Origin: Methanomicrobia archaeon JdFR-19
GTDB taxonomy: Archaea > Halobacteriota > Methanosarcinia > DSM-18856 > Methermicoccaceae
Direction of reading: 5' to 3'
Assembly: GCA_002010075.1 (NCBI GenBank)
Contig: MTMG01000013.1
Span: 72,796 to 136,795 of the forward strand
Length of the DNA stretch: 64,000 nucleotides
Shown: piece after piece, positions 1 to 64,000 of the stretch
Numbering within the stretch: position 1 is the first letter of the stretch
Layout: each line of letters starts with the position of its first letter
Notes under the pieces: generated by a model
Database searches by the model: none
Told to the model about the DNA's origin: nothing
The model's input: the letters and a program-made list of their open reading frames with translations, nothing else
Program-made: the position numbers and the translations under genes

Positions 1-408
1 CTCACAAATTTCCTTCCAAGTGCGCCATCGTAGTTTGAAAGAGCATTGAACGAGAAACCTGCAACATCGTGTTTCTCACCACCCTGCCATATTGCCTTAC
101 ATCCACTTCTCTCGTACAGTTCCTTGTACTGGACACCAATCCCTCCCGGTGTTGCATCCACCACCACATCTGCTTCTCTGCACATATCCTCAATCGTTCC
201 CGCCACTTCAAGTTCAGCCTCTTCGAATGCTGGTATTCTATCCTCTGGAACATACAATGAAAAACCTCTTTTCGACGCAAGTTTTGCCTCAAAATTTGGC
301 CTGGTCTTTGAGACACCAATTATTTCCATATCATCCTGTAAAGAAACCGCATCTGCAACCCTTTTACCTATCGTTCCATATCCATTTATGGCAACCTTTA
401 CTTTATCC
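1..408 (-). CDS. gap: Glyceraldehyde-3-phosphate dehydrogenase, archaeal type II. Only the N-terminal 136 aa are present; the gene runs off the window start.
   Basis: Minus-strand frame starting ATG at 408 reads MDKVKVAINGYGTIGKRVADAV..., the classic archaeal GAPDH NAD-binding N-terminus. The frame is open to position 1. The track misses it because there is no stop inside the window. Confidence 0.85.
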
Positions 409-608
409 ATATTCTCACCCCATCACATACTTCCTATCACACACTTTTCGTTTGTTATGTCCACCTCAACAATCATCCCCTCAGACACATATTTTGTTCC
501 GAGAACGTCGTACATCTCTATCTTCCCATTCTTTGCTGTTATTTTAACAACTCCTTCTGCTATCTTTTTTCCTTCCTTATACACGTCCAATTCACACATA
601 CTCTCACC

Positions 609-1511
609 TCACTCAAACTCGATGGTTGCCGGAGGCTTTGGTGTGAGGTCGTACACAACACGCGTAACCTCTGGAATCTCGCTTGTAAGTCTTGATTGTA
701 TTTTGAATAGGACATCGTATGGAAGCTCCATCGCCTTCGCAGTCATTCCATCTCTTGACTCGACTGCCCTAATGGCAATTATCCATCCATACACTCTCAC
801 ATCTCCCTTTACACCAGTCCCCTTCCCCAGAAGTGCAGCGTATGTCTGCCATGGTTGATATTTGATAATCTCCTCCTCCACAATCTTGGTAGCCTTTCTA
901 ACAACCTCCACCTTTTCTTTTGTAACCTCACCCAGTATTCTCACAGCAAGTCCGGGTCCCGGGAATGGCATTCTCTCAGATATCTCCTCTGGGAGTCCGA
1001 TAGCTCTCGCAACTTCCCTGACCTCATCTTTGTAAAGCTCTCTCAACGGCTCTATTATCTTTTTGAATTCGTACACATCGGGCAGTCCTCGGACGTTGTG
1101 GTGTGATTTTATTCCTCCGATCGACTCTATGAAGTCAGGGTAAATGGTCCCTTGAATCAGGTATTCCACTTTCTCTTTCCGTGCGACATCCTCCAGTAAT
1201 CTGATGTACGTCTCCCCGAACACCTTCCTCTTCTCCTCAGGGTCTTCGACTCCCTTTAGAGAAGACATAAACCTCTCTTCAGCCTCTATTACAATCACAT
1301 CTGGAAATAACTGTTTTATTCTCTCGGTTTCTCCTTCTCTCATGAGCCCCGTATCGAGATAAACTGGAACGAGAAGCTCACCAATCGCTTTTTTTGCAAG
1401 AACATAACAAACCGAGCTATCCACTCCCCCAGACAAAGCAAGTAACGCCTTTCCATCTATCTGTTTGAGCTCTTTAATCGATTTTTCGATAAACTTATCT
1501 ACGTTTACCAT
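609..1511 (-). CDS. guaA: GMP synthase subunit B (ATP pyrophosphatase subunit)
   Basis: 300 aa with the PP-loop SGGVDSS motif and a GMP synthase C-terminal dimerisation region. It is standalone B-subunit length, as in archaea. Stop is TGA. Confidence 0.9.
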
Positions 1512-1588
1512 TGGGATTAATTATCAACCTCTCATTATATAATGCTGATGCAAAGAGTTAAAAATGGTAGGAAGTTGGTGATGATTGT

Positions 1589-2980
1589 ATGGATGTGATA
1601 GTGGTAGGGGCAGGTCCTGCTGGATTATGTGCAGCTTGGGAACTCTCGAATAATGGGTGTAAAGTGTTGGTCGTGGACATGGGAAAGGATGTGATAGAGA
1701 GAAAATGTAAGATGAGTGAGATACCCGAAGGAATGTGCTATCATTGTAGTCCTTGTGATGTGATGTGTGGGGTTGGAGGGGCAGGTACCTTCTCGGATGG
1801 AACACTCAATCTGAGGCCGGATATAGGTGGCAATCTTTCAGATTTTGTTCCCAATTCAGAAGCATGGAAACTCGTTGAAGAGGTCGATAGGATTTTTGTG
1901 ATGTGTGGAGCTCCACCAAAGATAGAGCCATCTGAAGAGGAGGTTGAGGTAATCGAGAGGAGGGCAGCATCTGTCGGTGCAAAATTTCTACCAACCCCCC
2001 AGAGACATATTGGCTCTGATAATGCACCAGAAGTCATATTGAATCTGAAGAAGAGGCTGGAAGAAAAAGGAGTCGAATTTTTGCTGGAAACTGAGGTAAA
2101 GGACATACTGGTGGAGGACGGCGTTTGCAAGGGTGTTGTGCTTGCAGATGGCAGGAAATTGTGCGCAAAGTACGTCATACTTGCACCCGGCAGAATTGGA
2201 GTCTCTTGGGTTGAGGAGCTTGTTGAGAGACACAATATAAAGGCACATCATGGTCCGATAGATGTTGGCATAAGGGTTGAAGTACCCGCAATAGTGATGG
2301 ACCCGATCACAAAGATAAACCGTGATCCGAAGTTCCATATAAGAACCAAAAAATACGATGACTTTGTGAGAACATTCTGTACAAATGAAAGAGGCTTTGT
2401 TGTGAAGGAGGAATATGAGGGATTTGTGGCGACAAACGGACACTCATACAAAGAGAAAAAAAGTGAAAATACAAATTTTGCATTCCTCGTAAGAATCGAA
2501 CTGACTGAGCCTCTTGAAAACACCACAAAGTACGGGAAATCCATAGCAAAGCTTGCCACAACGATTGGTGGTGGAAAACCAGTCCTTCAGAGGATGGGAG
2601 ACCTGAGGAAAGGCAGGCGCTCAACATGGAAGAGACTCGAAATGAACTCAGTCTCACCCACCCTAAAAGATGTGACCCCTGGCGATATATCCATGGCTCT
2701 CCCCCACAGAATTGTTATGGACATCATAGAAGGATTGGAGAAACTGAACGAGATAATGCCAGGTGTCGCATCTGATTCGGTATTGCTTTATGCTCCTGAG
2801 ATAAAGTTCTATGCGAGAGTATTTGAGGTTGATTCCAACATGGAGACAAACATAAAGAACCTCTTTGCTGCTGGTGATGGAGCAGGACTCTCACGAGATA
2901 TCGTGAATGCGTCTGCAACAGGGATACTTGCAGCAAGAGGAATCCTTAGGAGGCTTGGAAAGTATGGAGGTATGGATTAA
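1589..2980 (+). CDS. FAD-dependent oxidoreductase (COG2509-like NAD(FAD)-utilizing dehydrogenase)
   Basis: 463 aa. N-terminal VIVVGAGPAGLCAA Rossmann dinucleotide motif. Stop is TAA. Confidence 0.7.
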   Translation: MDVIVVGAGPAGLCAAWELSNNGCKVLVVDMGKDVIERKCKMSEIPEGMCYHCSPCDVMCGVGGAGTFSDGTLNLRPDIGGNLSDFVPNSEAWKLVEEVDRIFVMCGAPPKIEPSEEEVEVIERRAASVGAKFLPTPQRHIGSDNAPEVILNLKKRLEEKGVEFLLETEVKDILVEDGVCKGVVLADGRKLCAKYVILAPGRIGVSWVEELVERHNIKAHHGPIDVGIRVEVPAIVMDPITKINRDPKFHIRTKKYDDFVRTFCTNERGFVVKEEYEGFVATNGHSYKEKKSENTNFAFLVRIELTEPLENTTKYGKSIAKLATTIGGGKPVLQRMGDLRKGRRSTWKRLEMNSVSPTLKDVTPGDISMALPHRIVMDIIEGLEKLNEIMPGVASDSVLLYAPEIKFYARVFEVDSNMETNIKNLFAAGDGAGLSRDIVNASATGILAARGILRRLGKYGGMD

Positions 2981-4079
2981 AGCAGATGAGGGAGAATGGG
3001 AAGAAGTAAAACCCATAGTCGTAAAGGCACTTGAGTCTGGTGTTGATTGCATCCTCACAACAGCCGAACATTCTCCGAAGATAAAGGAACTTGGTGCTAT
3101 CAAAACAGCTGTTCATTACCCCGGAGAGGGGGATGTGGTGGTTGTCGGAAAAGGCACATCGTTTGACGGAACAAAGCCAATCGAAGAAAAGGAAGAGGTT
3201 ATAAAGCTGATAAATTCGTTGAAGAAAAAGGAATACGAGGTCGGAGCTTTTGTTGTGATACGGGGAAAGGAGTACGAGATGCTGGCTTCAGAGCTTGGAG
3301 GAATCTGTGATTATGTGATAGTGGTCAGCACAGACTGGAAGATTATACCGCTTGAGAACCTCATAGCAGCACTCCAACCCACCCCCACAAAACTGATAGC
3401 CAGTGTGTCGAGTGCAGAGGAGGCAAAACTCGCTTTTGAGACACTCGAAGTTGGTACGGATGGAGTTTTGCTATCCACAAAAGACCCGAATGTAGTTGTG
3501 GATACGATGAAGGTTGTGGAGAGCTTGAGAGAGGAAAGGGTTGAACTTGTCCCAGCCCGCATCATCAACTTAGAATAGGTTGGGATGGGAGACAGAGTGT
3601 GTATCGATACGTGTGCAATCATGCAAGTTGGAGAGGGAATGCTTATAGGCTCTCAGGCAAACGGTTTCTTTTTGGTTCATTCCGAAAGCGAGGATTCGCC
3701 CTATGTAGCAGCCCGCCCGTTCAGGGTGAATGCAGGTGCAGTTCATGCCTACATAAAGGTAGGGGATAAGACGAAGTATCTTGCAGAACTCAAGAGCGGA
3801 GACGAGGTGATGGTTGTCAGCAAGGATGGAAGGGCAAGGAGAGAGATTGTGGGCAGAGTGAAGATTGAGAGGAGACCTCTCATTCTTGTGGAGGCAGAGG
3901 TTGGCGGGAGAATCATAAAAACCATTCTTCAGAATGCTGAGACAATAAAGCTAGTGTCCAAAGATGGAAATCCGGTCTCGATAGCCAGTCTCAAGGAGGG
4001 TGACGAAGTTCTTGTTCATGTTGAGGAAGTGGGAAGACATTTTGGTATGGAGGTTAAAGAGACTATCATAGAAAGGTGA
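2964..4079 (+). CDS. aroB': 3-dehydroquinate synthase II (archaeal AroB-prime), with an in-frame TAG at 3576..3578
   Basis: Track ORFs 2907..3578 and 3585..4079 are in the same frame and separated only by TAG GTT GGG. The first half ([14 protein letters not shown]...VDCIL) and the second half ([35 protein letters not shown]) are both DHQ synthase II signature regions. The likely start is ATG 2964, with AGGAGG 12 nt upstream. Final stop is TGA. Confidence 0.85.
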
Positions 4080-4909
4080 AGAGCATGATTTTCCCAGAAG
4101 ACCCCAAGTATGTGGGAGTGTGTGACAAAAATGAGAACAGAAGTGGAATGGTGTATAATCTGACCAAGTATCTAGTGGATTTGGCTACCAATACGATATA
4201 CGAGGTGAGCACCGAGGGTTCGGGCATCATGAGAAATATTGTAGGTCTCAAAGTCATAGCGGTAGCTGATGAGATATTCGAGTACGAACAGCCTGTTGAC
4301 ATCCATAACCGTTCGGAGTTGATAGAGTTATCGAGTATGCTGTGTGGAGGGGATATAACAACTGTCCTCTTCAGAGGATTCGATGAACACATAACGTTTG
4401 TACATAAACCAGACCCTTCTGTTCTCACTGAGATAGAGATATGGGATGTTGTTCCACCTTATCCATCCATACTCGTGCATATGATTGGAAAGCTGAAAGA
4501 AGCCGGCGCCTTCAACGAGTTTCTTGTGAGATTTTTACCAAGACTCGTGAACATAGGTGAGATAGAGGGAAAGAACCTCGTGTTCCCCTGTTCGTGCAGT
4601 GGATTACCATCTCCCCATCTTGACAGAGACTCCATCAAAGGTGAGGTGAAAATCATAGGCTGTGAGATATCGAAGGAGGTTGTGGAGGCGATGTACCCAG
4701 ATGTGAAGCACGACCTCGTGAGCATATGCCCGCACAACAGCGATTACATATCCCCGACCAGACCCTTCATAGCAAGGTGCTGTCGAAAGGAAAGGTGTGG
4801 CCCAACCGAGGTAAATGGCGTTCCAGGTTATATTGTGCATTGGGGAGCAAGACAGAACGAGCTGATTCAGGCTGTGCATACACTTTGTAAGGGGACGACA
4901 GATGTTTGA
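4076..4909 (+). CDS. Hypothetical protein, Cys-rich C-terminus
   Basis: 277 aa with no recognisable family. C-terminal CSCSG...C..H...CC..C cluster. Translationally coupled to neighbours by ATGA/TGA overlaps. Confidence 0.5.
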
Positions 4910-6383
4910 AATAAAAATCAAGGATTTTCTTGGGAGAATTGGAGTTCTTGATACACCACACGGAAAAATAGAAACACCCGCACTTTTACCCGTGATAAAT
5001 CCCAACAGACTTTTACTGCCTGTGGACAAGATGAAGGAGATAGGTGCAGAAGCCCTGATCACGAATGCGTACATAATCTACAGAACTCCGCATCTACGGG
5101 AGAGAGCAGTGGATGTTGGCATCCACCGATTACTCGGTTTTGACGCTCCAGTCATGACGGATTCAGGGTCATACCAGCTTTCAGTGTACGGAGATATTGA
5201 GGTCGAGAATGAGGACATAGTGCAGTTTCAGATTGAAATCGGCAGTGATATAATCGTTCCAAAGGACATTCCAACCCCCCCGTTCTCACCCAGAGAGAGG
5301 ACAGAGAAAGAGCTTATGACAACTGTCAGGAATGTGGGCGAGGCGTGGGAAATGCTGGCAGAGCTACCCAATCGCCCTTTACTTGCCTCACCAATCCAAG
5401 GCTCAACGTACCCCGATTTACGTGAGAAATGTGCAAGAATGTTGAGGGGAATGGGAGACATCTTTCCCATAGGCGCTGTCGTTCCTTTGCTCGAGAATTA
5501 CAGATTTAAACAGCTTGCCGAAATAATATTACATTCCAAGATGGGAACCTCCTCATGTACCCCCCTCCATTTGTTTGGTGCAGGGCATCCAATGATCCTC
5601 TCGTTTGCAGTCGCTTTTGGGTGTGATTTGTTTGATTCGGCCGCCTATGCTCTTTTTGCCAAAGAGAACCGTTATCTGTCTCCCCATGGAACTTATGACC
5701 TTTCCAGTATGGAATACCTTCCATGTGCATGTCCGATATGTTCAACCCATACCGCAAAGGAGTTGAGGGAGTCTGATGAGAGGGAGAGACTTCTTGCAGA
5801 GCATAACCTCCACACAGCTTTCAGCGAGATAAGGTTGATAAAGGAGAGTATAAGGGAAGGAACTCTCATCGAACTCGTTCAACAGAGGTGCAGAGCCCAC
5901 CCCAGACTTCTTGACGCCCTGAAAATAGCACTTTCGCACACAGACATAATAGACGAGCTATCTCCTCAGAGAAGGTCATCCCCGTTTTACTCCGGTCCAG
6001 AATCTGCCCTGATGCCAGAGGTGAGGAGACATCAAAAGAGACTTGAGAGACTCGAGGTTGGAAAGAACTGCATAATCTTCACAACTCATCCAAGCTCAAC
6101 ACACCCAGACCTATCGTTGAAAGATTTTGATTCAGTTTTTATTCTCAAAGCTCCGTTTGGCCCATTTCCACCCGAATTAGCTGAAACACTTCCCGTGAAT
6201 ACGGTTCATGTTAGCGGTGATTTGGAAGCAAAGCATAAAGCTTTGGAGGGCGTAGTATATCTGATAAAGAACAATCCAACCACTTCATTCACACTCGTGC
6301 TTGAGAGGGAGTGGCTCGATATTGCTAAACAGAGACTGAATGGGTTGGATAATGTGGAAGTATGGGGGGAGGAGAATGGTTGA
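4902..6383 (+). CDS. tgtA: Archaeosine tRNA-guanine transglycosylase (tRNA-guanine(15) transglycosylase)
   Basis: 493 aa with TGT-family motifs (DSGSYQL, LFGAGHP, CxCxxC zinc site CACPICS). Confidence 0.85.
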   Translation: MFEIKIKDFLGRIGVLDTPHGKIETPALLPVINPNRLLLPVDKMKEIGAEALITNAYIIYRTPHLRERAVDVGIHRLLGFDAPVMTDSGSYQLSVYGDIEVENEDIVQFQIEIGSDIIVPKDIPTPPFSPRERTEKELMTTVRNVGEAWEMLAELPNRPLLASPIQGSTYPDLREKCARMLRGMGDIFPIGAVVPLLENYRFKQLAEIILHSKMGTSSCTPLHLFGAGHPMILSFAVAFGCDLFDSAAYALFAKENRYLSPHGTYDLSSMEYLPCACPICSTHTAKELRESDERERLLAEHNLHTAFSEIRLIKESIREGTLIELVQQRCRAHPRLLDALKIALSHTDIIDELSPQRRSSPFYSGPESALMPEVRRHQKRLERLEVGKNCIIFTTHPSSTHPDLSLKDFDSVFILKAPFGPFPPELAETLPVNTVHVSGDLEAKHKALEGVVYLIKNNPTTSFTLVLEREWLDIAKQRLNGLDNVEVWGEENG

Positions 6384-6696
6384 GAAAGCACCGTGTGAGA
6401 AGATGGCGAAGTTCGTTCTTCCAGCCATAAGAGCTGAAATGGCAAGAACCCTCGTAAAAGAATACAACCTACCTCAGCAGAATGTTGCGAAAGTACTTGG
6501 CGTCACGAATGCTGCAATATCCCAGTATCTGAGTGAGAGGAGGGGAGCAGAAATAGAGCTTCCACAAGATGTTGTGTTGTACATAAAGAAATACGCAAAA
6601 AAATTTTTAAATGGCGACTTTGATGAGGACTATCTCTGTGAAATATGCAGAGTTTTCCAGAAAAGCCTTGAAAAATATGGTGATGATGTATCATGA
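6340..6696 (+). CDS. Small HTH transcriptional regulator (COG2522-like)
   Basis: Predicted HTH at QQNVAKVLGVTNAAISQYL. It overlaps the tgtA 3' end, so the real start is probably the internal ATG near 6376 (MVEKAP). Confidence 0.55.
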   Translation: MGWIMWKYGGRRMVEKAPCEKMAKFVLPAIRAEMARTLVKEYNLPQQNVAKVLGVTNAAISQYLSERRGAEIELPQDVVLYIKKYAKKFLNGDFDEDYLCEICRVFQKSLEKYGDDVS

Positions 6697-8063
6697 GGGT
6701 TATCATTGTCGGCGCTGGAAACGTTGGTTATAATCTGGCACGTGTATTGTCTGAAAAGCTGGATATCGTTCTGATAGAAAAGGATGAGAGAGCGTGCGAA
6801 AATGTGAGAGAACAGCTCGATGTTGCTGTTGTTTGTGGGAATGGTGCAAATGTGAACATTTTGAAAAGCCTGCTCACAGATGATACGAGGCTTTTCATAG
6901 CGGTAACAGACAACGATGAGCTGAATTTGGTGGCATGTATGGCAGCAAAACAGCTAAACGAAAAAGTGAAGACAATCGCAAGGGTGAGCAATCCCGATTA
7001 CATCGACAAACCAATATCCAGTAGAAGATTTCTGGGCGTTGATGTAATGATATCTCCCGAATTATCTCTCGCAGATAAGATTGTGAGAATAGTTGGCTTG
7101 CCTCCCGCAATAGACTATGAAGAGGTATGCATACCATACGGTGGCGATTGTATTCTGTTGAGCATTGTGAAGTTCAGAATAGGGTCATCATTCCCCGCAC
7201 GAACTTTTTTGAGAGAGTTGGACTTCCCGAGGGGCGCAATCCTCATAGCGATAGACAGAAATGGAAAACTGATAACACCCAAGGGAAATGAGATACTGAA
7301 GGAGAACGACAAAGTACTCGTTCTTGGCAAGCCCGAGGTGATGGGGGAGATAGCCGAATTCTTCGGCAGTGAAAAAGAGAGCGGAGATATCTTCATAGTG
7401 GGTGGTGGAATCGTTGGTCTCTACATAGCAAAGCTTCTTGATAAGGAGGTTGGGGGGAGGATAAAGATCGTTGAGAAGAATGCGGAGAGGTGCAGGTTAC
7501 TCTCGGAGGAGGTTCCGAATCACATCATAATAAATGCTGATGCAACCGATTTGAATGTGCTGGAAGATGAAGGGCTGGAGAGGGCAAGTGTCATGATTTC
7601 GGTCACAGACAGCGATGAAAAGAATCTCTTGTGTTCATTAGCCGCAAAACACATAGGTGTGCCAAAGGTTATTTCAAGAGTCTCAAAATATGAGTACAGA
7701 GACATATTTGAGGTTCTTGGTGTCGATGTTCCATTGAGTCTGCACCAGATAATGGTGAATGAGGTTGTGAAGTTTGTCTGGGGGAAGTACATAAAAGCGG
7801 TTTTGAACCTACTTGACAGTACGAAGGAAGTTCTTGAACTTCCTATAACGAGGAATTCGAAGGTGAATGGAAAGAAACTCAAAGAATTGAAACTTCCAGA
7901 GGACACACTCGTTGTCGCAATTCTCAGAAACGGCACGATCGAGATACCGAGAGGGGAAAGCATTCTGCTGGGAGGGGATGCTGTGATAGTTCTTAGCCCA
8001 CTCAAGGATGTCGATAGGGTTGAAAAGCTGTTTGGATGTCCCGCGGGGGAGTTGTGTGAGTAA
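6693..8063 (+). CDS. trkA: Trk potassium uptake NAD-binding subunit TrkA (two RCK domains)
   Basis: 456 aa. Two tandem GxGxxG Rossmann/RCK modules (IIVGAGNVG and FIVGGGIVG). Confidence 0.85.
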   Translation: MRVIIVGAGNVGYNLARVLSEKLDIVLIEKDERACENVREQLDVAVVCGNGANVNILKSLLTDDTRLFIAVTDNDELNLVACMAAKQLNEKVKTIARVSNPDYIDKPISSRRFLGVDVMISPELSLADKIVRIVGLPPAIDYEEVCIPYGGDCILLSIVKFRIGSSFPARTFLRELDFPRGAILIAIDRNGKLITPKGNEILKENDKVLVLGKPEVMGEIAEFFGSEKESGDIFIVGGGIVGLYIAKLLDKEVGGRIKIVEKNAERCRLLSEEVPNHIIINADATDLNVLEDEGLERASVMISVTDSDEKNLLCSLAAKHIGVPKVISRVSKYEYRDIFEVLGVDVPLSLHQIMVNEVVKFVWGKYIKAVLNLLDSTKEVLELPITRNSKVNGKKLKELKLPEDTLVVAILRNGTIEIPRGESILLGGDAVIVLSPLKDVDRVEKLFGCPAGELCE

Positions 8064-9483
8064 AGTAGTTATGGGGATAATGGGTGTTGTACTTGCATAT
8101 TTCTCCATCTCGCTTTTGGTTCCTACCGCCTTCTCAGTGTATTACGGGGAAGACCCCATCCCATTTTTCATACCTTTCGTTGTGTGTGGTCTTGCCTCCA
8201 TCCCACTGGTCAGATATGGTGTTCATGAGAAAATAAGACACAGTGAGGCAATTCTTGTCGTATCGGTTGCATGGATAACATTTTCGTTGCTCTCTGCGGT
8301 TCCATACATTCTCAGTGGGATACCTGTGGTGGACTCCATATTCGAGGCTGCATCTGGCTTGACAACGACAGGAGCTACCATCATGGAGGACATTGAGTCT
8401 CATGCACTGTCTCTCCTTTTATGGAGGAGCATGACTCAGTGGCTGGGTGGTATGGGTATAATTATGTTGTTCATAGCAATTCTTCCAGAGCTTGGAGTCG
8501 GGGGGAGGGAACTGTTCAAAAGGGAGTTTACAGGACCCACGAAAGAATACATAAGACCCAAGATAAGGGAAACAGCAAGGGTTCTCTTCTTTGTTTATTT
8601 CATCTTCACAGCCATAATGGTTGCTTTGTTATATGTGAAGCTATCATTTTATGATGCTCTGACTGTTGCCTTCTCAACTGTGTCAACAGGGGGTTTCTCA
8701 CCCTACACCGAGAGTATCTCCTACTTCAACAGTGTATATGTTGAAACGGTTGTTATGATTTTCATGGTTCTGTGTGGTGTGAGCTTTGCCCTTCACTATC
8801 AGGCGTTGTACGAACATCCAAGAAACTATCTCAAAAGCTCGGAACTCAGGTTTTATCTGGGATTTCTTGTCTTCTCGATACTGGTATCTGTCGCATATCT
8901 CTATATGGATGGCTTTCAAATTTTGGATGCCATCCGATTTGGAGCATTTCAGGTCATCTCCATCACAACCACAACAGGCTTCACCACCTACAATTACGAC
9001 GAATGGGCACCTGTCATAAAGTTGTTGCTGATGTTTGGGATGATATTCGGTGGTTGTGCTGGTTCTACAGGGGGTGGTGTGAAGATGGTGAGGGTGCAGT
9101 TGTTGATGAAGTTTGTGTATCAGAGCCTCTTCAGGCTGATTCATCCGCGGGCGTACAAGCCAATCATGTTCGATGGAAAAGCGGTTAACGAGAGGGTGGT
9201 GGTTTCGATTCTCGGTTTCATATCTCTTTTCATTCTGGTGGTCTTGCTATCCACTTTTGCACTGACTCTGATGGGGATACATGTGGTGGATGCTCTATCT
9301 GCAACAGTTTCCACCCTTACCAATACCGGTCCCGGCTTTGGGATGGTCGGACCAGAGTTCTCTTACGCACCTCTGCCTCCACTGGCAAAATTGATTCTGG
9401 TTTTTGATATGGTGGCTGGAAGACTTGAATTGATGGTACTGCTTGTTCTTTTTGTCCCCGAATTCTGGAGGGAAGTCAGATGA
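8008..9483 (+). CDS. trkH: Trk potassium transporter membrane subunit TrkH
   Basis: Polytopic protein with TrkH selectivity-filter-like TTTG/TGF motifs. Overlaps trkA. The start is more likely the internal Met near 8068. Confidence 0.85.
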   Translation: MSIGLKSCLDVPRGSCVSKVVMGIMGVVLAYFSISLLVPTAFSVYYGEDPIPFFIPFVVCGLASIPLVRYGVHEKIRHSEAILVVSVAWITFSLLSAVPYILSGIPVVDSIFEAASGLTTTGATIMEDIESHALSLLLWRSMTQWLGGMGIIMLFIAILPELGVGGRELFKREFTGPTKEYIRPKIRETARVLFFVYFIFTAIMVALLYVKLSFYDALTVAFSTVSTGGFSPYTESISYFNSVYVETVVMIFMVLCGVSFALHYQALYEHPRNYLKSSELRFYLGFLVFSILVSVAYLYMDGFQILDAIRFGAFQVISITTTTGFTTYNYDEWAPVIKLLLMFGMIFGGCAGSTGGGVKMVRVQLLMKFVYQSLFRLIHPRAYKPIMFDGKAVNERVVVSILGFISLFILVVLLSTFALTLMGIHVVDALSATVSTLTNTGPGFGMVGPEFSYAPLPPLAKLILVFDMVAGRLELMVLLVLFVPEFWREVR

Positions 9484-11192
9484 CGAGGATGGATGAATTA
9501 AGGATGGCAGCACTCGGAGAAATCGAGTGCGATATTGTGATAAGAGGTGGAGAACTGTACTTACCTACATGTGAGTTTGTTAAAGGAGATGTTGCAGTAC
9601 ATAAGGGCATAATAGTTGGGTTGTTTGATGATTATGAGGGAAAGGTAGAAGTGGATGCAGAGGGTATGTGGGTCTCTCCTGGCTTCATTGACGCTCACAT
9701 ACACGTGGAAAGTACATGTCTGACACTGTGCGAGTTCTCGAAGCTTGCAGTTCCGAGGGGAACAACCACAGTCGTATGCGATCCTCACGAAGTTGCAAAT
9801 GTCTCTGGCATCTTCGGTATTTCGGAGCTTATGATGGAGGCAAAAGGCGTCCCCCTTTCAGTCTTCTTCACAATCCCTTCATGCGTCCCTGCGTCCCCTT
9901 TTGAGACGGGCGGAGCAGAACTTGGTTTAAAGGAGATAAAGCAACTGCTGTGTTGCGATGAAGTACTTGCCCTTGGCGAGGTGATGAATTTCCCAAGTCT
10001 TGTCAGTGGAGATAAGAAGCTCATGGACAAAGTCCAGACTGCCCATAAGGTCGATGGACATGCCCCTCTGTTGAGTGGAAAGGAGTTGAGTACTTACATA
10101 TTGCTCGGTCCCAAGTCTGACCATGAATGCACAACATCAGACGAGGCACTCGAAAAACTCAGAAAGGGTATATGGGTGATGGTAAGAGAAGGGAGTTCAG
10201 CGAAGAACTTGCACATTCTAGAGGGCATTCTTGATGAGGGGTTGTCTCTGAGTAGGTGCATGCTTGTATCCGATGACCGAGACCCCAGAGACATGAAAAA
10301 GGGCTATTTTGATGAGATTTTGAAGAGAGTGGTTGAGATGGGGGTTGAGCCTGGCGATGCGTTGTCCATGATAACCACCAATCCAGCAAATTATTTCGGC
10401 ATAGATGGGCATTTGGAGGTTGGTGCGAGGGCAGACATGGTGATACTGTCTGAGGATTTTTGTGTTCATGAGGTTATAAAGGATGGAAAGGTGGTTGCAG
10501 AGAATGGAAAGCTAATAGTAAGTCCAAAGAAATATAGCTTCGATGAGAGTTTAAAGAAGAGCATCAATGTGCCAGTGCTGGATGAGGATATGTTTAAGGT
10601 GAGGGTTGATTTGGATGGTGAGGTATGTGTGAGGGTGATAGGTGTTAGAGAAGGGTCTCTGATAACCGAGAGTCTGAGATACCGGCTTTCTGTGGAGAAT
10701 GGTGAAATCATGGAGGATGTGGATAGGGATGTGCTGAGAATTGCAGTCATAGAAAGACACAAGGGAAGCGGAAGGGTTGCACTCGGCTTCATCCATGGAT
10801 TTGGTTTGCAAAGCGGAGCATTCGGGTCGAGTGTTGCTCACGACTCACATAATATAGTGGTGGTTGGCGTCAATACAAGGGATATGATGAGGGTGGTGGA
10901 TAGGATACATCAGATGCAGGGAGGATGGGTGGTGTGTGATGGCGATGAAGTTGCCTCGTTGAGGCTTGAGATATGCGGTCTTATGACAACATCCCCCTAT
11001 GAGGAGGTTGTGAAAGGTATTGAAAGAATCGAGAATGAGTTGCTGGGGAGGGGGGTTGAAATTTCCTCACCGTTCATGACCCTCTCGTTCGTTTCGTTAT
11101 CTCCGATTCCCCATCTAAAGCTCACCGATAGGGGATTGGTTGAGGATTTCACACCGGTCCCACTTGTCTTAGGAGGTTGTTCTGATGCTTGA
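9480..11192 (+). CDS. ade: Adenine deaminase
   Basis: 570 aa amidohydrolase with the GFIDAHIHVES metal-binding motif and adenine-deaminase length. Confidence 0.85.
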   Translation: MTRMDELRMAALGEIECDIVIRGGELYLPTCEFVKGDVAVHKGIIVGLFDDYEGKVEVDAEGMWVSPGFIDAHIHVESTCLTLCEFSKLAVPRGTTTVVCDPHEVANVSGIFGISELMMEAKGVPLSVFFTIPSCVPASPFETGGAELGLKEIKQLLCCDEVLALGEVMNFPSLVSGDKKLMDKVQTAHKVDGHAPLLSGKELSTYILLGPKSDHECTTSDEALEKLRKGIWVMVREGSSAKNLHILEGILDEGLSLSRCMLVSDDRDPRDMKKGYFDEILKRVVEMGVEPGDALSMITTNPANYFGIDGHLEVGARADMVILSEDFCVHEVIKDGKVVAENGKLIVSPKKYSFDESLKKSINVPVLDEDMFKVRVDLDGEVCVRVIGVREGSLITESLRYRLSVENGEIMEDVDRDVLRIAVIERHKGSGRVALGFIHGFGLQSGAFGSSVAHDSHNIVVVGVNTRDMMRVVDRIHQMQGGWVVCDGDEVASLRLEICGLMTTSPYEEVVKGIERIENELLGRGVEISSPFMTLSFVSLSPIPHLKLTDRGLVEDFTPVPLVLGGCSDA

Positions 11193-11739
11193 AGTGTTGA
11201 GAAAGTCTTTGAGTCAGAGTCCGATTGTGATGAAAGGGGATTATCCCTATTTCGTGCATCCCATAACAGATGGGATACCAACAGTCCCACCAGCCATGCT
11301 GGAGGAGGTTGCAAATGCCATCGCAGAGAAAATAGATCTCAACATAGACAAGATAGTTGGGATAGAGGCGATGGGAATCCATATTGCAACAGCTCTCTCA
11401 CTGAAAACAAAAATACCATTCACCATTATAAGAAAGAGGAAGTACGGACTTCCCAACGAGGTGGAGGTGGAGCAGAAGACAGGGTATGGGGGAGCCAGGC
11501 TGTACATCAATGGGATTGGAGAAGGAGACAGAGTCGTGGTTGTGGATGATGTTGTGAGTACTGGGGGGACTTTGAAGGCGGTTGTGTCTGCTCTCAAAGA
11601 GGTGGGTGCAGATATAAAGGACATATGCGTTGTTTTTAAGAAAGGGAAAGGCATAGACGAGGTCGATGGTATGAAAATAAAGTATTTGCTGGCGGTGGAT
11701 ATTGTGGATGGTTCCCTTGTCGAGGTCGGGGAGGTGTGA
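11185..11739 (+). CDS. hpt: Purine phosphoribosyltransferase (archaeal Hpt/Apt type)
   Basis: 184 aa with PRPP-binding motif VVVVDDVVSTGGT. Adjacent to ade and translationally coupled to it. Confidence 0.8.
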   Translation: MLEVLRKSLSQSPIVMKGDYPYFVHPITDGIPTVPPAMLEEVANAIAEKIDLNIDKIVGIEAMGIHIATALSLKTKIPFTIIRKRKYGLPNEVEVEQKTGYGGARLYINGIGEGDRVVVVDDVVSTGGTLKAVVSALKEVGADIKDICVVFKKGKGIDEVDGMKIKYLLAVDIVDGSLVEVGEV

Positions 11740-13037
11740 TGGTGAAACTTGACCCATGGGGCACATCGACAATCGAGGACTATTCTCACCTCTTTGAGGA
11801 GTTTGGAATCCAACCCTTCAAAGCTCTGGTCGAAAAGATACCGAACCCTCATAGATTGATGAGAAGAGGCATCATATTTGGACATCGGAATTACGAAGCC
11901 ATTCTGGATGCTCTACTATCTAACAGTCCATTTGCGGTGATGAGTGGTTTCATGCCGAGTGGCAAAGCCCATTTCGGCAGTAAAATGGTGATGGAAGAGA
12001 TCATATGGCATCAGGAAATGGGAGGAGATGCTTATGTGGCGATTGCAGACATAGAGGCACATGTTGTCAGAGGCCTTTCGTGGGATAGGTGTGCTGAGTT
12101 GGGAAGGGATTACATACTCAGCATAATTGCTCTTGGCCTCAAACCAGAAGCCACCATATACTTCCAGTCCACAATGGAGAGGGTGAAAGACCTTGCAATC
12201 GAGCTTTCTGGTGAGGTAAATCTATCAGAACTCGTGTCCATATATGGGTTTGGAGGTGATGTATCGCTTGCCCATATGCACACTCCCATCATACAGAGTG
12301 CTGACATACTGAATCCTCAGCTTGACTCTCCAAAGCCGGTAGTGGTTCCGGTCGGACCAGACCAAGACCCCCACATCAGACTTACAAGAGAACTCGCAGA
12401 CAGAGTTAATATGTTCAAGGTTTTCGAGGCAGACAATGGAAAAGTTAAAGTCTATCCAAAGGTCTCAAAGCAGGAGGTCGGAGTGGTTCTCAATCATCTC
12501 AAAACAGAACTCGAAAAAGAATTCGAGGTTTCTGAGTATGAGGCACATCTTGAGATAGCGGGAAGTGTTGAAAGGGTGAGGGATGTTGCTACCAAAGTGG
12601 AACTCGAACACGGTGGCTTTGCCTTCTTACCACCCTCTTCCACCTATCATCGATTCATGGAGGGATTGACAGGTGGCAAGATGTCATCAAGCAAGCCAGA
12701 GAGCTATATTGCACTCACAGATGATGTGGATGAGGCGGTATCGAAGTTGATGAGAGCAAAGACAGGTGGAAGGATATCAAGGGAGGAGCAGATAAAGCTT
12801 GGGGGAAATCCAGAGGAGTGTTCTGTTTATGCTATGTTGCTTTTCCATCTTGTTGAGGATGATGAGGAACTCACCAGAATATATATGGAATGTAGGAATG
12901 GAGAGCGGTTGTGTGGACAATGCAAGAGCGAAGCATCATCTCATCTCAGAAACTTTTTGATAGACCACCAGCAAAAGAGAGAGGAAGCAGTCGAAAAACT
13001 TGACGAATACAACATCGTATGGGGGAAAAGAAAGTGA
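11736..13037 (+). CDS. trpS: Tryptophanyl-tRNA synthetase, archaeal/eukaryotic type
   Basis: 433 aa class I aaRS with a KMSSS motif and TrpRS-specific regions. Confidence 0.9.
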   Translation: MMVKLDPWGTSTIEDYSHLFEEFGIQPFKALVEKIPNPHRLMRRGIIFGHRNYEAILDALLSNSPFAVMSGFMPSGKAHFGSKMVMEEIIWHQEMGGDAYVAIADIEAHVVRGLSWDRCAELGRDYILSIIALGLKPEATIYFQSTMERVKDLAIELSGEVNLSELVSIYGFGGDVSLAHMHTPIIQSADILNPQLDSPKPVVVPVGPDQDPHIRLTRELADRVNMFKVFEADNGKVKVYPKVSKQEVGVVLNHLKTELEKEFEVSEYEAHLEIAGSVERVRDVATKVELEHGGFAFLPPSSTYHRFMEGLTGGKMSSSKPESYIALTDDVDEAVSKLMRAKTGGRISREEQIKLGGNPEECSVYAMLLFHLVEDDEELTRIYMECRNGERLCGQCKSEASSHLRNFLIDHQQKREEAVEKLDEYNIVWGKRK

Positions 13038-14239
13038 GGAGCGGTCTGCAGAAAATCGAGTGGGCTGAAATGCACATGCCAGTTCTCAGAGCAGTCTCGG
13101 AGGAACTTTCAGACTCCTTGAAGGGACATACTGTTGGAATGGCTCTCCATGTGGAGGCAAAGACTGCAGTACTGGTAAGGACTCTCGTGAAGGCAGGGGC
13201 AGAGGTTGCAATCACAGGATGCAATCCATTGAGCACGCAGGACGATGTTGCAGATGCCCTCAGGGAAGAGGGTGTGCATTGCTATGCAAAGAGAGGGTGC
13301 TCGACAGAAGAGTACTACGAGGCAATAAACAAAGTGCTTGACCATGAGCCGGATGTGGTTGTGGATGATGGTGGAGACCTGATATTCACCCTCCACACCC
13401 ACAGGAGAGAACTGCTCAAAAACATCAGAGGGGCGACAGAGGAAACTACCACAGGTGTCAAGAGACTGATTGCCATGCACAGAGATGGAAAACTGGGATT
13501 TCCAGTGATAGCCGTGAACAACGCAAGAACGAAATACCTCTTCGATAACAGGTATGGCACTGGTCAATCGACATGGGACGCCATCATCAGAACAACGAAT
13601 CTGCTTGTTGCGGGGAAGACTGTGGTGGTTGCCGGGTATGGGTGGTGTGGAAAAGGTGTTGCGATGAGGGCGAGAGGACTTGGAGCAAACGTGATAATAA
13701 CAGAGATTGACCCAGTTAAGGCTCTTGAAGCGTGTATGGATGGCTACCGTGTGATGAAAATGGAGAAGGCGTCAGAAGTTGGTGATATCTTCATAACAAC
13801 AACCGGCAACAAAGATGTGATAAGACTTGAGCACATCATGAAGATGAAGGATGGGGTTTTGTTGGCGAATGCAGGGCATTTCAATGTCGAAATAGATGTG
13901 GAGTCGCTGAGAAATACTGCACAGTCAAGGAGTGTGAGAAACAACGTGGAGGAGTTCGTATTAAACGGGAAAAGGATTTATTTGATAGCAGAGGGAAGAC
14001 TTGTGAATCTCGCAGCTGGAGATGGGCATCCCGTTGAGGTAATGGATATGAGCTTTTCAAATCAGGCTTTGTGTGTGAGGTACATAGCAGAGAACGAATT
14101 GTCTCCTGGTGTGTATAATGTGCCAGATGAGATTGATGAGCATGTGGCAACTCTCAAGCTGAACTCTCTGGGAATAGAAATAGACAAACTCACACCTGAA
14201 CAGGCAAAATATCTCTCCGAGTGGAGGATGGGAACATGA
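13019..14239 (+). CDS. ahcY: S-adenosyl-L-homocysteine hydrolase
   Basis: 406 aa with the NAD-binding GYGWCGKG motif and AdoHcyase catalytic-domain conservation. Confidence 0.9.
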   Translation: MGEKKVRSGLQKIEWAEMHMPVLRAVSEELSDSLKGHTVGMALHVEAKTAVLVRTLVKAGAEVAITGCNPLSTQDDVADALREEGVHCYAKRGCSTEEYYEAINKVLDHEPDVVVDDGGDLIFTLHTHRRELLKNIRGATEETTTGVKRLIAMHRDGKLGFPVIAVNNARTKYLFDNRYGTGQSTWDAIIRTTNLLVAGKTVVVAGYGWCGKGVAMRARGLGANVIITEIDPVKALEACMDGYRVMKMEKASEVGDIFITTTGNKDVIRLEHIMKMKDGVLLANAGHFNVEIDVESLRNTAQSRSVRNNVEEFVLNGKRIYLIAEGRLVNLAAGDGHPVEVMDMSFSNQALCVRYIAENELSPGVYNVPDEIDEHVATLKLNSLGIEIDKLTPEQAKYLSEWRMGT

Positions 14240-14523
14240 GCGTGATAACAAAGGACGTACTTGAACATTTGCTCTGGTTATCAAAACTTTCGGTGAGCGA
14301 GGAAGAAAAGGAAAGAATATTGACACAGCTGAACAGCGTTCTGGAGTATTTCTCGATTTTGGATGAGCTTGAAATCGAGGATGTCGAGCCAATGTACCAT
14401 GTTGCAGGTCTTGTGAATGTGTTCAGAGAAGATGAGGTTGAACCATCTCTCTCTCAGGAGGAGGTTCTGAAAAACGCACCAAAAACCGAGAATGGCTTCA
14501 TAAAAACCCCAAGGATGATGTGA
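14221..14523 (+). CDS. gatC: Asp/Glu-tRNA amidotransferase subunit C
   Basis: 100 aa, GatC-like (LLWLSKLSVSEEE...), immediately upstream of gatA and gatB. Confidence 0.8.
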   Translation: MEDGNMSVITKDVLEHLLWLSKLSVSEEEKERILTQLNSVLEYFSILDELEIEDVEPMYHVAGLVNVFREDEVEPSLSQEEVLKNAPKTENGFIKTPRMM

Positions 14524-14524
14524 T

Positions 14525-15913
14525 ATGAGGACAATAGGAGAGACAAGGGAGAGCATAGAGAGTGAAGGGTGTGTTGAGGTTGTTCATCGGGTTCTGGATG
14601 ATATAGAAAGGTCTCCCCTGAACGATTTCATAACGGTTGCGAGAGAGCAAGCTCTTTCGAGTGCAGAGTAGATTGAGAGAAACTGGGGGGAGTGGTGCGA
14701 TAAACCACTTGCAGGCATTCCAATTGCCATAAAGGATAACATATCCACCCGAGGTATAGAAACCACATGTGCCTCCCGCATTCTGAGGGGTTATGTGCCA
14801 CCATTTGATGCAACAGTTGTGGAAAGACTGAAGAACGCAGGAGCAATCATAGTCGGAAAGACAAACATGGACGAGTTCGGCATGGGAACAACATGTGAAT
14901 ACAGCTTCATAGGTCCTACCAAAAATCCACATGATTTGACAAGGGTTGCTGGAGGTTCATCTGGCGGGAGTGCTGCCACTGTTGCATCTGGTGAGCTTCC
15001 CATATCACTGGGGAGCGATACAGGAGGGTCGATAAGATGTCCCGCATCTTTCTGCGGTTGCATTGGATTAAAACCTACATATGGTGCGGTATCGAGGTAT
15101 GGACTCGTTGCTTATGCAAATTCACTTGAGCAGATTGGACCACTATCCAATACGATTTCAGACCTCGCCCTTGTTTTTGATGTGATAGCTGGATGGGACA
15201 GAAGAGATTCCACCACCGTGAACGTCCAGATGAACATAAAAGAGAGGATTGAGAATGTTATGGAGAGGCGCAAAATTACGCTGGGCATTCCGAAGGAACT
15301 CTCCATACCAGATGACAGAATTCAAAAGACTCTGTGGAGTGTGATACATTCCTTTGAGGAGAGCGGGGTTGATTATAGGGAGGTGAGTCTGCCCCACATA
15401 GATTACTCTCTCCCTTCGTATTATATCATAGCAATGAGCGAGGCGTCGTCGAATCTTGCAAGGTTTGATGGGATGAGATACGGTCTCAGAACCGAGGATA
15501 CTGTGTGGTATGAAACATTTTCCAGTGTGCGGGGAATGGGATTTGGAGAGGAAGTGAAGAGGAGGATTGTGTTGGGGACGTTTGCTCTTTCGAAGGGTTA
15601 TCAGGACAGATACTATCTCAAGGCTCTTAAAGTAAGGACAGTTGTGAAGATGGAATTTGAACGGGTGTTGAATGAGGTTGATGCCATCATAACCCCCACA
15701 ATGCCGTGTCAGGCTTTCAAAATAGGTGAGATAAAAGACCCGCTGACGATGTACCTTGCGGATGTCTTCACGGTTCCTGTGAATCTGGCTGGTCTCCCAT
15801 CGTTATCACTGCCTGCCCCCGTACGTGGTCTTCCAATCGGTGTTCAGTTAATAGGAAGACCATTTTCAGAGGGGGAACTCATGGGAATAGCGATGAGAGG
15901 GGGGTGGCAGTGA
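14525..15913 (+). CDS. gatA: Asp/Glu-tRNA amidotransferase subunit A (amidase), with an in-frame TAG at 14669..14671
   Basis: ATG 14525 opens the GatA N-terminus (...LNDFITVAREQALSSAE), then TAG. The same frame continues ...KPLAGIPIAIKDNISTRGIETTCASRIL... (amidase signature) into track ORF 14795..15913 (GGSSGGSAA). Stop is TGA. Confidence 0.9.
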
Positions 15914-17328
15914 TGAATGAAAATGTGAAGATAGGACTTGAAATACACGTACAACTGAACAAGCTGAAGTCGAAGATGTTCTGCGGGTGTTCGACCGATT
16001 ATCATGATGCTCCCCCAAATACACACGTATGCCCCGTATGTTTGGGACTTCCCGGTTCCCTTCCAACCATCAATAAGAAAGCGGTGGAGTATGCTCTCAA
16101 GGTTGCACTTGCATTGAATTGTGAGGTGGAAACCCGTACCCACTTCTACCGAAAGAATTACTTCTACCCTGATTTACCCAAGAACTTCCAGATTTCTCAG
16201 TATGACTTCCCCATCGGCTCGAATGGATATGTGGAGATTGAGGGAGATAATGGTGCAAAAGTGGTGAGAATAAAGAGGGTTCATATGGAGGAGGACCCTG
16301 GAAGGCTCGTTCATATCGGCACAATAGACCGTTCGAGATACACACTTGTCGATTATAACAGGAGTGGCATGGCTTTGCTTGAGATAGTGACAGAGCCAGA
16401 CATGGGGTCGCCAAAGGAAGCGAGGTCGTTTCTGGCAAAGCTGAGGTCGATACTCGAGTATCTGGATGTATTCGATGGGGATAAAGAGGGTGCGATGAGG
16501 ATTGATGCCAATATCTCAATAGAGGGAAACGAGAGAGCAGAAGTCAAGAACATAAGTTCTCATAAGGGTGTGGAAAAGGCTCTACAGTACGAAATCATAA
16601 GACAGAGGAACATACTGCGAAGGGGCGGAAGGATAGTCAGAGAGACCCGACATTTTGACGAAGAGAGAAACATCACGATTTCCATGAGGTTAAAGGAAGA
16701 AGAGGAAGACTATCGCTACTTCCCAGAACCAGACCTTCCTCCGTTTTCAGTGGTTGATTGGGTTCCTGTTATCAGAGAAACAATACCTGAGCTTCCAGAT
16801 GAAAAGAGGGATAGGTTCATTTCCCAGTACGGAATATCAGAAGCTCTTGCAAAGGCTCTCACATCAGATCATAAAATCGCTGACCTTTTTGAGGATGTTG
16901 CATCTGAGTTTGAACCGAAGCTTGTTGCGGGGTGGGTTGCTGACGTTTTGAAAGGTGAGTTGAATTACAGAGGACTATCCCTAGATGTCTTCCCACCCTC
17001 GTACATGAAGGAGATATTGAAGATGCTCGTGTCTGACGAAATAACTGACAGAGGTGCGGTTATTGTTATTAGGAAGGTGCTTGATGAGGGACTGACCCCT
17101 CAGGAAGTCATAGAAAGAGAGGGCTTGAGAAAGGCAGGAGAGAGCGAACTGGAGACAGTGGTGAGAGATGTCCTGAAAAACAACACAAAGGCAGTGGAGG
17201 ATTACCGTGCTGGCAAGAAAGAAGCTTTGAACTTTCTTGTGGGGCAGGTCATTAGAAATACAAAGGGCAGAGCAGACCCCAAACTTGCGAGAAAAATGAT
17301 AGAGGAAATGATAGAGAACTTGGCGTAA
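15904..17328 (+). CDS. gatB: Asp/Glu-tRNA amidotransferase subunit B
   Basis: 474 aa with a GatB N-terminal zinc site (CGCSTDY...CPVCLG) and a YqeY-like tail. Confidence 0.9.
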   Translation: MAVMNENVKIGLEIHVQLNKLKSKMFCGCSTDYHDAPPNTHVCPVCLGLPGSLPTINKKAVEYALKVALALNCEVETRTHFYRKNYFYPDLPKNFQISQYDFPIGSNGYVEIEGDNGAKVVRIKRVHMEEDPGRLVHIGTIDRSRYTLVDYNRSGMALLEIVTEPDMGSPKEARSFLAKLRSILEYLDVFDGDKEGAMRIDANISIEGNERAEVKNISSHKGVEKALQYEIIRQRNILRRGGRIVRETRHFDEERNITISMRLKEEEEDYRYFPEPDLPPFSVVDWVPVIRETIPELPDEKRDRFISQYGISEALAKALTSDHKIADLFEDVASEFEPKLVAGWVADVLKGELNYRGLSLDVFPPSYMKEILKMLVSDEITDRGAVIVIRKVLDEGLTPQEVIEREGLRKAGESELETVVRDVLKNNTKAVEDYRAGKKEALNFLVGQVIRNTKGRADPKLARKMIEEMIENLA

Positions 17329-17377
17329 TCATCTCAAATCAAGTTTTCAAGTCCAATTTCGGATTTTAATGGTGAAA

Positions 17378-17452
17378 TGGGGCTGCGGAGATTCGAACTC
17401 CGGTCTCAGGACCCCCAGTCCTGAAGGATAGTCCAGGCTACCCTACAGCCCC
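17378..17452 (-). tRNA. tRNA-Pro (anticodon GGG)
   Basis: Hand-folded cloverleaf: acceptor GGGGCUG/CAGCCCC, anticodon loop CUGGGGG, T-loop GUUCGAAUC. CCA is not encoded. Confidence 0.75.
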
Positions 17453-17512
17453 CCACTTTTTAGTGTGACTCTATTATTTAAAGGATGTTTTTCTCCATCT
17501 CCCATCGTGAAA

Positions 17513-18688
17513 TCACTCCTTGACCAGAAACACAAGCAGTAGAGACGCCACAATCGAACATCCAGCACCCCAGAGAAATGTTGCATGATACGATGAATAC
17601 TCCCAGAGAAAGCCAGCAACCATGCTCGCAGGAAATGCACACAATCCCACACTCGTATGAAATGCTCCCAGCCCTGTCCCCCTCTCAAACCTCCTGCACA
17701 AATCTGATGCAAAGGCTCTTTCAACCGTTTCTATGAAGGCAAACGACAGACCATACATGGCAAAGAGTGGTATGAGACTCAATTTTGAGATTGAGAGTGA
17801 GAAGAACAGGCAGGTGATTGCGAATGCGGTATAGCCGACCAAAAGAGAATTCCTTCTTCCGATTCTGTCAGAAAGAGAGCCAGCTGGCACGCAGAATATT
17901 GCATAGCTTATGTTGAACAGGATGTACAGAAGAACAACAGTTGCAATCCCATCCTCGAACTCTATCGACGCTCTCAGAATGAAGAACATGTATGAGAAAT
18001 TTCCGAGAGCAAATATCGATGCGACCAGAATGAACTTTTTAAGTTCGGCAGATAGACCAGCCACACCCTCAAAAAGTTTTGATTTTATTTTTTCTGTTTT
18101 TATTTCCTTTACAAAATACAGTGGAATGATTGAAAAAAACGATATTATTGCACCTATGAGGAACACGTCTCTCATATCCATCAGAAAGACCCACAGGAAG
18201 ACAAAAGCGAGAAAAGAACCCATGACTGCACCAAGCGTATCCATTGCTCTGTGTATCCCGAACCCCTTTCCTCTCTCTCCCTCTTCGGTATAACCTGCAA
18301 CAAGGGCATCCCTCGGTGCTGTTCTTATTCCTTTTCCAACTCTTTCGAGAACCCTTGCACCCACCACTTCGTATCCGGAGTGAGCAAACGGGAATATGAG
18401 CTTTGCAAATGCGGATAGGATATACCCATACACGACAAGCCCCTTCTTCTTTCCGAGTCTGTCAGAGATGTAGCCGGAAAAAACTTTTAAGAGGCTGGCA
18501 ACACTGTCCCCCACCCCTCCAGCCAATCCCACAACGAGTCCGCTTCCGCCAAGAGAGACTATGAAAAGTGGAATCAGAGGCATCATCATTTCGCTTGACA
18601 AATCTGTTATGAAGCTCGTGATTCCCAGAAGAAAGATTGGAAAAAATTTTTTTGGAATTTTCATAATTTCACCTGCTGTCCATATCAC
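17513..18688 (-). CDS. MFS transporter
   Basis: About 12 TM helices with the MFS D-R/K-x-G-R-K/R-like loop (ISDRLGKKKG). Confidence 0.8.
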   Translation of the reverse strand: MIWTAGEIMKIPKKFFPIFLLGITSFITDLSSEMMMPLIPLFIVSLGGSGLVVGLAGGVGDSVASLLKVFSGYISDRLGKKKGLVVYGYILSAFAKLIFPFAHSGYEVVGARVLERVGKGIRTAPRDALVAGYTEEGERGKGFGIHRAMDTLGAVMGSFLAFVFLWVFLMDMRDVFLIGAIISFFSIIPLYFVKEIKTEKIKSKLFEGVAGLSAELKKFILVASIFALGNFSYMFFILRASIEFEDGIATVVLLYILFNISYAIFCVPAGSLSDRIGRRNSLLVGYTAFAITCLFFSLSISKLSLIPLFAMYGLSFAFIETVERAFASDLCRRFERGTGLGAFHTSVGLCAFPASMVAGFLWEYSSYHATFLWGAGCSIVASLLLVFLVKE

Positions 18689-18696
18689 ATCACAAG

Positions 18697-18769
18697 TGGG
18701 CTCGCCCGGATTCGAACCGGGGATCTCCTCCGTGTGAGGGAGGCGTCATAACCCCTAGACCACGAGCCC
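18697..18769 (-). tRNA. tRNA-Val (anticodon CAC)
   Basis: Cloverleaf with acceptor GGGCUCG/CGAGCCC, anticodon loop CUCACAC and T-arm CCCGGUUCGAAUCCGGG. Confidence 0.85.
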
Positions 18770-18853
18770 AGCATCTGATTTAATCTGAAATTAAAAAAGC
18801 TTTTTCTATGCAGGATTGAGTCCCAGACAAAGTATATAACAGATGTAAAAAAG

Positions 18854-21178
18854 ATGTCAGATGTGGAGTTTAGAGGACTGAGCGAGGATGAGGCGAGTAA
18901 AAGACTCAAGGAATTTGGCTACAATGAGATAACAGAGAAAAAGAAACACCCTCTTCTGCACTTCTTGTCGTATTTCTGGGGTCCTATTCCATGGATGATC
19001 GAGGTAGCAATCGTTTTATCTGCCATTGTTCAGCACTGGGAGGATTTTTACATCATACTCGCCCTCCTCATCGCCAACGGCATCGTCGGATTCTGGCAAG
19101 AACACAGAGCCGAGAATGCGATAGAGACACTCAAAAAACATCTCGCCCTGAACGCAAGAGTTCTCAGAGACGGCGAGTGGAAAACAGTACCTGCGAGATT
19201 GCTTGTTCCGGGAGACATCGTAAAGGTCAGGATAGGGGACATAATTCCAGCTGACATTGAAATCCTTGATGGAAGATGTGAGATAGACGAGTCTTCTCTC
19301 ACAGGAGAGTCTTTACCCGTTGAGAAGAAAGAGGGAGATATCGCCTACTCTGGTTCTGTGTGCAAAAGAGGGGAGTTCGTTGGAATCGTGAATGCGACAG
19401 GAGACAGGACATACTTCGGAAAGACTGCGAAGCTCGTTGAGGAGGAGGGCGTTAGCAGGTTTCAGAAGGTTGTTGTCAAAATCGGCAACTATCTGATAAT
19501 CGTTGCAACGTTCGTGATAATGCTCGTAATACTCGTCTCGATAAAAAGGCACGAGAGCATCATTGAGATGCTCAGATTCTCACTTGTCCTGATGGTCGCT
19601 GCAATTCCAGCTGCTCTCCCCGCTGTGATGTCTGTCACGATGGCAGTCGGTGCTTTAAGTCTTGCGAAGAGGGAGGCGATTGTGAGGAAGCTGGTTGCGG
19701 TCGAGGAGCTTGCGGGTGTTGATGTTCTGTGTTCTGACAAGACAGGCACCCTCACAGAAGGGAGATTAACGATTGGAAAACCCATAACGTTTGGCTTCAC
19801 CGAAGAGGAGGTTCTCATGTTTGCCTCTCTCGCATCCGAGGGAGGAGACCCAATAGATGATGCAATTCTTGGAAGTGCAGAAACTCTGGGAGAGGAGTAC
19901 GAGGTTGTGGAGTTTGTACCATGGGACCCCGTAAGCAAAAGGACAGAGGCACTTGTCAGAAAGAACGGAATGGAGTTCAGAGTGAGCAAAGGAGCTCCAC
20001 AGATAATAGAAGAGATGTGTAGAGGAGAAGAATCCATAGATGAGTCTGCTGAGTCTATCATGAAGTATGTGGATGAACTTGCCGAGAGAGGTTATAGAAC
20101 GGTAGCGGTTGCTGTGAATTTTGGCGAATGGAAAATAGCTGGGCTGATACCTCTCTATGATCCGCCACGGAAGGAATCTAAGGAGATGATAAAGACCGCA
20201 AGGGAGATGGGCGTTGATGTGAAGATGATTACCGGAGACCACATAGCCATAGCGAGAGAGGTAGCCACTCTCCTAAATCTCGGAGCGAACGTCATCAGAG
20301 CAAAGGACTTTCTGGATAAGGGATACTCCGAGCTCACGAGAATCGTGGAGGAAGCAAACGGCTTTGCAGAGGTTTTTCCAGAGCATAAGTATGTGATAGT
20401 GGATGCGCTACAGAAGCACGGACACATCGTTGCAATGACAGGAGATGGTGTGAATGACGCTCCTGCTTTGAAGAAGGCAGATGTTGGGATAGCTGTGCAG
20501 GGCGCAACAGATGCTGCAAGAGCCTCATCTGATATTGTTCTTGCGAATTCTGGACTTTCCGTGATAGTGGATGCGATAAAGGAGAGCAGGAAAATCTTTC
20601 AGAAGATGCAGAATTATGCGGTTTACAGAATAGCTGAAACGATCAGAGTGCTGTTTTTCATTGCCCTCTCCATAATCGTGTTCAACTTCTATCCAGTTAC
20701 AGCAACCATGATAATCCTACTTGCCCTTCTCAATGACATCCCCATTCTTTCGATAGCATACGATAACGTGGTTTATTCAGAAAAGCCAGAGAAATGGGAG
20801 CTTGAACGGTTGCTCGTTGTATCAACCATTCTTGGCATTGTGGGACTCATATCAAGCTTTGTTCTGTTCTTCATAGCCAACTCCATGATTTCAGACCATG
20901 AGGTTATAAGGACGTTCATGTTTCTGAAGTTGGCGGTTGCAGGGCATCTGACCATATTCGTTACGAGGACGAGAGGACCTTTCTGGAGCATAAAACCCGG
21001 GTCTTTGCTTTTGGGGAGTGCAATAGGAACGAAACTCATTGCAACCCTCTTCGCAATCTTTGGAGTTCTTATGGCACCCATCGGATTCTGGTATGCCTTT
21101 CTCATCTGGGGATACTGCCTTGCATGGTTCCTTGTAGAAGACTATGTGAAGATCAAGTGCTACAATGTTTGGCTTTGA
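18854..21178 (+). CDS. P-type cation-transporting ATPase (plasma-membrane H+-ATPase-like, P3A type)
   Basis: 774 aa with CSDKTGTLT phosphorylation site, MITGDH and GDGVNDAPALKKADVGIAV hinge motifs. Confidence 0.85.
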   Translation: MSDVEFRGLSEDEASKRLKEFGYNEITEKKKHPLLHFLSYFWGPIPWMIEVAIVLSAIVQHWEDFYIILALLIANGIVGFWQEHRAENAIETLKKHLALNARVLRDGEWKTVPARLLVPGDIVKVRIGDIIPADIEILDGRCEIDESSLTGESLPVEKKEGDIAYSGSVCKRGEFVGIVNATGDRTYFGKTAKLVEEEGVSRFQKVVVKIGNYLIIVATFVIMLVILVSIKRHESIIEMLRFSLVLMVAAIPAALPAVMSVTMAVGALSLAKREAIVRKLVAVEELAGVDVLCSDKTGTLTEGRLTIGKPITFGFTEEEVLMFASLASEGGDPIDDAILGSAETLGEEYEVVEFVPWDPVSKRTEALVRKNGMEFRVSKGAPQIIEEMCRGEESIDESAESIMKYVDELAERGYRTVAVAVNFGEWKIAGLIPLYDPPRKESKEMIKTAREMGVDVKMITGDHIAIAREVATLLNLGANVIRAKDFLDKGYSELTRIVEEANGFAEVFPEHKYVIVDALQKHGHIVAMTGDGVNDAPALKKADVGIAVQGATDAARASSDIVLANSGLSVIVDAIKESRKIFQKMQNYAVYRIAETIRVLFFIALSIIVFNFYPVTATMIILLALLNDIPILSIAYDNVVYSEKPEKWELERLLVVSTILGIVGLISSFVLFFIANSMISDHEVIRTFMFLKLAVAGHLTIFVTRTRGPFWSIKPGSLLLGSAIGTKLIATLFAIFGVLMAPIGFWYAFLIWGYCLAWFLVEDYVKIKCYNVWL

Positions 21179-21874
21179 TCATCTCAAAAGTTCCATCATC
21201 TGGAGTGCGTTCTTCGGTGCGTATGCGTTGAAGTCATTGTTGAAATACACAAAACCCTCATCGAATTTTTTTATGAGGTCAGCCCACTCTTTCAATTCGT
21301 GTGTTGTGTAGAGGTGTCTGTACCATCTTGATGTTCCATGGAACCTCGCATACATATACTTCCCCACACATTCATCAAACATAGATGGGGAACGAATCTG
21401 GGGAGAACTCACGAAACACATCACCACATTCCCCTTCAGTTCCACTGGCGGTTCGAACCAGCTTTTGTGTCTAAACTCGATGGCACATCTGCACCCGAGC
21501 CTCTCTGCCATTTCGGTTATCTCGTTGAGTTTTTCCTCATCCCTTTTTAAAGAAGGTGGAAACTGGAACAACACACATCCCAACTTCTCCCCAACAACCG
21601 AGACAATCTCCTCAAAATCCTCTAAAACACTCTCATCCCACATGTGCGTAAGCTGTTTGTTCATCTTCAGGCTTATTTTGAAATCCTCTGGGGTTTTTGT
21701 TAACCATCCCTTCACCGTTGTGATTTTGGGAATCCGGTAGAAGGTGCTGTTTATCTCAACTGTGTTGAAGTGTTTGCAATAATACTCAAACCATTTGCTC
21801 TTTTTCAGGTCATCCGGATAGAATATCCCTCTCCAGCGGGGGTAATACCATCCAGAACATCCGACCCACATCAT
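21179..21874 (-). CDS. DUF72 family protein
   Basis: DUF72 core (WVGCSGWYY...FYRIP...). The track ORF extends 24 codons upstream into the neighbouring gene. The likely start is the ATG that overlaps the upstream TGA as ATGA. Confidence 0.7.
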   Translation of the reverse strand: MMWVGCSGWYYPRWRGIFYPDDLKKSKWFEYYCKHFNTVEINSTFYRIPKITTVKGWLTKTPEDFKISLKMNKQLTHMWDESVLEDFEEIVSVVGEKLGCVLFQFPPSLKRDEEKLNEITEMAERLGCRCAIEFRHKSWFEPPVELKGNVVMCFVSSPQIRSPSMFDECVGKYMYARFHGTSRWYRHLYTTHELKEWADLIKKFDEGFVYFNNDFNAYAPKNALQMMELLR

Positions 21875-22611
21875 GTGATGACAACCATTATCATCGACTT
21901 GTCTCCTTCCTTTATTTTGTGGAACTCGACGTCGTACCCTTTCCACTTGGTCACCATCTCTTCCTCGAACTCGTCAACGATTTCGCCAAACACATCTCTC
22001 AGATTTTTGCCAACCACATCCCCCACCCTCTCCTTTGCAATCCTGTTCATATCTATGATTTTCCCATCCTCTGCAGAAATCATCAGTCCGAAGGAATGCG
22101 TCTCGTAGAGCTTCTCAATGTACCCTTCTTTCTTCTCAACTTCCTCTTTGAGCTTCTCGATTTCCCTCTTCATCTCCTCGATTTCCTTCTCAACCTCCCT
22201 CATCCTCAGGTACTCTGCAACTCTCTGAGAAATCTCCTCCTTTTTCCGTTCAACCTCTTCGAGTGCCTTGTTCACAACCTCAAGAAACTCTCTCCTCTCT
22301 ATGGGTTTTGTGATGTAGTCGAACGCCTTGTACCTCACCGCCTCCTGAACTGTCTCTATCGAGGGTTTTCCAGTTATCATTACTATCGGGTTCTCGTATC
22401 CAGCCTCTTTGAGAAACTTCAAAAGTTCTGTACCTGACACATCTGGAAGAACTATGTCCATTATTATGAGGTCAAAATCTCTCTCAACAAACCTCTCACA
22501 AGCCTCTTTATAACTATCTGCGGTCTCGACAAAATGTCCTTCCTTTTCAAGTATCCTCTTCAATGTTTTCCTAATCCCCTCCTCATCATCCACGACAAGA
22601 ATGTTTGCCAT
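21871..22611 (-). CDS. Response regulator, receiver (CheY-like) domain fused to a PAS domain, with no DNA-binding output
   Basis: N-terminal REC (VVDDEEG...DLIIMDIVLPD...KP) followed by a coiled linker and a PAS-like C-terminus. Confidence 0.8.
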   Translation of the reverse strand: MANILVVDDEEGIRKTLKRILEKEGHFVETADSYKEACERFVERDFDLIIMDIVLPDVSGTELLKFLKEAGYENPIVMITGKPSIETVQEAVRYKAFDYITKPIERREFLEVVNKALEEVERKKEEISQRVAEYLRMREVEKEIEEMKREIEKLKEEVEKKEGYIEKLYETHSFGLMISAEDGKIIDMNRIAKERVGDVVGKNLRDVFGEIVDEFEEEMVTKWKGYDVEFHKIKEGDKSMIMVVIT

Positions 22612-22795
22612 ACTTTCCCTCCAACATCCCTTTTTAATTTAGATTATTTTAATCTATTGAGTCAAATTATTTAAACCATGAACACTTTCACATCTGTTTG
22701 TTTATTTGCAAGGAATAAACTCATCAGCAGATTTTTGGATTTGCATCACTGGGTTGGCATTGACGGGAAGGTTGAAATCAGTGTCCCATCCATCC

Positions 22796-23694
22796 TCACC
22801 ATGATGAAATATCTTCGTCCGAGGGGTTCATTATCACCCTGAAATTGAAGCTTGGGATATCACATCTCACCTTTATACTCCATTCCCCGCTCTCTGGCGA
22901 ATTGACCAAGTTCTTGTAGGTGTGCCTTATCTGGGAGTTATCGTTGAAGTAGTCATCTGGTCCAACCCATCCAGAAACCACACTCTTTACCTCTCCCCCA
23001 CCCACAACTCCAGAAGGGGATTCGAGTGTTATCTCTGTATTCTCATTCGCTCCATCGTACTCGTTCCACTCCACTATCACAAGTATTCTCTCCACACTCT
23101 CTCCCACCTCAAACGTCCTCACAATCTCCTTTTCGAGTGGTTGATAAACATACACAGAATAGTACCTCAACTGCTCTGGATAGCTTGAACTTCTCACAGC
23201 AATCGTTCCACTGTAATATCCTTCGGCAACATTTTCAGGAACACTCACTATTATCTCCACCACCTCGCTCTCGCCGGGTGAAAGGCTCACACTCGAAGGA
23301 GACACACTCACCCATTCTGGGTCTATCTGTGTTCTTTCGTACATGGGCATTTCATAAGAAACAGGGACTATGTCGAACTTCTGGGTCGTATCCGCATTGT
23401 TCGATATCTTCATCTTGATGGATACCGTGCCACCCACTTTCACATACTTCTGAGACCATGGGATGTAGATACTGAGAGCCTTCTCCCCCATCTGTCCCGG
23501 AGATGACATCATGGTGTCCATGGGACGCTCTTCGGCTGATGGCATCATCTCGCCCGTATCCATGGGATGCTCTTCAACAGGCTGTTCTTCGACCACCCCC
23601 TCACCTCCAATGCTTTCACTCCCCTCCTGACCGATACAGCCGAGGAGTGCAACGACCATCAGCACTGCCAACAGAATTCCCAATTTTCTCATGA
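22796..23694 (-). CDS. Secreted protein or lipoprotein, function unknown
   Basis: The true start is probably the Met of the signal peptide MRKLGILLAVLMVVALLGCIG (lipobox-like LLGC). The 145 aa upstream of it in the track ORF run antisense through the lysK promoter and start. Confidence 0.6.
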
Positions 23695-23746
23695 CCCCAT
23701 AGAAAAGACCAAACTTAATAAATGTATGCGTATTAAAAATGAGAGA

Positions 23747-25231
23747 ATGCACTGGGCTGATGCCATCGCACAAGAGCTTGCTGGTAAGAAGCATGTGATT
23801 GCAACAGGAATCACACCCTCTGGCCCCATACACATAGGGAACATGAGGGAAGTAATAACAGGGGACTTGATATACAGGGCTATCAAAGATGCGGGGGGAG
23901 ATGCAACCCTCGTGTACATCGCAGATAACCTCGACCCATTGAGGAAGAGGTATCCCTTCCTTGGTAAAGAGTATGAGAAGTATGTGGGCATGCCACTCTG
24001 CGATATTCCCTGTCCGTGTGGGGAATGTGAGAACTATGCAGAGCATTTTCTGAAACCGTTCCTGAAATCGCTTGAAAAGCTCGATATACATCCCATTATT
24101 TACAGATCTGACGAACTTTACACACACGGAAAGTTCGATGAAGTGATCAAAATAGCAATTCAGTCCACCGAAAGAATTGCGAAAATTCTGAAAGAAACGT
24201 CTGGGAGGGATGTTCCTGAGGGATGGTCTCCATTCATGCCAAAATGCCCATTCTGTGGAAAACTGACAACCACCCGAGTTCTCGACTTCTCAGACATGGT
24301 CGAATTCGAGTGTGAGTGTGGGGAAGAGGGAAAGGTGGGAATAAGAGAAGGAAAACTCGTGTGGAGAGTTGATTGGCCTGCGAGGTGGAAAGTTCTCAAT
24401 GTTACAGTTGAGCCGTTCGGGAAAGACCATGCAGCTGCAGGAGGTTCGTATGATACTGGTGCTAGAATATCTAGGGAAATATATGGATACGAACCGCCTC
24501 ATCCCGTGGTTTATGAGTGGATAACGCTTAAAGGAAAGCCAATGTCCTCGTCCAAGGGAGTGAGTGTAACGGTTGAGGACATGCTCAAGGTGGTTCCCCC
24601 CGACATTCTGAGATACATGATAGTCAGGGTGAAACCTGAAAAGCATATAGACTTCGACCCGCAAATCACATTATTGCAACTCGTTGATGAGTTCGAGGAA
24701 CTCGACAGAGGCTCGAGAGAGTACGAACTCTCACATGTCGAGCTTCAGGCAGACATTCCTTTCCGCCATATGATAACTGTGGTGCAGATAGCGAAGAACG
24801 ATGACCAGATATTCGAGGTTCTTGAGAGGAGCGGATACAAAGTAGACCGGAGTGATAAGAGACAGGTGGAGGCAGTGCTTTCCCTTGCCTCGAATGCAAG
24901 GGAATGGGTGAAAATGTACGCACCAGAAAGGATGAAGTTCGAGGTGAAGGAGAGGGTGGATGTTAAGTTCGATGAAAAGGAGAGGGAGGGGTTAAGGAGA
25001 TTGGCTGAGTTGTTTGAAAAAAGAGAGATGGATGCAAAGGAAGTTCATGATTCCATATACAGAGTGGCGAATGAGATTGGAATGAAGCCGAGCAAACTCT
25101 TCGAGGCTATATACAAGGTGTTCCTCGGAAAGAAGTATGGACCGAGAGCTGGCTGGTTCTTGGTTTCCCTTCCTCGCAACTTCGTGATACAGAGACTTAA
25201 AGAGAGTCAAGAGGGAAACAATGAAAGTTGA
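23747..25231 (+). CDS. lysK: Lysyl-tRNA synthetase, class I
   Basis: HIGN and KMSSSKG class I motifs. The N-terminus MHWADAIA matches archaeal LysK starts (MVHWAD...). The track ORF begins further upstream in frame. Confidence 0.85.
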   Translation: MHWADAIAQELAGKKHVIATGITPSGPIHIGNMREVITGDLIYRAIKDAGGDATLVYIADNLDPLRKRYPFLGKEYEKYVGMPLCDIPCPCGECENYAEHFLKPFLKSLEKLDIHPIIYRSDELYTHGKFDEVIKIAIQSTERIAKILKETSGRDVPEGWSPFMPKCPFCGKLTTTRVLDFSDMVEFECECGEEGKVGIREGKLVWRVDWPARWKVLNVTVEPFGKDHAAAGGSYDTGARISREIYGYEPPHPVVYEWITLKGKPMSSSKGVSVTVEDMLKVVPPDILRYMIVRVKPEKHIDFDPQITLLQLVDEFEELDRGSREYELSHVELQADIPFRHMITVVQIAKNDDQIFEVLERSGYKVDRSDKRQVEAVLSLASNAREWVKMYAPERMKFEVKERVDVKFDEKEREGLRRLAELFEKREMDAKEVHDSIYRVANEIGMKPSKLFEAIYKVFLGKKYGPRAGWFLVSLPRNFVIQRLKESQEGNNES

Positions 25232-26090
25232 TGCGAGATGCATAGAATGTTTGCTTTCGAGAGTGAGATATGAGGCAAAGCTATCGACAGGGGATGAGGA
25301 AAAGATAATGAAGGCTTGCCTCACTGGTCTGAGGGCAATGTGCAACTACTTCAGACCAGATGAGTGTTCTGGAAGGGTCGCAACACTTGTGCATAGGGAG
25401 GTGTATGAGGTATTAGGGGACTCCGACCCGTACAAGTAGGTAAAGGACTTGTCAAATCTGGTTGCGATGGAGATTCTGCCTCTGGCAAAGAGGGCGGTGG
25501 AGAAGGGGAAGACAAGAAAGGAGAGGATAAAGAGAGCCTTGCTCTCAGCCACGATTGGAAACGCATTCGATTTTGGTGTGAGTGGATATGAGGTTCCTTA
25601 CAAGGAGTTCGAGAGAAAGTTCTTCGAGTATTTTGAAAAGGGGTTCGAGATAGACGACACAGACGAGATAATCGAAATGCTGGACAACGTTGTGTATGTT
25701 GTGGATAACTGTGGTGAAATTGTGCTTGACTCCATTGCATTGAGGGAATTGAAGGGTGTGGGGAGGGTGACGCTTGTTGTGAGAGGGGCACCCATACTCA
25801 CAGATGCCACCCTCGAGGAGGTGAAATGGCTCGGACTTGATTTGGTTGTGGATGAGGTGCTGACAACAGGGGGTGCAACAATTGGTATTCTGATGGAAGA
25901 AGCACCCGAAGAACTCAAGAATGCGATGGATGATGCAACGCTTGTGATTGCGAAGGGGATGGCTAACTATGAGACCCTTTCAGAGTACGATGTACGGCCC
26001 ATATGTTATTTGATGATGGCTAAATGCAGTGTCGTGGCAAGGAGCATTGGTACGAGGAAAGGCAGTCTGGTTGCGAAGCTGGTGAGGTAA
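25221..26090 (+). CDS. DUF89 (ARMT1-like damage-control phosphatase) family protein, with an in-frame TAG at 25437..25439
   Basis: Track ORFs 25221..25439 and 25449..26090 are in the same frame and joined by TAG. The conserved DUF89 N-terminal CIECL...DPYK region continues as VKDLSNLVA...DNCGEIVLD after the TAG. The downstream ORF start was only callable as TTG. Confidence 0.8.
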
Positions 26091-26094
26091 AACC

Positions 26095-26304
26095 TCAATC
26101 ATCTGCTGTATCTACTCTTTTGAGCATTTCATGGTGCAACGAGCCCTCTCGTATTAACCTCACACCGCAATTCGGACATCTCTCTTCTCTACAAGGTATC
26201 CCTGCTTCGTGTGGTTTCTTATAACCACATTTTGGACAGAAACAAAATCCATGTGGTCCAAGACCCATTTTTTCATCCTTTTCATCCATGTGATACCTTC
26301 TCAA
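26095..26304 (-). CDS. Small zinc-ribbon protein
   Basis: CPKC...CPNC pair in 69 aa. No family assignment. Confidence 0.5.
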   Translation of the reverse strand: MRRYHMDEKDEKMGLGPHGFCFCPKCGYKKPHEAGIPCREERCPNCGVRLIREGSLHHEMLKRVDTADD

Positions 26305-26407
26305 CTAACACGTATTTATGTTTTACAAATACTTGGAAGTTATTTTCGAATCTCTTTGAGTTGCCACGGTCTGATTTGCAGGGAAATGAGAGGATTGAAA
26401 ATACAAC

Positions 26408-26481
26408 ATGCCCAGACCCGGATTTGAACCGGGGACAACCGCGTCTTCAGCGCGGCGCTCTCCCAGACTGAGCTACCTGGG
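26408..26481 (-). tRNA. tRNA-Phe (anticodon GAA)
   Basis: Cloverleaf with acceptor GCCCAGG/UCUGGGC, anticodon loop CUGAAGA and T-arm CCCGGUUCAAAUCCGGG. Confidence 0.85.
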
Positions 26482-26523
26482 CTAACATTATATTAACTAT
26501 AACAATTTAAAACATTTACTCTG

Positions 26524-28329
26524 ATGGAACCTCTGAAGAAAGCGTTTGCAAGGGTAAGGGAACGGATATCTGTGGACGATAGCGAGAGACAGAAACTTTC
26601 ACACATCAGAGATGAATCACTACAGAAGTTGGATGAGCTTTGGGACATCGCTTTGAAGAATCTGAAAAAGAACGGCTTCGAAGTTTTCTTTGCAAGAACA
26701 AAAGAGGATGCACTTTCAGTTATAAAATCCGTAATAGGGTCTGAAAAGAAGGTTGTGAAGTCGAAAACAAACCTCACATACGAACTTGACCTCAGAAAGT
26801 TTTTTGAATCAGAAGGAATCGAATTCGTGGAAACAGACCTCGGAGATCGAATTCTTCAGCTCACGGGAGACCCCCCTTCCCATCCAACCGCTCCCATATC
26901 TCACCTCTCTGCAGAGGATGTGAAGCGAGTCCTCATCGAACGCGGAATACTCGACAGGGAAGAGGTCAGTGTGGAGGAGATGACTGATTTGGTAAGAAAG
27001 GATGTCCTCTTCCACATCAGAGATTCAAAGGTGGGAATACTTGGTGTGAATGGTGTATGTGCGAAAGAGGGTTGCTGTTTCACAATACACAACGAGGGGA
27101 ATGTGACCCAGATTCTATCGAATGCGGAAAGGGTGGTGATGCTCGTTGGACTCGATAAGATATATGAAAGTATGGAGGAAGCATCGCTTGCAATAAAGCT
27201 CCAGACCCAGTACGCAACCGGTTCGTTAGTCCCATCCTTCGTGGAGTTTGTTGGAGGACCATCCAAAACAGCTGACATCGAGAAAAGGTACATCAGAGGT
27301 ATGTACGGACCGAGGGAAGTTGTGCTTGTCGTAATAGACAATGGAAGGAGGGAGCTTCTCAGTTCTCAGTTCAGAGATATTCTGAAGTGCATTGGATGTG
27401 GTTCGTGTATCGTTCACTGCCCGGTTTACAACGCAGAGATGGTTGGGAGTTCTGCTGGAATCGTGAGGTCTGCAGTCTTGGGGATAGACTCGGATGTTGC
27501 ATTCAAATGCACGATGTGTTCGCTCTGCAACGATAACTGCCCATCGATGATCGAACTCAACTCCCTCTTGCTCGAATTGAGGAGGCGAAGGATATCAAGA
27601 GGGGACGTGCTGAAGCCTCATCAGAAACTCTATCGAAAGGCTCTTTCTGGAAGAATTTTTGAATACGATTTTGATTTTAACATCAGGAACGATGCAGACA
27701 CGGTTCTGTTTGCGGGATGCTTCACTCTGGCAAGAAGAAGAGATACTCTGCTCAAGGGAATAGAGCTTCTGAACTCGGCAGAATTCGATTTCTCTTTCAC
27801 AGACGAAGTGTGCTGTGGCTCTCCCCTGAAAAACATAGGACTTCCCCACGAAGGTGTGCTGAACAGACTTCTTGAGAGACTGGAGGGAAAGAGAGTTGTG
27901 TGTATGTGTGTTGCATGCCATTCGGTTTTGAGTGGGGCAGGTGTAGATGCAATCCACATAGGTGAGGTTCTACTTGACCTCATAGAAGAGGGAAAACTCA
28001 GTGTGAGCAATTTCGACAGTACAACCTACAACTACCATCACTCGTGCCATATGAGTAAAGACTTCGAAAAGAGATTCCTGTCCATGCTTGATGCATTCGA
28101 TTTCAACATAGAGTCACTGCCGAGATGGTGCTGTGGTGGAGGAGGCGGTGTAAGGTCTGCCTTTCCAGAACTCACTCTAAAGATGTCTCGTGAAATCGTG
28201 GAGAGAGCTGGCAACTCTACCATCATAACCCCGTGCAACTTCTGTGCCCACAACCTCACAGAAGCGGGTGGCAAAGTTCTCGATGTTGTTGAGTTCATCT
28301 GGCACCACACCAAAACAACAAACTTATAA
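26524..28329 (+). CDS. Iron-sulfur oxidoreductase: LUD/DUF162 (LutC-like) domain + 2x[4Fe-4S] ferredoxin + two CCG domains (LutB/GlcF/HdrD-like)
   Basis: 601 aa with CIGCGSCIVHCP and CTMCSLCNDNCP clusters, followed by CCG-type cysteine motifs (CCGSPL, CCGGGGG). Confidence 0.75.
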   Translation: MEPLKKAFARVRERISVDDSERQKLSHIRDESLQKLDELWDIALKNLKKNGFEVFFARTKEDALSVIKSVIGSEKKVVKSKTNLTYELDLRKFFESEGIEFVETDLGDRILQLTGDPPSHPTAPISHLSAEDVKRVLIERGILDREEVSVEEMTDLVRKDVLFHIRDSKVGILGVNGVCAKEGCCFTIHNEGNVTQILSNAERVVMLVGLDKIYESMEEASLAIKLQTQYATGSLVPSFVEFVGGPSKTADIEKRYIRGMYGPREVVLVVIDNGRRELLSSQFRDILKCIGCGSCIVHCPVYNAEMVGSSAGIVRSAVLGIDSDVAFKCTMCSLCNDNCPSMIELNSLLLELRRRRISRGDVLKPHQKLYRKALSGRIFEYDFDFNIRNDADTVLFAGCFTLARRRDTLLKGIELLNSAEFDFSFTDEVCCGSPLKNIGLPHEGVLNRLLERLEGKRVVCMCVACHSVLSGAGVDAIHIGEVLLDLIEEGKLSVSNFDSTTYNYHHSCHMSKDFEKRFLSMLDAFDFNIESLPRWCCGGGGGVRSAFPELTLKMSREIVERAGNSTIITPCNFCAHNLTEAGGKVLDVVEFIWHHTKTTNL

Positions 28330-28354
28330 TCGAATTACGATATAGTTCGGTGAG

Positions 28355-30547
28355 ATGTCCATCAGAAGGTTCTACGAGAGACTTGGCATATTCGTGGAGG
28401 GTCATGGCAGACTGATAATCGTATGTGCCATTCTTCTCTTCATATTCTCCTTGTTAATGGCTCAACAGATAGAATTTGCAACTGGCACCGATACATTTGT
28501 TGACAAGGACTCTCGCATATACCAGGACTATCAGCACCTCTATCTCGAAAATTTCAGGACAGACTCATTGGTTGTGATGGTTTCGTCTGATGATGTAACA
28601 TCTCCAGAAGTCCTGGAAGCGATGGATTCGCTCGAGAACTACATCAGAGAAGTTGAACACGTGATTTCTGTGTCGAGCATAACTGATTATGCGAAGCAGA
28701 TGAATGTGCAGAGGAGTGGCATTTCCGAGATAGGCAATCGTCAGACGTACAAGCGAGTTCTGAGTCAGTTCTATGGGACACCGTTGTTGCCGAACAAGAA
28801 CAACGCATTCATTTTCATCGAAATAGAGTCAGATCTAACAACTGACCAGCAGGAGGAGATTCTGAACCAGATTCAGCAGAGGATAGACTTCATGGACCTT
28901 CCCCCATCCACCACAATGGTGCTGACAGGTGAGACAGCGTTCAATCTTGAACTTCAGGGCGAGATGTCTAAGACACTTGGAACCACAATGGCTATCGCGG
29001 CTCTTTTGATGGTTGTCATACTCACACTCGTTTTCAGGTACGTCAGATGGTATTTCCTTCCCTTCATCATAATCATCATCGCCCTTATCTACACATTTGG
29101 ACTCATGGGATTTCTCGATATTAAGATGACGATGGTTTCCATGGCCATCTTCCCGATTCTGTTGGGTCTCGGTCTCGATTATGCAATTCAGTTTCACAAC
29201 CGCATCGAGGAAGAACTCAAAAGAAGGGAGGACAGGAAGGAGGCGGTGTATTACACTGTTGGAAGAACCGGGCCCGCAGTTGCAATCGCCCTCACAATCA
29301 CAGCCTTCGGTTTTTCAGCTCTTCTCACATCTCCAGTTCCGATGATAAGGGGATTCGCCATGATGGGCATAGTCGGAATAGTTGTATGTTATCTGACCGC
29401 TCTGTTCGTAGGAGTGTTCATCATATACGAACTCGATAGAAGATGGATTAAAAAACACGGAATAAACAGAGAGAACAAAAGAAACAAAAAAGTGAGTAGG
29501 GTAGATAATAAGGTAAGTAAAGTAAAAATATCAGATATCACGATGTGGACTGCAAAACGTCCCTTTGCCATTCTCAGCATTGCTCTCCTTCTCGGTGGAA
29601 TCGGCTTCTATTATGATGAGAAGGTTGATGTGCAGACCGATGTGAGGGAATACGTCCCTCCTGATTTGGATTGTCTGCTCGAGTTCAAAAAGATGGAGAG
29701 CCTGATGGGAGGAAGGACAGACTACATGGTCGTTCTCGTGAGGGGAGATATAGACTCTGAGACACAGAGGTGGATGGAAGACTTTGGGAAACACGAGGTT
29801 GAACTCAATCCACACATCCACTCCTACCACACAGCTTCAGCAGAGGGTAATACACTTGCAGCCATCTATCTGGACATAGGGGATGCGTATGCAGAGCTGG
29901 GTCTATCGGGGACAAAGGAGCTCTCACAACAGATATACGATGACTTGCAATGGCTCCCACCACCTCCTGGCATAACAGCCACTTTAACGGGAGACATGTA
30001 CCTTTTCACAATCGTTCTCGATGCTCTCACGAGCGGTAGGGTTGAGATGACGGTCTTCGGTCTGTTTCTCATATTCCTTGCTCTTCTCGTGATATACAGA
30101 AACCTGAAAAAGGCTCTTGTTCCCGTAATTCCAATGATAATCGTGACGGGATGGAGTGGTGGGCTGATGTATTTTGCAGGAGTACCGTACACCCCACTGA
30201 CTGCAACCCTCGGTGCTCTCATTCTTGGCATTGGTGGTGAGTACACAGTTCTGATGATGGAGAGGTATTATGAGGAGAGGGAAAATGGTCTCGATCCCTA
30301 TGAGGCGATGAAGGAGGCAACAACCAAAATCGGGAGAGCAATTCTCGCATCTGGTTTGACAGTTCTCTTCGGCTTCTCAGCCCTCATCACCTCATCCTTC
30401 CCGATGCAGTCGAACTTCGGTCTTGTCACCGTGATGGACATGACCTTCGTGATTCTTGCAACCTTTTTGATATTCCCACCCCTGATAGTGACGCTTGACA
30501 GATTGGGCGAATTCAGAGGGCGACATATACTGAAATCCAAATTCTGA
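28355..30547 (+). CDS. RND-superfamily exporter (MMPL/HAE3-like, two SSD-type 6-TM bundles)
   Basis: 730 aa, TM-periplasmic-TM-periplasmic-TM architecture. Lys-rich linker around 29440-29560. Confidence 0.8.
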   Translation: MSIRRFYERLGIFVEGHGRLIIVCAILLFIFSLLMAQQIEFATGTDTFVDKDSRIYQDYQHLYLENFRTDSLVVMVSSDDVTSPEVLEAMDSLENYIREVEHVISVSSITDYAKQMNVQRSGISEIGNRQTYKRVLSQFYGTPLLPNKNNAFIFIEIESDLTTDQQEEILNQIQQRIDFMDLPPSTTMVLTGETAFNLELQGEMSKTLGTTMAIAALLMVVILTLVFRYVRWYFLPFIIIIIALIYTFGLMGFLDIKMTMVSMAIFPILLGLGLDYAIQFHNRIEEELKRREDRKEAVYYTVGRTGPAVAIALTITAFGFSALLTSPVPMIRGFAMMGIVGIVVCYLTALFVGVFIIYELDRRWIKKHGINRENKRNKKVSRVDNKVSKVKISDITMWTAKRPFAILSIALLLGGIGFYYDEKVDVQTDVREYVPPDLDCLLEFKKMESLMGGRTDYMVVLVRGDIDSETQRWMEDFGKHEVELNPHIHSYHTASAEGNTLAAIYLDIGDAYAELGLSGTKELSQQIYDDLQWLPPPPGITATLTGDMYLFTIVLDALTSGRVEMTVFGLFLIFLALLVIYRNLKKALVPVIPMIIVTGWSGGLMYFAGVPYTPLTATLGALILGIGGEYTVLMMERYYEERENGLDPYEAMKEATTKIGRAILASGLTVLFGFSALITSSFPMQSNFGLVTVMDMTFVILATFLIFPPLIVTLDRLGEFRGRHILKSKF

Positions 30548-30584
30548 TTTTAACAAATTCTATCCTTCTTTCGCATTCTAAACC

Positions 30585-31094
30585 ATGATTGTTGAGGGAG
30601 TCGTACTCAGAATAGGCGAGCCAAACTCGAACGGATGGCTGATACCAGAGGAGGAAGCTGATGGGGTGATTGAGTCCCTCCCCTCAACTCCCCTCACCCT
30701 CTCATCAAAAGACCACATGAACGAAAGGGTGGTTGGAACGGTCGTGGATGCATGGAGGGAAGGGGATAGGGTAGTCGTGAGAGCAGAAGTGAGCGACACC
30801 GAGGTGAGGGACATGATGCTCAGGGGGGAACTTCCAAGGGGATGGTCGATCAATGCAAAGGGAGATGTCTCAAACGGTGTTGCCCGCGACATAGAAATCG
30901 ACACCCTCACAATCGTTAAAAATCCAGCATACAAGGAGGCTGAGTTCAGAATGGTGGAAAACAAGGAAGAAATTAGAGACAAAAGTGAAAATAAAACTGA
31001 AAATGAGAAGAAAAAGGATTTCGATATAGAAATCGAATCCTATGGGCTAACGGTTGGATACTACGACAGAGAAAGTGGAAAATGGATTGCGTGA
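30585..31094 (+). CDS. HK97-family prohead protease-like protein (Peptidase S78/U35-like)
   Basis: Pattern PLTLSSKDHMNERVVGTVVDAW..GDRVVVRAEVSD...GELPRGWSI resembles the U35 consensus (PLL.nHd...iG.v....edgL.v...). Charged KE-rich tail. Confidence 0.5.
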   Translation: MIVEGVVLRIGEPNSNGWLIPEEEADGVIESLPSTPLTLSSKDHMNERVVGTVVDAWREGDRVVVRAEVSDTEVRDMMLRGELPRGWSINAKGDVSNGVARDIEIDTLTIVKNPAYKEAEFRMVENKEEIRDKSENKTENEKKKDFDIEIESYGLTVGYYDRESGKWIA

Positions 31095-31104
31095 GGTGGT
31101 TTGA

Positions 31105-31572
31105 ATGTGGAACAAAGGAAACAAGGTTGTGCTTGCCGGCTCCCCAATCGTCGAGGAGATGAAGATGGGCTCGAACGCAACCCAGTCAGATATGGTACCT
31201 GGGCGCCTTGTGGTGAGAGACACGTCTGATGAGAGTGTGAAGGAAGCACCTGCCAACACAACCCAGCCAGCTGGCTGGATCGGATACGAGCAATCACACC
31301 CAGCACATCGCCCCTCAGACAGAACCACCGCATACTCCTCAGGTGCCTACATTCCAGTTCTGAGGGGACCGGGAGTTGTCCTCATATCAGAGATTACATC
31401 CTCTTCGATAACAAAAGGGGACCTCCTCGTGAGTGCGGGTAATGGAAAACTAACAAAGGCAACGTTTGACGCAACCACCAATTCGCTTCAGTACGTGGCA
31501 GTCGCGATAGCACTTGAAACAGTCGACGCATCCACTGTCGATAAGGAATGTGTTGTGATGAGTTTGATTTGA
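31105..31572 (+). CDS. Hypothetical protein between protease and capsid genes (decoration, scaffold or cargo candidate)
   Basis: 155 aa, Thr/Ser-rich. The only evidence is its position in a head-module-like array. Confidence 0.4.
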   Translation: MWNKGNKVVLAGSPIVEEMKMGSNATQSDMVPGRLVVRDTSDESVKEAPANTTQPAGWIGYEQSHPAHRPSDRTTAYSSGAYIPVLRGPGVVLISEITSSSITKGDLLVSAGNGKLTKATFDATTNSLQYVAVAIALETVDASTVDKECVVMSLI

Positions 31573-31585
31573 TGGGGTGATGTGA

Positions 31586-32416
31586 ATGATACTTTCGCCC
31601 GAACATTATCGAAAATTGAGAGAAGATGTTGTGATAGCAGCAAGAAGAGCAAACGTTGCTAGAAAACTCATGGCAATCAGGGGACCACTTGGTCTTGGGG
31701 TACAACAGTACAGCTATGATGTGCTGGGGGAGGTTGCAAATGCCATACTTTCCCATGTGTTCGAGGCAAGAGACATGGATGTTGTCAATCTCACTCGCAC
31801 AGATGTGAATGTTCCAGTACTTCAGAAGATGTTCGAGATTTCGAGGAGGGATGTTGAATCCTCGCGGAGATATGGAATACCACTCAATACCGCACTGGCA
31901 TCATCGTGTGCATACAAGATATCCTGTCTCGAGAATGAACTCTCTCTGGTCGGATGGGAGAAGGACAGCTCATACGACATCAAGGGACTTTACAGCTCTG
32001 CTGGGAACTCAATCACCGGCTCGGATTTCGGAACCGCAGGAAATGCCATAACGAGTGTGGCTGATGCGATGGGTACCCTGATGGAGGACGAAGTCTTCCC
32101 ACCATACAATTTGGTGCTACACCCAACCCAGTACGCAGAGCTTGTTGGAAACGTTCTCACCTCTGGGGACAGAGAGATATCTCACGTAAAGGAGATGATT
32201 GGTGGTGAGGTGGTGGTGACACCCTTCATCTCAGATGGCACTGGGATGTTGCTGGCAACTCCTGAAGCAAGGTTCTTCGAACTCGTCGTCGCCCAAGACC
32301 TCACGGTTGAGACATGGGAGGACCCAGATACCAAAAACCTGAGAGGCAGAGTGTTCGAGTGTGTTGTGCCTGTGGTGTATGATGCGAATGCGATATGCAA
32401 GCTGACAAGCATTTGA
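31586..32416 (+). CDS. Encapsulin / HK97-fold major capsid protein (Linocin_M18-like)
   Basis: 276 aa. Its C-terminal half (PYNLVLHPTQYAELVG...TPFISDGTGMLLATPEARFFELVVAQDLTVE...PVVYDANAICKL) follows the encapsulin family pattern. Confidence 0.7.
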   Translation: MILSPEHYRKLREDVVIAARRANVARKLMAIRGPLGLGVQQYSYDVLGEVANAILSHVFEARDMDVVNLTRTDVNVPVLQKMFEISRRDVESSRRYGIPLNTALASSCAYKISCLENELSLVGWEKDSSYDIKGLYSSAGNSITGSDFGTAGNAITSVADAMGTLMEDEVFPPYNLVLHPTQYAELVGNVLTSGDREISHVKEMIGGEVVVTPFISDGTGMLLATPEARFFELVVAQDLTVETWEDPDTKNLRGRVFECVVPVVYDANAICKLTSI

Positions 32417-32429
32417 TTGAGGTGTCTGG

Positions 32430-32780
32430 ATGGCTACATACGATGACGTGGTTGCACTCACAGGCACACCTCTTTCACAGAGCGAGGTCGAGGACCTGAT
32501 AGCAATCGCAGAGGAAGAGATAGACTCGGTGCTTTCGAGGGAGGGGATTTCCTTGTCTTCACAAGAATCCCCACCCCACATATACCTTGCCACGCTCTAT
32601 CTCTCCTCTGCCCTCGTCCTCGAAAGAGAGATGCCAGACTCGATACGGCTCGGAGACCTCTCAGTTTCAAACAGCAGAGCAGAATCATACCGTAATTTGG
32701 CGTATAAACTCCTCAGGGAATACGTTTCGATGGTCTCTGAAAGGTGTGTTCTAACACTCGTGTCTTCGGATGAAGAGTAA
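32430..32780 (+). CDS. Putative head-tail connector (gp6-like) protein
   Basis: 116 aa. Its N-terminal region (TPLSQSEVEDLIAIAEEEIDSVL) resembles the gp6-like head-tail connector family. It sits immediately downstream of the capsid gene. Confidence 0.4.
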   Translation: MATYDDVVALTGTPLSQSEVEDLIAIAEEEIDSVLSREGISLSSQESPPHIYLATLYLSSALVLEREMPDSIRLGDLSVSNSRAESYRNLAYKLLREYVSMVSERCVLTLVSSDEE

Positions 32781-32794
32781 GGGGATGGGATGAT

Positions 32795-32968
32795 GGATGG
32801 AGTGAAAGGTCCTCTGTGGATGCCAGAGGGAAGTGTGAGGGCAATACTTGCCATAGTGGTTGTGGTCTTTTCGTTGATTACGGTGATTAGGGAAGGTGAA
32901 ATTCCCCAGTCGCTGTTGGGGATACTGGGCATGGTGATGGGATTCTACTTTGGAGTGAGGAAGTGATA
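32795..32968 (+). CDS. Small membrane protein, 57 aa (holin-like candidate), not in the ORF track
   Basis: ATG-initiated frame MDGVKGPLWMPEGSVRAILAIVVVVFSLITVIREGEIPQSLLGILGMVMGFYFGVRK with two hydrophobic helices. It is below the 60-aa track cutoff. Confidence 0.3.
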
Positions 32969-33277
32969 GTATGGAGAGCACATGCGAAACACTCAGTCTG
33001 GTCGAATTACGGGCAGATGTAAAGGAACTGAGAAATCTGGTTGATATGCTGTATGAGAGGAGGAATGGAAGTGGAAGACCATGACCTCCTCATCGAGCTG
33101 AAAAAGGACATAGAGTACATAAAGGCAAAACTGAGGATGTTGTGTGAGTGTGATTCACATCTGGAGGAGAGGATGAGGACAATCGAGCAGAGATATGCAT
33201 ACATCATGGGTGTGGCTTGTGCAATCGCTTTTGTTGTCTCTCTTCTCGTCAATTGGATGGGCAATTGAGGGATAATC

Positions 33278-33601
33278 ATGATGGAAAGACTGGAGAGCTG
33301 GGCAAAAACACTCATAAACAGATTCGGCACCCAGATGACTCTCCGAAGGGTGTCATCAATCTCCTACAACGAATATGACGAGGCTGAGTATACGTATGAT
33401 GAAACAGATGTGAGAGTGCTGGTGGGGGCAAAGAAGCGAACGTTTGTTCGGAAGGAGGATGGCCTTCATGAGGCTGTGTATGTGAAAGCGGTCTTGGAGA
33501 AAGATGTCGATGTGGGAAAGGGTGATAGATTGGGAGAATGGGTAGTTGAAAGTGTAGAGGAGCATTCCTGCTTCAAGACTCTGATTCTGGTGGCTGAATG
33601 A
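33278..33601 (+). CDS. Hypothetical protein (virus-like region)
   Basis: 107 aa ORF with no family recognised. Confidence 0.4.
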   Translation: MMERLESWAKTLINRFGTQMTLRRVSSISYNEYDEAEYTYDETDVRVLVGAKKRTFVRKEDGLHEAVYVKAVLEKDVDVGKGDRLGEWVVESVEEHSCFKTLILVAE

Positions 33602-33696
33602 GAAACTTTTATCGCAAAATATATTAAGAAATTTCTTGTTTTCAGTTAAAATTACACCGGATTGAAATTACAACCGGATTATGGAAAAGAAATAAA
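33602..33696. repeat. Intergenic region with the direct repeat ACCGGATT twice, 7 nt apart, flanked by AT-rich sequence
   Basis: ...acACCGGATTgaaattacaACCGGATTatgg..., upstream of the 33697 gene. It could be an operator-like repeat or an att remnant. Confidence 0.3.
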
Positions 33697-34506
33697 TTGA
33701 ATGAAATCGGAGAATGTGGGATGGGAGTCAGACTCGGCATATACTACAACGGCTCTTTTGGTGAACGGTTTGTGGCAAATCTCGTGAATTATCCGTACTC
33801 ATGTGCTTCCTTTGGGGCGTGCGGTGTGGAATACTGCACACATTGTAAGCACTATTCGTATTCACGAGATATAGTGGGTGTGGTTGAGATGGAGGATCCA
33901 GAAGGGATGCCTGAATTTCTGGATGATTTGGACTATCCAGTTCAGAAGATGGAAGCCGATGTTATCGTTGCGATACATATGCATCCTGACATACTTCTGA
34001 CTCTTCCAGAAAATGTGTCTGCAGACGCCCTCATCGTTCCAATAGAAGGGAAATGGTACCCGAGGGGTGTGATAACCGAGCTCGAAAGAAAGTGTGAGAA
34101 AATGGGTATGGAGTTTTCAGCACCCAAGCCATTCTGCATACTCAGGGAGAGAGAAGACACCCCAGTGATAAACGAGTTCATAAAACATTTCAGAATAGGA
34201 TATCCGAAGTTCAGAATACACAATAGCATAGAGGTACTGAGAAGTGAGCCGTGTGGTGCTGCATGGTTTGTTGCAACCCGACTGAGACTGTCTGGACTGG
34301 ACTCAGATATCAGAGAACTGTGGAACAGGGTGTCTGAGGCACATCACAGTTTTCCCTGCACCGCAACCATGGAAAAGGATGAGGAGTACGGAGACAGTCT
34401 GTTGCACGTTGCAGGGTACGTTCTCAGACACGCAATCGATGAGGCAATCGGGTATGAGGGGGATGAGGAGATACCAGATAAACTGAAGGAGATAGTACTC
34501 TGGTAA
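33697..34506 (+). CDS. Cys-rich hypothetical protein (possibly DUF166/COG1810-like)
   Basis: 269 aa with CASFGACGVEYCTHCKHY and additional Cys/His clusters. TTG start in the track. Confidence 0.5.
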   Translation: MNEIGECGMGVRLGIYYNGSFGERFVANLVNYPYSCASFGACGVEYCTHCKHYSYSRDIVGVVEMEDPEGMPEFLDDLDYPVQKMEADVIVAIHMHPDILLTLPENVSADALIVPIEGKWYPRGVITELERKCEKMGMEFSAPKPFCILREREDTPVINEFIKHFRIGYPKFRIHNSIEVLRSEPCGAAWFVATRLRLSGLDSDIRELWNRVSEAHHSFPCTATMEKDEEYGDSLLHVAGYVLRHAIDEAIGYEGDEEIPDKLKEIVLW

Positions 34507-34510
34507 ATAA

Positions 34511-35077
34511 TCACACAATCGGCATTCTCACCATTACATCCTTCGAATTCCTTCTCATTACCACATACAAATCGAAGGCGTTATGGGTTGCATATCCCTC
34601 GGCTGTTATTCGGAGGGCAATTCTCTCGCCCTGCTCAACTCTCATGGCGGATATGTTTATCCAGTACGGAAATGCAACCGTGATGGAGCCACTTCCCCCA
34701 AAATCGAAGATGTGCTGATGGCATATGAATCCTCCCTCCACCTCCTCTGAACCATCATCCATGATCTTCACAATATCCACACTGGGTGTTATATAGGCAG
34801 TCCCATCACTTCCTGTGTTCTGACACATGAGAGTTATCCATCCACACACAACACCATCCACCACATAAACATCTGCAGGTGTGAAGGGATATAGTACATC
34901 CGCTGTTCCAACATCCCCCCAACTAGTCGGGATATGCCCCAATTCATCGTATTCCTCTATGTCAGCATATTCGTGTGTTGAGAGGGAAGTGAGAATGTGG
35001 TAATACAGAGAGCCACCCCACTCAAATGCGTCTTTGAACTTCACTCCTCTTAACTCGATAACGTTCCTGCTTATCAT
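34511..35077 (-). CDS. Hypothetical protein (virus-like region, minus-strand module)
   Basis: 188 aa with no family recognised. Confidence 0.45.
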   Translation of the reverse strand: MISRNVIELRGVKFKDAFEWGGSLYYHILTSLSTHEYADIEEYDELGHIPTSWGDVGTADVLYPFTPADVYVVDGVVCGWITLMCQNTGSDGTAYITPSVDIVKIMDDGSEEVEGGFICHQHIFDFGGSGSITVAFPYWINISAMRVEQGERIALRITAEGYATHNAFDLYVVMRRNSKDVMVRMPIV

Positions 35078-35081
35078 TAGC

Positions 35082-35435
35082 TCACCCCGTATTCACCGTA
35101 TACTCTCCCCACTTCTCCCGGCTCTGGTATTCAGCGACAGCTCTTGCGAGTGTCTCACCATCAAGGTTGATTGTGATGGGCTGCGGCTCGATTTTTATTG
35201 TTATGTTGTTGGACTCACCGTTTACGTTGGTTGGTTTTACCGAGGATTTTACTGGGAGGAATGTGATGGCAGGATAATCAGAAGTATCTGTGATTTTTAA
35301 GCCCGATAAAATCGGTTTTATTCTGTCCACTGTTTTCAGGATTTCCACGCTCTGATTTATACTGTGGTTTGTTGTGTGTTCTATGTTGTGTGCCATGATG
35401 TACCACACCTTCCTGATTTTATCTATGTTGATCAC
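35082..35435 (-). CDS. Hypothetical protein (virus-like region)
   Basis: 117 aa. GTG start that overlaps the upstream stop. Confidence 0.4.
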   Translation of the reverse strand: MINIDKIRKVWYIMAHNIEHTTNHSINQSVEILKTVDRIKPILSGLKITDTSDYPAITFLPVKSSVKPTNVNGESNNITIKIEPQPITINLDGETLARAVAEYQSREKWGEYTVNTG

Positions 35436-37024
35436 CTCTCCTCAACCCCCCTTCGGATACGTGGGTCCACATGAGCCTGGTTGACGATGTCTTCGAAGCC
35501 GTCTCCTCCTACGAGAAGGGGAACCATCACGAAATAATCGATGTTCACGTCGTAGTCGGTTGTGGATGTTGTTCTTATCACAATGGTGTCGTTCACATCA
35601 CCGTCATCAAATTGAACATCGAGATAATGATATCCCAAATCAGTGGATGGATTCACGGTCGAGGATGAGACTGTGGTGGCATCAGTGGTATTCTCCACAG
35701 ATATCACACACTCCGAACCCGTCTCACCGCTCAATCTGAATATGGCTTTCCATGTCCCTTTCTTCAAACTCGATAAGGTTCCCCAGTTCCACTGCCAGTA
35801 CTCCCCGTTATTGCGCAGAGAAATTCCCTGGGAATTCGAGTATGAGGGGTTGTCTGATATGAAACCGGTTGCTGTCCCACTACAACTCGTAGACTCTGCT
35901 TCGGTGAATAGGTCAGATGTGTTATAGGATTCTGGAACGAAGGCACCGAAGTAGCATGGAGAGTTCCACTGCCACACTGCTCGCCACTTTCCCTCAGTAG
36001 AGTTAGCCCACTGCAAAGAAGCCTCGCCCCCCCTCACAAATATCTGGATTTCGGAGGATGAGGGGTCAAAGAACGCAGCCCAGCTGGTGGTCTTGAAAGC
36101 CTCTGGCATGAGTTCAGCATCTTCCAAATACCCCTGTCCTCTGTACCCGAATCTGTGGTACGGATAAACGTGTTTTGCATAAGAGATGTAGGCGAGAGGC
36201 TTACCCCTCCACATCTTGATGGTTCTTACATTTCCAGATACCGTGATGTTGAGTTCTGCGTAATCTGGCGAAAATGATATGATTTCAGGCGAGGAGTACG
36301 CCCCCTCCAGATGGATGTCATGACTGAGTGATGTCCATGCACCATCATACACATATCCTGCAATGGTGTCTGAGGAAAGTGAACCAACCCCCAGTTTGTA
36401 TATCCCGTTCTCGATGGCTGGATTCCCTGAGAAGTTGTGGGAGGTTGAATAGACTCGGTCGGAACCGTCGAAGATTTTCACCTCCCCAACGTTCACCTCC
36501 TCTCCATCGAGTTCGTATCTGGCTGTCTGGGATTTCACCAGTGTGATTGTTCCGTCTGATGTGGTTCTTGTGATGGTTGGCTCGGTTCCGATGTATTTCG
36601 CACCCACGGGCAGTGGAATGTAACAGTAGTCGGTCGAATATCCCTCATCCGCAACCGGATAGGCTTTTAGAATCGTTCTGTACAGATGGGAGGGAAGGAA
36701 CATTCCCTTTATTCTCGATACGATGATATTTCCAGTCTCACGAAACTCGATATCTGAGACCGCCAGATACCCATCCCGGTTAGCATAACTAATTTTATTA
36801 TAGGAAGCGTCTCTCAAAACCGTCAGCAGGTCTTCCTTGTAATCCCGGGCAGTCTTCCCGCTGGTTGGATACAATATGGCTTCAAGCTCCACTTCCCTCA
36901 CATTGGAGGGAAACGATACCACCACTGGCTGGTTGAGACCCAGAGCTCTGAACTGAATGAGTTTCTGGGACTGGACTTCGTCGAACCGGGTGATTGCAGG
37001 TACGTATATCTCACCTATGTGCAT
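35432..37024 (-). CDS. Large structural protein, tail or tail-fibre-like candidate
   Basis: 530 aa, Ser/Thr/Gly/Tyr/Trp-rich and beta-rich in composition. It is the largest gene in the structural-looking array. Confidence 0.4.
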   Translation of the reverse strand: MHIGEIYVPAITRFDEVQSQKLIQFRALGLNQPVVVSFPSNVREVELEAILYPTSGKTARDYKEDLLTVLRDASYNKISYANRDGYLAVSDIEFRETGNIIVSRIKGMFLPSHLYRTILKAYPVADEGYSTDYCYIPLPVGAKYIGTEPTITRTTSDGTITLVKSQTARYELDGEEVNVGEVKIFDGSDRVYSTSHNFSGNPAIENGIYKLGVGSLSSDTIAGYVYDGAWTSLSHDIHLEGAYSSPEIISFSPDYAELNITVSGNVRTIKMWRGKPLAYISYAKHVYPYHRFGYRGQGYLEDAELMPEAFKTTSWAAFFDPSSSEIQIFVRGGEASLQWANSTEGKWRAVWQWNSPCYFGAFVPESYNTSDLFTEAESTSCSGTATGFISDNPSYSNSQGISLRNNGEYWQWNWGTLSSLKKGTWKAIFRLSGETGSECVISVENTTDATTVSSSTVNPSTDLGYHYLDVQFDDGDVNDTIVIRTTSTTDYDVNIDYFVMVPLLVGGDGFEDIVNQAHVDPRIRRGVEER

Positions 37025-37135
37025 TTCTCATCCTCTCCCTATTCATGATTTCGAGTATTCGTGTGATTCTCACGAAGTCCTCCTCAGCCATCTCGTCTAT
37101 TTCAGAAGGAGTCCATCCGAACTCACGCATGAGCA

Positions 37136-37576
37136 TCACTTCCGTGATTTCTTCTGATGGTTCTTTTCCTCGCAGAGCCCGTTTGATGTGCCTGACCCAT
37201 TCCTTTTCGTGGTATCGATATAACGAGACAAAAAATCCTCACAAGTCCCTCCAAGTGCACGCCTGCTGTTGTTGTAGTGGTACCAGAACTCTTCTTCATT
37301 CAGATTCTCGATTTCCTCTGGACTCATCCCGGTAGAGAGCATGATCGTGCCAGCATACATGAGTTCCTCCACCTCATCAGAAAAGTCGGCAAGTGCATCC
37401 CTGTCCTCTTCTACCTTCTCCTTTATTTTTTCTGGAAGTTCATCTGGGTTGATATTTCCGAAGTACTTCAGAATAATTCTTTTGTATAGTTTCCTGAGAA
37501 CTTTTACATCCTTATGAATGGGATTTCTTCTGTAATCCATACTCATACACCTCATGAGATATTTATCGATTTGCAA
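37136..37576 (-). CDS. Hypothetical protein (virus-like region)
   Basis: 146 aa, acidic helical N-terminal part and basic C-terminal tail. Confidence 0.35.
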   Translation of the reverse strand: MQIDKYLMRCMSMDYRRNPIHKDVKVLRKLYKRIILKYFGNINPDELPEKIKEKVEEDRDALADFSDEVEELMYAGTIMLSTGMSPEEIENLNEEEFWYHYNNSRRALGGTCEDFLSRYIDTTKRNGSGTSNGLCEEKNHQKKSRK

Positions 37577-38436
37577 GGCAGACTTTCCAATGTGGTCTCC
37601 ACCAAGTCATCTGGTGTGAAGTCCCCATCGAAATACGGGAAGGCAACTTCTTCCACACCTATCGTTTTATCACCAACGCTGGCAACCAGATCCCTCTTTG
37701 TGAGGCTCGTTATATCACTCAACATGTCCAGACTTGCGAAGTCCATTGTCAACCCCACCACTATATCCCGCTTGGTGGGAACGAGTCCGACTATTTTGGT
37801 GGATGTTGTTGCATCCACATCCTTCACGATTTTGAGTTCGTAGTCCACCCTGATGGAGAATTCTCTGACGTAGTCGCTGATTGCCTCACCCCCCAGCGTC
37901 AGAGACGTCAGGTCATCCCACTTCAGCACCGAGGTGTATGGGGAAGCGTGGCTTCCAGCCCCTATGTAATCCGTGTCCGAATATCCAGAGAAGTCTGCCC
38001 CCACCAGTGTGAAATCAAGGGATGCGACATCGTCTTCTCTGAATGTCAGAGTTGCACTCTTCACCACACAGCCTGCATACTTGCCGAAGTGTTTTGTGCC
38101 CCCGACATCCACGATATGTCCTATCGAGATCGATGGGAGGGAGTCGTCCGTACCAGATGCACTGCCCAGCACATGAGAAGCCCACCATGTCAGGTCGTTG
38201 GGCTTTATGCTCATCGCCAGCTCTATCTCCTGCCCTGTTTTCTCGACTGTCAGACTTTCGAGTGCCTCCTCACCATTCGCCCTCAGATATCTTACGTCCT
38301 GTGAAAGCGTTCGAATCGTGGGAGTAAACCGTTCGACAAGACCGAACCACTGCATCGTTGGGTCAGTTGGGAAGACGCCAAACGATGTCTCATCCACGTA
38401 TTCAACAGGCTGGTTTCCGATTATCATCTCATGCAC
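37552..38436 (-). CDS. Structural protein, major capsid or major tail candidate
   Basis: 294 aa. It sits directly after a coiled-coil scaffold-like gene, following the portal-scaffold-capsid order. Confidence 0.4.
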   Translation of the reverse strand: MHEMIIGNQPVEYVDETSFGVFPTDPTMQWFGLVERFTPTIRTLSQDVRYLRANGEEALESLTVEKTGQEIELAMSIKPNDLTWWASHVLGSASGTDDSLPSISIGHIVDVGGTKHFGKYAGCVVKSATLTFREDDVASLDFTLVGADFSGYSDTDYIGAGSHASPYTSVLKWDDLTSLTLGGEAISDYVREFSIRVDYELKIVKDVDATTSTKIVGLVPTKRDIVVGLTMDFASLDMLSDITSLTKRDLVASVGDKTIGVEEVAFPYFDGDFTPDDLVETTLESLPCKSINIS

Positions 38437-38731
38437 CTCCGTACTGGGTTATGAGTTCGTCAATTCTTTCGAGTTCTGACTGGATATTCTCGATTCTCTG
38501 CTGGATTACTGATGTTAGTTGAGACTTCGTCTCGTCCGATAACCTTGAATTGAGAATAAGGCTCTTTTCAGATTTCAGGTCGTCCAGATGATTCTGGAGA
38601 GTTTCCTTCTTCGTGTTCAGATACTCCAAAACATCCTTGGTACTCATCACCGTTTTGAGAAGGGACTCGAGCGATTGGGCATAATTTTTGAGATAATCTA
38701 ACTCAATTTTTATCATGTCAAGCTCCTCCAC
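38429..38731 (-). CDS. Coiled-coil protein (scaffold-like)
   Basis: 100 aa with heptad-rich sequence (LESLLKTV...LQNHLDDLKSEK...IENIQSELERIDELI). Confidence 0.4.
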   Translation of the reverse strand: MEELDMIKIELDYLKNYAQSLESLLKTVMSTKDVLEYLNTKKETLQNHLDDLKSEKSLILNSRLSDETKSQLTSVIQQRIENIQSELERIDELITQYGGA

Positions 38732-39127
38732 TCAAACACCTCCTTCAATAAAATGAACTTTGAATTCCACAATCCTGCAATTCGGACTTTTCTCCCTGTT
38801 TGATGTGTTGGCTATGGTGTAGCCAAGTTCTGCACTCAGAAGAAGTTGCACAACAGAATCCGCCAGTTCATCCCTCTGTTTCACAGTGTTTGACCAGACC
38901 TTCACCTTTACATGGGCAACGAACTCACTGAGAACAAGTCCATCCTCGAGGTCTCTGTAGTGTTTGGTGTTCACAATTTCCCCTTCAACCGTTATCATGG
39001 GATACATCGGTTCATGGGAATGGTATGCTGTGAAGATCCACGAGTCTCCAGCCACATTCGGGTCATTGGGATTCGTAAGATTCTCTCTCAGGTAATCCCT
39101 TACCGTGAGTACAACATCCTCCAACAT
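38732..39127 (-). CDS. Hypothetical protein (virus-like region)
   Basis: 131 aa. Its TGA stop abuts the GTG start of the scaffold-like gene. Confidence 0.4.
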   Translation of the reverse strand: MLEDVVLTVRDYLRENLTNPNDPNVAGDSWIFTAYHSHEPMYPMITVEGEIVNTKHYRDLEDGLVLSEFVAHVKVKVWSNTVKQRDELADSVVQLLLSAELGYTIANTSNREKSPNCRIVEFKVHFIEGGV

Positions 39128-39214
39128 CCTGAATGAGGTTGGAGGAGGGATAGAAAATGCTAAATCAGAAAAGTTGAGGGGAATAAAAAGAGAGGATATT
39201 GTGTTAGACTCGCA

Positions 39215-39493
39215 TCATCTTATCTCAAACCTTTTCCTATCAAGCAGTTCCTGTTTCTTTGCCTCGTTCCAGCCACTCACATCTTGGAGATATCCCGTTA
39301 TCCGAGAAATGGGCAGGACGTTGTGCGAACCACATTCCGGACAGTAGAACTCACCACATACCGGACAGACATGTATCCCAGAAATGGGTTTCATGCACGA
39401 ACCATGCTCGCGGGCATACTCCCTGACGGGGCAGTTGTCAGGCGTGTATTTAAACTCACTCTTGATAGCCTTCTCAATGACTTCTTGAAGCAT
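39215..39493 (-). CDS. Stand-alone NrdD-like C-terminal domain: zinc ribbon plus glycyl-radical motif
   Basis: CPVCGEFYCPECGSH ... SRITGYLQDVSGWNEAKKQELLDRKRF parallels the class III RNR C-terminus (CxxC...CxxC, RV(C/T)GY(L/S), WN.GK..E..DR) in only 92 aa. Confidence 0.6.
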   Translation of the reverse strand: MLQEVIEKAIKSEFKYTPDNCPVREYAREHGSCMKPISGIHVCPVCGEFYCPECGSHNVLPISRITGYLQDVSGWNEAKKQELLDRKRFEIR

Positions 39494-39534
39494 GAAAGTG
39501 AATTGACTCCAATTCTACTTAAATGTTAGGATGT

Positions 39535-40614
39535 TTAAATATTAAGAGGGTCGAATCTCATTTCCACCCCCTCATCGTATCCCCATGCTCTCATCTGTGG
39601 GATGAGGACATCTCTCTCGAACACTCTTTTGATTTGGCGTTGCATCGACATCAGAACGTTCAGTCTGTCTTTCTCTGAAACGTAGGAAGATGCGTAGGTT
39701 GAGCCTCTTGCCTTTCCGGTTGTAATCTCTGACTGGAGGAGAGCTATTGCGATGTCTCTTTCCAAGCTCTCCTTGAGTCCGAGAATGTCGGTTGCTCCTG
39801 TGGTTGGAGTCAAAGGCTTCACCTCGAATCCCACCCCCACAATGTCCTCGTTCTGTTCAAGCTTCTGCATCTCCTCTTTCACATCGTCCAGCACTTTCTT
39901 TATCTCCTCGAATCTTCCTTCGTGCAGAAGTGGTTCAAGAGCCTTCATATCGATGTGAAGCCTTCCCATTCCGTATCTTCTGACAGCTTTTGTGAATCCT
40001 TCGAGCAAATCGAGTTTGTACTTCACGATTCTGTCTATGGGGTCGAGGAGTGAGATACCATACAGACCAAGGGTAGTTCTTCCCATGATATCTGTGCATA
40101 CATTCCCCTCTGGAAAGAGGCGAAATAGTGCGAACTCGTCTCTGTTGAATACTGTGGGGACAGACTCCTCCTGAACAACCACTCTGTCCACCTTACCCTT
40201 CAGAACGTGTGTGGGAATCTCTTTCGGTCTCACTCCTTTGGGGAGGAGAGTGATGTACCTCATGGGGAGTGGAGTGAGTGAGGAAATAGTATCACCATCC
40301 CATTCGAGGTGGAGAACAACGGTTCCATCACGGGCAAGCAGTCTGGCAACTGTTGCAATCACGTGGTCGAGATTCACTCCCACAGCCCACTTTTCAAGCT
40401 CCTTCACACCACCACAGAACTCGAAGCCACTTGAGATTGTGAGACCCAGTTTCAGAAGTGAGGTTGCAACATAGGGGTCGATCTGGGAGAGCTGTTCGTA
40501 TCTGATGAAGCGGTTGGATGTGTCAAGGTAGAAGTTCCCCACTTTGTAGTCGTCCGGTGTGATTCTGGGTATTGCCGACAAAGAAGCCTGAATTCTTTTC
40601 TTTCTGAAGAACAT
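39535..40614 (-). CDS. Portal-like protein candidate (virus-like region)
   Basis: 359 aa. The evidence is weak: its size and its position at the head of a scaffold/capsid-like array. Confidence 0.35.
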   Translation of the reverse strand: MFFRKKRIQASLSAIPRITPDDYKVGNFYLDTSNRFIRYEQLSQIDPYVATSLLKLGLTISSGFEFCGGVKELEKWAVGVNLDHVIATVARLLARDGTVVLHLEWDGDTISSLTPLPMRYITLLPKGVRPKEIPTHVLKGKVDRVVVQEESVPTVFNRDEFALFRLFPEGNVCTDIMGRTTLGLYGISLLDPIDRIVKYKLDLLEGFTKAVRRYGMGRLHIDMKALEPLLHEGRFEEIKKVLDDVKEEMQKLEQNEDIVGVGFEVKPLTPTTGATDILGLKESLERDIAIALLQSEITTGKARGSTYASSYVSEKDRLNVLMSMQRQIKRVFERDVLIPQMRAWGYDEGVEMRFDPLNI

Positions 40615-40652
40615 GATTGGTTCTCGGAGGGCTGGTAGATTTGGCTAAATTT

Positions 40653-41816
40653 TTATTTATATTTTCTCAGAACATCCTTCAACTCCCTCAGAAACTCTTC
40701 CACCGTTCTTTCAGAAACGTGGGGCATCATGACCATTCTTATTGCCTCACCCACAGTCGAGACATACCAGTTCCTTCTCATCAGCTCATTCTTCACATCC
40801 TCCGCCCTATCACATCTCACACACAGCACATTGCACACCGGCTCTATGACCGGCTCGAGTCCGAGCTCCTCACATCCCTCTTTCATGAGATGGGTTATAC
40901 GCATGCACTCCTTCACGATTTTCGTGTAACCATCCCATCCGAGATGTCTCATCACCGCATACGCACCCACAACAGAACCACCAGTTCTCGTTCCGGTGAG
41001 TGTGTATTGAGAGCGGTGGGTGAGGTAGGGGGTATCGACCGCCAGCCTATCCATCACGTTCTCTCTGAAAACAAGCACACCGCACGGAATGGTTGAGAAT
41101 CCCATCTTGTGTGGGTCTATCGAAACTGAACTGACACCCTTCACAAAACCCCAGTCTCTCCTTCCAAGAAATGGAAGGACAAATCCACCAAACGCAGCAT
41201 CCACATGCAGAAATATTCCTCTCTCCTCTGCAATCTTCCCCAACTCCTCGATTGGGTCAACCTGTCCGTACTCTGTTGTACATGCGATGCCAACTATTGC
41301 AAACGTGTTATCATCCACCAGACCCTCCACCTCTCCAACATCCACCTTCAAATCCTCATTGAGCGGAGCCTTCCTGACCTCAACACCCAAAAGGTCTGAA
41401 ATTTTATCAAAAGAGAAATGGGCACTCTCAGGAACCACAATATTTCCTTTTTCACCTTCGCTTCCTTTTTTATTTTCTTTCTTTGCAACCCTCATCGCCT
41501 GTATGTTGGATTCTGTTCCTCCAGTGGTTGCAAATCCCCATGTCTTCGAGTTGCCAGCAAGCTCCCCAACCCTCTTCACAACACACCCTTCTATCTATGA
41601 GGAAGCGGGAAACAGCCCCGGGTCTCCAAGGTTCGATTCCATGTAGAGGATGTGGGCTCTCACAGCAACCGGATGGGGTAAGGTGCACATCGAAGAAAGA
41701 ATTCTGGTGTAGGAGATGTCCCTCTCCTTCATCAGCGAAAGCACATACAACACGCTCTCATCTTTTTCGCCCTCTATGTTCCACACCTTCACACCTCCAA
41801 AAGCTCTGCTTCGCAC
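40653..41816 (-). CDS. mfnA: PLP-dependent L-tyrosine/L-aspartate decarboxylase (MfnA family), with an in-frame TAG at 41595..41597
   Basis: Track ORFs 41595..41816 (N-terminus ...SSMCTLPHP...NLGDPGLFPASS) and 40653..41579 (...TTGGTESNIQAM...SIDPHKMG with the PLP lysine) share a frame and are joined through TAG ATA GAA GGG TGT GTT GTG. Both halves align to MfnA. The N-terminal start is uncertain and overlaps the upstream gene. Confidence 0.8.
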
Positions 41817-42424
41817 CTCTCAAAATCAACAACAGCACCCATCCCCATGTAAAGGGGACCCGGATTGACAATCAGAGTTCCCGTGCGATGTTCCACTCCT
41901 CTTGCCTCGTGTATGTGTCCGCACAGAATCACATCCACCTTCCCCACCGCCCCCTATATCGCCTTCGAGCCAACGTGCTCTCCCCTCGCCACATCACACA
42001 CTCCATAGGGTGGTGCATGACTCACGAGACACGTTGTACGGCTCTCATCCCGAATCTTAGAGAGCAGTTCTTCCAGCATGTATCTGATTGAGTCCTCACT
42101 CATCTCGAACGGAGTCGAAAATGGAGTGGGATTCGAGCCACCGATTCCCATGAACAGCACGTCCCCCATCTCGACCACCCTCCTGTGCAGGGGGATTGCT
42201 CCCTCCTCCTCAAGTGCTTGGTGAATTTCTGGCGGGTCACAGTTCCCACCAACTCCAATCACTTTCCTGCCCTTCAGAATCTCCATCATGTGCTTCACAT
42301 GTGTGAGGGGACCGAAGTTCGTGATGTCTCCGCACATCACAACCACATCCACCCCCACCCTTTCAACCACTTCTCTCATTTTCTCGTATCTTCCATGTGC
42401 ATCAGACAAGACGAGTGCTCTCAT
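41789..42424 (-). CDS. Metallophosphoesterase (MJ0936/YfcE-like), with an in-frame TAG at 41954..41956
   Basis: Track ORF 41954..42424 (MRALVLSDAHGRYEKM...VVMCGDITNFG...GGNCD) stops at TAG. The same frame continues GAVGKVDVILCGHIHEARGVEHRTGTLIVNPGPLY... (the GHxH and NPGS motifs) to a TGA at about 41789. Confidence 0.75.
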
Positions 42425-42869
42425 TGGTCTCCCTCCTCAGCTCATATATCCTTGCCCCCTCCCCATCTGGGTAGTAGCTAGGAACGAAACCAGTCTGTCT
42501 GAAACCAAGTCTCTCGTAGAGTGAATATGCGGGAATGTTCGATTCCCTCACTTCGAGTCTGATAACCCCAACACCACTCTTGAACAGATTATCCAGAAGA
42601 GTTTTCAGAAGGCTTTTCCCTATTCCACATCTTCTGTACATGGGATGGACTGCAATCGACACGACCTTTCCGACCGTGTCGAGTACGCTTCCAACCGCAT
42701 ACCCAACAACCTCGCCATCGAGTTCTGCAACCAGAAAATAATCCTGTGTTGCATAGTACGAGATGTAGAGGTGGGCATCTCTCCTTCCAAAAGAGACGTT
42801 CTCTATCCACAGTACGCCCTCGTAGTCTGGGGGGGAGTAGCGTCTGACACGCACCGATACGAGCATCAT
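42402..42869 (-). CDS. rimI: GNAT-family N-acetyltransferase (RimI-like)
   Basis: 155 aa with acetyl-CoA-binding motif RRCGIGKSLL. Confidence 0.75.
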   Translation of the reverse strand: MMLVSVRVRRYSPPDYEGVLWIENVSFGRRDAHLYISYYATQDYFLVAELDGEVVGYAVGSVLDTVGKVVSIAVHPMYRRCGIGKSLLKTLLDNLFKSGVGVIRLEVRESNIPAYSLYERLGFRQTGFVPSYYPDGEGARIYELRRETNESTRLV

Positions 42870-42937
42870 TATAACCTCTCAGTATGAGTAAAAATATTTA
42901 TTGATAAAAAAATATTTATGAGTAGAGAAAATCTAAT

Positions 42938-43882
42938 GTGATGGTTAACATTGGTACAGCAAATGACCTTGGGATGCTGATTGTGGAAATATTGCTTACC
43001 GCCCTCGACTATTTTGCGGATGTGTGGATATATTTCGTTATAGGACTCGTTGCGGGAGGTTTTGTGAGCGAGTTTGTTCCGAGAAGATACCTCTTGAAGG
43101 TGATGGGGGGATACAGGAGCATAAAGGCAATTGTTCTCACGGTTATAGCACTGTTTCCCATCCCGTTGTGTTCGATAGGAGTGATTCCGCTTGTTGGAGG
43201 ATTTTACAGAATGGGGCTCTCAATGGGTGTGATTATGGCAGCTCTCGTGATGGGGGCTGGTGTGAATCCCGTGCTGTTTGCCCTCACCGCAGACGTTCTC
43301 GGTATGAGGGTTGCAGTCACGCGGGTCATCGGAACTTTCGTTCTTGCGATTTTGATTGGTGTTATCGCGATGGAACTCGAGAAGAGGAAGATATTCCTCA
43401 AACTGCCAGACGCCTCTGAAGCAAAGGGAGATGGACATCCCTTGATACTCGAGCCTGAAGCAAAGACGTTCGAAGAGAAGCTGGTCGGGATGGTGAAGAC
43501 GATATGGCTTGAAATCAAGGGAATGGCTCCCGGTCTCATAATCGGAATTTTTCTGACGGGTGCGATTGCGGTTTTGGTCCCCGTCACCATAATAACAGAG
43601 TATCTGAGCGGAACCGACCCGGTCTCGATTCTGTTGATAGCTGGCTTCACAATTCCATGGTATTTCCCTCCCGGAGTGGAGGTTGTGATGGCTCAGGCGA
43701 TGTTTGAAAAAGGGATGACTGAACCGGGCATTGTCACGTTCCTCCTGATAGCAACAGGAACGAGTCTGCCCAACATTCTGATGGTTGCAGGCTTCCTTGG
43801 AAAGAACAACGCAATATATTATGCAATCTCTTGGATACTTGGCGTCACAACCATCGGCATGATATATATGTTTATTGTGTGA
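42938..43882 (+). CDS. Predicted permease (DUF318/COG0701-like)
   Basis: 314 aa polytopic membrane protein. Confidence 0.6.
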   Translation: MMVNIGTANDLGMLIVEILLTALDYFADVWIYFVIGLVAGGFVSEFVPRRYLLKVMGGYRSIKAIVLTVIALFPIPLCSIGVIPLVGGFYRMGLSMGVIMAALVMGAGVNPVLFALTADVLGMRVAVTRVIGTFVLAILIGVIAMELEKRKIFLKLPDASEAKGDGHPLILEPEAKTFEEKLVGMVKTIWLEIKGMAPGLIIGIFLTGAIAVLVPVTIITEYLSGTDPVSILLIAGFTIPWYFPPGVEVVMAQAMFEKGMTEPGIVTFLLIATGTSLPNILMVAGFLGKNNAIYYAISWILGVTTIGMIYMFIV

Positions 43883-43891
43883 TTTACAAAC

Positions 43892-44998
43892 ATGGAATTA
43901 TTGAGGACGATTGAAAACATCCCAATTATTAAGAATAACTACATTCTTTTACCGTTTGTGTTTCTGATGATTGTTCTGTCTGTTTTATATCCCCAAAACA
44001 TAAGAGATTACCATACTTTTGTGGATTGGAGAACACTCGCAGTTTTAACCGGTCTATTAGTCATTACAACCGCAATAAAAGAGAGTTTCTTCTTTCTCAA
44101 AATGATTAAAAAATTTTTCAAAAGAATAGATAACGAAAGAAAGTTAGCATTGACTCTGATTATACTTGCATCATTTTTATCCATGTTCTTAACAAACGAT
44201 ATTGCATTATTCATAGTACTCCCACTGACTCTGGCTTTTCAGATGTATCTGCAAAACAGCTTACAGAAGTTAATAGTCTTCGAGACCATATCGGTCAATG
44301 TCGGCTCAGCTCTTACTCCCATCGGTAACCCCCAAAATCTGTTTTTATGGCACCAATGGAACATCTCCTTTTTCAGTTTTGTGATGAACATGATGCCACT
44401 ATTTGTGATACTGTTCTTCACCCTCCTGATGTTCGGTTTGGTTGTGTTTCCCTCCAGAAAATTGTATTTCAGGATGCCAGAGAATGTGGTGGATTCAAAC
44501 GACAGATTATTCTACCTCTCGACCGTTCTTTTGTTGTTGTTTATTTTAGCTGTCGAATTTGCTTTTTCATACTATGCACTGCCAATTATCCTTTTGATTT
44601 ATGCAATATTTTTCAGAAATGTGTTGAGGAAGGTCAACTGGCTATTGATTGTGTTGGTTGGCATTATGTTCATAGACTTTCATATCATAAGTCAAATGCA
44701 CATCGTGTCTGATTTCATTAATCAATTTGACCTACACAACTCTGCAACAATCTTTGCACTGTCTCTGTTCTCATCCCAGATAATTAGTAATGTTCCTGCG
44801 AGTATCTTCATGTCAAAATTCACAGACAACTGGCTTGCGATAGCTTATGGTGTAAATGTGGGCGGAAATGGACTTTTTATTGGCTCTCTCGCGAATATAA
44901 TAGCTTTGAAATTCATCAACAACTGGTTAGAGTTCCACAAATATTCATTAGCTTACTTCATCCTTACAGGAAGTCTTGTGTATGTCGTCTTCAGATGA
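43892..44998 (+). CDS. ArsB/NhaD-superfamily anion permease
   Basis: 368 aa with the IGNPQNL signature. The gene is visibly AT-rich and has different codon usage from its neighbours. Confidence 0.7.
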   Translation: MELLRTIENIPIIKNNYILLPFVFLMIVLSVLYPQNIRDYHTFVDWRTLAVLTGLLVITTAIKESFFFLKMIKKFFKRIDNERKLALTLIILASFLSMFLTNDIALFIVLPLTLAFQMYLQNSLQKLIVFETISVNVGSALTPIGNPQNLFLWHQWNISFFSFVMNMMPLFVILFFTLLMFGLVVFPSRKLYFRMPENVVDSNDRLFYLSTVLLLLFILAVEFAFSYYALPIILLIYAIFFRNVLRKVNWLLIVLVGIMFIDFHIISQMHIVSDFINQFDLHNSATIFALSLFSSQIISNVPASIFMSKFTDNWLAIAYGVNVGGNGLFIGSLANIIALKFINNWLEFHKYSLAYFILTGSLVYVVFR

Positions 44999-46682
44999 AG
45001 ACCTCTCTGAACTTCGATATTCCTTCTTCTGTTCCAACAACAGCTATCCTGTCCCCTTCCTTCAGCACCTCATCGGGTTTTATGTCCAGAATCACATCCT
45101 CACCCCTCTTTATCCCGATGAGGGAACATCCAAACTTCCTTGGAAGCGAGAGACTTTCAAGGTCAAATTCTGTGAGCAGAGACTTTTCGGGAACTTCGAA
45201 GACCTCTACCACCAGCCCCTGAGCCATTGGCTCGGCTTTGTATTTTTTGTTGTATTTCTTGGCAATCTCTGATGTAATAACCTCAACACACATCACAGGA
45301 ATGGACACCACATAGCTCGAGCCAGCTTTGTGTATCTTGTCTATGTTCTCCCCATTGTTCTCCCTCGTTATTATGAAAGCCCTTGGGTTCATGTCTCTTA
45401 CGAGCAGTGTGGATAACGCACTTTCAGAATCATCTGGAAGGAGTATGAGAACCGTGAGATGACCGGGCTGATCTACGCCTGCCTCCTTCAGCACCTCCTC
45501 ATCGGTTGCAGAGCCGACTATGGTTGGGCATTCGAGACCAGATAGTGCGTGCGGGTTTGAATCAATGACAACCACCCCCACACCCGCATCCATCAATCGG
45601 CGGACAACCTCCTTCCCAACCTCTCCATGTCCGATTACGATGAATCTTCTCGGCGTGTGGGGGGCACCCATGCATTTGCACCTCTCTGTGCATATCGAGT
45701 CCTCGATTGTTCTGAGCTGTTCAGGTGTTCCGACCACCACAAGCACGCTGTTAGATGTGATCACGGTCTCGGGTGCGGGACTTGGTATAAGTTTTCCATC
45801 CTTCCACATCGCTATCACTCTTCCCCCCATCCTCTTTTCGTTCGAGTTCCACACTTCCATGATGGTCTTTCCGACCGCACCGCTCTCGGGATTCACGGGA
45901 AGTTCTGTGATATAGAGACCCTTGAAAAACTCGACCTCACCAACCGGCACGCCTTTCATGAGTTCGATGATTCTATGTGCCACGTGGTCCCCCACAAGCT
46001 TCTTCGGAACGACAACCATGTCCGCTCCCGCCATTTTTAGATGCTCCTCCTTAATCGTCCCCTCGGCAACCACGATGCCTGAACCGAGTTCGAGCAGTAC
46101 TGCAGTGTTCTGAACATCTGTGCCACACATGACCACTGTCTTTGCGCTTTCAACGTTTGCTCTTTTCAGTCCTTCGGACGAGGTGGGGTCCCCAACCACA
46201 CACGGAACACCTTTTTCAAAGAGGGAATGCACAACCTCAGCCCTTGGGTCAAGAACAAGGAACGGTATGTTGAGGGATTCCAGCTCTCCTATGAGCTTTT
46301 CAGCTATCTTTGAGTAATAACACACAACCACATGGTCTCTCAGAGTGGTGGATGTTGGGTGTTCGAACCTCCATGCGAGATATTTCCATATCGTGTTGGA
46401 TATGGGGATGAGGAGGCCAAACATCAGCACTATTCCACTCATGGAGACAATGATTGAGAGGGTTTTTCCAGCGGTTGTTGTCAAAACGACATCTGGAACC
46501 GCACGGGTTGCCATACTCACGATTACCCAGTGGAGTGCATCTGCAACTCCGTATTTCACACCCTCTATGTATCGGGTGATGAACAGGAAAAGGGCGGAGT
46601 AGGTGAATATGAGGGAGAATAGGGCAACAAAGTAGTAGAAGACATACCTGATTACATACCTCGGAAGCTTCATCCTTTCCAC
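44991..46682 (-). CDS. Potassium channel with two RCK (TrkA-N/TrkA-C) domains
   Basis: 563 aa with N-terminal TM/pore segment, then VVVCYY and FIVIGHGEVG Rossmann-type RCK domains. Confidence 0.8.
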   Translation of the reverse strand: MERMKLPRYVIRYVFYYFVALFSLIFTYSALFLFITRYIEGVKYGVADALHWVIVSMATRAVPDVVLTTTAGKTLSIIVSMSGIVLMFGLLIPISNTIWKYLAWRFEHPTSTTLRDHVVVCYYSKIAEKLIGELESLNIPFLVLDPRAEVVHSLFEKGVPCVVGDPTSSEGLKRANVESAKTVVMCGTDVQNTAVLLELGSGIVVAEGTIKEEHLKMAGADMVVVPKKLVGDHVAHRIIELMKGVPVGEVEFFKGLYITELPVNPESGAVGKTIMEVWNSNEKRMGGRVIAMWKDGKLIPSPAPETVITSNSVLVVVGTPEQLRTIEDSICTERCKCMGAPHTPRRFIVIGHGEVGKEVVRRLMDAGVGVVVIDSNPHALSGLECPTIVGSATDEEVLKEAGVDQPGHLTVLILLPDDSESALSTLLVRDMNPRAFIITRENNGENIDKIHKAGSSYVVSIPVMCVEVITSEIAKKYNKKYKAEPMAQGLVVEVFEVPEKSLLTEFDLESLSLPRKFGCSLIGIKRGEDVILDIKPDEVLKEGDRIAVVGTEEGISKFREVFI

Positions 46683-46743
46683 CTGTTTTCAATCAATCCT
46701 CATCTTTTATTAATCTCTTATTTTGTTCTTTTTCTGCTCCTCC

Positions 46744-47184
46744 TCACTCAGCCCCTTCTTCTTCTGCCCCCTCTGTTTCCTCCTCTTTTACCTCCTCCAC
46801 AATTGTCTCCTCTGTTTCCTCCATAAACTCCTCGAGGTTCTCAACCACATCCTTCAAAACAACCGCAGGATTGCGTTCCGGGTCATTGATTATGTACAAT
46901 AGTGTTATAACTCCTTTCTCTCTCTCGATCTGCTTCAACTCCTTCAACATCTCAATCTTCTTCTTCAGTTCGTTCCTGTAGAGTTTTGCAAACTCGTCCC
47001 ACCTCTGAGTTCGGGAAAACCAGTGAGTGAGTATGCTTGAAGGTGCAAGCTTTCTCATCCAAAAATCAACTTTTCCCTCCTCCCTCCTCACCCCTTTGGG
47101 CCAGACCCTCTCGACCAGTATTCTATAACCATCTTCGGGAGACCTGTGTTCAAATATCCTCTTTGTTCTGATCATTTTGACCAC
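46744..47184 (-). CDS. DUF488 family protein, acidic C-terminal tail
   Basis: RIFEHRSPEDGYRILVERVWPKGVRR...LAPSSILTHWF matches the DUF488 pattern. Confidence 0.65.
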   Translation of the reverse strand: MVKMIRTKRIFEHRSPEDGYRILVERVWPKGVRREEGKVDFWMRKLAPSSILTHWFSRTQRWDEFAKLYRNELKKKIEMLKELKQIEREKGVITLLYIINDPERNPAVVLKDVVENLEEFMEETEETIVEEVKEEETEGAEEEGAE

Positions 47185-47246
47185 TATCCTTTAACCACTA
47201 TCCACGGAGATGATAATCTTACTTTATCCTCTTTATTTTTATACAT

Positions 47247-47588
47247 TTAGGCTTCGTACAGTTTTCCGTCTTTCTCGTACAGTCCGAGTTCAGACTTCAG
47301 AAAGTCAAGCACCTCGTACGAAAGAGAGAGTGTGATTCCAAGACATCTTCTCAGCATTCTCAGTGCAAACTCCTTATCCACACCGTTTTCCAGTTTCTCG
47401 GGGGTGAATAGTTCGAGGGCAACCCACCTCACATCGCGCATAAAATCTTCAAACTTCTGGGTGTTCATTATGTGGAGGTCAACCACCTCACCACAGAACT
47501 TCTCATCCTCTCTGTGGAACTCCAAGGTGGTCGTTGTATCGAACACGGTTTTTTCACCACAGTATGCGCATTCAACATGTGCCCTCAT
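47247..47588 (-). CDS. Hypothetical protein, partner of the upstream ribbon-helix-helix gene
   Basis: 113 aa with N-terminal CAYCGE...FCGE. Its start overlaps the RHH stop (ATGA). Confidence 0.4.
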   Translation of the reverse strand: MRAHVECAYCGEKTVFDTTTTLEFHREDEKFCGEVVDLHIMNTQKFEDFMRDVRWVALELFTPEKLENGVDKEFALRMLRRCLGITLSLSYEVLDFLKSELGLYEKDGKLYEA

Positions 47589-47760
47589 AGTTTTACCTCC
47601 CCCACTTTCTCCTTTCTGTCGTACCTGCTCACGAACTCGATAAGGGCATAGCTCACAACGTCCGAAAGCCCTGTAAAGCCCTCCCTCTCAGCAATCTCTT
47701 CAAGCCTTTTCTTGAGATAGGGAGACATCGAGACCGACACCACCATTTTCTTTGTCATAC
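47587..47760 (-). CDS. Ribbon-helix-helix (CopG/Arc-like) protein, 57 aa, not in the ORF track
   Basis: Frame MTKKMVVSVSMSPYLKKRLEEIAEREGFTGLSDVVSYALIEFVSRYDRKEKVGEVKL has beta-strand then two helices, typical of RHH. Confidence 0.5.
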
Positions 47761-47881
47761 AAATAAAAGATTATGATTATGATATTTATATGTTATTAAT
47801 TAGACTGATGGACAAGGTGCCTCTCTCAAAATTCCACCCACCCCATTAGCTTTAAATATTAATTAATAGTATCTTATTAAC
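47761..47881. promoter_or_regulatory. AT-rich divergent intergenic region (RHH operon on minus, TBP-like gene on plus)
   Basis: Multiple TATA/BRE-like A/T tracts (ttatgattatgatatttatatg, ctttaaatattaattaatag). The individual elements are not resolved. Confidence 0.3.
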
Positions 47882-48439
47882 ATGCTATTAACAATAGTGA
47901 ATGTTGTCTCTGCGGGATGGGTCGAGGGACTCGGAAATGCAGATGTGAAAGGAACAAAAAAGAAACACAGAATCGAGTACAGATACGGAAAATGCACACT
48001 TCATCTGTACTCATCAGGTGCGATCACATGCACTGGTGCGAAAACTGAAGAGGAGTCCATTGATACCCTCATGAGGGGAGGGTACTCACTCACGGGACAC
48101 AGGGTGAGAAACGCACGGGTTGTGAATGTGGTCGCGAAAGGACATCTTGGCGATGGTATCCATCTGTCCACCCTGTATGATGTGCTTTCTGAAAATGATT
48201 TCGATGTGAGATACGAGCCAGAGATGTTTTGTGCGGTTGTCATCAGGAACGAGTGGGCAACCTCCATCGTATTCGAGAGTGGAAGTTGTATGGTTATGGG
48301 AGCAAAATCTGTGGAGGATGTGTGGAGGGGGGTGGGAGAGTGGCTGGATATGGCGGGGGTGGACACAGGTAGAATTCCACCCTCGGACCCCCTCCCACTC
48401 AAAATTCCACACGATAAAGTAATGGTGGAGCTTCGTTAA
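47882..48439 (+). CDS. TATA-box-binding protein paralogue (divergent TBP-like, first repeat degenerate)
   Basis: TIVNVVSAG...GAITCTGAKTEEE and VVNVVAKGHLGDGIHL...RYEPEMF...GSCMVMGAKSVED follow the two-repeat TBP pattern. The first repeat lacks about 11 residues around the EYxPEQFPGL segment. Confidence 0.65.
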   Translation: MLLTIVNVVSAGWVEGLGNADVKGTKKKHRIEYRYGKCTLHLYSSGAITCTGAKTEEESIDTLMRGGYSLTGHRVRNARVVNVVAKGHLGDGIHLSTLYDVLSENDFDVRYEPEMFCAVVIRNEWATSIVFESGSCMVMGAKSVEDVWRGVGEWLDMAGVDTGRIPPSDPLPLKIPHDKVMVELR

Positions 48440-48574
48440 GGCTGAATTTCGTGTGAAATTTCGCATGAATTGTGTTGGGCGATAGTCCCACGAACCACGG
48501 TTAGCTCATACCATATCAAGAGCTATCGGGTAGGGTATCGCATACCTTACACTCTGGGGAGGTGGACAGTGGAC

Positions 48575-48910
48575 ATGGGTGGAAAGAATGAGAGAAAGAG
48601 CATAAAAGTGCCTGCAGAGGTGTATGCCCAGCTTGATACACTGAAAAGAAGGCATGGGCGCTCGTATGGGGATGTAATCAGAATGCTGGTCATGAAATAC
48701 GGGGAGGAAATAGACCCGAAGGTCATGGTGAACAGGGCACTGGACGAACTTGTCGAGCAATTGAAACCGACGGGCGTTTCCCTCATCGCCGAGAACATGA
48801 GACCAATTCTTATTAGGGCGGTGGACATGAGCGAGGAGGAGAGGACAGAGGTGGTTGAGGTGGTGATGGGTGCGTTTGTCAGATGGCTCAGGGAGAGGAA
48901 TGGAGAATGA
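48575..48910 (+). CDS. Hypothetical small protein (possible RHH-like N-terminus)
   Basis: Likely start MGGKNERKSIKVPAEVYAQLDTLKRRHG. The track ORF begins 35 codons earlier. Confidence 0.4.
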   Translation: MGGKNERKSIKVPAEVYAQLDTLKRRHGRSYGDVIRMLVMKYGEEIDPKVMVNRALDELVEQLKPTGVSLIAENMRPILIRAVDMSEEERTEVVEVVMGAFVRWLRERNGE

Positions 48911-48968
48911 TGTGTTCTCTGGGAACAGTTTAAGATGGAGAAGATAAAATGAAAAGGTGATGGGATAG

Positions 48969-49519
48969 ATGATGAGGCTAAAAAACAGAGCAGAGATGCT
49001 TAACAGATTGGCATCAGACCCGAAGAACAAGCCGGACGAAATCATAAGAAGGATGGGCTTGAAGGAGGGGCAGGTAATAGCAGATGTAGGCGCCGGAGGT
49101 GGTTATTTCTCAGTGAGATTTTCAGAGGTGGTGGGAGAGAAAGGCAGGGTTTATGCGGTCGATACGAATCCCAAGTTCTTGGAGCACATACAGATGATGG
49201 CAGGGAAGAACAACATCACCAATCTCATCACCGTCCTCGCAACCGAGGACAGATTCAGTCTGCCAGAAAAAGTGGATTTTGTGTTCATGCGCAATGTTAC
49301 ACACCACATCAAAAACAGAGTGGAGTATTTCAAGAGGTTGAGAGAGGTTCTGAAACCAAATGGAAGAGTTGTCATAATAGATTACGAGAAATCGTTATTC
49401 CGCAGAATTTTCGGGCATTATGTGCCTAAGAACACCATAATAATGGAGATGAGATAGGCGGGATACAGGTTGAATGAGGAGTTCGACATTCTACCAAAAC
49501 AGCACTTCACCGTCTACAC
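48969..49519 (+). CDS. Class I SAM-dependent methyltransferase, with an in-frame TAG at 49455..49457
   Basis: Motif I VIADVGAGGGYFS. After the TAG the frame continues AGYRLNEEFDILPKQHFTVYT to a TGA, which is the usual (e)aGF...v.....hf C-terminal strand of these methyltransferases. Confidence 0.75.
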
Positions 49520-49863
49520 TTGACATAGTTCTCTTTCTTACCGCACCTCAAACACTCTCTTTCCACATCCACCACATTAGAAGACGCGTATATGGTGTAT
49601 CTCTCCTTCCATTTGTGCAGTCCAAATTTGCATAGAATGCCCAACATCATGATAAACCATTATGATTAATGATATAAAAAAGAATTGGGGGTATCCCGAA
49701 GGACACCCAATCGTTTCACGCTTTCTTGATGAAGTTCTTGGCAAAGGTTCTCGCCTGATAGAGTGCAATCAAGCTCAGCACCCAAATCAGGATGAAAGCC
49801 ACGTAGTCAATGCCCGCAGCTCTCCACACACCTTCCAATCCAAAGCCCCACATTCATATCACC

Positions 49864-50187
49864 TCACAACATGCACACCTGCTGTGCGCGTTCTCTTCCG
49901 AAGTCCTCTATCTGGTACTTGTAGAGAACTGCGCCCTCTCCGAAGTAAGTCCCGTCATCCACTTTCTGCTCGACACTCGATGTGAGACCACCTGATGCGA
50001 GCTCTATCAGGAGCAGTTTAACCTGTGATTTCCAGTAGTCTCCACTGATTCCGTACTCTTTGCTTATGGTTTCCCAGAGCTCGTAGTCCCACATAGCACC
50101 TTTCTCATCGAGTAATTGAAGTACTCTGCATTTAATCGGCATTTCAGTTGGGTTTTTTGTTCTGGCAGCCATTTCACACCACCTCAC
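49864..50187 (-). CDS. Small winged-helix-like protein (PadR-like?)
   Basis: 107 aa. Weak resemblance to PadR-type wHTH. Confidence 0.35.
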   Translation of the reverse strand: MRWCEMAARTKNPTEMPIKCRVLQLLDEKGAMWDYELWETISKEYGISGDYWKSQVKLLLIELASGGLTSSVEQKVDDGTYFGEGAVLYKYQIEDFGRERAQQVCML

Positions 50188-51260
50188 ATCTCCCTCGTTG
50201 TTTCCTCAACGACAGCACCTTCCCAGTAGTACATTATGAACGTACCAATCACTGCGACTATGACACCCAAGATGAGCCACCAGGCTGGGACGCCACCGAG
50301 GAAGAGTATCACGAATATCACTGCGAGCGGTCCATAAAGGGCTGCGATTGCCTGTCCTCTGCCCACACCGATCAGTGGGAAGGACTTGTACCATGAAACA
50401 TAACAGAATGCGAATGTTATACCAGCTGCCACAAGCCAGACTTGGGCATCTGCATTAGCGGTCGCTGACAAGAGTGGATAGATATTCCATCCGAACAGTG
50501 CAGCTGTGAGTGGGCATATTATGATGATCCAGTAGAAGACCTCGCCCATGAAACGCACTGTTATCCCAATGTCTGGGTCTGAAACATCCAGCGCCCTAGC
50601 AGCGACTGCTCCCTCGATACCCCATCCGAGGAATGCCATTGCACCTCCGAGGTATCCGAGGAACAGCACTTCAGGAGCCGCCGGATTCTGCAGTTGCGCA
50701 ATCATGTCCAGCGGGTTGAATATCAGTATGCCACCGAGAATAATAAGGACTATACCGAGGTATGTTCTCGGAGAAATCCTCTCCTTATACCACAGTTTAG
50801 CAATAGTTGCACCAACAACAGGATACACAAGAGCTGCTGCTGCAGCAAAGGCACCACCGATAATACCCATTGCCATAAACGAACCAAATATAGCTATTGG
50901 ACCACCGCATATTGCTCCAAGCCAGAACCACTTCGAGATGTTTGTGAAGTTTCGCAGTGTCCTTATCAACTCACCAAACTTACCGAGCACACCAACCCAT
51001 ACCAGAAGGAAAATCAGAACCCACACAGCGTTGAACGTCGTTATTACGACAGCTGCAGCCAAGAACTCGCCCAGCGGGTCGGTTCCCGGAAAGAGTGGTG
51101 GAGCCCATTCTCCATATGGGGGGGCATACCATACGACTGTCCCTGGGATGTACCACAATCCCCAGAGAATTGCACACCATAATGCCCAAATAAAACCCCA
51201 TTTAACTTTTACTTTTTGTTCGGCTTTTATTGCTTCAGCCAAACTCGTTACAGCACCCAT
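50184..51260 (-). CDS. Polytopic membrane protein (DMT/EamA-like transporter candidate)
   Basis: 358 aa, about 10 TM helices, Trp/Gly-rich. Confidence 0.55.
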   Translation of the reverse strand: MGAVTSLAEAIKAEQKVKVKWGFIWALWCAILWGLWYIPGTVVWYAPPYGEWAPPLFPGTDPLGEFLAAAVVITTFNAVWVLIFLLVWVGVLGKFGELIRTLRNFTNISKWFWLGAICGGPIAIFGSFMAMGIIGGAFAAAAALVYPVVGATIAKLWYKERISPRTYLGIVLIILGGILIFNPLDMIAQLQNPAAPEVLFLGYLGGAMAFLGWGIEGAVAARALDVSDPDIGITVRFMGEVFYWIIIICPLTAALFGWNIYPLLSATANADAQVWLVAAGITFAFCYVSWYKSFPLIGVGRGQAIAALYGPLAVIFVILFLGGVPAWWLILGVIVAVIGTFIMYYWEGAVVEETTREM

Positions 51261-51312
51261 ATCATCACCTCATTACAAATTTTTGGGGAGAAAAAATGAA
51301 AAAAACTCCCCT

Positions 51313-51957
51313 TTACTCTGCACCTACAAGTTTCTTAGCAATTCTTACGGCGTCGAGAGCATTCTCGGCGTAAGCATCAGCACCAATCTTGTCAGCCCAT
51401 TCTTGGGTTATGGGAGCGCCTCCCACCATCACCTTGACCTTGTCCTTGATGCCAACCTTCTCAAGCTCCTCTACGACTGCACGCTGGTTGAGCATTGTTG
51501 TTGTCATGAGTGCGGATGCCCCTACGATGTCTGCGTTCAGTTCCTTTGCCTTGTTGGCGAACTCCACATTGGGGACATCCCTTCCGAGGTCATGAACATC
51601 GAACCCCGCAATGCTGAGCATGGTTGCGACGATGTCCTTACCGATCGTGTGAATGTCTCCCTCAACTGTTCCAATCAAGTACACTCCTATGGATTCTCCT
51701 GCCTTTGCTCCCTTCAGAACTGGCTCAACCACAGCAACAGCAGCCTTCATGGCTTCAGATGCTGCCATCACGTGAGGTAGGAAAACCTCGCCCTTGTCGA
51801 ACTTATCACCAATCTCACGCATAGCAGCGGTCATGCCCTCAATGAGTTCCACAGGGTCAACACCCGCATCGAGTGCTTCCTGTGCCGCCTTTACAGCCTC
51901 GTCTTTCTTGTAGTTTTTGATTGCATCCTGAACTTTCTGTATAAGCTCGCTTGACAT
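51313..51957 (-). CDS. mttC: Methylamine-specific corrinoid protein (B12-binding, MttC family)
   Basis: 214 aa with the cobalamin-binding DxHxxG motif (GDIHTIGKDIV) and the corrinoid-protein N-terminal helical cap. Confidence 0.85.
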   Translation of the reverse strand: MSSELIQKVQDAIKNYKKDEAVKAAQEALDAGVDPVELIEGMTAAMREIGDKFDKGEVFLPHVMAASEAMKAAVAVVEPVLKGAKAGESIGVYLIGTVEGDIHTIGKDIVATMLSIAGFDVHDLGRDVPNVEFANKAKELNADIVGASALMTTTMLNQRAVVEELEKVGIKDKVKVMVGGAPITQEWADKIGADAYAENALDAVRIAKKLVGAE

Positions 51958-51963
51958 TAAAAA

Positions 51964-53478
51964 TCACCTCCCTTCTAATGCCGCCTTATCGGCCCTCTTC
52001 ATAACCTCTTCCATGTCCTTCAGCACATCGCTGTCTATCGGAGCGACCTCATGCGTCTTGAGAATCTCATCGACCTTATCGCGTGCTGCCTGTGCAAGGT
52101 CCTTTCCGCCAAGGGACTGCCATGTCCCTCTCATGTTCCTGTCGATCAAGGTTGGGTTGGACTGAATGTTGATGAGGTCTCTTGTCTCATCCAGAGCCAA
52201 GAAGTCTCCGCCCGCTCCAACTGACTTGATGGAGTCTACAGCGAGTGTTGTCTCGTTCACTTCGATTCCCTCAACGACCATCCTTGCCATTCCAATGATA
52301 TCGTTGTCGATGACTATCTGCTCAGAGCTGACAGTCATACCAAGCTCGAGCATACCTGCTCCGTATATGCTGTTCGCACCTGCAAGTGCGGGTACGAGTG
52401 TTGTGATTGTCTTCTCATGACCTGCCTGTGCATCTGGGAGTTTGGAGTCGGTCTAAGTTCCAGCCACGTAGCTTGGCAAGTTGTAATACTGAGCCAGCTG
52501 TGCCACTGCTGCACTGATAAGTGCAAGCTCAGGCGAACCAACTGGTGCGGTTCCCTTTCTCAGGTCGAAAGCTGTTGTGGAGCTTCCATACCACACAGGA
52601 GCACCAGGGTTTGCAAGCTGGGACAGGACTATACCTGCCAAAACCTCAGCGTTGTGTGTCACGAGAGTGCCTGCAACATGCACCGGAGATGTCGCTCCTG
52701 CCATTGCCATGCTCAAAACGTTCACTGGCATCTCGTACTTTGCACCATATATTATGACCTTCACAGCGTTCTCGTGGAGTTGTAGTGGGCTTGTTGGACA
52801 GAGAAGCAACGAGAGTATTGGTCTCTTCCTTGCCAGCTCCTCATCTCCACCATAGAACGCCTTTACTACTTCCCAGTATGTGTCGATGCTGGTACCGACA
52901 GGGTCAATGTGCTGGAAGTGTTTGCTCGTACCCTTCAAGGATGCCATCAGTTCGTGTACGTCCTGCGCACCCTTGTCAGACCAGTCTCTTGCAGAGACCG
53001 TCAGGGAGAAGTAGTCAATGTTATCACACCAGTCTGTGACTATTGCGGTGTCGATGATGTCCTGCTCAACTGAGTCCCTGACAACCGGCTTGCCATCTTT
53101 GAATTCGAATACCTGTACACCGGTACCGAAGGTTGTCCAGTATACTTTGCCTCCTGCCTCCTGAATGAGGTCGTTCTCCTTGGTTCTGCCTGCCAGTAAG
53201 AATCTTGATGGGGCAGTCTGCAAAGCCTTCCTCACGACCCACTCAGGAATCTTCACCATCTGTGTCTCGTTGTCTACTTCACAGCCGTTTTCCTCGAACA
53301 CTTTTCTACCGAGTTCATCTGTGACGAGAACGCCTGTGTCTGTGAATACGTCCATGGTAGCTTGGTGTATCTCTCTTAATTCGCTCTTAGAGAAGAGTTT
53401 TAACCCAGCTCCATGAAGCTTCTCAACGCCTGCTTCTACATATTTTCTCATGTTTATCACGTAGGAAGTGTATGCCAT
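51964..53478 (-). CDS. mttB: Trimethylamine:corrinoid methyltransferase MttB, with in-frame TAG (pyrrolysine position) at 52453..52455
   Basis: Track ORFs 52453..53478 and 51964..52353 are in frame. The joined protein reads ...[55 protein letters not shown]... and is collinear with Methanosarcina MttB across about 500 aa. The TAG sits at the canonical Pyl site. Confidence 0.9.
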
Positions 53479-53630
53479 TACATCTAAATAAGTCTTACTA
53501 AAAAACCGAATAAATCAAAATAAATTGAATAAATTATAAAAAAATTTGAGTTTTGAACTGAAAATAGGACGCAGTCTTGTCACTTCATTTTCCACCATAC
53601 ATATATATTTCACAATGATAAATCAAAATC
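53479..53630. promoter_or_regulatory. AT-rich divergent promoter region upstream of mttBC (minus) and a membrane-protein gene (plus)
   Basis: About 150 nt of A/T tracts between divergent starts (aaataaattgaataaattataaaaaaattt). Confidence 0.3.
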
Positions 53631-54140
53631 ATGGATAGACGGATAAAAGTTGTCCTGCCCATAGCTCTCGCAGTCATTTTCGTGGTAATTCAGTCCCGCG
53701 AAATATATCCACTCATGGTAGTTTATTTCTTCCCACCGCTCGGGAAGGAGTCTGTCATCCCCACTGCGGTAGCCCTTGGATTCGGGCCACTTCACACCGC
53801 TCTCACCTTCACCACCATGGACGCCCTCACCTCCCTCTTCATCATATGGAACTTCGACCTTGTGTGCAGACTCAAGGTGATTGGAGACATCATAGCACGG
53901 GTGATGGTGAAGGCTATTAACATCCTCTCCCGCCGTCCATGGATATGGAGGTTTGCCTACATTGGAATATTCGTAGTTGTTTTTATCCCGTTTCAGGGAA
54001 GCGGTGCTGTGACCGCATCCGTACTGGGAAAACTGCTCGGTCTAAAACCCGAATACCTGTGGGTTGTCATAGTTCTAGCATCTTTTTTGAGCTCGATAAC
54101 GATTGCATTCTCCACAAGAATCGCCATACACCTTCTTTAA
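53631..54140 (+). CDS. Small polytopic membrane protein, unknown function
   Basis: 169 aa with about 4-5 TM helices. Confidence 0.5.
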   Translation: MDRRIKVVLPIALAVIFVVIQSREIYPLMVVYFFPPLGKESVIPTAVALGFGPLHTALTFTTMDALTSLFIIWNFDLVCRLKVIGDIIARVMVKAINILSRRPWIWRFAYIGIFVVVFIPFQGSGAVTASVLGKLLGLKPEYLWVVIVLASFLSSITIAFSTRIAIHLL

Positions 54141-56401
54141 GGAGGTGTTTCCAGCCACGGTTTGTAATCCACATTCCCGACAGCCCTTGATGCCCGTGGA
54201 GATGGACCCTTCGGCGAGCCCCACCAGTTGTATTCCGCATTCACTTTCTGTGGTGTTATTCCCCACACTCCAACGCTCGTGTTTCCGAAGTCGTTGTAGT
54301 GGAGTTCACACCCATGCCTCTTGAATATGAGGGCTCCTGAGAATCCTTCGTAGCGGTTATGGACCACGTATGCGAACGGAGTACCAACATCCCCGATTAC
54401 GACTGTCCCGAACTTTGTGGACTGGATGAAGTTGTTGGATATTTCGGTCTGTGCGTTCCTCCATACGGTTATTCCGAGTTTTGTGTCCAGAGAGTTGTTT
54501 TGTATGTGGCAATTCGTGAGTCTCTCTTCTGTGAGACCCGCAATCACAATCCCACTGTTCGCAGATATTTCATTGTCCCTTATTGAGTTGTTGAAGGCTC
54601 TCGATTCTGGGACAGACTGCACCACCACACCCATCTTTGCATCCACCCTGTTTCCAACCACATTGTTCTCGACTCCTGTCACCACCACACCTATATCACC
54701 CGATATCGTGTTCCCCACAACGATATTGTGGTCTGGGAGGTTGTAGAAACCGGGAGGCTCAACAGCACCACTCTTGTTTGTGAAGTATGGGCGTGTTATT
54801 CCGAGTTCGTACATGAGTACAAGCTGTTCTTTCAAGTCCTTTTTCAGTCCCTTAACCTTGATCTTCTTCATCTTCAAGTTCAGCAACTTCACATTTGACC
54901 AGAAGGTTGTGTTCGTGACAACCACACCGAACTTTGCAGATATGGAGTTATTCTGGATGATGGAAGAGGTTGTGTTGTATGCTACGATGCCATACAGACC
55001 TTGGAGGGTGTTGTTTGTGATGCGGGTCGAATCCGAAAAGGCGAGCAAGAGCCCCTCACTACCGGTGTTGTTCTCAAATAGTCCATGGTCATCGAAGCTC
55101 ACCTGATAGGAATATATTCTGCACGAGCTGGCTATGTTGTCCCTCACGACTATGCCACTGCTAACTCTTGTCCATATAGTGAAATTGTTCTCGTATCCGG
55201 TGTTGTTCTCGATGAAGACGTTGTTTAGGTAGGCACCATATATGCCAGAGTGTGTGTCGTTGAACACAGTGTTGTGTCTTACGAACGAATTCGAGACAGT
55301 GTCCATGTGTATCCCGTACGGGCATGAGTGGATGGTGTTGTGGGTGAGGGTCAGGTTGGTGGAATGGACTTCCGCAATTATTCCGTGTTTTTCACACGAT
55401 TGTATGGTGGTGTTCGAGACGGTGGAGTCGTTTACCGTGTAGAGCAGTACACCATACTTCCCTCCATCTATTGTTGAGTCCAAGAGGCTGAGGTATGATG
55501 AGTCTCTTGCGTATACAGGGATTGTTGTTGAGGATGAGGTGAGATTGAATACACGGGAGTGTGAAGAATACTGGACACACACACCGAACTCGCAATCAGT
55601 GGTCGAGATGTTTGAAATCTGCGAGTTCTCGGACAGATACACATAAACACCCTAAGAGCAGTTGGTTGCAGAGATGGATTCAGCTCTCACACCATCCGAA
55701 TCCAGCAGATAAAGTCCTATGTTCAGACCCTCGAACGAGATGTTCGAAAGAGTGGATGAAGAGTTGCGCAGTATCACACCACTCTGCTCTCCTGTGAGGA
55801 GTGCATCCTCGATTTCCCCATTCACGTTGTACAGATAGATGGGAGATGTTTTTCCATATACGGTGGTGTTGTGCATCGAGAAAAAGCCGTTATCCGTGGC
55901 GAACACATCACTTTGAAGTAAGCAGTCCTTTACCCACACCCGAGAGGATATGGGTCTGATCGAGTATCTGGAGGTGGATATTGTGGTGTTGGATACATTC
56001 ACCTCAGAGTTCATTATGACCATGCCATCGGTGGAGTTGATGATGTTGCACCCTTCTATGCTCACGTTGGTGCGTAACGGGTCTGAGTAGTATCCAACGA
56101 GTATTGCGGTTCCGTCTGTATCAACGGTGAGGTTGGCAAGTGTGATGTTCGATGCTTTTATCCAGATGTAGTCTTCAAGTGTGCAACCGAGTGTGCCACC
56201 TATGATGGAGACTTCCTTTCCAATGTTGAGGGTTTCGTTGTATGTTCCGTTCACAACTATCGTGTCCCCATCACTCGCATTTGTGAGCGCCTGAGATAGG
56301 GTGGGATAGTCCTCAGGAACATGGATTACACTTGCATTTGCTCCCGCGGTTGTTATGAATATGAACAACACGATTAGAGGCAATTTCATACTCAATTTCA
56401 T
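54137..56401 (-). CDS. Secreted right-handed parallel beta-helix repeat protein (NosD/pectate-lyase-like), with an in-frame TAG at 55652..55654
   Basis: Track ORFs 55652..56401 (signal peptide MKLSMKLPLIVLFIFITTAGANA plus beta-helix repeats) and 54137..55642 share a frame. They are joined via TAG GGT GTT TAT GTG TAT. The NxS/T-rich repeats continue across the junction. Confidence 0.7.
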
Positions 56402-56437
56402 ACATACACACTCTCCAAACTAATATTTAAATCAAGC

Positions 56438-56854
56438 TCACCATTTCACACTCTCGAGAATCACAGCAGGACAAATCCTATTCACTCCATCCATTCTCGC
56501 TATTTTTTTGTGGATTTCAGACAATTCGTCGAGCGAGAAGGCAACAACCTAACTCATGATTGTGTGGTCTCCTGATGTCAGCATCACAATCTTCACCTCT
56601 TCCATTTCCCTCAGCTTTCTGATCACATCCCAGAGATGTTCAGGACCGACATCTATGCCCGTGAGGGAGGCAAACAGATTTTTGTAGTTCAGCATTGCAT
56701 TGTATCCGAGTATCACACCCTCCTTTTCCAGTTTTGTTATCCTCTTCCTGACCGCAGTCTCACTCAGTCCAAGCATCTTCGCTATCTTCGTCTTGGGGGT
56801 TCTTGCATCTCTCAGCAACATCGAAATGATTTTTCTGTCTCTTTCATCCATCAT
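56438..56854 (-). CDS. lrp: Lrp/AsnC-family transcriptional regulator, with an in-frame TAG at 56549..56551
   Basis: N-terminal HTH (KIISMLLRDARTPKTKIAKMLGLSETAVRKRITKLEKEGVI). After the TAG, the RAM domain continues VVAFSLDELSEIHKKIARMDGVNRICPAVILESVKW to a TGA. The TAG aligns with the conserved Lys of the GDYDLLLKVVA segment. Confidence 0.8.
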
Positions 56855-56951
56855 TATAACCCTCTTTATTCAACTATATATATAGTCTGGTTCGATTTTC
56901 GAACAAAAAATATTATAAATTGTTATTCTAAATTTCGTATGGTGATAAAAA

Positions 56952-57617
56952 ATGTGTGAAAGAATGGAAGAAATGGCTGGGGAGAGGTTTCCCCTGATTG
57001 GGGAGACATTTCCATCAATGGAAGTGCAAACAACCCATGGTGTGATGAATCTGCCAGACGACTACAAAGGAAAATGGCTCGTATTTTTCAGTCATCCTGC
57101 TGATTTTACACCCGTATGCACGACTGAGTTCGTTGCGTTTCAGAAGAGATACGACAAATTCAGGGAACTGAACTGTGAGTTGATAGGGCTGAGCATTGAC
57201 CAGGTGTTCTCTCACATAAAATGGGTAGAGTGGATAAATGAGAAATTGGGGATTGAGATCGAGTTTCCAGTGATAGCGGATGACACAGGTATTGTGTCCA
57301 AAAAGCTGGGCCTCATACATCCGGGCAAGGGAACGAACACTGTGAGGGCGGTGTTCATAGTTGACCCTCAGGGTGTGATAAGAGCGATTCTTTACTATCC
57401 GCAAGAGCTTGGAAGGAACATGGACGAGATTTTGAGGATGGTGAGAGGTCTGCAGATTGTTGATGGGGAAGGAGTTGCAATGCCTGCAAACTGGCCCGAG
57501 AATGAGCTGGTGGGCGACAGTGTAATCATACCACCCGCGAAGACAGTGGAGGATGCGAAGAGGAGATTGGAAGAATACGAGAACTACGACTGGTGGTTCT
57601 GTTACAGGAAGTTGTGA
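56952..57617 (+). CDS. prx: Peroxiredoxin (AhpC/TSA family)
   Basis: Peroxidatic cysteine motif FTPVCTTE. 221 aa. Confidence 0.85.
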
Positions 57618-57648
57618 TATGAGGTTGTGAGAGAGGGAAAAGGGAGGT

Positions 57649-58086
57649 GTGAGAATGACTGAGTTGAATGAGATGTACAGGTGTGAGGTGTGCGGGAACA
57701 TCTTGGAGGTTGTGCATGCTGGGAAATGTGTGCCTGTGTGCTGTGAACAACCCATGAAACTGCTTGAGCCAAAGACAGAGGATGCGGGGAAGGAGAAGCA
57801 TGTTCCGGTTGTGGAGTATGGGAAGAAGTTGGTCGTCAAGGTTGGGAGTGTTCCGCACCCGATGGAAGAGAACCATTACATTGAATGGATAGAGGTGATT
57901 ACAGACGATGCGGTTTACAGAAAGCACCTCAAACCAGGTGATGAGCCAAAGGCTGAGTTCGAGATTCCGGCTGTTAAGAAGGTGAAAGGACCGAGATGCT
58001 GTCCCATGTCGCCCGCAGTCCGCAGGGTGCCAGATGTGAAGGCGGTGAGGGAATACTGTAATGTTCATGGGTTGTGGAGGGCATGA
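57649..58086 (+). CDS. dfx: Desulfoferrodoxin-type superoxide reductase
   Basis: N-terminal desulforedoxin CEVCGN...C..C, centre II EKHVP, C-terminal YCNVHGLW. Confidence 0.8.
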
Positions 58087-59267
58087 AGCCAGAGCCGGTT
58101 GAGATAGCGAAGGGCATATACTGGGTTGGGGCTGTGGACTGGGAGGAGAGAGATTTCCATGGCTTCAGAATCGAAAGAGGTTCGAGCTATAATGCCTATC
58201 TCGTGGTGGATGAGAAGATAACGCTCGTGGATACCGTGAAGCAGAGGTTCTTCCACGAGATGATTGAGAGGGTTTCTCAGGTGGTTGAGCCATCTGAAAT
58301 AGATTACATCGTATCGAACCATGTTGAGACAGACCACTCCGGCGCACTTGCAGATGTAAAGGAACTGACAGATGCAACTGTGATATGTACAGAGAAAGGA
58401 AAGAAGGGACTGTGCAAGCACTTTGACTGTTCAGAGTGGGAGATGAAGGTGGTGAAGACCGGGGACGAACTCTCCATAGGCAGGAGAACTCTCATGTTCG
58501 TCGAGACCCCAATGCTTCACTGGCCAGATAATATGGTGACGTATGTGAAGGAGGACAAAATACTTATGTCGAATGATGCGTTTGGACAGCATTTTGCGAG
58601 TGTGGAGAGGTATGATGAAGAGGTTGGTGTGGACGAGGCGGTAAGGTGGGCGAAGCTGTATTATGCAAACATACTGATGCCGTTTGGGGAGTTAGTCAAG
58701 AGGAAACTGGAGGAGCTTTCCACCATCGAAATCGAAATGATAGCTCCGAGCCATGGGGTGATATGGAAGAACCCGCAGAGGATACTGGAAGCTTATTCGA
58801 AGTGGGCGAGCTTCGTGAGCGAGAGGAAATTGGTCGTGGTGTACGATACGATGTGGGAGAGTACATCCCGAATAGCGAAGGCGATTGCAGAGGGTGCAGG
58901 CTCGGAGGGTGTTGATGTGAGAGTGTTCCGTGTGAGAAACGATGACATCAGCGACATCATGGCTGAGATACTGGATGCGGGTGGTGTTGCTATCGGCTCA
59001 TCAACGATGCACAACACCTTCCTTCCTTCGGTTTCATCCTTCCTTACCTCATTGCAGGGACTGAGACCCAAGGGGAAATTGGGTGTTGCCTTTGGTTCTT
59101 ATGGATGGAGTGGGGGGGCGGTGAAACAAATCACAGAGGTGCTTGAGAAACTCAGGTTCGATGTGCTTCCACCACTCCAAATAAGGTACAGACCCACGGA
59201 TGAGGAACTGAGGAAAGCGTTCGACCTCGGTGTTAATATGGCAGAAAAGATTAAGGAGAGAGTATGA
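58074..59267 (+). CDS. fprA: Flavodiiron protein (FprA; F420H2/rubredoxin:O2 or NO oxidoreductase)
   Basis: Metallo-beta-lactamase-like diiron domain (HVETDH) plus C-terminal flavodoxin domain. 397 aa. Confidence 0.85.
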
Positions 59268-59842
59268 TAGTTGGCATATGCGGAAGTCCGAGAAAAAAGG
59301 CGACTGAGTATGTTCTGACAAAGGCACTTGAGATGATTGAGGAAAGAGGGTTTGAGACCCACCTCTACACAGTAAGGGGAAAGAACATAGGTTTCTGTCA
59401 GCATTGTGATTACTGTTTGAAGAACAAGGAGTGCAGAATAAAGGACGATATGTATGAACTTTATGAGAAATTGAGAGAGGCTAATGGGATTGTGATGGCG
59501 ACTCCAGTTTACAACGGCGGAGTGAGTGGGCAGATAAAAGCAGTAATGGACAGGTGCAGGGCGCTGGTTGCATCAGACTACAACTTCTTCCGTGGGAAGG
59601 TAGGGATGGCGATAGCTGTTGGAGGGGACAGAATAGGCGGGCAAGAACTCGCCCTCCAGCAGATAATCACATTCTACATCCTGAACGGAATCGTGCCGGT
59701 GAGTGGTGGCTCCTTTGGTGCGAACCTCGGTGCAACGTTCTGGTCGAAAGACACGCTGGAGGGCGTGGAAGGGGATGAAGAAGGGTTCAGAACACTCAGA
59801 AAGACTGTAAGGAAGTTTGCCGAATATTTATCAGAGGAATGA
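59264..59842 (+). CDS. isf: Iron-sulfur flavoprotein / NADPH-dependent FMN reductase family (Isf-like)
   Basis: 192 aa. Flavodoxin-like fold with a compact Cys motif (CQHCDYCLKNKEC). Confidence 0.7.
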   Translation: MIVGICGSPRKKATEYVLTKALEMIEERGFETHLYTVRGKNIGFCQHCDYCLKNKECRIKDDMYELYEKLREANGIVMATPVYNGGVSGQIKAVMDRCRALVASDYNFFRGKVGMAIAVGGDRIGGQELALQQIITFYILNGIVPVSGGSFGANLGATFWSKDTLEGVEGDEEGFRTLRKTVRKFAEYLSEE

Positions 59843-60393
59843 TTATGAAGAGTGTTGCGTGGGGAATCACAGGAAGCGGAGACAGGATTGTGGAGACGTA
59901 CGAGGTGATGAGTGGGATAAAGAAGGAATACGAAGATGTTGAGGTCAGGGTTTATCTGAGCAGGGCGGGGGAGCAGGTGGTGAAGTACTATAGACTTACG
60001 GACAAGCTGAAGAACGATTTCGACAGAGTGTATGTGGAAATAAATGCAAACTCACCTTTCCTCGCAGGGCAGTTGCAGATCGGCAGGTTTGAGTTCCTTC
60101 TGATAGCTCCCGCAACCTCCAACACGGTTGCAAAGATTTCGATGGGGGTGGCTGACTCTCTCCTCTCCAACTCAGCAATCATGGCCATGAAGGCTTTTGT
60201 CCCGGTTTATCTCATGCCATCTGACATAGTTGAGGGGATTGTGGAGACCATACTACCCAGTGGAAAAAAGATGAAGCTGAGAATCAGGAGAGAGGATGTT
60301 GAGCATGTGAAGAGGCTTTCACAGATGGACGGAATGTTCATACTCGAAAAGCCTGAGGACATCTGGGGAGTGTTTGAAAAGCACTTCAGATGA
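59839..60393 (+). CDS. afpA: Archaeal flavoprotein AfpA-like (HFCD/PPC-decarboxylase-fold flavoprotein)
   Basis: 184 aa. Translationally coupled to the Isf-like gene, as in described AfpA-partner pairs. Confidence 0.6.
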   Translation: MIMKSVAWGITGSGDRIVETYEVMSGIKKEYEDVEVRVYLSRAGEQVVKYYRLTDKLKNDFDRVYVEINANSPFLAGQLQIGRFEFLLIAPATSNTVAKISMGVADSLLSNSAIMAMKAFVPVYLMPSDIVEGIVETILPSGKKMKLRIRREDVEHVKRLSQMDGMFILEKPEDIWGVFEKHFR

Positions 60394-60440
60394 CAGATGA
60401 GTCCAAGCCTCAAAACCGCCCATTCTCCACAAAAACTTCC

Positions 60441-61619
60441 TCATGACCCCTCTATTTCGCATTCATACTCGTAGTTGAAGAGATTCTCCTTCACAACCTC
60501 CCCGTCTGGCACAACAACCTCTGGCCAGATTCTCACTCCAGAATGTACAACAACTCCGTTCTTGATCACAGTCCTTGGCCCAATCACACAACCGCTCTCG
60601 AGTGTGCAGTCGTTTCCGATTGTCGTGTCTGAATCGACTATCGAACCGCTTACGGTGGTACCACACCCTATGCACACTCTATCGTACAAGTACGAGGAAA
60701 GTATCTTCGAGTTGTCCCTTATCACACATCCCGAACCTATCGATGTGTAGGGTCCTATCAGCACATTATCACCGATGGTCGTGTTCTCACCAATCACTAT
60801 TGGACCCACGAGCGAGGAGTTCATGCCTATCGAGATGTTCCCTCCTATCGATAGCTTGCCCCACAGCTTCGAACTCTTGGTGTTCAGTGTCCCGGTTATT
60901 CTGGTCTCGGTGAGGTTTTCGAGCATCCATTTCGATGCTTCTCTGTATGCCTCTGGACTCCCAACATCACTCCAGTGTCCACTCATCAGATATCCCTTTA
61001 TGATGTATCCTTTCTCCATCAGTGAGGGGAAGAGATTGTATGCGAAGTCGTACTTTCCCTCTGGTATGTAATCGAATATCATGGGGTCACACACATACAT
61101 ACCAGTGCTTGCGAGGTTCGAGAAAATCTCACCAACACTTGGTTTCTCCTTGAATCTGAGTATGTTTCCGTTCACATCGACATCTGCGATTCCGAAGCCA
61201 GAGGGGTCATCTATGCATATCAATCCAATGCTGACAGGTGAGTCATGGTGGAGATGGAAACGGTAGAACCTTCTCAAATCCACATCTGTAACATGGTCAC
61301 CTCCAACCACAAGAAACGGCTCACCATCCAACAGCTTCTGTGCGTTCTTCACACTTCCAGCGGTCCCAAGCGGTTCATCCTCATACACGTAATGAATGCT
61401 CACTCCGTAAAGAGAGCCATCTCCCAGAACCTCCTCGATGTGCTCTCCCATGTATCCAAGCGTTACCACGATGTCTGTGAAGCCGTTATTCGATAAATGG
61501 TCGACAAGTCTCGCAACCGATGGCTTGTTCAGAATCGGAATGGCAGGTTTGGGTCTATCAAATGTGAGAGGTCTCAACCTTGTTCCTCTTCCACCACACA
61601 TAATACAAGCCTTCAACAT
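60441..61619 (-). CDS. Sugar-1-phosphate nucleotidyltransferase with C-terminal left-handed beta-helix domain (GlmU/RmlA-like)
   Basis: GGRGTRLRPLT nucleotide-binding motif and C-terminal hexapeptide repeats. The likely start is the Met of MLKACIMCGG. Confidence 0.8.
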   Translation of the reverse strand: MLKACIMCGGRGTRLRPLTFDRPKPAIPILNKPSVARLVDHLSNNGFTDIVVTLGYMGEHIEEVLGDGSLYGVSIHYVYEDEPLGTAGSVKNAQKLLDGEPFLVVGGDHVTDVDLRRFYRFHLHHDSPVSIGLICIDDPSGFGIADVDVNGNILRFKEKPSVGEIFSNLASTGMYVCDPMIFDYIPEGKYDFAYNLFPSLMEKGYIIKGYLMSGHWSDVGSPEAYREASKWMLENLTETRITGTLNTKSSKLWGKLSIGGNISIGMNSSLVGPIVIGENTTIGDNVLIGPYTSIGSGCVIRDNSKILSSYLYDRVCIGCGTTVSGSIVDSDTTIGNDCTLESGCVIGPRTVIKNGVVVHSGVRIWPEVVVPDGEVVKENLFNYEYECEIEGS

Positions 61620-61620
61620 A

Positions 61621-62436
61621 TCACCCCAACATATCAATAATTTGGTGATGGATGAAGGGGTTCGATGCTATCATATTCACCTTTGCCTTCACATCGAAAA
61701 CGCCCTTATGCTCTCGCCCCCCCTCATCTGTCACAACTCCCCCCGCCTCTTTCACGATGAGATAAGCACCACCGATATCCATCATCCTCAGGTATCCCCT
61801 GACATCAACAAATCCGTCAAGAATGCCAGCTCCCACATAGCACATTTCAAGCGAAGAACAGCCAAAAATCCTCAACCTCTTTGCCCTCTTTGCAAGGTTT
61901 GATATTTCGAGAGGTCTCTGAGAAAATCCATAGAGGCTGAGGTCAGATAAATCGAGGTCTGCAACCGTTGAGACATTTATGGGTATCTCGGTGCCTTTCC
62001 TTACAGCATATGCTCCTCCTCCCATGAACGCATAGTACTCGATGTCATGTGCAAGGTCATACACATAACCGAACCAGATATCGGAGAGTATTCTGTCCCC
62101 TATACCGATGGATACCGTGTAGAAAGGAATTCCTTCGATTGCGTTGGTTGTTCCATCGACTGGGTCGAGCAGAACCGTGAACTCGGGAGAGTCTCCGAAC
62201 CTCCTCTCCCCAGCCTCCTCACTTATCACCCTTATCGGGAAGTCCCATGTCTGAAACTCTTCGAATGCTACCCTCTCTGCGACATCATCTATCTTGTGGG
62301 TGGGCGTACCATCCGCACCCATGTACAGCTTCCTTGCTCCTTCCTCCTCTCCAACCAAAGGTTCTATCACATCTTTGACAGCATGTGCAACATTTCTGCA
62401 CAGTCTGAGTGCTGTTTTCTCACCGACATCAGACAT
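61621..62436 (-). CDS. suhB: Inositol monophosphatase / fructose-1,6-bisphosphatase family (archaeal SuhB-like)
   Basis: IMPase motifs DPVDGT and WDxAAG-like region. 271 aa. Confidence 0.8.
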   Translation of the reverse strand: MSDVGEKTALRLCRNVAHAVKDVIEPLVGEEEGARKLYMGADGTPTHKIDDVAERVAFEEFQTWDFPIRVISEEAGERRFGDSPEFTVLLDPVDGTTNAIEGIPFYTVSIGIGDRILSDIWFGYVYDLAHDIEYYAFMGGGAYAVRKGTEIPINVSTVADLDLSDLSLYGFSQRPLEISNLAKRAKRLRIFGCSSLEMCYVGAGILDGFVDVRGYLRMMDIGGAYLIVKEAGGVVTDEGGREHKGVFDVKAKVNMIASNPFIHHQIIDMLG

Positions 62437-62869
62437 CGAACACCCCTTCTGGCACCTCTATGAGCCTCTTTGCCTCAATATTTGATATATCTGTTTTCCC
62501 TTCAACCACCACAGTGCCGTTCGACTTGAGCGAGTCTATAACCACTCGTGGTCTTATTCTCACATCTCCTTTGCATAAAACCTCTCTCGTAAGCACACAT
62601 CCATCATGCACTTGCAGTTGCTCCTCGACCTGAACACCGCCCACCACTTTACAGTACGCACATATGATTGCCTTTTTTGCGAAGACCTGACCGCCCACAC
62701 TCGAACCCTTCCCGAGAATGAGCTCCCCTCTTACCACGAGGTCATTCCAGAACCTCACACCCGGACCTGTAATGAGATTTCCATTCACCCTCACGTTCCT
62801 GTCAAGGTATCCACTCGTTAGGATGTAGGTATGGGTTGGTTTGTGGAACCTCAGTTTAAATTCACCCAT
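62429..62869 (-). CDS. Bactofilin-like (DUF583) beta-helical protein
   Basis: 146 aa with repeated G.V.G-V hexapeptide-like rungs. Confidence 0.45.
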   Translation of the reverse strand: MGEFKLRFHKPTHTYILTSGYLDRNVRVNGNLITGPGVRFWNDLVVRGELILGKGSSVGGQVFAKKAIICAYCKVVGGVQVEEQLQVHDGCVLTREVLCKGDVRIRPRVVIDSLKSNGTVVVEGKTDISNIEAKRLIEVPEGVFDV

Positions 62870-62873
62870 CTGA

Positions 62874-63725
62874 TCACGCCTTTTTGCTTGAGCCGAACAG
62901 CCTTATCTTGGTCTTCACAACCTCTTTCATGGCATCCCTTGCGGGCCCGAGAATCTTCCTCGGGTCGTACACATCTGACTTACACACAACCTCTCTAACC
63001 GCATCTCTGAATGCCAGCCTCAATTCAGTGTCTATGTTTATCTTGTTTATACCGAGTCTTGTTGCCCTCCTTATATCATCATCGGGGATTCCAGATGCAC
63101 CGTGGAGTACGAGCGGAATATGGACAACCTCATCTATTTCCTTCAACCGGTCAAAATCGAGTTTTGGCTCTCCTTTGTATATGCCGTGTGCATTTCCGAT
63201 CGAAACAGCAAGGAAATCACAGTTTGTCTCCTCTACAAACTTCTGAGCCTCCTTGGGGTCTGTGAAGAAAGCTTCTCTTTCTGTGACCGATATCTCGTCC
63301 TCCACACCCACCAGCCTTCCGAGTTCCGCCTCAACAGGAACTCCCACTGTGTGTGCAACCTCGACAACCTTCTTCGTGAGGGCAACGTTCTCCTCAAACG
63401 GTAAAAACGACCCGTCTATCATCACTGACGTGAAACCAGCCCTTATGCACTTCATCACTGTTTCGAAATCAGGTCCATGGTCAAGATGGAGACTCATGGG
63501 AATGTCAACTTTGCTTGCTGCCGTATGCACAAGCTTCGCAATGTAGTCGATTCCAGCATACTTAATTGCACCCTTTGTTGCTGCCACAATAACGGGAGCA
63601 TCCTCCTCAACCGCCCCCTCCACAATAGCCTGCATGATTTCCATGTTGTTCATGTTAAAAGCCCCGACCGCATACCCCTCTTGATTTGCTTTTTCAAGCA
63701 GTTCTTTGTTGCTTACAAGCACCAT
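62874..63725 (-). CDS. fba: Class II fructose-bisphosphate aldolase
   Basis: 283 aa with class II FBA/TBPA motifs (LHLDHG, HGASG). Confidence 0.85.
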   Translation of the reverse strand: MVLVSNKELLEKANQEGYAVGAFNMNNMEIMQAIVEGAVEEDAPVIVAATKGAIKYAGIDYIAKLVHTAASKVDIPMSLHLDHGPDFETVMKCIRAGFTSVMIDGSFLPFEENVALTKKVVEVAHTVGVPVEAELGRLVGVEDEISVTEREAFFTDPKEAQKFVEETNCDFLAVSIGNAHGIYKGEPKLDFDRLKEIDEVVHIPLVLHGASGIPDDDIRRATRLGINKINIDTELRLAFRDAVREVVCKSDVYDPRKILGPARDAMKEVVKTKIRLFGSSKKA

Positions 63726-63741
63726 AAAAGCACCTCCTTAA

Positions 63742-63816
63742 CGGACCCGGCGCGATTCGAACGCGCGACCCCCGGGTTAGAAGCCCGGTGCTATATCCTG
63801 GCTAAGCCACGGGCCC
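63742..63816 (-). tRNA. tRNA-Arg (anticodon UCU)
   Basis: Cloverleaf with acceptor GGGCCCG/CGGGUCC, anticodon loop CUUCUAA and T-arm GCGCGUUCGAAUCGCGC. Confidence 0.85.
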
Positions 63817-63819
63817 ACA

Positions 63820-63892
63820 GGCCGGGACCGAGATTCGAACTCGGCTCTTGGCCTCCACAGGGCCAAAGGATAACCACTACCCTATCCCGGCC
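63820..63892 (-). tRNA. tRNA-His (anticodon GUG) with genomically encoded G-1
   Basis: Acceptor GCCGGGA/UCCCGGC plus an extra 5' G opposite discriminator C73. Anticodon loop CUGUGGA. It lies 3 nt from tRNA-Arg. Confidence 0.85.
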
Positions 63893-64000
63893 ACCTCAAT
63901 TTTATACAGTATGCATATCTATATTTAACCTTTGTTTTATTAGGTATTTGTGGTGTTTTTTAACACCTAGAAAGATTTAAAATTAAAAAGATTCAAGACC

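Follow-up and report, generated by a model that had tools for sequence, protein, structure and literature searches.

Reassignment of TAG to glutamine (Gln), like the other codes in which a stop codon has come to specify a canonical amino acid, is known from phages, ciliates, some bacteria and eukaryotes, while the recoding that inserts Sec requires a SECIS element together with a dedicated elongation factor, UGA remaining a stop codon. In Archaea, the only alternative genetic code described to our knowledge is one in which a stop codon has fully become the codon of a 21st amino acid. Kivenson et al. (bioRxiv 10.1101/2024.09.30.615893) define Genetic Code 34 as the reading of all TAG codons as pyrrolysine (Pyl) in certain archaea, and single out JdFR-19, a member of the Methermicoccaceae, as the outlier, with TAG in 13% of its genes and 191 predicted Pyl proteins. 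They report that the PylRS/tRNAPyl pair of JdFR-19 is functional, and the literature on this genome records that the pair suppresses TAG in E. coli and that both PylSn and PylSc, as well as tRNAPyl, are present. Proteomic demonstration of Code 34 has been carried out for M. burtonii and M. alvi only. A different situation is found in Methanosarcina (PMC12626013), where TAG ends about 5% of the genes and UAG serves both as a stop and as a Pyl codon.

The stretch of DNA analysed here (64 kb, hereafter referred to as the window) closely resembles the Code 34 systems and displays no difference in kind from them. Internal TAG codons occur in conserved genes other than methyltransferases, with homology on both sides ("Category 1"), and nine of about 70 window genes are concerned. 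TAG terminators are missing from the window, as are long overlaps generated by read-through ("Category 4"), and a Pyl site is found in a methylamine methyltransferase, no PYLIS element being required. The resemblance with JdFR-19 extends to the share of TAG-containing genes (13%) and to the metagenome of origin, both coming from crustal fluid of Juan de Fuca, and the window is very probably a part of that genome.

Conserved genes carrying a single in-frame TAG

A sequence-only reading of the window had proposed that nine genes are each split by one in-frame TAG, with family-typical protein sequence continuing on both sides without indels, and that all of them would be mis-annotated under the standard code. 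The nine TAG codons were all found in frame at the positions given below, and standard-code gene callers indeed split every one of these genes. Upon read-through, eight of the nine exhibited one continuous Pfam match across the TAG, with no frameshift or indel required, and the ninth is backed by a CAG codon in a sister species.

Four of these genes are located on the plus strand. The gene labelled aroB' (2964..4079; TAG at 3576-3578) is a genuine TAG-bearing gene, but its family had to be corrected to the archaeal 3-dehydroquinate synthase II, the DHQS domain PF01959 matching residues 2-371 of 371 aa (E=4e-137). It is followed by gatA (14525..15913; TAG at 14669-14671), which encodes the Glu-tRNA(Gln) amidotransferase subunit A and has gatC and gatB on either side; here the TAG is codon 49 of 462 and lies within an Amidase match (PF01425, 18-452, E=2.5e-149). 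A DUF89/ARMT1-like damage-control phosphatase (25221..26090; TAG at 25437-25439) is matched by PF01937 over residues 5-283. In the SAM-dependent methyltransferase (48969..49523; TAG at 49455-49457), the ninth gene mentioned above, the TAG is located 22 codons ahead of the TGA stop and the Pfam methyltransferase domains end before it.

The other five genes are on the minus strand. They comprise an mfnA-like PLP-dependent decarboxylase (40653..41816; TAG at 41595-41597; Pyridoxal_deC 60-313) and a metallophosphoesterase (41789..42424; TAG at 41954-41956, residue 157), with Metallophos_2 (1-192) and Metallophos_3 (86-208) both extending across the TAG; a PDB search with the latter product found no homologue. 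The trimethylamine methyltransferase gene mttB (51964..53478; TAG at 52453-52455) is matched by PF06253 (MTTB, 26-496), and a secreted beta-helix/NosD-like repeat protein (54137..56401; TAG at 55652-55654, residue 250) by Beta_helix (207-357) and NosD (229-378), again both across the TAG. The last is an Lrp/AsnC-family regulator, lrp (56438..56854; TAG at 56549-56551, residue 102), with AsnC_trans_reg spanning the TAG (66-134). This regulator, in which the TAG is conserved, lies some 3 kb away from the cassette that includes mttB.

When the TAG positions were aligned with homologous proteins, the corresponding columns were occupied by Ser or Glu in the PDB homologues of GatA, Leu in the M. jannaschii MfnA (3f9t), Glu in both PDB homologues of the DUF89 protein (2ffj and 2g8l), and Val in LrpA (1i1g) but Gln or Lys in other Lrp homologues. 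With columns as heterogeneous as these (S/E, L, E/E and V/Q/K), no canonical amino acid fits.

Further evidence came from the comparison with a sister species, a Guaymas Basin "Methanosarcinales archaeon" sharing 88-94% nucleotide identity with the window; the DUF89 gene fell outside this comparison. Four TAG codons are shared by the two species, namely those of mfnA, the metallophosphoesterase, the beta-helix protein and lrp, while the sister species has CAG where the window has TAG in aroB', gatA and the SAM methyltransferase, the latter being an intact gene of 185 aa. The reverse situation was observed with SRP54, which carries a TAG early in the gene in the sister species and CAG in the window strain, so that CAG (Gln) is the partner codon in all four TAG differences. 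The sister species, represented by 46 gene calls, has no TAG terminator either, all six "TAG-terminated" calls being pieces of interrupted genes. In every comparable gene, pN/pS ranged from 0.05 to 0.33 on both sides of the TAG, with downstream values of 0.06 to 0.27. Upstream and downstream values were 0.14 and 0.06 for aroB', 0.27 and 0.18 for mfnA, 0.13 and 0.27 for the metallophosphoesterase, and 0.33 and 0.13 for the beta-helix protein; the downstream part of gatA had a value of 0.11, and the 19 codons past the TAG in the SAM methyltransferase were conserved with a pN/pS of 0.14. Purifying selection thus acts on both halves, which indicates that the TAG-containing genes are not pseudogenes.

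Stop-codon usage in the window

The sequence-only reading had counted about 53 TGA, 15 TAA and no TAG stops in some 68 genes, and a similar picture emerged from an independent gene call based on codon usage, in which the 70 genes called in the 64-kb window ended with TGA (55 genes) or TAA (14 genes) and never with TAG, one gene being partial. A further gene dropped by that call, at 22796-23692 on the minus strand, has a TGA stop. With TAG representing 16.6% of all TAG, TAA and TGA trinucleotides when both strands are counted, the chance of finding no TAG in 69 stops would be about 4e-6 if stops tracked trinucleotide abundance. Counted over the window genes, TAG made up nine of 20,112 in-frame codons (0.045%) but occurred 318 and 67 times in the two off-frames, and it is thus no uncommon trinucleotide. 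Genes containing a TAG amount to nine of 69 (13%).

The remaining in-frame TAGs of extended ORFs (at 48966 and 56420, and in three ORFs that begin at 11140, 28244 and 62505) are all upstream of likely ATG starts. Across the 64 kb and its flanks, read-through generated no out-of-frame overlap longer than 60 nt, the largest being 28 nt between the metallophosphoesterase gene and mfnA. One gene located just beyond the window edge ends with TAG TAA. The GC content is 46.9% in the window and 43.6-44.7% in the flanks, that of the published JdFR-19 genome being 43.2%. A different organism was considered on account of this gap, which stands as a caveat to the probable identity with JdFR-19; a control locus of JdFR-21 agreed with the GC content published for its genome. 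Scans of a genome-contig and a metagenome-contig collection gave best matches of 56% identity for the LysRS of the window and, in contigs of oil-reservoir type, of 81% for its MttB, the source contig being absent from the matches.

The Pyl site of mttB, cis signals and Pyl genes

The TAG of mttB had been placed at the canonical Pyl site of this methyltransferase, an assignment borne out by alignment with the Methanosarcina barkeri MttB (7xcl/7xcm, E=3e-208), in which the counterpart of this codon is Pyl334, labelled X334 in 7xcl. Starting at this TAG, the segment 52356..52455 on the minus strand matches the full Rfam model (1-100) of PYLIS_3, the mttB pyrrolysine insertion sequence (RF02510), scoring 89.9 bits where the gathering threshold is 38 (E=3.5e-17), but the folding z-score of this match is only -1.32. 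Immediately downstream of mttB is mttC (51313..51957, minus strand), whose product is named in one source as the trimethylamine corrinoid protein. The segment 49825-53595, which includes mttC, is missing from the sister species.

Folding of the 110 nt from each of the nine TAGs revealed no shared RNA structure downstream of these codons. In the order of their positions in the window, z-scores were 0.86, -2.87, 0.05, 0.05, -1.23, 0.75, -1.32, -0.13 and -0.22; only that of gatA (-2.87) stands out, the other eight ranging from -1.32 to +0.86. This agrees with a decoding of TAG that would not require a PYLIS-like cis element. While Sec recoding also uses a stop codon to specify a non-standard amino acid, the window differs from it by the lack of a shared RNA structure and by the lack of any use of TAG as a terminator.

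Searches with ARAGORN, Rfam and a scan for CUA anticodon arms identified no pylT, pylS or pylBCD in the window or in 13 kb of flanking sequence, and no tRNA with a CUA anticodon in these 77 kb. Database searches for PylSc were conducted with the M. mazei, A. arabaticum and JdFR-18 sequences as queries, each considered through its best 120 of 1,800-3,600 matches, and with 50%-representatives, which gave about 25 clusters; the pyl operon of the window organism was not met among the best 120 matches per query. Several candidates turned out to come from other organisms: P0164 is from an unrelated methanogen that has a GC content of 41% and uses TAG stops, P0346 and P0366 are bacterial, P0337 is from a TARA metagenome, and P0344 is from Hydrothermarchaeota JdFR-18. 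One sequence, P0345, found only in JGI data on a 130-kb contig and 69% identical to the JdFR-18 protein, may be regarded as a candidate only. JdFR-18 itself, which comes from the same metagenome and habitat, has a complete pylT-pylSn-pylSc-pylB-pylC-pylD cluster. Unlike the window, however, it has a GC content of 39%, and four of 25 genes near its pyl cluster end with TAG, indicating that JdFR-18 is not recoded. Based on the literature for JdFR-19, the pyl genes are probably present and constitutively expressed in the window organism.

Decoding of UAG and its alternatives

We consider it highly likely that UAG is a sense codon throughout, probably for Pyl, with termination at UGA and UAA only, as in the published archaeal Genetic Code 34. 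UAG would be read as sense everywhere, UGA and UAA being left as the only terminators; the inserted residue would most probably be Pyl, delivered by a Pyl-tRNA(CUA) charged by PylRS, and a gene-specific RNA signal would be unnecessary. Pyl is also the likely residue at the other eight TAG sites. New TAG codons may have arisen mostly from CAG, by C-to-T transition at positions tolerant of change. The proposal of a genome-wide reassignment or constitutive suppression of UAG with Pyl, made in the sequence-only reading, is supported by the absence of TAG stops, the nine internal TAGs under selection, the Pyl site of MttB and the precedent of Code 34. Its related claim, that TAG usage goes beyond the restricted pattern of Methanosarcina-type genomes, also holds, as only one of the nine TAG genes encodes a methylamine methyltransferase and none of the 69 stops is a TAG. 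Codon and MttB Pyl site are the same as in Methanosarcina, and presumably so is the machinery, but the window combines TAG codons in housekeeping genes with the absence of TAG ends, and the Methanosarcina pattern, with TAG kept as a minor stop and Pyl largely limited to methylamine methyltransferases, is not found there.

Decoding of UAG might nevertheless be ambiguous, with aRF1 still recognising this codon and each gene giving a mixture of truncated and full-length, Pyl-containing products at an efficiency set by the supply of Pyl, in which case the code would be expanded rather than reassigned. In M. acetivorans, UAG has been shown to act as a stop and as a Pyl codon alike, an ambiguity argued to be an endpoint (Shalvarjian et al. 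2025, PMC12626013), and some termination at the UAGs of the window is thus possible. Kivenson et al. (bioRxiv 10.1101/2024.09.30.615893) report a release factor in all archaeal genomes that they examined, and partial termination at UAG is compatible with the DNA evidence. Yet no TAG terminator occurs in about 70 window genes and 46 sister-species gene calls, which leaves the stop meaning of TAG without visible use; the TAGs of gatA and of the sister SRP54 come so early that much termination there would be costly, and purifying selection is no weaker downstream of the TAGs than upstream. Ambiguous decoding appears unlikely. As for the possibility that the nine genes are pseudogenes or sequencing and assembly errors, the missing TAG stops being a compositional accident, the splitting of all nine by standard-code callers is what it would predict, but each gene carries one lesion only, which is always a TAG and never a frameshift, TAG is common off-frame, and four of the TAGs are kept across species with selection on both sides. 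Assemblies from SRR3723048 (Juan de Fuca Ridge crustal fluid), JGI 3300037583 and SRR12613063 were 100% identical to the window over the parts covered, which jointly take in all nine TAG sites, and this identity in three independent datasets rules out assembly error. The pseudogene reading, already refuted by the selection analysis, has almost no chance of being correct.

Another view is that UAG encodes a canonical amino acid, most plausibly Gln, through a suppressor or near-cognate tRNA, with Pyl confined to MttB or unused. Wherever the two species differ at a TAG (aroB', gatA, SAM methyltransferase and SRP54), the other codon is CAG, and Gln occupies the TAG column in one homologue of Lrp. 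However, CAG to TAG is the only transition giving TAG, and mutation alone accounts for this pattern. Of 114 sites, three showed a CAG<->TAG difference, whereas the rate of synonymous transitions would predict 14 (P=2.5e-4), and an exchange about five times rarer than such transitions argues against Gln. In addition, the window genes contain nine TAG codons against 242 CAG, the other TAG columns are occupied by E/E, L, S/E and V/K, the mttB TAG corresponds to the catalytic Pyl site, and the 77 kb searched have no CUA-anticodon tRNA. Although the window shares with stop-to-canonical codes a stop codon turned sense genome-wide without any cis signal, the recoded codon in these codes is frequent and matches one residue, whereas TAG here is infrequent, falls in mixed columns and includes one known Pyl site. 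Neither Gln columns, nor synonymous-like exchange, nor a tRNA-Gln(CUA) in the 77 kb were observed, and this reading is very unlikely. Since every interspecies TAG difference is with CAG, it is conceivable that non-methyltransferase sites receive Gln, or a Pyl/Gln mix depending on Pyl supply, and the TAG-bearing lrp could act in sensing how efficient read-through is; in a more modest version, the clade would be actively gaining Pyl codons in housekeeping genes. These suggestions strike us as quite improbable.

Returning to the reading of UAG as a sense codon, probably for Pyl, the pattern is the one that Kivenson et al. (2024) had already described under the name Genetic Code 34. As the phenomenon, and very probably the genome too, was described in that year, the value of the present analysis lies in confirming that a blind reading of the sequence alone recovers it. 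The comparison with the sister species, covering TAG<->CAG turnover and selection on both halves, is our own and does not appear in the sections of the Code 34 preprint used here. It adds the small point that Pyl codons would have been gained from CAG in housekeeping genes, both halves of which are still under selection. For this uncultured, methanogen-related archaeon of the deep subseafloor, annotation under the standard code breaks about one gene in eight, including gatA, aroB' and mttB.

In-frame TAG codons and stop-codon usage

The sequence-only reading had placed a single in-frame TAG in each of nine genes, namely aroB', gatA, mttB, mfnA, lrp and those encoding a DUF89 protein, a metallophosphoesterase, a SAM methyltransferase and a beta-helix protein, and read-through translation recovered exactly one internal TAG per gene (n = 9) at the same positions. 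TAGs at 48966 and 56420 lie 5' of likely start codons and fall outside this count. In eight of the nine read-through proteins, Pfam returned a single unbroken domain match over the TAG (DHQS-II, Amidase/GatA, ARMT1-like DUF89, PLP decarboxylase, metallophosphoesterase, MTTB, beta-helix/NosD and AsnC ligand domain). In the SAM methyltransferase, the TAG is located beyond the Pfam domain and is followed by a TGA 22 codons further on.

The claim that no gene stops with TAG was borne out by an independent gene call based on codon-usage scoring and greedy tiling, with TAA and TGA as the only stops allowed: 70 genes were delimited, with 55 TGA, 14 TAA and 0 TAG as terminators and one gene partial. 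An additional minus-strand gene dropped by this call (22796-23692) ends with TGA. Since only the SAM methyltransferase has an in-frame TAG near its end, the window contains no hidden cases of a TAG stop plus a short extension. At the scale of the window, TAG was found 9 times in frame among 20,112 codons versus 318 and 67 times in the off-frames, and the probability of 0/69 TAG stops would be ~4e-6 if stop choice tracked trinucleotide abundance. The stop meaning of TAG is thus used by no gene, and TAG occurs early in housekeeping genes.

Sequence accuracy, selection and the residue encoded

Cluster look-ups identified a sister species from the Guaymas Basin, recorded as a "Methanosarcinales archaeon", with synteny to ~31 kb of the window at 88-94% nucleotide identity. 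Four genes, mfnA, lrp and those for the phosphoesterase and the beta-helix protein, have their TAG in both species. CAG stands in place of TAG in the sister's aroB', gatA and SAM methyltransferase genes. The reverse was observed upstream of the window in SRP54 (460-1767 in the sister contig L085, 504-1811 in L002, the contig upstream of the window), where the sister species has TAG (ELKP-O-TLMLVG) and this strain CAG; this places a TAG within a core translation and secretion gene. A thymidylate kinase gene (L002 2109-2705), located ~0.6-1.2 kb upstream of the window's first position, has three in-frame TAGs, all kept in the sister species, and all six sister-species gene calls "ending" in TAG are pieces of TAG-interrupted genes.

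Sequencing errors and pseudogenes were ruled out as explanations. Wherever they overlap, the window is 100% identical to contigs of three independent datasets (Logan SRR3723048, from crustal fluid of the Juan de Fuca Ridge flank; JGI 3300037583; Logan SRR12613063), which jointly cover all nine TAG sites. Relative to the sister species, pN/pS is 0.05-0.33 on the upstream and downstream sides of every TAG, indicating that both halves are translated, and no other lesions were found in these genes. Together with the CAG of the sister species, these values also support a sense TAG in the SAM methyltransferase. Because all four interspecies TAG differences are with CAG, glutamine was tested directly as the encoded residue, and is disfavoured: CAG/TAG differences occurred at 3/114 sites between the window and the sister species, versus 14 expected (P=2.5e-4) from synonymous CTG/TTG and CAG/CAA differences (12.3% each), and the TAG columns of solved homologues hold S/E in GatA, L in MfnA, E/E in DUF89 and V/Q/K in Lrp. 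No one canonical residue fits these four columns. CAG-to-TAG is the sole transition turning a common codon into TAG (window counts: CAG 242, TAG 9); TAG would arise by this mutation, with selection then acting against the majority of the changes.

Pyrrolysine is the residue to which mttB points. As had been proposed, its TAG occupies the canonical site, aligning with the pyrrolysine, X334, in the structure of M. barkeri MttB (7xcl; E=3e-208), with almost all columns of the aligned stretch identical or conservatively replaced, and it provides the first nucleotide of an Rfam PYLIS_3 match (89.9 bits). No RNA structure common to the 110 nt from each of the nine TAGs was found, which argues for context-independent decoding. 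The exception in folding is gatA (14669-14778, plus strand; -34.3 kcal/mol, z=-2.87, 0/200 equally stable shuffles), the remaining eight sites showing no unusual folding.

Pyl machinery and genomic neighbourhood

ARAGORN, Rfam and an anticodon-arm scan, the last of which recovered pylT at three control loci, detected no pylT, pylS or pylBCD in the window or in the 13 kb of flanking sequence covered. A complete pylT-pylSn-pylSc-pylB-pylC-pylD cluster was found in Hydrothermarchaeota JdFR-18 from the same metagenome (9610-13990 of L139, that is JGI24020J35080_1000057; 149,032 nt, GC 39.3%), adjoining cobalamin biosynthesis and transport genes. TAG terminates 4/25 genes near that cluster, in contrast to 0/69 in the window, so Pyl alone does not eliminate TAG stops.

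Besides mttB and mttC, a 3.77 kb segment (49825-53595) holds a 107-aa ORF and a gene for a permease-like membrane protein of 358 aa. This segment is precisely missing from the sister species, in which three independent assemblies (L089, L090 and L091) join 49824 to 53596, and may be a cassette gained or lost; among the matches listed, the closest MttB relatives elsewhere (81% identity) are on LDZQ/LDZS metagenome contigs. A NhaD/ArsB-like permease gene (43892-44998; segment 43871-44994) is also missing at the same locus in the sister species.

A cluster resembling a tailed virus spans ~30585-40614 on both strands, encoding a major head protein of HK97 type (phrog_264; Linocin_M18/Phage_capsid_4), a protein of the scaffold or minor capsid, one of the tail tube or minor tail, and possibly a portal. 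The cluster has no in-frame TAG, stops only with TGA or TAA, and is 87% identical in the sister species over the comparable portion (37832-40654); it may represent a provirus, or a domesticated element, that has adapted to the code of its host. [quoted passage not shown] The adjoining 321-aa gene, ending in AAA AAA TAG TAA, is the sole case of TAG at a gene end that was noticed, with TAA directly after it. Local GC (43.6%) is below that of the window, and the region is possibly a recently acquired island.

Relation to the published archaeal code

Genetic Code 34, in which every TAG codon encodes Pyl, is defined in the available part of the preprint by Kivenson et al. [quoted passage not shown] (2022). 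The proportion in the window is likewise 13% (9/69). The phenomenon is therefore already published, as most probably is the genome of the window itself. The window very probably belongs to JdFR-19 or a conspecific, with GC as a caveat: it is 46.9% in the window, 43.6-44.7% in the flanks and 43.2% in JdFR-19 as published, which would reflect either a GC-rich region or a closely similar but different organism.

The observation of sense TAG is confirmed, and its interpretation as genome-wide UAG reassignment or suppression with pyrrolysine is supported by the lack of TAG stops, selection on both sides, the Pyl site of mttB and the lack of a common structure. UAG has a dual reading in M. acetivorans, as stop and as Pyl (Shalvarjian et al. 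2025, PMC12626013), and some termination at the window UAGs would still be compatible with the DNA evidence. The same authors speculated that a Pyl-containing regulator may act as a sensor of read-through efficiency. The Lrp/AsnC regulator at 56438-56854 (minus strand), ~3 kb from the mttB cassette and with a TAG at codon 102 kept in the sister species, would be a candidate for such a sensor.

Follow-up and report, generated by a model that had tools for sequence, protein, structure and literature searches.

Is the virus-like block in this genome a dying provirus, a particle system that its host has kept, or two unrelated insertions lying side by side? We analyzed the whole 64-kb stretch of DNA (hereafter the window), which belongs to an uncultured Methanosarcinales/Methermicoccaceae-related archaeon, and delimited at 30585–40614 a block of ~10 kb with 15 virus-derived structural genes. 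Judging from sequence comparisons, we consider it rather likely that the block goes back to a single tailed provirus, of which it is a rearranged remnant that has been vertically inherited and kept by selection (domesticated) and whose genes still work together. The source virus would represent an archaeal head-tail virus lineage that has not been described, with a capsid protein resembling Family 1 encapsulins. The features are as follows.

30585–31094, plus strand: capsid maturation (prohead) serine protease, 169 aa (fold, family matches, conserved H44/S88)
31041–31091, plus strand: putative shell-binding C-terminal peptide of the protease, YGLTVGYYDRESGKWIA (conserved motif)
31105–31572, plus strand: minor capsid/cement-like protein, 155 aa (Pfam and position)
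31586–32416, plus strand: major capsid protein, HK97 fold, Family-1-encapsulin-like, 276 aa (Pfam, viral homologues)
32430–32780, plus strand: head-tail adaptor-like protein, 116 aa (conserved position only)
32790–32966, plus strand: small island-specific protein, 58 aa, two predicted transmembrane segments (two hydrophobic stretches)
33053–33268, plus strand: small protein, ~71 aa, C-terminal transmembrane segment (homologues in viral relatives)
33278–33601, plus strand: head-closure/stopper (connector) protein, 107 aa (family profile A5)
33697–34506, plus strand: cellular DUF166 gene, probable start 33721 (PF02593, 1.4e-55)
34511–35077, minus strand: orphan protein, 188 aa (no viral homologue)
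35082–35435, minus strand: orphan protein, 117 aa, end of the tail module (island-restricted)
35432–37024, minus strand: tail-tip/receptor-binding-like protein, 530 aa (full-length viral homology, gene position)
35945–36412, minus strand: hypervariable cassette, residues ~205–360 of the 530-aa protein (identity drop versus L015)
37026–37235, minus strand: predicted -1 frameshift extension of the chaperone, slippery heptamer T_TTT_TTG at 37235–37229 (alternative-frame peptide)
37136–37576, minus strand: tail assembly chaperone-like protein, 134–146 aa (position and frameshift architecture only)
37552–38436, minus strand: tail tube family protein, 291–294 aa (Phage_tube_2)
38429–38731, minus strand: island-specific coiled-coil protein, 100 aa (weak coiled-coil Pfam matches)
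38732–39127, minus strand: conserved viral neck/tail-module protein, 131 aa (viral homologues)
39215–39493, minus strand: free-standing NrdD C-terminal domain, 92 aa, zinc ribbon plus glycyl-radical motif SRITGY (Pfam NRDD)
39535–40614, minus strand: portal protein, 359 aa (Portal_Mu, viral homologues)

The structural set thus comprises a maturation protease, a cement-like protein, an HK97/encapsulin-like capsid, an adaptor, a stopper, a portal, a tail tube, a frameshifted chaperone pair and a tail-tip protein; the block also holds the free NrdD domain and, centrally, the cellular DUF166 gene. Nearly all genes named in the original prediction were found where it had placed them and most identifications held up, but DUF166 between the modules went unmentioned in it. 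The modules, described there as divergent, in fact converge (-> <-), with head genes on the plus strand and portal and tail genes on the minus strand. The block is bounded, as had been reported, by genes for an MMPL/RND-type exporter and an MfnA-like decarboxylase. Genes are tightly spaced, each module starts 37–38 bp downstream of a host gene, and base composition does not differ from the surroundings. For almost every gene of the block, the best homologue (30–74% identity) lies in one and the same set of complete metagenomic viruses.

The protease, initially read as S78/U35-like, aligns with the N-terminal ~135 aa and the C-terminal motif of 406–438-aa viral proteins (family A1): an in-frame deletion removed their scaffold portion of ~270 aa and left the catalytic domain (residues 1–125; 30585–30959) and the C-terminal motif. 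Among homologues, H44 and S88 show no or almost no variation. The AF2 model, built from 57 sequences (pLDDT 86.9), has the capsid-maturation-protease fold; a Foldseek search against the PDB placed the assemblins of HCMV, EBV and KSHV and T4 gp21 (5jbl) on top (probability 1.0, TM ~0.5), and family members match Peptidase_S78 (7e-13), S78_2 and Phage_scaffold. Despite the internal deletion, the motif SGLTVGxW...W is kept in 8/8 A1 members. Endings of the type x-[LFW]-[TS]-V-G-[RK]-[WF] occur in roughly 30/67 remote homologues by visual count, and the stricter pattern G[LIVMF][TS][LIVM]G, scored by script, in 15/67. The peptide resembles the targeting peptides of Family 1 encapsulins (LTVGSLRR, TVGSLIQ; PMC10960027), and we propose it as a putative shell binder.

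The capsid protein matches Linocin_M18 (3e-36), in line with its first assignment as a Linocin_M18/HK97-fold protein, and Phage_capsid_4 (3e-6), and shares 53–74% identity with its counterparts in complete viruses. Its family profile matches solved encapsulins (7e-44); the shell protein is thus like those of Family 1, yet the block is not an encapsulin system. The 155-aa protein scores 30 bits against XM1_gp53_minor_capsid (cut-off 27) and 25 bits against Phage_cement, and its viral homologues always lie between the protease-scaffold and capsid genes. More than 40 viral contigs carry a homologue of the 116-aa gene directly behind that for the capsid. The proposal of a gp6-like connector stands insofar as this conserved post-capsid gene is adaptor-like by position; the specific gp6-like fold stays a suggestion, and the protein has no sequence match in Pfam or PDB. 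Both small proteins previously described as membrane proteins carry hydrophobic transmembrane stretches. The 58-aa protein has homologues only in L014 (this locus), L015 and L022, with weak PHROG matches to families of unknown function; the ~71-aa protein has 64–86-aa homologues in viruses L004 and L008–L013. The stopper, conserved in 39 viral loci, was not among the genes originally listed; its profile matches the Pam3 connector 8hdr_A (2.6e-9) and, more weakly, stopper proteins (0.05, 0.29).

On the minus strand, the portal-like assignment of the 359-aa protein was borne out by Portal_Mu (26.4 bits versus the Pfam cut-off of 23.9) and by a family profile (A10) that matches only portal proteins in the PDB (best 4.9e-4). 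It is 60–61% identical to the 403–405-aa portals preceding MuF in L008–L011 and aligns to residues 16–371 of viral portals; the C-terminal ~35 residues are missing. The free glycyl-radical domain was also correctly recognized: it matches Pfam NRDD (5.6e-14, profile positions 508–562 of 562) and PHROG NrdD families, and shares 55% identity with the 87-aa versions encoded by viruses L008, L009 and L011. Flanked by an AT-rich region of its own upstream and a T-rich spacer downstream, the gene has the layout of a moron (an accessory gene forming its own unit). The 131-aa protein, for which no PDB match was found, is 37–40% identical to proteins of 148–367 aa located in the MuF-to-tube interval in L008–L011 and beside the tube gene in L013. 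The coiled-coil protein has no homologue in any locus compared, so its earlier label as scaffold-like is unsupported.

The 294-aa "structural protein" proved to be a tail tube (Phage_tube_2, 1.5e-13; phrog_290, 1.6e-11), with 47–55% identity to its counterparts in L004, L008 and L013. The chaperone-like protein that follows shares 44% identity with a 149-aa protein encoded after the tube gene in L008. Overlapping its 3' end, and starting upstream of any ATG, is an alternative-frame peptide (37026–37235) 74% identical to a 60-aa ORF of L008. This architecture is lambda G/GT-like and suggests -1 frameshifting at T_TTT_TTG. Along its whole length, the 530-aa protein, already considered tail-like, has a homologue in a 585-aa protein of L008; its N-terminal parts are also homologous to a 1090-aa protein of L004. 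Both viral proteins are encoded after the tube and chaperone genes. The 530-aa protein has no match in Pfam, NCBIfam or PDB, and its single-sequence AF2 model reached a pLDDT of 38. We rejected a tape-measure role in favor of a tail-tip/receptor-binding-like protein; the block holds no tape-measure candidate. Within its cassette, identity to L015 falls to 23–53%, versus 83–100% on either side, and the dS of the gene is 1.25 versus ~0.3 for its neighbors, with the reading frame open throughout.

To which of the readings does this gene set belong? Of the three originally offered, the best fit is a GTA-like or domesticated particle system, and a sister-species comparison carries this choice. The comparison spans 30236–36661, the left 6.4 kb with the head and distal tail genes; the portal-to-chaperone stretch lies outside it. 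L014 and L015/L022 share 89.6% nucleotide identity, the same flanks and the same gene order. We conclude that the left 6.4 kb, together with the host flanks, reached the sister species by vertical inheritance. Measured on one genome pair, both metagenome-assembled, dN/dS is 0.05–0.34 for 11 island genes versus 0.07–0.16 for MMPL and DUF166 (capsid 0.05, adaptor-like 0.07, cement-like 0.10, stopper 0.14, protease 0.15, 58-aa gene 0.18, 117-aa gene 0.22, ~71-aa gene 0.34 over few sites; DUF166 0.07). Apart from the tail-tip gene, dS is similar across the island genes and MMPL/DUF166, at ~0.26–0.46 for the larger island genes and 0.12–0.13 for the two smallest. Indels are multiples of three within genes and not between them, and 339 substitutions produced 0 stop codons versus ~10 expected (zero was reached in 0/2000 simulations). 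Purifying selection on the left 6.4 kb is therefore as strong as on neighboring cellular genes. Codon usage (RSCU) of the block correlates at 0.92 with host genes. When the host set is split in two, its halves correlate at 0.95 with each other; the nearest viruses give 0.48 and 0.71. The half checked in the sister species is intact under selection, which makes the block a candidate for a domesticated virus-like particle system, not dead DNA. The conserved catalytic His/Ser pair, the slippery site with its conserved alternative-frame peptide, the open-frame hypervariable cassette, and the close packing of the genes with both modules starting just behind host genes are further signs of retained function.

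The term GTA is another matter. Neither terminase, MuF nor integrase is encoded in the whole 64-kb window, extending the original finding of no terminase, integrase or flanking tRNA (the nearest tRNA is 4 kb off). Using all ORFs of the viral loci as tblastn queries, matches in the window were confined to 30585–40614; its remaining large ORFs are cellular. The search for att direct repeats that had been suggested returned no att-like repeats anywhere in the 64 kb. Compared with viral relatives, terminase, MuF, the protease scaffold domain and the portal C-terminal tail are lost, a gene of 104–118 aa between stopper and portal is absent from the block, and the window lacks all genes for replication, integration and lysis. 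Because the defining packaging enzyme is absent from the window and the system is known from genes alone, only a domesticated provirus remnant is supported, not a GTA.

Such a remnant probably still builds particles, and its genes may have been retained since their products would still act together. The protease, through its C-terminal peptide, would be loaded into an encapsulin-like shell with a portal vertex; adaptor and stopper proteins would close the shell, and a non-contractile tail, assembled with the frameshifted chaperone pair, would be attached, ending in the protein whose variable cassette would set target specificity. For DNA packaging, either a terminase would be encoded elsewhere and act in trans, as in GTA-like systems, or packaging no longer occurs.

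A decayed provirus is right on the viral origin and on the loss of terminase and integrase, but wrong on state, as head and distal tail genes (30236–36661) are intact in the sister species (dN/dS and stop counts above). Two unrelated abutting insertions are rejected because the closest homologues of both modules sit on the same complete viral contigs (L008–L012, L004), where head and tail genes run colinearly in a single block together with TerL and MuF. The order in free/complete relatives is TerL, protease-scaffold, cement, capsid, connectors, portal, MuF, neck protein, NrdD domain, tube, chaperones and tail-tip protein. Capsid, portal and tube trees each place the island as sister to the same clade, the L013 and L008/L012 viruses. 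Inverting 33697–40614 once restores the viral gene order; a single inversion of this segment (DUF166 through portal) would have produced the two convergent modules and trapped DUF166, probably also the 188-aa gene, between them.

A synteny comparison, also suggested at the outset, divides here: the left 6.4 kb and flanks are conserved in the sister species, and in the more distant L023 the convergent DUF166/188-aa pair is retained (75% identity) and the head module is not adjacent. The island is thus phylogenetically shallow, or further rearrangements occurred; a single-inversion model does not account for the L023 neighborhood. DUF166 has no homologue in any viral locus compared and has homologues at ~50% identity in Archaeoglobi genomes, where the flanking DNA examined holds no island-gene homologue; by these comparisons it reads as cellular, not viral. 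The 188-aa protein has no homologue among the viral loci compared, and its dN (0.157) is close to that of DUF166 (0.165). We read it as a probable partner of DUF166, either cellular or long resident, and its place in the viral remnant is therefore doubtful. The 530-aa gene ends in overlap with the start of the neighboring 117-aa gene, which has homologues only in L015 and L022.

The island is real and its origin is explained. Our results support a single provirus remnant that has no selfish functions left, was inverted, is vertically inherited and is under purifying selection. The open reading frames of the original prediction were all present in an ORF listing of the window, and profile searches returned clear viral signals, but also a cellular DUF166 gene, which it had not mentioned, between the head module (30585-33601, plus strand) and the portal/tail module (34511-40614, minus strand).

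Island genes with profile matches (window coordinates, strand, match)
31105-31572, plus strand: cement gene, XM1_gp53/cement match (Pfam/PHROG)
31586-32416, plus strand: capsid gene, Linocin_M18 (3e-36, 125 bits) and Phage_capsid_4 (3e-6) (Pfam)
33697-34506, plus strand: cellular DUF166 gene between the modules (1.4e-55, Pfam)
37552-38436, minus strand: tube gene, Phage_tube_2 (1.5e-13, Pfam)
39215-39493, minus strand: NRDD C-terminus (5.6e-14, Pfam)
39535-40614, minus strand: portal gene, Portal_Mu, exceeding the Pfam cut-off

The GC content does not differ between the island (47.7% in 30.5-40.6 kb) and the remaining window (46.9%). As anticipated, Pfam identified an MMPL-type exporter on one side and an MfnA-like decarboxylase on the other, and each module begins 37-38 bp past a host gene. 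The genes examined outside these flanks are all cellular (LUD/CCG, lysyl-tRNA synthetase, adenine deaminase, P-type ATPase, TrkA, CitMHS, ArsP, TBP and MttB), and a Pfam search of the large window ORFs outside the island returned cellular families only; from these genes the host is an archaeon. The predicted lack of terminase and integrase was borne out by tblastn and Pfam across the 64-kb window: four viral TerL proteins used as tblastn queries found no TerL, the ORFs of the viral loci had no tblastn match outside 30585-40614, and TerL/TerS, MuF, integrase, replication and lysis genes were not found within the window. There is indeed no flanking tRNA, the nearest lying 4 kb away, and a search for att direct repeats at the island edges, as had been proposed, found no flanking repeats. 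The hallmarks of PICI or P4-like satellites (integrase, replication module, helper-responsive regulation) were not found either, nor was any literature on Methermicoccus proviruses.

We compared every island protein with every ORF of the viral loci. Homologues of 13 island genes were found on the same viral contigs, and the 58-, 100-, 117- and 188-aa proteins and DUF166 had none among these loci. In neighbour-joining trees of the capsid, portal and tube proteins, the island was in all three cases sister to a clade formed by L013, another remnant, and the L008/L012 viruses. The shared contigs and the identical placement in the trees indicate that both modules come from one virus, not two.

Identity of island proteins to viral homologues, and dN/dS between the window and the sister species (Nei-Gojobori; one genome pair, both MAGs; the portal-to-chaperone stretch lies outside the pair)
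Protease: 41% (N-terminus); dN/dS 0.15
Cement: 54%; dN/dS 0.10
Capsid: 70-73% (53-74% across complete-virus capsid proteins); dN/dS 0.05
Adaptor-like: 43-45%; dN/dS 0.07
58-aa protein: no viral homologue; dN/dS 0.18
71-aa membrane protein: viral homologue present; dN/dS 0.34
Stopper (107 aa): viral homologue present; dN/dS 0.14
Portal: 60-61%; outside the pair
NRDD: 55%; outside the pair
131-aa protein: 37-40%; outside the pair
Tube: 53-55%; outside the pair
Chaperone: 44%, its frameshift extension 74%; outside the pair
530-aa protein: 30% across its full length; dN/dS 0.22
117-aa protein: no viral homologue; dN/dS 0.22
188-aa protein: no viral homologue; dN/dS 0.14
DUF166 (host): no viral homologue; dN/dS 0.07
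MMPL (host): dN/dS 0.08-0.16

Two types of virus can be distinguished among the relatives. Loci L008-L012, from Methermicoccaceae MAGs, have the order TerL, a 406-427-aa protein, a 297-aa protein, capsid, connectors, portal (405 aa), MuF, a neck protein, an NRDD gene (84-87 aa), tube (298 aa), a 149-aa gene, a 60-aa gene and a 585-aa protein. Loci L004, L005 and L030 carry TerL, portal (461 aa), MuF, a 434-aa protein, cement (171 aa), capsid, connectors, tube (294 aa), two small genes and a 1090-aa protein; L006 resembles this type and has a recognisable tape measure (PhageMin_Tail) and a Prophage_tail gene. Scanning IMG/VR with the capsid alignment yielded 42 further viral contigs, many of which hold the triad of protease-scaffold, cement and capsid genes; in many, too, a tube gene follows some 2.7 kb after the capsid gene. 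The island capsid and portal proteins had no tblastn match in GenBank phage records, so the source lineage is undescribed; it apparently consists of archaeal tailed viruses. Unmatched in those records yet present on more than 40 IMG/VR contigs, this lineage links tailed viruses to Family 1 encapsulins by sequence. The window contig has identical copies in metagenomes (L001-L003). A complete virus of the L004/L005 type (capsid 53% identical; with TerL, portal and MuF) occurs in the same samples as the window genome (SRR3723048, JGI 3300037558), and the contigs of 0.2-1 Mb that carry this type show it to be integrated in some host.

The 169-aa protein encoded at 30585-31094, originally called a prohead protease, matches the first ~135 and the last ~15 residues of viral proteins of 406-438 aa, the middle ~270 residues being absent in frame. 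In the viruses this middle holds coiled-coil and ChaB-like regions and, in some members, Phage_scaffold. A word-indexed homologue search with the 169-aa and 188-aa proteins returned the queries themselves and the sister species only, and the protease domain had no match in Pfam, NCBIfam or PDB sequence searches. An exhaustive HMMER search found 66 homologues of the 169-aa protein, individual members of which match Peptidase_S78 (7e-13), S78_2, S77 and Phage_scaffold; His44 and Ser88 are invariant or nearly so among the homologues. Given the HMMER alignment, AF2 produced a model with a pLDDT of 86.9, for which the top Foldseek matches were herpesvirus assemblins and T4 gp21 (probability 1.0). 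The HMMER set, the model and its structural matches all support a prohead protease, one from which the scaffold part has been excised.

In the island this protein carries the C-terminal motif YGLTVGYYDRESGKWIA (window 31041-31091), and an end of the type x-[LFW]-[TS]-V-G-[RK]-[WF] was counted by eye in about 30 of 67 remote homologues. Published targeting peptides of the matched Family 1 encapsulins are LTVGSLRR and TVGSLIQ (PMC10960027). From this short match we infer that the LTVG-type C-terminal motif is a putative shell-binding peptide. The viral protease-scaffold proteins have LTVG-type ends and the accompanying capsid proteins best match those same encapsulin shells, which may connect the anchoring of scaffolds with the targeting of cargo at the level of sequence.

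The 359-aa gene described as portal-like scored above the Portal_Mu cut-off, is 60% identical to the viral portals that precede MuF, and has portals as its only PDB matches; its product is shorter than its homologues by the last ~35 residues. The family profile of the 107-aa stopper matched the Pam3 connector (2.6e-9) and, more weakly, stopper proteins. Profiles of the adaptor, tube and 131-aa families had no meaningful PDB match.

A tail module is present, with the tube gene, a chaperone pair with a -1 slippery site and a homologue of the viral tail-tip gene. The 146-aa chaperone gene overlaps a conserved alternative-frame peptide whose start precedes any ATG, and a T_TTT_TTG heptamer at 37235-37229 would be predicted from its sequence to move ribosomes -1 into that frame. 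Overlapping pairs in the -1 frame are the G/GT architecture of tail assembly chaperones. We found no tape measure in the tail module, and the 530-aa protein is not helical like one. The stretch at and after the chaperone pair holds no long helical tape-measure-like protein in the island (35432-38436), in virus L004 (15326-20085) or in virus L008 (17522-20752). For the 530-aa protein, AF2 without an alignment gave a pLDDT of 38 and the profile had no PDB match; synteny and a variable cassette make it a candidate tail-tip or receptor-binding protein. The cassette, of ~155 residues, is 23-53% identical between the two species, against 83-100% in the flanking segments, with elevated dS in the gene (1.25) and an open frame, a pattern typical of receptor-binding determinants.

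A free NrdD C-terminal zinc-ribbon and glycyl-radical domain of 84-92 aa is also encoded in the structural modules of viruses L008 (16972-17235), L009 (15435-15698) and L011 (12152-12415). Its gene varies in position among the viruses, has its own spacers and is moron-like. By analogy with GrcA/YfiD, we presume that the domain may serve as a 'spare part' for oxygen-damaged class III ribonucleotide reductase.

Continued particle assembly would be the likeliest present function of the island, given an intact catalytic protease with its terminal peptide, genes for shell, portal, adaptor, stopper and tube, a frameshifted chaperone pair and a variable tail-tip. All parts with a known role on DNA or in its packaging are gone (TerL/TerS, MuF and the portal C-terminus), which would point either to a terminase encoded elsewhere, in a GTA-like manner, or to DNA-free particles. 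A more specific proposal is a working terminase-less particle system: an encapsulin-like shell with portal, neck, tail and a variable receptor-binding tip, and a protease of which only the catalytic domain and an encapsulin-type targeting peptide remain. We regard this form of the proposal as unlikely. If true, a domesticated head-tail particle, whether GTA-like or protein-delivering, would for the first time be genetically defined in a methanogen-related archaeon, or else the island would be a living intermediate between a tailed virus and a Family 1 encapsulin; encapsulin cargo-targeting peptides would then descend from the shell-binding peptide of the scaffold.

Alternatively, the island could be a helper-dependent element or a set of spare parts, functional only with a complete related provirus or virus that supplies terminase, MuF and the remaining tail parts, and so a satellite or a complementing cryptic prophage. 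A potential helper of the L004/L005 type, complete and integrated somewhere, is found in the same samples, and closer viruses of the L008 type exist in Methermicoccaceae MAGs. Yet we consider this quite unlikely: functions for mobilisation (integrase, excision, replication, pac/cos-type) are missing from the island, mixed assembly is doubtful at identities of 53-70% for the capsid and 39-60% for the portal protein, and the GC content and codon usage of L004 are unlike those of the window.

Whether the island is maintained was assessed with contigs of a sister species, L014 and L015 (= L022, MAG B74_G9, recorded as 'Methanosarcinales archaeon' from Guaymas), which are 89.6% identical in nucleotide sequence to window 29039-33255 and 30236-36661 and have identical flanks and gene order. 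Synteny is conserved in the sister species (30236-36661), but there is no head module beside DUF166 in a more distant relative (L023). In the sister pair, island genes had dN/dS of 0.05-0.34, and dS was alike in island and host genes (~0.26-0.46 in the larger island genes, 0.12-0.13 in the two smallest, 1.25 in the 530-aa gene). The codon usage of the island correlates with that of host genes at r=0.92, compared with 0.95 between halves of the host genes and 0.48 and 0.71 for the nearest viruses.

Purifying selection without a packaging enzyme could also point to antiviral interference, with a scaffold-less protease, a portal without its C-terminus and a capsid protein kept to poison the assembly of related viruses, which live in the same environment. 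The protease retains exactly the parts needed for entering a foreign procapsid. However, we give this reading little credence, as adaptor, stopper, small membrane proteins and tail-tip gene are likewise under selection, the chaperone frameshift site is preserved and the tail-tip cassette is variable, all of which interference alone would hardly explain. No PADLOC-type defence genes were noticed nearby.

That the island is instead an inert, decaying provirus fragment in which disabling mutations have not yet accumulated is very unlikely. The missing terminase, MuF, integrase, replication and lysis genes, the portal and protease-scaffold proteins shorter than their viral homologues, the rearranged gene order and the different neighbourhood of DUF166 in L023 would all suit such a fragment. 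Against it, the genes have been kept across a species-level split (dS about 0.3), their internal indels are multiples of three whereas intergenic ones are not, and the 339 substitutions, when placed at random, create ~10 stop codons where zero are observed (zero in 0/2000 trials). The deletions and the rearrangement are common to both lineages, so the divergence measured arose after the terminase was lost, and the truncations are clean, in frame and spare the catalytic residues and the terminal motif. This substitution pattern is the signature of a maintained remnant, not of decay. The 'decayed provirus' of the original prediction is therefore right as to a provirus remnant without terminase or integrase, but not as to decay.

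The maintained remnant can be set beside known classes of domesticated virus. A tail without head genes, as in a tailocin, is not what was found: capsid, protease, cement, adaptor, stopper and portal are retained, and the head genes are under purifying selection in a comparison with the portal outside it. Like GTAs (RcGTA-type in Alphaproteobacteria; VTA of Methanococcus voltae), the island is a cluster of head-tail structural genes on the chromosome that includes no replication or integration genes, has passed down vertically and is held by purifying selection (in one genome pair, over 30236-36661), with a variable tail-tip (PMC5721377, PMC10883770, PMC7947584). Unlike GTA clusters, which carry their own large terminase, it has neither TerL nor TerS within the 64-kb window and is thus not to be filed as a GTA; its conservation is shallow, extending to a sister species and not to a family or order. 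Of the 'GTA-like or domesticated particle system' once envisaged, the domesticated remnant is supported and the GTA is not.

We conclude that the island is a case of prophage domestication, a known phenomenon, in an archaeal host and with a new viral lineage as its source. Bobay, Touchon and Rocha reportedly described this phenomenon in 2014 under the title 'Pervasive domestication of defective prophages by bacteria'. Like such defective prophages, the island is a vertically inherited remnant without mobility or packaging genes, under purifying selection and of host-adapted composition. It differs in its archaeal host, its undescribed source lineage, its conservation across one species-level split and its near-complete head-plus-tail module in place of isolated tail or lysis cassettes. 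GTAs and domesticated virus particles are genetically well defined in bacteria and hardly at all in archaea. A head-tail set without selfish functions, kept by selection where this can be checked, is a concrete and testable candidate for archaeal domestication.

The capsid protein raises the question of encapsulins. Its family profile matched PDB entries over the full length (9fy6, 7e-44; the Q. thermotolerans shell 6nj8, 1e-42; M. xanthus EncA 4pt2/7s20, ~7e-41), and 37 of the 37 matches are encapsulins or the P. furiosus virus-like particle. The early call of a Linocin_M18/HK97-fold capsid protein agrees with the Pfam match, with these HK97-fold encapsulin shells and with orthologues in complete viruses. 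NCBI names the homologous capsid genes (L008-L012, P0003-P0006) 'family 1 encapsulin nanocompartment shell protein', a name that, for capsids of complete tailed viruses, is probably a systematic misannotation and misleads in MAG annotations.

It is highly improbable that the island is a Family 1 encapsulin nanocompartment operon in which the upstream protease is the targeted cargo and the tail genes are irrelevant neighbours. Such an operon would account for a shell protein of Linocin_M18 / Family 1 type (125 bits) with encapsulins, including the encapsulin-like P. furiosus particle, as its only PDB matches, for homologues so named in Methermicoccaceae MAGs, and for an upstream gene whose product ends in GLTVG, with an LTVG motif like known targeting peptides, the cement gene lying between it and the shell gene. 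Yet this supposed cargo is a capsid maturation protease. To our knowledge, such proteases are not among the known classes of encapsulin cargo. Complete viruses that encode TerL, portal, MuF and tail proteins have the shell gene too, at 53-74% identity; in the island, adaptor and stopper genes come after it, and portal, tube and tail-tip genes are part of the same remnant; and adaptor, stopper and distal tail genes are under equal purifying selection in a comparison that excludes portal and tube. Since portal, connector and tail genes are part of the system, it is not to be filed as an encapsulin.

The domesticated provirus remnant nevertheless shares with Family 1 encapsulins such as M. xanthus EncA and the Q. 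thermotolerans T=4 shell a shell protein homologous over its full length (7e-44 to 1e-40) and an LTVG-type peptide, here at the end of the protein encoded upstream (PMC8346489, PMC10960027). It departs from them in its portal, adaptor, stopper, tube and tail-tip genes, in the maturation protease encoded upstream and in the nearest relatives of its shell gene, which are capsid genes of complete tailed viruses. Encapsulin-like viral capsid proteins with an encapsulin domain as their sole Pfam coat-clan signal have been described and a parallel between procapsid and scaffold-cargo proposed; the main encapsulin-enriched clade is from the human gut and has no tail, portal or terminase genes, and a Verdandiviridae MAG is mentioned (bioRxiv 10.1101/2025.06.18.659913). 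By comparison with that clade, the lineage studied here is tailed, has portal and TerL, is apparently archaeal and adds a match between scaffold and targeting-peptide sequences that is not described there. No protein seen here is closer in sequence to Family 1 encapsulins than its capsid protein, which, together with the terminal peptide of its protease-scaffold protein, offers a sequence-level handle on the proposed transition between viruses and encapsulins.

A 'fossil' HK97-like provirus around the Pyrococcus furiosus virus-like particle/encapsulin gene is said to have been described by Heinemann et al. in 2011. Both it and the island combine an archaeal chromosome, an encapsulin-like HK97 shell gene and a provirus-derived context; in the island, unlike the fossil, portal, connector and tail genes are intact, the genes that can be compared with the sister species are under selection, and living viral relatives are identifiable.

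The two island modules converge on DUF166 and the 188-aa gene. When 33697-40614 is un-inverted, the order reads MMPL, protease, cement, capsid, adaptor, 58-aa, 71-aa, stopper, portal, NRDD, 131-aa, 100-aa, tube, chaperones, 530-aa, 117-aa and 188-aa, followed on the opposite strand by DUF166 and mfnA. Save for TerL, MuF and one small gene, the L008-type viruses are colinear with this order, and we infer that one inversion explains the layout. The earlier suggestion of two unrelated viral insertions abutting by chance, which opposite strands and a cellular gene between the modules had favoured, retains virtually no probability, as the two modules have their homologous counterparts side by side in the same viral genomes, at similar identity, take the same place in the trees and become colinear again after a single inversion.

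In the more distant relative L023, DUF166 is 70% identical, the convergent pair of DUF166 and 188-aa genes is kept, the 188-aa protein is 75% identical, with a dN equal to the DUF166 value; the 188-aa gene is probably cellular or long resident. Upstream of DUF166, L023 has SOR and HTH genes (98-800) in place of the head module. Homologues of these SOR-like and HTH genes lie in the window at 56441-56911 and 57647-57942, 22 kb from DUF166, which indicates that the chromosome was rearranged here between the relatives. Either the island is phylogenetically shallow or further rearrangements took place.

A second remnant of the same viral subfamily, at L013 1-7336 (60.5% GC), has a capsid protein 74% identical to that of the island and is without TerL and MuF. 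The tube and neck genes of this remnant run opposite to its head and portal genes, an inversion different from that of the island; a shortened protease-scaffold protein of 237 aa is encoded, and the portal gene adjoins a host histidine kinase gene. We considered it as the orthologous island in a more distant host and rejected this in view of its GC content and its grouping with the L008 viruses in 3/3 trees, which probably marks an independent event.

Some minor observations concern the non-coding stretches and the flanks. A tandem direct repeat, GAAATTACA(A)CCGGATT in two copies, lies at about 33650-33690, just upstream of DUF166, and may be a regulator-binding site. The 11-mer TTCTATCCYTC occurs at 30558-30568 and 39145-39155, the sole exact pair in 64 kb, with both copies 25-30 nt upstream of gene starts (the protease and 131-aa genes). 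As a shared signal it was set aside, being a post hoc find of no significance once one mismatch is allowed. The MttB gene (52453-53478) covers only profile positions 31-337 of 500, so that it seems to be interrupted, as does the MfnA-like ORF (40653-41579, minus strand), which is preceded by an in-frame TAG at 41595-41597 and, before the TAG, by ~63 MfnA-like codons in the same frame as the 308-aa ORF. The UAG may be read as pyrrolysine, or mfnA may be a pseudogene.

What the first reader, a model, noticed from the sequence alone, without database searches (positions are those of the whole stretch)
39215..39493. Free-standing 92-aa NrdD C-terminal module (Zn ribbon plus glycyl-radical loop) inside the virus-like island
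The ORF contains only the CxxC...CxxC zinc ribbon and the RxTGY glycyl-radical loop with its trailing WN.AKK.E..DR helix. In class III ribonucleotide reductase this is the last about 80 residues of a 600-700 aa enzyme. A separate glycyl-radical 'spare part' is known for pyruvate formate-lyase (GrcA/YfiD), which rescues oxygen-cleaved enzyme. An NrdD equivalent, here apparently virus-borne, would be an analogous repair module for anaerobic RNR. Alternatively it is the tail of a split or degraded nrdD.
Basis: partly seen in the sequence, partly recalled or inferred. Interest (0 to 1): 0.65.

Follow-up and report, generated by a model that had tools for sequence, protein, structure and literature searches.

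The report
Stand-alone glycyl-radical subunit of anaerobic RNR
This 92-residue gene in a virus-like island encodes only the radical-carrying tail of the anaerobic ribonucleotide reductase, and it belongs to a large, apparently undescribed family of such free-standing tails that in a whole order of methanogens (and some of their viruses) partner a reductase body that has lost its own tail.

Summary
Window 39215-39493 (-) is an intact 92-aa ORF that passes Pfam's curated NRDD threshold and covers only the last ~50 positions of NrdD models: the Cys cluster, the RITGY radical loop and the trailing helix.

It is not a decayed fragment. It belongs to a family of about 100 clusters (50% identity) of 39-208-aa proteins with an invariant radical Gly.

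- **Methanomicrobiales:** the ~120-aa member is a housekeeping gene. The NrdD enzymes there (120/120 examined, including M. boonei 6A8) stop exactly where the Zn ribbon/Gly loop of fused Methanosarcina NrdD begins.
- **Viral contigs:** three carry mini gene, glutaredoxin-like gene and tail-less NrdD core side by side. Core and mini tile the TIGR02487 model (2-531 and 525-581).
- **Other virus-like contigs:** many, like this window, carry the mini alone.

Best reading: a trans-acting glycyl-radical subunit of a two-piece class III RNR, here carried by an old, fixed virus-derived island as an auxiliary gene.

I found no description of this split in the searchable literature.

The parts
39215..39493 (-). 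mini-NrdD: 92-aa stand-alone glycyl-radical-domain protein
   Evidence: ORF confirmed. PF13597 52.2 bits, above the 26.2 gathering cut-off. TIGR02487 positions 532-580 of 581. Aligns over residues 3-91 to other mini proteins but only over 51-91 to fused NrdDs. Lowest non-synonymous divergence in the island (pN 0.18) with synonymous sites saturated (pS 0.91) against the L001 ortholog.
39290..39307 (-). codons for S63-R64-I65-T66-G67-Y68, the glycyl-radical loop; the predicted radical Gly67 is at 39293-39295
   Evidence: Read directly from the sequence. S63, R64, T66, G67 and Y68 are invariant in the 28-sequence family alignment. Aligned to the RITGY loop of NrdD structures.
39332..39367 (-). 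codons for C43-P-V-C46-G-E-F-Y-C51-P-E-C54, the compact four-Cys (presumed Zn) cluster
   Evidence: C43, C46, C51 and C54 are invariant in the family. The spacing is CxxC-x4-CxxC, against CxxC-x10-15-CxxC in fused NrdDs. Metal binding is inferred, not tested.
39218..39271 (-). codons for W75-N-E-A-K-K-Q-E-L-L-D-R-K-R..., the trailing helix of the radical domain
   Evidence: W75, N76, K79, E82 and R86 are invariant. The AlphaFold model has a helix at residues 77-85. 67% identical over 42 aa to M. barkeri NrdD residues 726-767.
39515..39523 (-). TTTAAGTAG, a TATA-like box 22-30 nt upstream of the ATG (tentative own promoter)
   Evidence: Read from the sequence. The L001 ortholog also has A/T-rich boxes about 25 and 43 nt upstream. 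Not tested; suggestive only.
39535..40614 (-). 359-aa portal-like protein; right-hand end of the virus-like island
   Evidence: PF06074 Portal_Mu, E=5.4e-06, 26.4 bits, partial match. Ortholog in L001. No PHROG hit.
37552..38436 (-). tail tube protein of the island
   Evidence: PF18906 Phage_tube_2, 1.5e-13. phrog_290, 1.6e-11.
31105..32416 (+). cement/minor-capsid protein (31105-31572) and HK97/encapsulin-fold major capsid protein (31586-32416) of the island
   Evidence: PF23982/PF22758 and PF04454/PF25209. The same two protein clusters occur in viral contig L106, which also carries a large terminase, a Mu-F-like protein, a scaffold protein and a mini-NrdD.
30585..40614 (.). about 10-kb virus-derived island lying between an MMPL transporter gene and an MfnA-like decarboxylase gene
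   Evidence: The same layout appears in three independent metagenome assemblies and, partly, in Methermicoccaceae MAG L001. No terminase or integrase was detected and there are no flanking direct repeats.

Best explanation
The gene encodes a self-standing glycyl-radical domain, the small 'radical cartridge' of a two-piece class III (anaerobic) ribonucleotide reductase.

**Proposed mechanism**
1. The compact Cys cluster binds a metal and presents the RITGY loop to an NrdG-type radical-SAM activase, which abstracts a hydrogen from Gly67.
2. The small protein docks onto an NrdD catalytic barrel that lacks, or has lost, its own C-terminal domain.
3. The docked loop places the Gly radical next to the finger-loop cysteine (QCCA motif, NrdD3 type), so a thiyl radical can start NTP reduction.
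4. Electrons come from a small glutaredoxin/NrdH-like protein.

**What is shown**
- Homology and intactness of the domain.
- Strong purifying selection.
- A large family of such proteins.
- Tail-less NrdD cores throughout Methanomicrobiales.
- Mini, redoxin and tail-less core as neighbours in three viral contigs.
- Exact tiling of the NrdD profile by core plus mini.

**What is inferred**
- Radical formation on the mini.
- Docking of the mini to the core.
- The partner in this particular organism.

In this window the gene sits in an old, fixed, virus-derived island in a relative of Methermicoccaceae. Many virus-like contigs carry only this roughly 300-bp gene. I read it as a virus-origin auxiliary gene that supplies the labile, oxygen-sensitive, radical-bearing piece of the host's dNTP-making enzyme.
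For: **Domain identity**
-.

**Family**
- All 89 word-index hits are 56-160-aa proteins carrying PF13597.
- The exhaustive profile search ranks about 100 clusters of 39-208-aa proteins above any full-length NrdD. Full-length enzymes match only profile positions ~43-68 onward to 109.
- The radical Gly, the four Cys and the helix residues are invariant.
- The window protein aligns to other minis over residues 3-91 but to fused NrdDs only over 51-91.

**Tail-less partners**
- L091, L092 and L098 have the order mini, CPxC redoxin, NrdD ORF. That NrdD ORF ends '...GYFAFT(K/R)D(F/I)T(I/V)...' with no RxxGY motif and no terminal CxxC.
- The 120 closest relatives are Methanomicrobiales NrdDs (M. boonei 6A8, Methanolacinia petrolearia, Methanoculleus, Methanocalculus, Methanogenium). 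0 of 120 have a Gly loop or a C-terminal CxxC.
- The M. boonei core is 68% identical to fused M. barkeri NrdD over 693 aa, with an identical GISCYQCCAYQFS finger loop. The alignment stops at the point where the fused enzyme continues into its 59-aa ribbon/Gly tail.
- 119 of 120 Methanosarcina/Methanoperedens/Methanotrichaceae-type relatives are fused.
- TIGR02487 tiling: core covers 2-529 or 2-531; mini covers 525-581, 527-580 or 532-580.
- The mini is a housekeeping gene in more than 588 genome loci. It is present in cultured M. hungatei JF-1 and in Methanofollis species.

**Virus carriage**
- L106 (terminase, Mu-F-like, scaffold, and the same capsid and cement clusters as the window) carries a mini.
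- 22 viral-contig loci have a small (<200-aa) ORF with the SR[VI]TGY loop; one of them, L121, is a fused NrdD cut by the contig end.
- P0138 and P0009 lie in virus-like contigs.

**Selection in this lineage**
- pN 0.18 against pS 0.91 between the window and L001, the lowest pN of the island's genes.
Against: - The partner in this organism was not found. There is no NrdD core and no NrdG in the 64-kb window. No Methermicoccaceae NrdD surfaced in the two large searches.
- The relatives of this host that could be named (Methanosarcina, Methanotrichaceae, Methanoperedens) have fused NrdDs. A tail-less host core is therefore not the default expectation.
- The window protein lacks the N-terminal extra CxxC...CPxCG extension present in most cellular minis and in the three minis that sit next to tail-less cores.
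- No NrdG-type activase lies within 10 kb of any mini locus examined. It was seen only beside fused viral NrdDs.
- Co-occurrence of mini and tail-less core in one and the same cellular genome was shown at order/genus level only. It was not demonstrated on a single assembly.
- Fold searches with the isolated AlphaFold model gave no significant match.
- There are no biochemical data.
Confidence: 0.6

Rival explanations
1. GrcA/YfiD-like spare part. The host has a normal full-length NrdD. After oxygen cleaves that enzyme at its glycyl radical, or when its tail is otherwise inactivated, the 92-aa protein is activated by NrdG and replaces the lost domain, restoring activity.
For: - The host's named relatives (Methanosarcina, Methanotrichaceae, Methanoperedens) have fused NrdDs, and their tails are 65-76% identical to the window protein over 41 aa.
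- The window protein lacks the N-terminal extension typical of minis that pair with tail-less cores.
- It has been kept under strong purifying selection in a defective island, which implies benefit to the host.
- The precedent of GrcA for pyruvate formate-lyase.
Against: - There is no evidence that this host has a full-length NrdD.
- Wherever a partner could be identified for this family, it is a core that never had a tail.
- The window protein shares the family-specific CxxC-x4-CxxC cluster and upstream homology with those minis. It does not look like a recent copy of a fused tail.
- No homology to GrcA or the PFL Gly_radical domain.
Confidence: 0.25
2. Decoy or regulator. The virus-derived mini domain competes with the host NrdD tail (or with the host's own mini) for the activase NrdG or for the docking site on the core. 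It thereby throttles or redirects host dNTP synthesis instead of supporting it.
For: - The gene is virus-associated and is often carried without a core or an activase.
- Viral minis vary in their N-terminal parts.
Against: - The radical Gly and every loop and helix residue needed for function are invariant in viral and cellular copies alike. A decoy would not need the Gly.
- Viruses that carry a tail-less core place a mini in the same operon. Neighbouring viral genes are dNTP-supplying (ThyA-like).
- Long-term retention in a fixed host island argues for a benefit.
Confidence: 0.08
3. Non-functional relic: the leftover 3' end of an nrdD gene that was destroyed by the insertion or decay of the virus-like element.
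For: Only the last ~50 residues match NrdD. Two neighbouring host genes are split in this organism.
Against: - No other NrdD-like sequence anywhere in the window, even at E<=10.
- The ORF has its own ATG and about 40 N-terminal residues homologous to other minis.
- An intact ortholog sits at the same position in L001, with synonymous sites saturated but 75% amino-acid identity.
- A third lineage (P0001) is 87% identical.
- Identical protein in three metagenomes.
Confidence: 0.03
4. A zinc-ribbon protein that has been recruited to a function unrelated to ribonucleotide reduction. In Methanomicrobiales, for example, that could be a function linked to the CbiZ/zf-like gene it overlaps.
For: - In 60 of 76 Methanomicrobiales loci the mini's stop overlaps or abuts a CbiZ+zf-like gene.
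- Sources annotate it variously as RNA polymerase subunit, CHY zinc finger or oxidoreductase.
Against: - The most conserved part is the radical loop and helix, not the Cys cluster.
- The same organisms' NrdDs lack exactly this part.
- Operon linkage to the NrdD core in three viral loci.
Confidence: 0.04

Closest known systems
Methanosarcina barkeri class III RNR (NrdD3 subtype; NrdD with NrdG, NrdH-like redoxin and ferredoxin:disulfide reductase; Wei et al. 2015, cited from my own knowledge and listed in reference lists found)
   Same: The window protein is 67% identical over 42 aa to the C-terminal residues 726-767 of M. barkeri NrdD. The tail-less Methanomicrobiales cores are 68% identical to it over 693 aa, with the same QCCA finger loop (NrdD3 motif per PMC9669993). 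A small glutaredoxin/NrdH-like gene precedes the core, as in the NrdD3 operon.
   Different: In M. barkeri the barrel and the glycyl-radical domain are one polypeptide (770 aa). Here the radical domain is a separate 92-aa protein with a shortened Cys cluster and its own N-terminal region, encoded away from any core.
GrcA / YfiD (and phage T4 Y06I), the autonomous glycyl-radical cofactor of pyruvate formate-lyase
   Same: A small free-standing protein that carries only a glycyl-radical domain, presumably activated by the parent enzyme's activase, and able in principle to supply the radical in trans. A phage-borne example (T4 Y06I) exists.
   Different: There is no sequence relationship: it has no PF01228/PFL match, and GrcA has no Cys cluster. 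GrcA backs up an enzyme that has its own domain. In this family the identifiable partners have no domain of their own, so the mini would be an obligatory subunit. A 2026 review states that only formate lyases have known spare parts.
Short NrdD C-terminal ORFs of T4-like bacteriophages (phrog_29160, phrog_4218)
   Same: Small phage ORFs that match the end of NrdD. Examples are L155-157, L164, L168 and L170.
   Different: Those have the RRVTGYLT-type loop of bacterial/phage NrdD. They lie next to the rest of nrdD and next to nrdG, so they look like genes cut by introns or homing endonucleases, or by assembly. The window protein scores only 17.9-25.4 bits on those two short families, versus 35.8 on the full-length family phrog_487, and it belongs to the archaeal SR(V/I)TGYLQ.V.GWN family.
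Class I RNR R1/R2 architecture
   Same: The radical is generated and stored on a separate small subunit and delivered to the catalytic barrel.
   Different: Unrelated small subunit (ferritin-like, tyrosyl or metal radical), long-range radical transfer, and oxygen-dependent. This is only an analogy.

Membership tests
Class III RNR catalytic subunit NrdD (PF13597 / TIGR02487) | Significant match to the family profile | tested here: met
   PF13597 at 52.2 bits, above the 26.2 gathering cut-off. For TIGR02487, E=5e-15 but 55 bits, far below the whole-protein cut-off of 326, because only positions 532-580 are present.
Class III RNR catalytic subunit NrdD (PF13597 / TIGR02487) | Ten-stranded alpha/beta barrel with finger-loop cysteine (the catalytic body) | tested here: not met
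   The protein is 92 aa and matches only the last ~50 profile positions. No barrel-encoding sequence anywhere in the window. It is therefore not an NrdD enzyme, only its radical domain.
Class III RNR catalytic subunit NrdD (PF13597 / TIGR02487) | C-terminal radical glycine in an RxxGY loop preceded by a four-Cys metal site | tested here: met
   R64-I-T-G67-Y68, and C43/C46/C51/C54. The Cys spacing is atypical (x4 instead of x10-15).
Class III RNR catalytic subunit NrdD (PF13597 / TIGR02487) | Glycyl radical installed by NrdG; NTP reduction | not testable with these tools
   Needs EPR and an activity assay. No NrdG in the window.
Stand-alone mini-NrdD (glycyl-radical-domain-only) family defined here | Small protein (<~210 aa) whose homology to other members extends upstream of the part shared with fused NrdD | tested here: met
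   Aligns over residues 3-91 to minis (P0001, P0002, L011, P0138, and others) but only over 51-91 to fused NrdDs. It ranks within the small-protein block.
Stand-alone mini-NrdD (glycyl-radical-domain-only) family defined here | Family-specific CxxC-x4-CxxC cluster plus conserved upstream Cys pair | tested here: met
   C21 is nearly invariant. C33, C43, C46, C51 and C54 are invariant in alignment A1.
Stand-alone mini-NrdD (glycyl-radical-domain-only) family defined here | An NrdD core lacking its own radical domain in the same genome or operon | not testable with these tools
   Shown for three viral operons and, at order/genus level, for Methanomicrobiales. For the window organism the rest of the genome is not available, and the capped searches did not retrieve its NrdD.
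GrcA/YfiD spare-part proteins | Homology to the PFL-type glycyl-radical domain (PF01228) | tested here: not met
   No PF01228 hit at E<=0.1. The domain is NrdD-type.
GrcA/YfiD spare-part proteins | Coexists with a full-length parent enzyme and rescues it after oxygen cleavage | not testable with these tools
   The host NrdD state is unknown, and a rescue assay is required.
Integrated tailed-virus genome (provirus) | Structural module (capsid, portal, tail tube) | tested here: met
   The capsid and cement clusters are shared with viral contig L106.
Integrated tailed-virus genome (provirus) | Terminase, integrase and attachment-site repeats (a complete, mobile provirus) | tested here: not met
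   No terminase or integrase domain among the island ORFs scanned. No flanking direct repeats. The island diverged in step with the flanking host gene. It is a remnant or a domesticated element.

The most novel reading that the evidence does not exclude
Across an entire archaeal order (Methanomicrobiales), in some other archaea and in their tailed viruses, the anaerobic ribonucleotide reductase is a two-subunit enzyme. Its glycyl radical resides on a separately encoded, exchangeable ~100-aa protein. That would be the first glycyl radical enzyme whose radical domain is obligatorily in trans. Viruses, and the domesticated island in this window, carry just this 'radical cartridge' to take over or sustain host dNTP synthesis, much as cyanophages carry the fast-turnover photosystem protein D1.
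Probability: 0.6. Interest if true: 0.85.

Novelty: new variant of a known kind. Interest (0 to 1): 0.75.

Why it matters
- **It breaks a textbook rule.** Glycyl radical enzymes are taught as single polypeptides whose C-terminal domain carries the radical. The only known autonomous radical domain is GrcA for pyruvate formate-lyase. A natural, widespread split of class III RNR would break that rule for the enzyme that makes DNA precursors in strict anaerobes.
- **It offers an experimental system.** A ready-made two-piece enzyme would let researchers study how the radical domain is activated by NrdG, how it docks, and how the radical crosses a subunit interface.
- **It suggests a damage-control strategy.** After oxygen damage, only a ~13-kDa subunit would have to be replaced, not a 730-aa enzyme.
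- **It explains a recurrent small gene in archaeal viruses** as a cheap auxiliary metabolic gene.
- **It corrects annotation.** Thousands of ~120-aa proteins are labelled 'anaerobic ribonucleoside-triphosphate reductase', 'oxidoreductase' or 'RNA polymerase subunit', while the tail-less Methanomicrobiales NrdDs are treated as complete enzymes.

Tried and rejected
1. **Adjacent remainder of nrdD (frameshift or intein).** Rejected. The neighbours are a portal-like protein and a 131-aa protein, and tblastn with fused and tail-less NrdDs finds nothing else in the window at E<=10.
3. **Finding the host's own NrdD.** Two large protein searches, one with a tail-less core and one with the fused NrdD whose tail is closest, returned Methanomicrobiales and Methanosarcina/Methanoperedens/Methanotrichaceae proteins but no Methermicoccaceae NrdD. 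P0191, the fused NrdD with the most similar tail, turned out to sit on another virus-like contig.
4. **Activase.** A probe with E. coli NrdG (recalled from memory) plus a motif filter found NrdG beside bacterial-phage NrdDs. It found NrdG2-type genes beside fused archaeal-virus NrdDs (L110, L115; verified). It found none near any mini and none in the window.
5. **Cluster c2** near viral NrdDs was first suspected to be the activase. It is ThyA-like.
6. **Attachment sites.** No convincing direct repeats flank the island.
7. **Literature.** Five full-text searches and five papers read gave no description of a split NrdD or an NrdD spare part. The library lacks many subscription papers, so absence is not proof.
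Full report
**1. The observation**

Window 39215-39493 (minus strand) is an intact ORF of 92 codons with an ATG start.
- It passes Pfam's curated threshold for NRDD (PF13597, 52.2 bits against 26.2, E=5.6e-14). Only residues 40-89 match, to the last 55 of 562 profile positions.
- NCBIfam TIGR02487 places residues 42-88 on positions 532-580 of 581.
- The best solved relative by sequence is the C-terminus of an NrdD structure, 8p23_A residues 698-735.

- a four-Cys cluster (C43, C46, C51, C54);
- the loop S63-R-I-T-G67-Y68;
- the helix W75-N-E-A-K-K-Q-E-L-L-D-R-K-R.

**2. Surroundings**

The gene lies between a 359-aa protein with a weak Mu-portal match and a set of small ORFs leading to a tail-tube gene (PF18906, 1.5e-13), all on the minus strand. 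Further left are a cement-like protein and an HK97/encapsulin-fold capsid protein on the plus strand. The island (about 30.6-40.6 kb) sits between an MMPL transporter gene and an MfnA-like decarboxylase gene.
- No terminase or integrase was detected, and no flanking repeats were found.
- The identical arrangement recurs in three independent metagenome assemblies.
- A diverged but syntenic copy, next to the same host genes, occurs in a Methermicoccaceae MAG (L001).
- Between the window and L001, synonymous sites are saturated. Amino-acid divergence of island genes (pN 0.27-0.35) is like that of the flanking host gene (0.29).
- The mini-NrdD is the most conserved island gene (pN 0.18, 75% identity).

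The island is therefore old, fixed and still coding, and the 92-aa gene is under strong purifying selection.

Nothing else in the 64-kb window resembles NrdD, even at E<=10. No NrdG-like radical-SAM gene is present either. The 'adjacent frameshifted remainder' scenario is excluded.

**3. It is one of a large family**
- A word-indexed search of 5.8 billion proteins returned 89 hits, all 56-160 aa, all carrying PF13597, and none a full-length enzyme.
- An exhaustive profile search of 1.84 billion representatives put about 100 clusters of 39-208-aa proteins on top. Full-length NrdDs (625-2288 aa) appear only from 73 bits downward, and they match only the final stretch of the profile (starting at positions ~43-68, ending at ~105-109).
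- In a 28-member alignment, the radical Gly, the loop, the helix residues and five Cys are invariant.
- The family has its own signature: a compact CxxC-x4-CxxC cluster instead of the CxxC-x10-15-CxxC ribbon of fused enzymes.
- The window protein aligns to other members over residues 3-91 but to fused NrdDs over 51-91 only. It is a true member, not a recent truncation.

**4. What the family does: the key evidence**

In Methanomicrobiales the ~120-aa member sits in a housekeeping neighbourhood with no viral genes: deoxyhypusine synthase, pyrF, mini, a CbiZ+zf-like gene and an RPA-like gene. It is present in more than 588 genome loci, including complete genomes and cultured species such as Methanospirillum hungatei JF-1.

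In three large viral contigs (L091, L092, L098) the order is mini, then a small CPxC glutaredoxin-like gene, then a large NrdD ORF.
- That NrdD ends at '...GYFAFT(K/R)D(F/I)T(I/V)...' and has no RxxGY loop and no terminal Cys pairs.
- Its 120 closest relatives are the NrdDs of Methanomicrobiales (M. boonei 6A8, Methanolacinia petrolearia DSM 11571, Methanoculleus, Methanocalculus, Methanogenium). 0 of 120 have a Gly loop or a CxxC in the last 80-90 residues.
- The fused relatives are the NrdDs of Methanosarcina (including M. barkeri), Methanoperedens and Methanotrichaceae. 119 of 120 have the loop, and they continue after '...GYFAFTRDMTV' with 'C-x13-CPKCGS...LSRITGYLQSVEGWN.GKRQEL.DRKRY'.
- The M. 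boonei core is 68% identical to M. barkeri NrdD over 693 residues, with an identical GISCYQCCAYQFS finger loop. That is the QCCA motif of the NrdD3 subtype. The alignment stops exactly at the break.
- On the TIGR02487 model the cores cover positions 2-529 or 2-531, and the minis cover 525-581, 527-580 or 532-580. The two pieces tile the enzyme.
- In M. boonei a glutaredoxin/NrdH-like gene overlaps the start of the core. It is homologous to the small redoxin in the viral operons.

The simplest reading is that in these lineages class III RNR is a two-piece enzyme and the mini is its radical-bearing subunit.

**5. Virus carriage**
- Of the viral-collection hits, 22 loci have a small (<200-aa) ORF with the SR[VI]TGY loop. 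One of these (L121) is a fused NrdD cut by the contig end, which leaves about 21 true minis.
- L106 is a genuine head module: large terminase, Mu-F-like, scaffold, and the same capsid and cement clusters as the window island. It carries a mini between these genes.
- L092 has a baseplate protein and a DNA methylase.
- The contigs of P0138 and P0009 are typical runs of small unknown ORFs.
- Most of these carry the mini without a core within reach.

Viruses of this group also encode ThyA-like, MazG-like and, in other cases, complete fused NrdD with NrdG2. The mini therefore fits a nucleotide-supply module.

**6. Mechanism proposed, and what is not shown**

Shown:
- domain identity and family membership;
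- selection;
- complementary truncation of the partner;
- operon linkage in three loci.

Inferred from established knowledge of T4, E. coli and M. barkeri class III RNR:
- NrdG abstracts a hydrogen from the Gly, with the metal site needed for activation.
- The loop inserts next to the finger-loop Cys.
- The redoxin delivers electrons.

Not shown:
- any physical interaction;
- the activase for the mini (none lies within 10 kb of any mini locus);
- above all, the state of NrdD in the window's own organism.

Its named relatives have fused enzymes, and the window protein lacks the N-terminal extension of most minis. Either way the protein would act as a radical domain supplied in trans.

**7. Comparison with what is known**
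- The closest characterised system is the fused M. barkeri NrdD3 enzyme.
- The closest concept is GrcA/YfiD for pyruvate formate-lyase. That protein is unrelated in sequence (no PF01228 hit), and it backs up an enzyme that has its own domain.
- Short NrdD pieces in T4-like phages (phrog_29160, phrog_4218) are a different class. They lie next to the rest of the gene and next to nrdG.

A June 2026 review states that formate lyases are the only glycyl radical enzymes with known spare-part proteins. RNR evolution papers and reviews I could read treat the radical domain as the C-terminus of NrdD and do not mention a split. Databases have carried the M. hungatei protein under the name 'oxygen-sensitive ribonucleoside-triphosphate reductase-like protein'. 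The homology has thus been seen by annotators, but I found no functional interpretation.

**8. Verdict**
- The finding is real, and the gene is functional and virus-associated.
- The most likely function is a trans-acting glycyl-radical subunit of class III RNR (confidence 0.6 for this locus, higher for the family).
- I rate it a new variant of a known kind, with high interest. It exposes an apparently undescribed, order-wide two-piece architecture of an essential enzyme and a recurrent viral auxiliary gene, both directly testable.

Noticed in passing
window 30585-40614: The virus-like island has capsid, cement, tail tube and portal-like genes but no terminase, no integrase and no att repeats. 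It sits at the same chromosomal position in a second Methermicoccaceae lineage (L001), with host-like divergence and all ORFs intact. This suggests a domesticated particle-forming or GTA-like element rather than a decaying provirus.
   Followed up: partly
window 40653-41816 and 41789-42424: The MfnA-like PLP decarboxylase (308 aa plus a 63-73-aa N-terminal piece) and the adjacent metallophosphoesterase (156 plus ~50 aa) are each split into two ORFs. The same splits recur in three independent metagenome assemblies, so they are not sequencing errors. Both genes are intact in L001 (401 and 237 aa).
   Followed up: partly
window 33697-34506 (+): A DUF166 protein (PF02593, 1.4e-55; weak match to the NCBIfam DfsP selenoprotein model) lies in the middle of the island, between the head genes and the tail genes. 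It is unclear whether it is host cargo or part of the element.
   Followed up: no
L002-L010 and 60 of 76 loci among L011-L090 (e.g. L002:8366-9274): In Methanomicrobiales the mini-NrdD stop overlaps or abuts the start of a ~300-aa CbiZ (PF01955) + 'zf-like' (PF04071) gene, with pyrF upstream in 54 of 67 loci. No NCBIfam model matches the CbiZ-like protein. Any functional link to the radical subunit is unexplained.
   Followed up: partly
L011:7812-13996 (Ca. Alkanophaga volatiphilum): A cellular mini-NrdD outside Methanomicrobiales sits next to an HD + HD_assoc_2 (dNTP triphosphohydrolase-like) gene and an MvhD/FdhA/FdhB cluster. The split family is therefore not confined to one order.
   Followed up: no
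L110:10385-10969, L115:5750-6478: NrdG2-type activase genes (TIGR02495; 183.7 bits in L115, above the cut-off) follow fused NrdD plus redoxin in archaeal-virus contigs. No activase was seen within 10 kb of any mini-NrdD locus.
   Followed up: partly
L091:10475-13726, L112, L117, L120, L176 (P0191), P0190: Many archaeal-virus and Methanosarcinales-type NrdDs are inflated by inteins with LAGLIDADG domains (1083-2288 aa), including the tail-less viral core of L091.
   Followed up: no
L155-L157, L164, L168, L170: T4-like bacteriophage contigs contain 50-200-aa ORFs that match only the NrdD C-terminus (RRVTGYLT type), next to nrdG. They are probably genes interrupted by introns or homing endonucleases, a separate phenomenon from the archaeal mini family.
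   Followed up: no
window 17378-17452, 18696-18769, 26409-26482, 63741-63892: Five tRNA genes (Pro-GGG, Val-CAC, Phe-GAA, Arg-TCT, His-GTG). None adjoins the island, so tRNA-targeted integration is not evident.
   Followed up: no

What the first reader, a model, noticed from the sequence alone, without database searches (positions are those of the whole stretch)
47882..48439. Divergent TBP paralogue with a degenerate first repeat
The protein follows the two-repeat TBP layout. The second repeat is well conserved (VVNVVAKG...RYEPEMF...SGSCMVMGAKSVED). The first repeat has lost about 11 residues spanning the EYxPEQFPGL DNA-contacting stirrup. It sits in an AT-rich region between small RHH proteins. 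It could be a specialised or decoy TBP, for example a regulator that binds TFB but not DNA. A canonical TBP presumably lies elsewhere in the genome.
Basis: partly seen in the sequence, partly recalled or inferred. Interest (0 to 1): 0.55.

Follow-up and report, generated by a model that had tools for sequence, protein, structure and literature searches.

The report
Lopsided TATA-binding protein paralogue
A small group of uncultured deep-sea methanogen-related archaea keeps a second, very divergent copy of the transcription factor TBP with half of its first DNA-gripping repeat cut away, which probably makes it an accessory or competing initiation factor, although its function has not been tested.

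The parts
47834..47881 (+). Conserved promoter segment upstream of the TBP-like gene. Homology to the relatives begins here.
   Evidence: blastn homology to L003 and L002 starts at window 47834-47836. The roughly 60 nt before the ATG are nearly identical in three loci, while sequence further upstream is unrelated.
47853..47860 (+). Candidate TATA box, TTTAAATA, 22-29 nt before the ATG. This spacing implies a leaderless or near-leaderless mRNA.
   Evidence: Read directly from the sequence. Seven of the eight bases are identical in all three loci; L002 has C for T at the last position, TTTAAATAC. The spacing argument is an inference from the usual archaeal TATA position near -26.
47882..48439 (+). 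TBP-like gene, 185 codons plus a TAA stop.
47882..48103 (+). Degenerate repeat 1 (residues 1-74): S1, loop, S3, S4, S5, H2. It has no H1 and no S2.
   Evidence: AlphaFold secondary structure; Pfam match to S4-S5-H2 only; spacing of 38 residues against a mode of 49; dN/dS 0.15-0.36.
47924..47968 (+). Replacement loop, residues 15-29 (EGLGNADVKGTKKKH). The first part is variable; the KGTKKKH part is invariant.
   Evidence: pLDDT about 63 for residues 21-30; orthologue alignment; canonical Y/P/F/G columns replaced by V/G/K/R.
48104..48355 (+). Complete repeat 2 (residues 75-158): S1', H1', S2', S3', S4', S5', H2'.
   Evidence: dN/dS 0.04-0.12.
48212..48229 (+). C-terminal stirrup motif YEPEMF (residues 111-116). 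In canonical TBPs this is the TFB/TFIIB-docking site and carries one intercalating Phe.
   Evidence: Columns are 84-96% conserved in canonical TBPs and are retained here. The role of the motif comes from established knowledge of TBP-TFIIB/TFB complexes. The usual P-G after the Phe is C-A here.
48356..48436 (+). C-terminal tail, Pro-rich (residues 159-185), not conserved and predicted disordered.
   Evidence: pLDDT 33-55; dN/dS above 1 or unalignable; homology to L002/L014 stops at 48351.
48499..48574 (+). Stretch conserved at the nucleotide level just upstream of the RHH start. It contains the palindrome GTAGGGTATCGCATACCTTAC (48530-48550), a candidate operator.
   Evidence: Almost invariant in three loci, although coding dS is 0.2-0.6. 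Homology to L002/L014 resumes at 48499. The hairpin appears in the fold. No Rfam family matches. It occurs only once in the window.
48575..48910 (+). Orphan RHH (CopG-like) protein, 111 aa. It follows the TBP-like gene in all four loci.
   Evidence: Pfam RHH_1 E=1.4e-5. Present downstream in L003, L014 and the start of L002. Only two homologue clusters exist in 5.8 billion proteins. dN/dS 0.11.
48969..49523 (+). Class I SAM-dependent methyltransferase, 184 codons, with an in-frame TAG at 49455-49457. It is the third member of the conserved gene trio.
   Evidence: Pfam Methyltransf_31/11/25. The read-through sequence is homologous to L003, which has CAG (Gln) at that codon. Also present in L014.
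47585..47758 (-). Divergently transcribed small RHH-like protein (57 aa). This neighbour is specific to the window.
   Evidence: Pfam RHH_1 E=0.007, below cutoff. In the Guaymas relatives a BsaWI-like restriction endonuclease gene sits in its place.
47247..47588 (-). 113-aa Cys-containing protein whose start overlaps the RHH57 stop by 4 nt. No family match.

Best explanation
This is an expressed gene kept under purifying selection that encodes an asymmetric member of the TBP family. It is confined to one genus-level lineage of Methermicoccaceae-related archaea (the JdFR-19/B74_G9 group). Its C-terminal half is a complete TBP repeat with both DNA-intercalating phenylalanines and the YEPExF stirrup that docks TFB. 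Its N-terminal half keeps S1, S3-S5 and H2 but has lost helix H1 and strand S2. The distal Phe pair is gone (one deleted, one changed to Tyr), and a conserved lysine-rich loop sits where the stirrup was. The most likely mode of action is as an accessory initiation factor working beside an ordinary TBP. It would dock TFB through the intact C-terminal stirrup and hold the BRE-proximal half of a TATA element with the C-terminal repeat. It could not impose the second, downstream kink, and the basic loop would make only electrostatic contact there. The expected result is either promoter-class-selective initiation or competition with the housekeeping TBP for TFB and promoters. Shown here: family membership, fold, the deletion, selection, the conserved promoter, lineage restriction and the conserved gene trio. 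Inferred: presence of a canonical TBP elsewhere, TFB binding, partial DNA binding, and any regulatory outcome.
Against: Paralogue status is therefore inferred. No binding or expression data exist. The P-G that follows the stirrup Phe in 80-88% of TBPs is C-A here, and the two SGK lysines are Ala and Ser, so the TFB and DNA contacts of repeat 2 may also be altered. The model's repeat-1 loop has only moderate confidence (about 63), and the model leans on an alignment made of canonical TBPs. The constant RHH and methyltransferase neighbours hint at a role that may not be general transcription.
Confidence: 0.45

Rival explanations
1. Pure decoy. The protein no longer binds DNA at all. It titrates TFB through the intact C-terminal stirrup, or heterodimerises with canonical TBP, and so acts as a global or conditional inhibitor of initiation.
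For: The YEPExF stirrup is intact, while one Phe pair and the N-terminal stirrup are lost. TFS4 provides a precedent for an inhibitory paralogue of a general transcription factor (PMC5715097).
Against: The central DNA-face residues of both repeats are kept and under purifying selection (N7, V9, R34, T51, N82, V84, F116, R122, F131). An invariant lysine-rich loop replaces the stirrup. Neither would be needed by a protein that never touches nucleic acid.
Confidence: 0.17
2. A role outside transcription initiation, as part of a three-gene module. The TBP fold would serve as a nucleic-acid- or protein-binding module working with the orphan RHH and the SAM methyltransferase, for example in a toxin-antitoxin-like, defence or modification system.
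For: The TBP-like, RHH, methyltransferase order is conserved in the three loci that extend that far, and the fourth, shorter contig shows the RHH start. Both the TBP-like protein and the RHH are orphans of the same lineage. A nucleotide-conserved palindrome precedes the RHH gene. The flanks are variable and include a restriction enzyme in the relatives. TBP-like domains occur in non-transcription proteins such as RNase HIII, DNA glycosylases and RnlA (PMC3597702; PMC8266594).
Against: No PADLOC or PHROG match exists for the TBP-like protein or the RHH. The methyltransferase's 'mad2' match covers only the generic SAM-binding domain. The genes are separated by 135 and 58 nt and the TBP-like gene has its own promoter. 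The protein matches true TBPs, not the distant TBP-domain families.
Confidence: 0.2
3. This is the genome's only, and therefore housekeeping, TBP.
For: No other TBP lies in the 64-kb window, and none could be retrieved for this genome.
Against: It is about 25-30% identical to canonical TBPs, whereas related orders keep at least about 68% identity. It falls far below every NCBIfam TBP cutoff. Structural elements are missing. The window covers only a small part of a genome, so absence from it says little.
Confidence: 0.03
4. A decaying duplicate, that is, a pseudogene in progress.
For: There is a large deletion, the tail is not conserved, and sequence divergence is extreme.
Against: The reading frame is intact in four loci from two ocean sites. 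dN/dS is 0.12-0.27 over the fold. The promoter is conserved.
Confidence: 0.02

Closest known systems
Canonical archaeal TBP (e.g. Pyrococcus woesei 1PCZ/1AIS, Methanocaldococcus jannaschii 2Z8U, Methanosarcina mazei TBP = P0154)
   Different: Repeat 1 lacks H1 and S2 and is 11 residues shorter. One Phe pair is lost. Identity is 25-30%. It fails all NCBIfam TBP cutoffs. It has a Pro-rich, non-conserved tail instead of a short acidic end.
Extra TBPs of Methanosarcina (TBP2, TBP3) and of Halobacterium (TbpB-F)
   Same: Additional TBP genes beside a main one in Euryarchaeota, thought to tune transcription (PMC5501381).
   Different: Those paralogues are full-length and symmetric. The two M. acetivorans paralogues in the hit list are 72% and 85% identical to the M. 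mazei TBP used as query. This protein is structurally truncated and far more divergent.
Monopartite TBP-domain proteins (halobacterial TbpA; 82-136-aa proteins of Thermococcales)
   Same: Archaeal TBP-family proteins that depart from the two-complete-repeat rule and have unknown function (PMC3597702).
   Different: Those have a single domain. This protein keeps a full repeat plus about two thirds of another in one chain, which is an intermediate architecture not described there.
Truncated or neofunctionalised paralogues of other archaeal general factors (Sulfolobus TFB3, TFS4)
   Same: They offer a functional analogy. A general-factor paralogue that has lost a nucleic-acid-binding or catalytic element acts as a co-activator (TFB3 lacks the HTH; PMC6101594) or as an inhibitor (TFS4; PMC5715097).
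   Different: They belong to different protein families, so this is an analogy only, and nothing about it was tested here.
Eukaryotic TBP-related factor TRF2/TLF
   Same: A TBP paralogue with altered DNA-contact residues that serves TATA-less promoters (PMC4180970; details from general knowledge).
   Different: TRF2 keeps both complete repeats and has lost its Phe residues in both halves. Here the change is a deletion confined to one half, and the origin is independent.

Membership tests
TBP family (Pfam PF00352 domain; TBP fold) | Significant profile match to the TBP domain in both halves of the protein | tested here: met
   Whole protein E=5.9e-20 with 2 matched stretches. Residues 1-75 alone give E=9.4e-6 and 25.8 bits, above the 22.9 cutoff. 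Residues 76-160 alone give E=2.6e-13.
TBP family (Pfam PF00352 domain; TBP fold) | Saddle-shaped TBP fold | tested here: met
Canonical archaeal TATA-box-binding protein (NCBIfam PRK00394 models) | Full-length score above the curated cutoff of a TBP equivalog or subfamily model | tested here: not met
   Best score 47.5 bits against a cutoff of 181; other models give 27-47 bits against cutoffs of 255-347. As a control, M. mazei TBP scores 379 bits against a cutoff of 307.
Canonical archaeal TATA-box-binding protein (NCBIfam PRK00394 models) | Two complete S1-H1-S2-S3-S4-S5-H2 repeats forming a ten-stranded sheet | tested here: not met
   Repeat 1 has no H1 and no S2 in the model. It is 11 residues shorter than the mode and shorter than every other TBP compared.
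Canonical archaeal TATA-box-binding protein (NCBIfam PRK00394 models) | Two pairs of DNA-intercalating Phe, one in S2 and one in S4 of each repeat | tested here: not met
   Repeat 2 keeps F116 and F131. In repeat 1 the S2 Phe column holds Lys within the replaced segment and the S4 Phe is Tyr43. The role of these positions comes from established knowledge (yeast F99, F116, F190, F207).
Canonical archaeal TATA-box-binding protein (NCBIfam PRK00394 models) | C-terminal stirrup able to dock TFB | tested here: inconclusive
   The Y-E-P-E-x-F motif is retained, but the following P-G is C-A. Actual binding cannot be tested with these tools.
Canonical archaeal TATA-box-binding protein (NCBIfam PRK00394 models) | Binds and bends TATA DNA and supports RNAP recruitment | not testable with these tools
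   This needs EMSA, FRET and in vitro transcription.
Lineage-specific extra TBPs of Methanosarcina type | Full-length protein closely similar to the organism's main TBP | tested here: not met
   About 30% identity to M. mazei TBP over 124 residues. The two M. acetivorans paralogues in the hit list are 72% and 85% identical to it. The organism's own main TBP was not available.
Monopartite TBP-domain proteins (PMC3597702) | A single TBP domain of about 82-136 aa | tested here: not met
   This protein has 185 aa with two recognisable repeats.
Type II toxin-antitoxin or defence module with an RHH antitoxin | A recognised toxin or defence family next to an RHH antitoxin, with tightly coupled genes | tested here: not met
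   No PADLOC hit for the TBP-like protein or the RHH and no PHROG hit for the TBP-like protein. The gap between the two genes is 135 nt. The RHH gives only a sub-threshold VAPB_antitox match, 22.1 bits against a cutoff of 27.9.

The most novel reading that the evidence does not exclude
The lopsided TBP could be the effector of a small self-contained module made of the TBP-like protein, the orphan RHH and possibly the methyltransferase. In this reading it is a dominant-negative initiation factor that shuts down transcription, host or viral, by capturing TFB or occupying half-TATA sites. The co-evolving RHH protein would hold it in check or control its expression through the conserved palindrome. 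That would amount to a toxin-antitoxin-like or defence-like system built from a general transcription factor.
Probability: 0.08. Interest if true: 0.8.

Novelty: new variant of a known kind. Interest (0 to 1): 0.45.

Why it matters
TBP is among the most conserved proteins of archaea and eukaryotes, and its two-fold pseudo-symmetry is usually treated as inviolable. A natural TBP that has lost helix H1 and the stirrup strand of one half, yet has remained under purifying selection, is a ready-made experiment. It could show what each half of the saddle contributes to DNA bending, TFB recruitment and orientation of the initiation complex. It would also add TBP to the short list of archaeal general factors (TFB3, TFS4) whose truncated paralogues became regulators. 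The protein is small and comes from a thermophile-related lineage, so it should be easy to test in existing archaeal in vitro transcription systems. On the limiting side, it is known from only four loci in uncultured organisms, and its biological role may be narrow.

Tried and rejected
(1) Finding the canonical TBP of the same genome. tblastn of TBPs against the window found only this gene. A search with M. mazei TBP returned 7103 hits but listed only the best 120, none traceable to this organism. Two candidates with a similar source signature (P0271, P0203) came from other samples. The question remains unresolved.
(2) Single-sequence AlphaFold was useless (pLDDT 37), so the alignment-based model was used instead.
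(3) A viral or plasmid origin found no support: no relatives in IMG/VR, in GenBank phages or in PLSDB plasmids, and no PHROG match. BFVD structural hits are only giant-virus TBPs at 9-17% identity.
(4) The afdb50 fold library was unavailable.
(5) A search for more distant orthologues with the same deletion found none. The top representative hits are a scatter of unrelated divergent TBPs, including an insect one; the shortest repeat 1 among them has a spacing of 41.
(6) An RNA element in the intergenic regions: no Rfam hit near threshold, and folding z = -1.5, which is unremarkable.
(7) An upstream extension of the ORF through TAG read-through is excluded by a TAA directly before the TAG.
(8) 'Foreign AT-rich island' is rejected because the gene's GC and GC3 resemble those of its neighbours.
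(9) Reichlen et al. 2010 on the Methanosarcina TBPs is not held in the library.

Full report
WHAT IS THERE. The + strand carries an ATG..TAA ORF at 47882..48439 encoding 185 aa. Pfam recognises the TBP domain at E=5.9e-20 with two matched stretches, the best covering residues 79-151. Each half is also significant when scanned alone. Residues 1-75 give E=9.4e-6 (25.8 bits, cutoff 22.9), but only the S4-S5-H2 part of the profile is matched. Residues 76-160 give E=2.6e-13 and cover almost the whole profile. The best sequence matches among solved structures are archaeal TBPs (P. woesei, S. acidocaldarius, M. jannaschii) at E about 1e-10 to 1e-11. Repeat 2 of the query aligns equally well to either repeat of P. 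woesei TBP.

WHICH RESIDUES SURVIVE. I checked the columns that are at least 70% conserved in canonical TBPs. Repeat 2 keeps N82, V84, L95, Y111-E112-P113-E114, F116, F131, G134 and G140. It replaces the P-G after the stirrup Phe with C-A, and the SGK Lys with Ser. Repeat 1 keeps N7, V9, G46, G52 and K54. The Y, P, F and G columns of the S2/stirrup segment are occupied by V, G, K and R within the replaced loop. The S4 Phe is Tyr43 and the SGK Lys is Ala. Established knowledge of TBP-DNA and TBP-TFIIB/TFB structures helps interpret this: in yeast numbering N69/V71/F99/F116/T124 and N159/V161/F190/F207/T215 face the DNA, and E186/E188/L189 in the C-terminal stirrup bind TFIIB. On that basis the C-terminal half keeps a nearly complete DNA-kinking and TFB-docking apparatus. 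The N-terminal half keeps only the central minor-groove residues and has lost the distal Phe pair.

IT IS A LIVE GENE. Four orthologous loci were found. They are the window itself; L003 = QMVI01000028 of 'Methanosarcinales archaeon B74_G9' from Guaymas (87-88% identity over the whole protein, 93% over the fold), which NCBI annotates as 'hypothetical protein' RLG22292.1; L002 from the same Guaymas metagenome (80%); and L014 from ENA ERZ27227322, which holds only a C-terminal fragment. Nei-Gojobori dN/dS over the fold (codons 1-158) is 0.12-0.27 in all six pairs. By region it is 0.15-0.36 for repeat 1 and 0.04-0.12 for repeat 2. These values resemble those of the neighbouring RHH (0.11) and methyltransferase (0.26). 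Variation in repeat 1 is concentrated in residues 11-23 of the loop, while GTKKKHRIEYRYG is invariant. The C-terminal tail is unconstrained, and in L002/L014 it is replaced altogether: DNA homology stops at window 48351 and resumes at 48499. Upstream, homology to the relatives begins at 47834-47836. The conserved stretch contains TTTAAATA at 47853-47860, 22-29 nt before the ATG. That position fits an archaeal TATA box driving a leaderless mRNA (inference).

HOW WIDESPREAD IT IS. An exhaustive phmmer scan of 1.84 billion cluster representatives found only the protein's own cluster below E=1e-30. The next hit is at 8e-13 and 36% identity. The nearest hits are an unrelated scatter of divergent TBPs, and none shares the deletion. 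There are no relatives in IMG/VR, GenBank phages, PLSDB plasmids or PHROGs.

ORGANISM AND GENETIC CODE. The identical gene lies on a contig assembled from SRR3723048, which is Juan de Fuca Ridge crustal fluid (PMC6474303). Its closest relative is MAG B74_G9, which a 2024 preprint appears to treat together with JdFR-19 (it lists B74G9 beside the JDFR19 PylRS constructs). That preprint assigns JdFR-19 to the Methermicoccaceae and reports that it reads all TAG codons as pyrrolysine (10.1101/2024.09.30.615893). The window supports this reading directly. The methyltransferase gene downstream has an in-frame TAG at 49455, where B74_G9 has CAG, and homologous coding sequence continues to a TGA at 49521-49523. 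Assigning the window to JdFR-19 itself is an inference. The recoding does not affect the TBP-like ORF.

CONTEXT. The rest of the window is ordinary chromosome: GMP synthase, archaeosine TGT, TrkAH, tRNA synthetases, SAH hydrolase, GatB, transporters and MttB/corrinoid genes. The gene's GC (49.1%) and GC3 are typical of the window. Only the 123-bp upstream spacer is AT-rich, at 26.8% GC. Downstream, the order TBP-like, RHH (111 aa), SAM methyltransferase is conserved in the three loci that extend that far, and the fourth contig ends in the RHH start. The RHH is itself an orphan with only two homologue clusters. About 75 nt of almost invariant DNA precede it, containing the palindrome GTAGGGTATCGCATACCTTAC. 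Upstream the neighbours differ. The window has a divergent RHH-like gene plus a 113-aa Cys-containing protein, whereas the Guaymas genomes have a BsaWI-like restriction endonuclease. Further downstream the window carries a 3.8-kb segment (49825-53595) that B74_G9 lacks. The trio is thus a conserved unit within variable flanks.

INTERPRETATION. The protein belongs to the TBP domain family but fails the tests for a canonical TBP. Its NCBIfam scores are 27-47 bits against cutoffs of 181-347, whereas M. mazei TBP scores 379. One repeat is incomplete and one Phe pair is missing. It is also unlike the known extra TBPs of Methanosarcina, which are full-length (the two M. acetivorans paralogues listed are 72% and 85% identical to M. 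mazei TBP), and unlike the monopartite TBP-domain proteins of Thermococcales and haloarchaea (PMC3597702). My preferred reading (0.45) is an accessory initiation factor. It would dock TFB through the intact C-terminal stirrup and grip the BRE-proximal half of a TATA element, but it could not make the second kink, and the conserved basic loop would supply electrostatic contact instead. The outcome would be promoter-selective initiation or competition with the housekeeping TBP. Truncated paralogues of other archaeal general factors, TFB3 and TFS4, set a precedent. A module role with the RHH and methyltransferase outside general transcription gets 0.20. Sole TBP gets 0.03 and pseudogene 0.02.

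LIMITS. No canonical TBP from this genome was retrieved. The structural model is guided by canonical TBP sequences. No interaction or expression data exist.

Noticed in passing
window 49455-49457 (within 48969-49523, + strand): The SAM methyltransferase has an in-frame TAG. B74_G9 has CAG (Gln) at that codon, and homologous coding sequence continues for 21 more codons to a TGA. This is local evidence that the organism reads TAG as a sense codon (pyrrolysine, 'code 34' of bioRxiv 10.1101/2024.09.30.615893). Table-11 ORF lists therefore split genes in this window.
   Followed up: partly
window 51964-53478 (- strand): An MttB-family methyltransferase is called as two ORFs (129 + 341 aa), presumably joined by a TAG (Pyl) codon. 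A corrinoid protein (51313-51957) and an EamA transporter lie next to it.
   Followed up: no
window ~30585-40614: A cluster of phage-like structural genes sits amid chromosomal genes: minor capsid/cement protein, HK97-type capsid (Phage_capsid_4/Linocin_M18), tail tube (Phage_tube_2) and a weak Mu-type portal. The same arrangement occurs on a JGI contig (3300037583). It could be a provirus remnant, a tailocin or a gene-transfer-agent-like element of a methanogen-related archaeon.
   Followed up: no
window 47825-47837 and 48398-48410: The exact 13-nt direct repeat CTCAAAATTCCAC occurs only twice in the 64-kb window, 573 nt apart (0 of 100 shuffles gave 2 matches). The first copy sits at the upstream synteny breakpoint (homology to the relatives starts at 47834). 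The second sits in the non-conserved 3' tail of the TBP-like gene. It may be a recombination scar, but it is unexplained.
   Followed up: partly
window 48499-48574: About 75 nt before the RHH start are almost invariant in three loci, although synonymous sites nearby have diverged (dS 0.2-0.6). The stretch contains a 9-bp-stem palindrome, GTAGGGTATCGCATACCTTAC (48530-48550). It has no Rfam match. It may be an operator or a leader element.
   Followed up: partly
window 47247-47758 (- strand) versus L002 195-743 / L003 1-157: The gene upstream of the TBP-like promoter differs between genomes. The window has an RHH-like 57-aa gene overlapping a 113-aa Cys-containing orphan by 4 nt, a toxin-antitoxin-like layout. 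Both Guaymas relatives have a BsaWI-like restriction endonuclease there. This suggests a hot spot for gene exchange.
   Followed up: partly
window 49825-53595: This 3.8-kb segment holds a 107-aa orphan, an EamA transporter, a corrinoid protein and MttB. It is absent from the otherwise collinear B74_G9 contig, where L003 2250/2252 joins window 49824 to 53596.
   Followed up: partly
window 44001-45000: There is a sharp GC dip (36.9% against about 47%) over the CitMHS-family transporter gene at 43892-44998. It may be a recently acquired gene.
   Followed up: no
window 49507-49650 (- strand): A 47-aa Cys-rich ORF gives weak matches to the prophage protein family DUF1660 (E=0.002, below the Pfam cutoff) and to several PHROGs of unknown function.
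   Followed up: no
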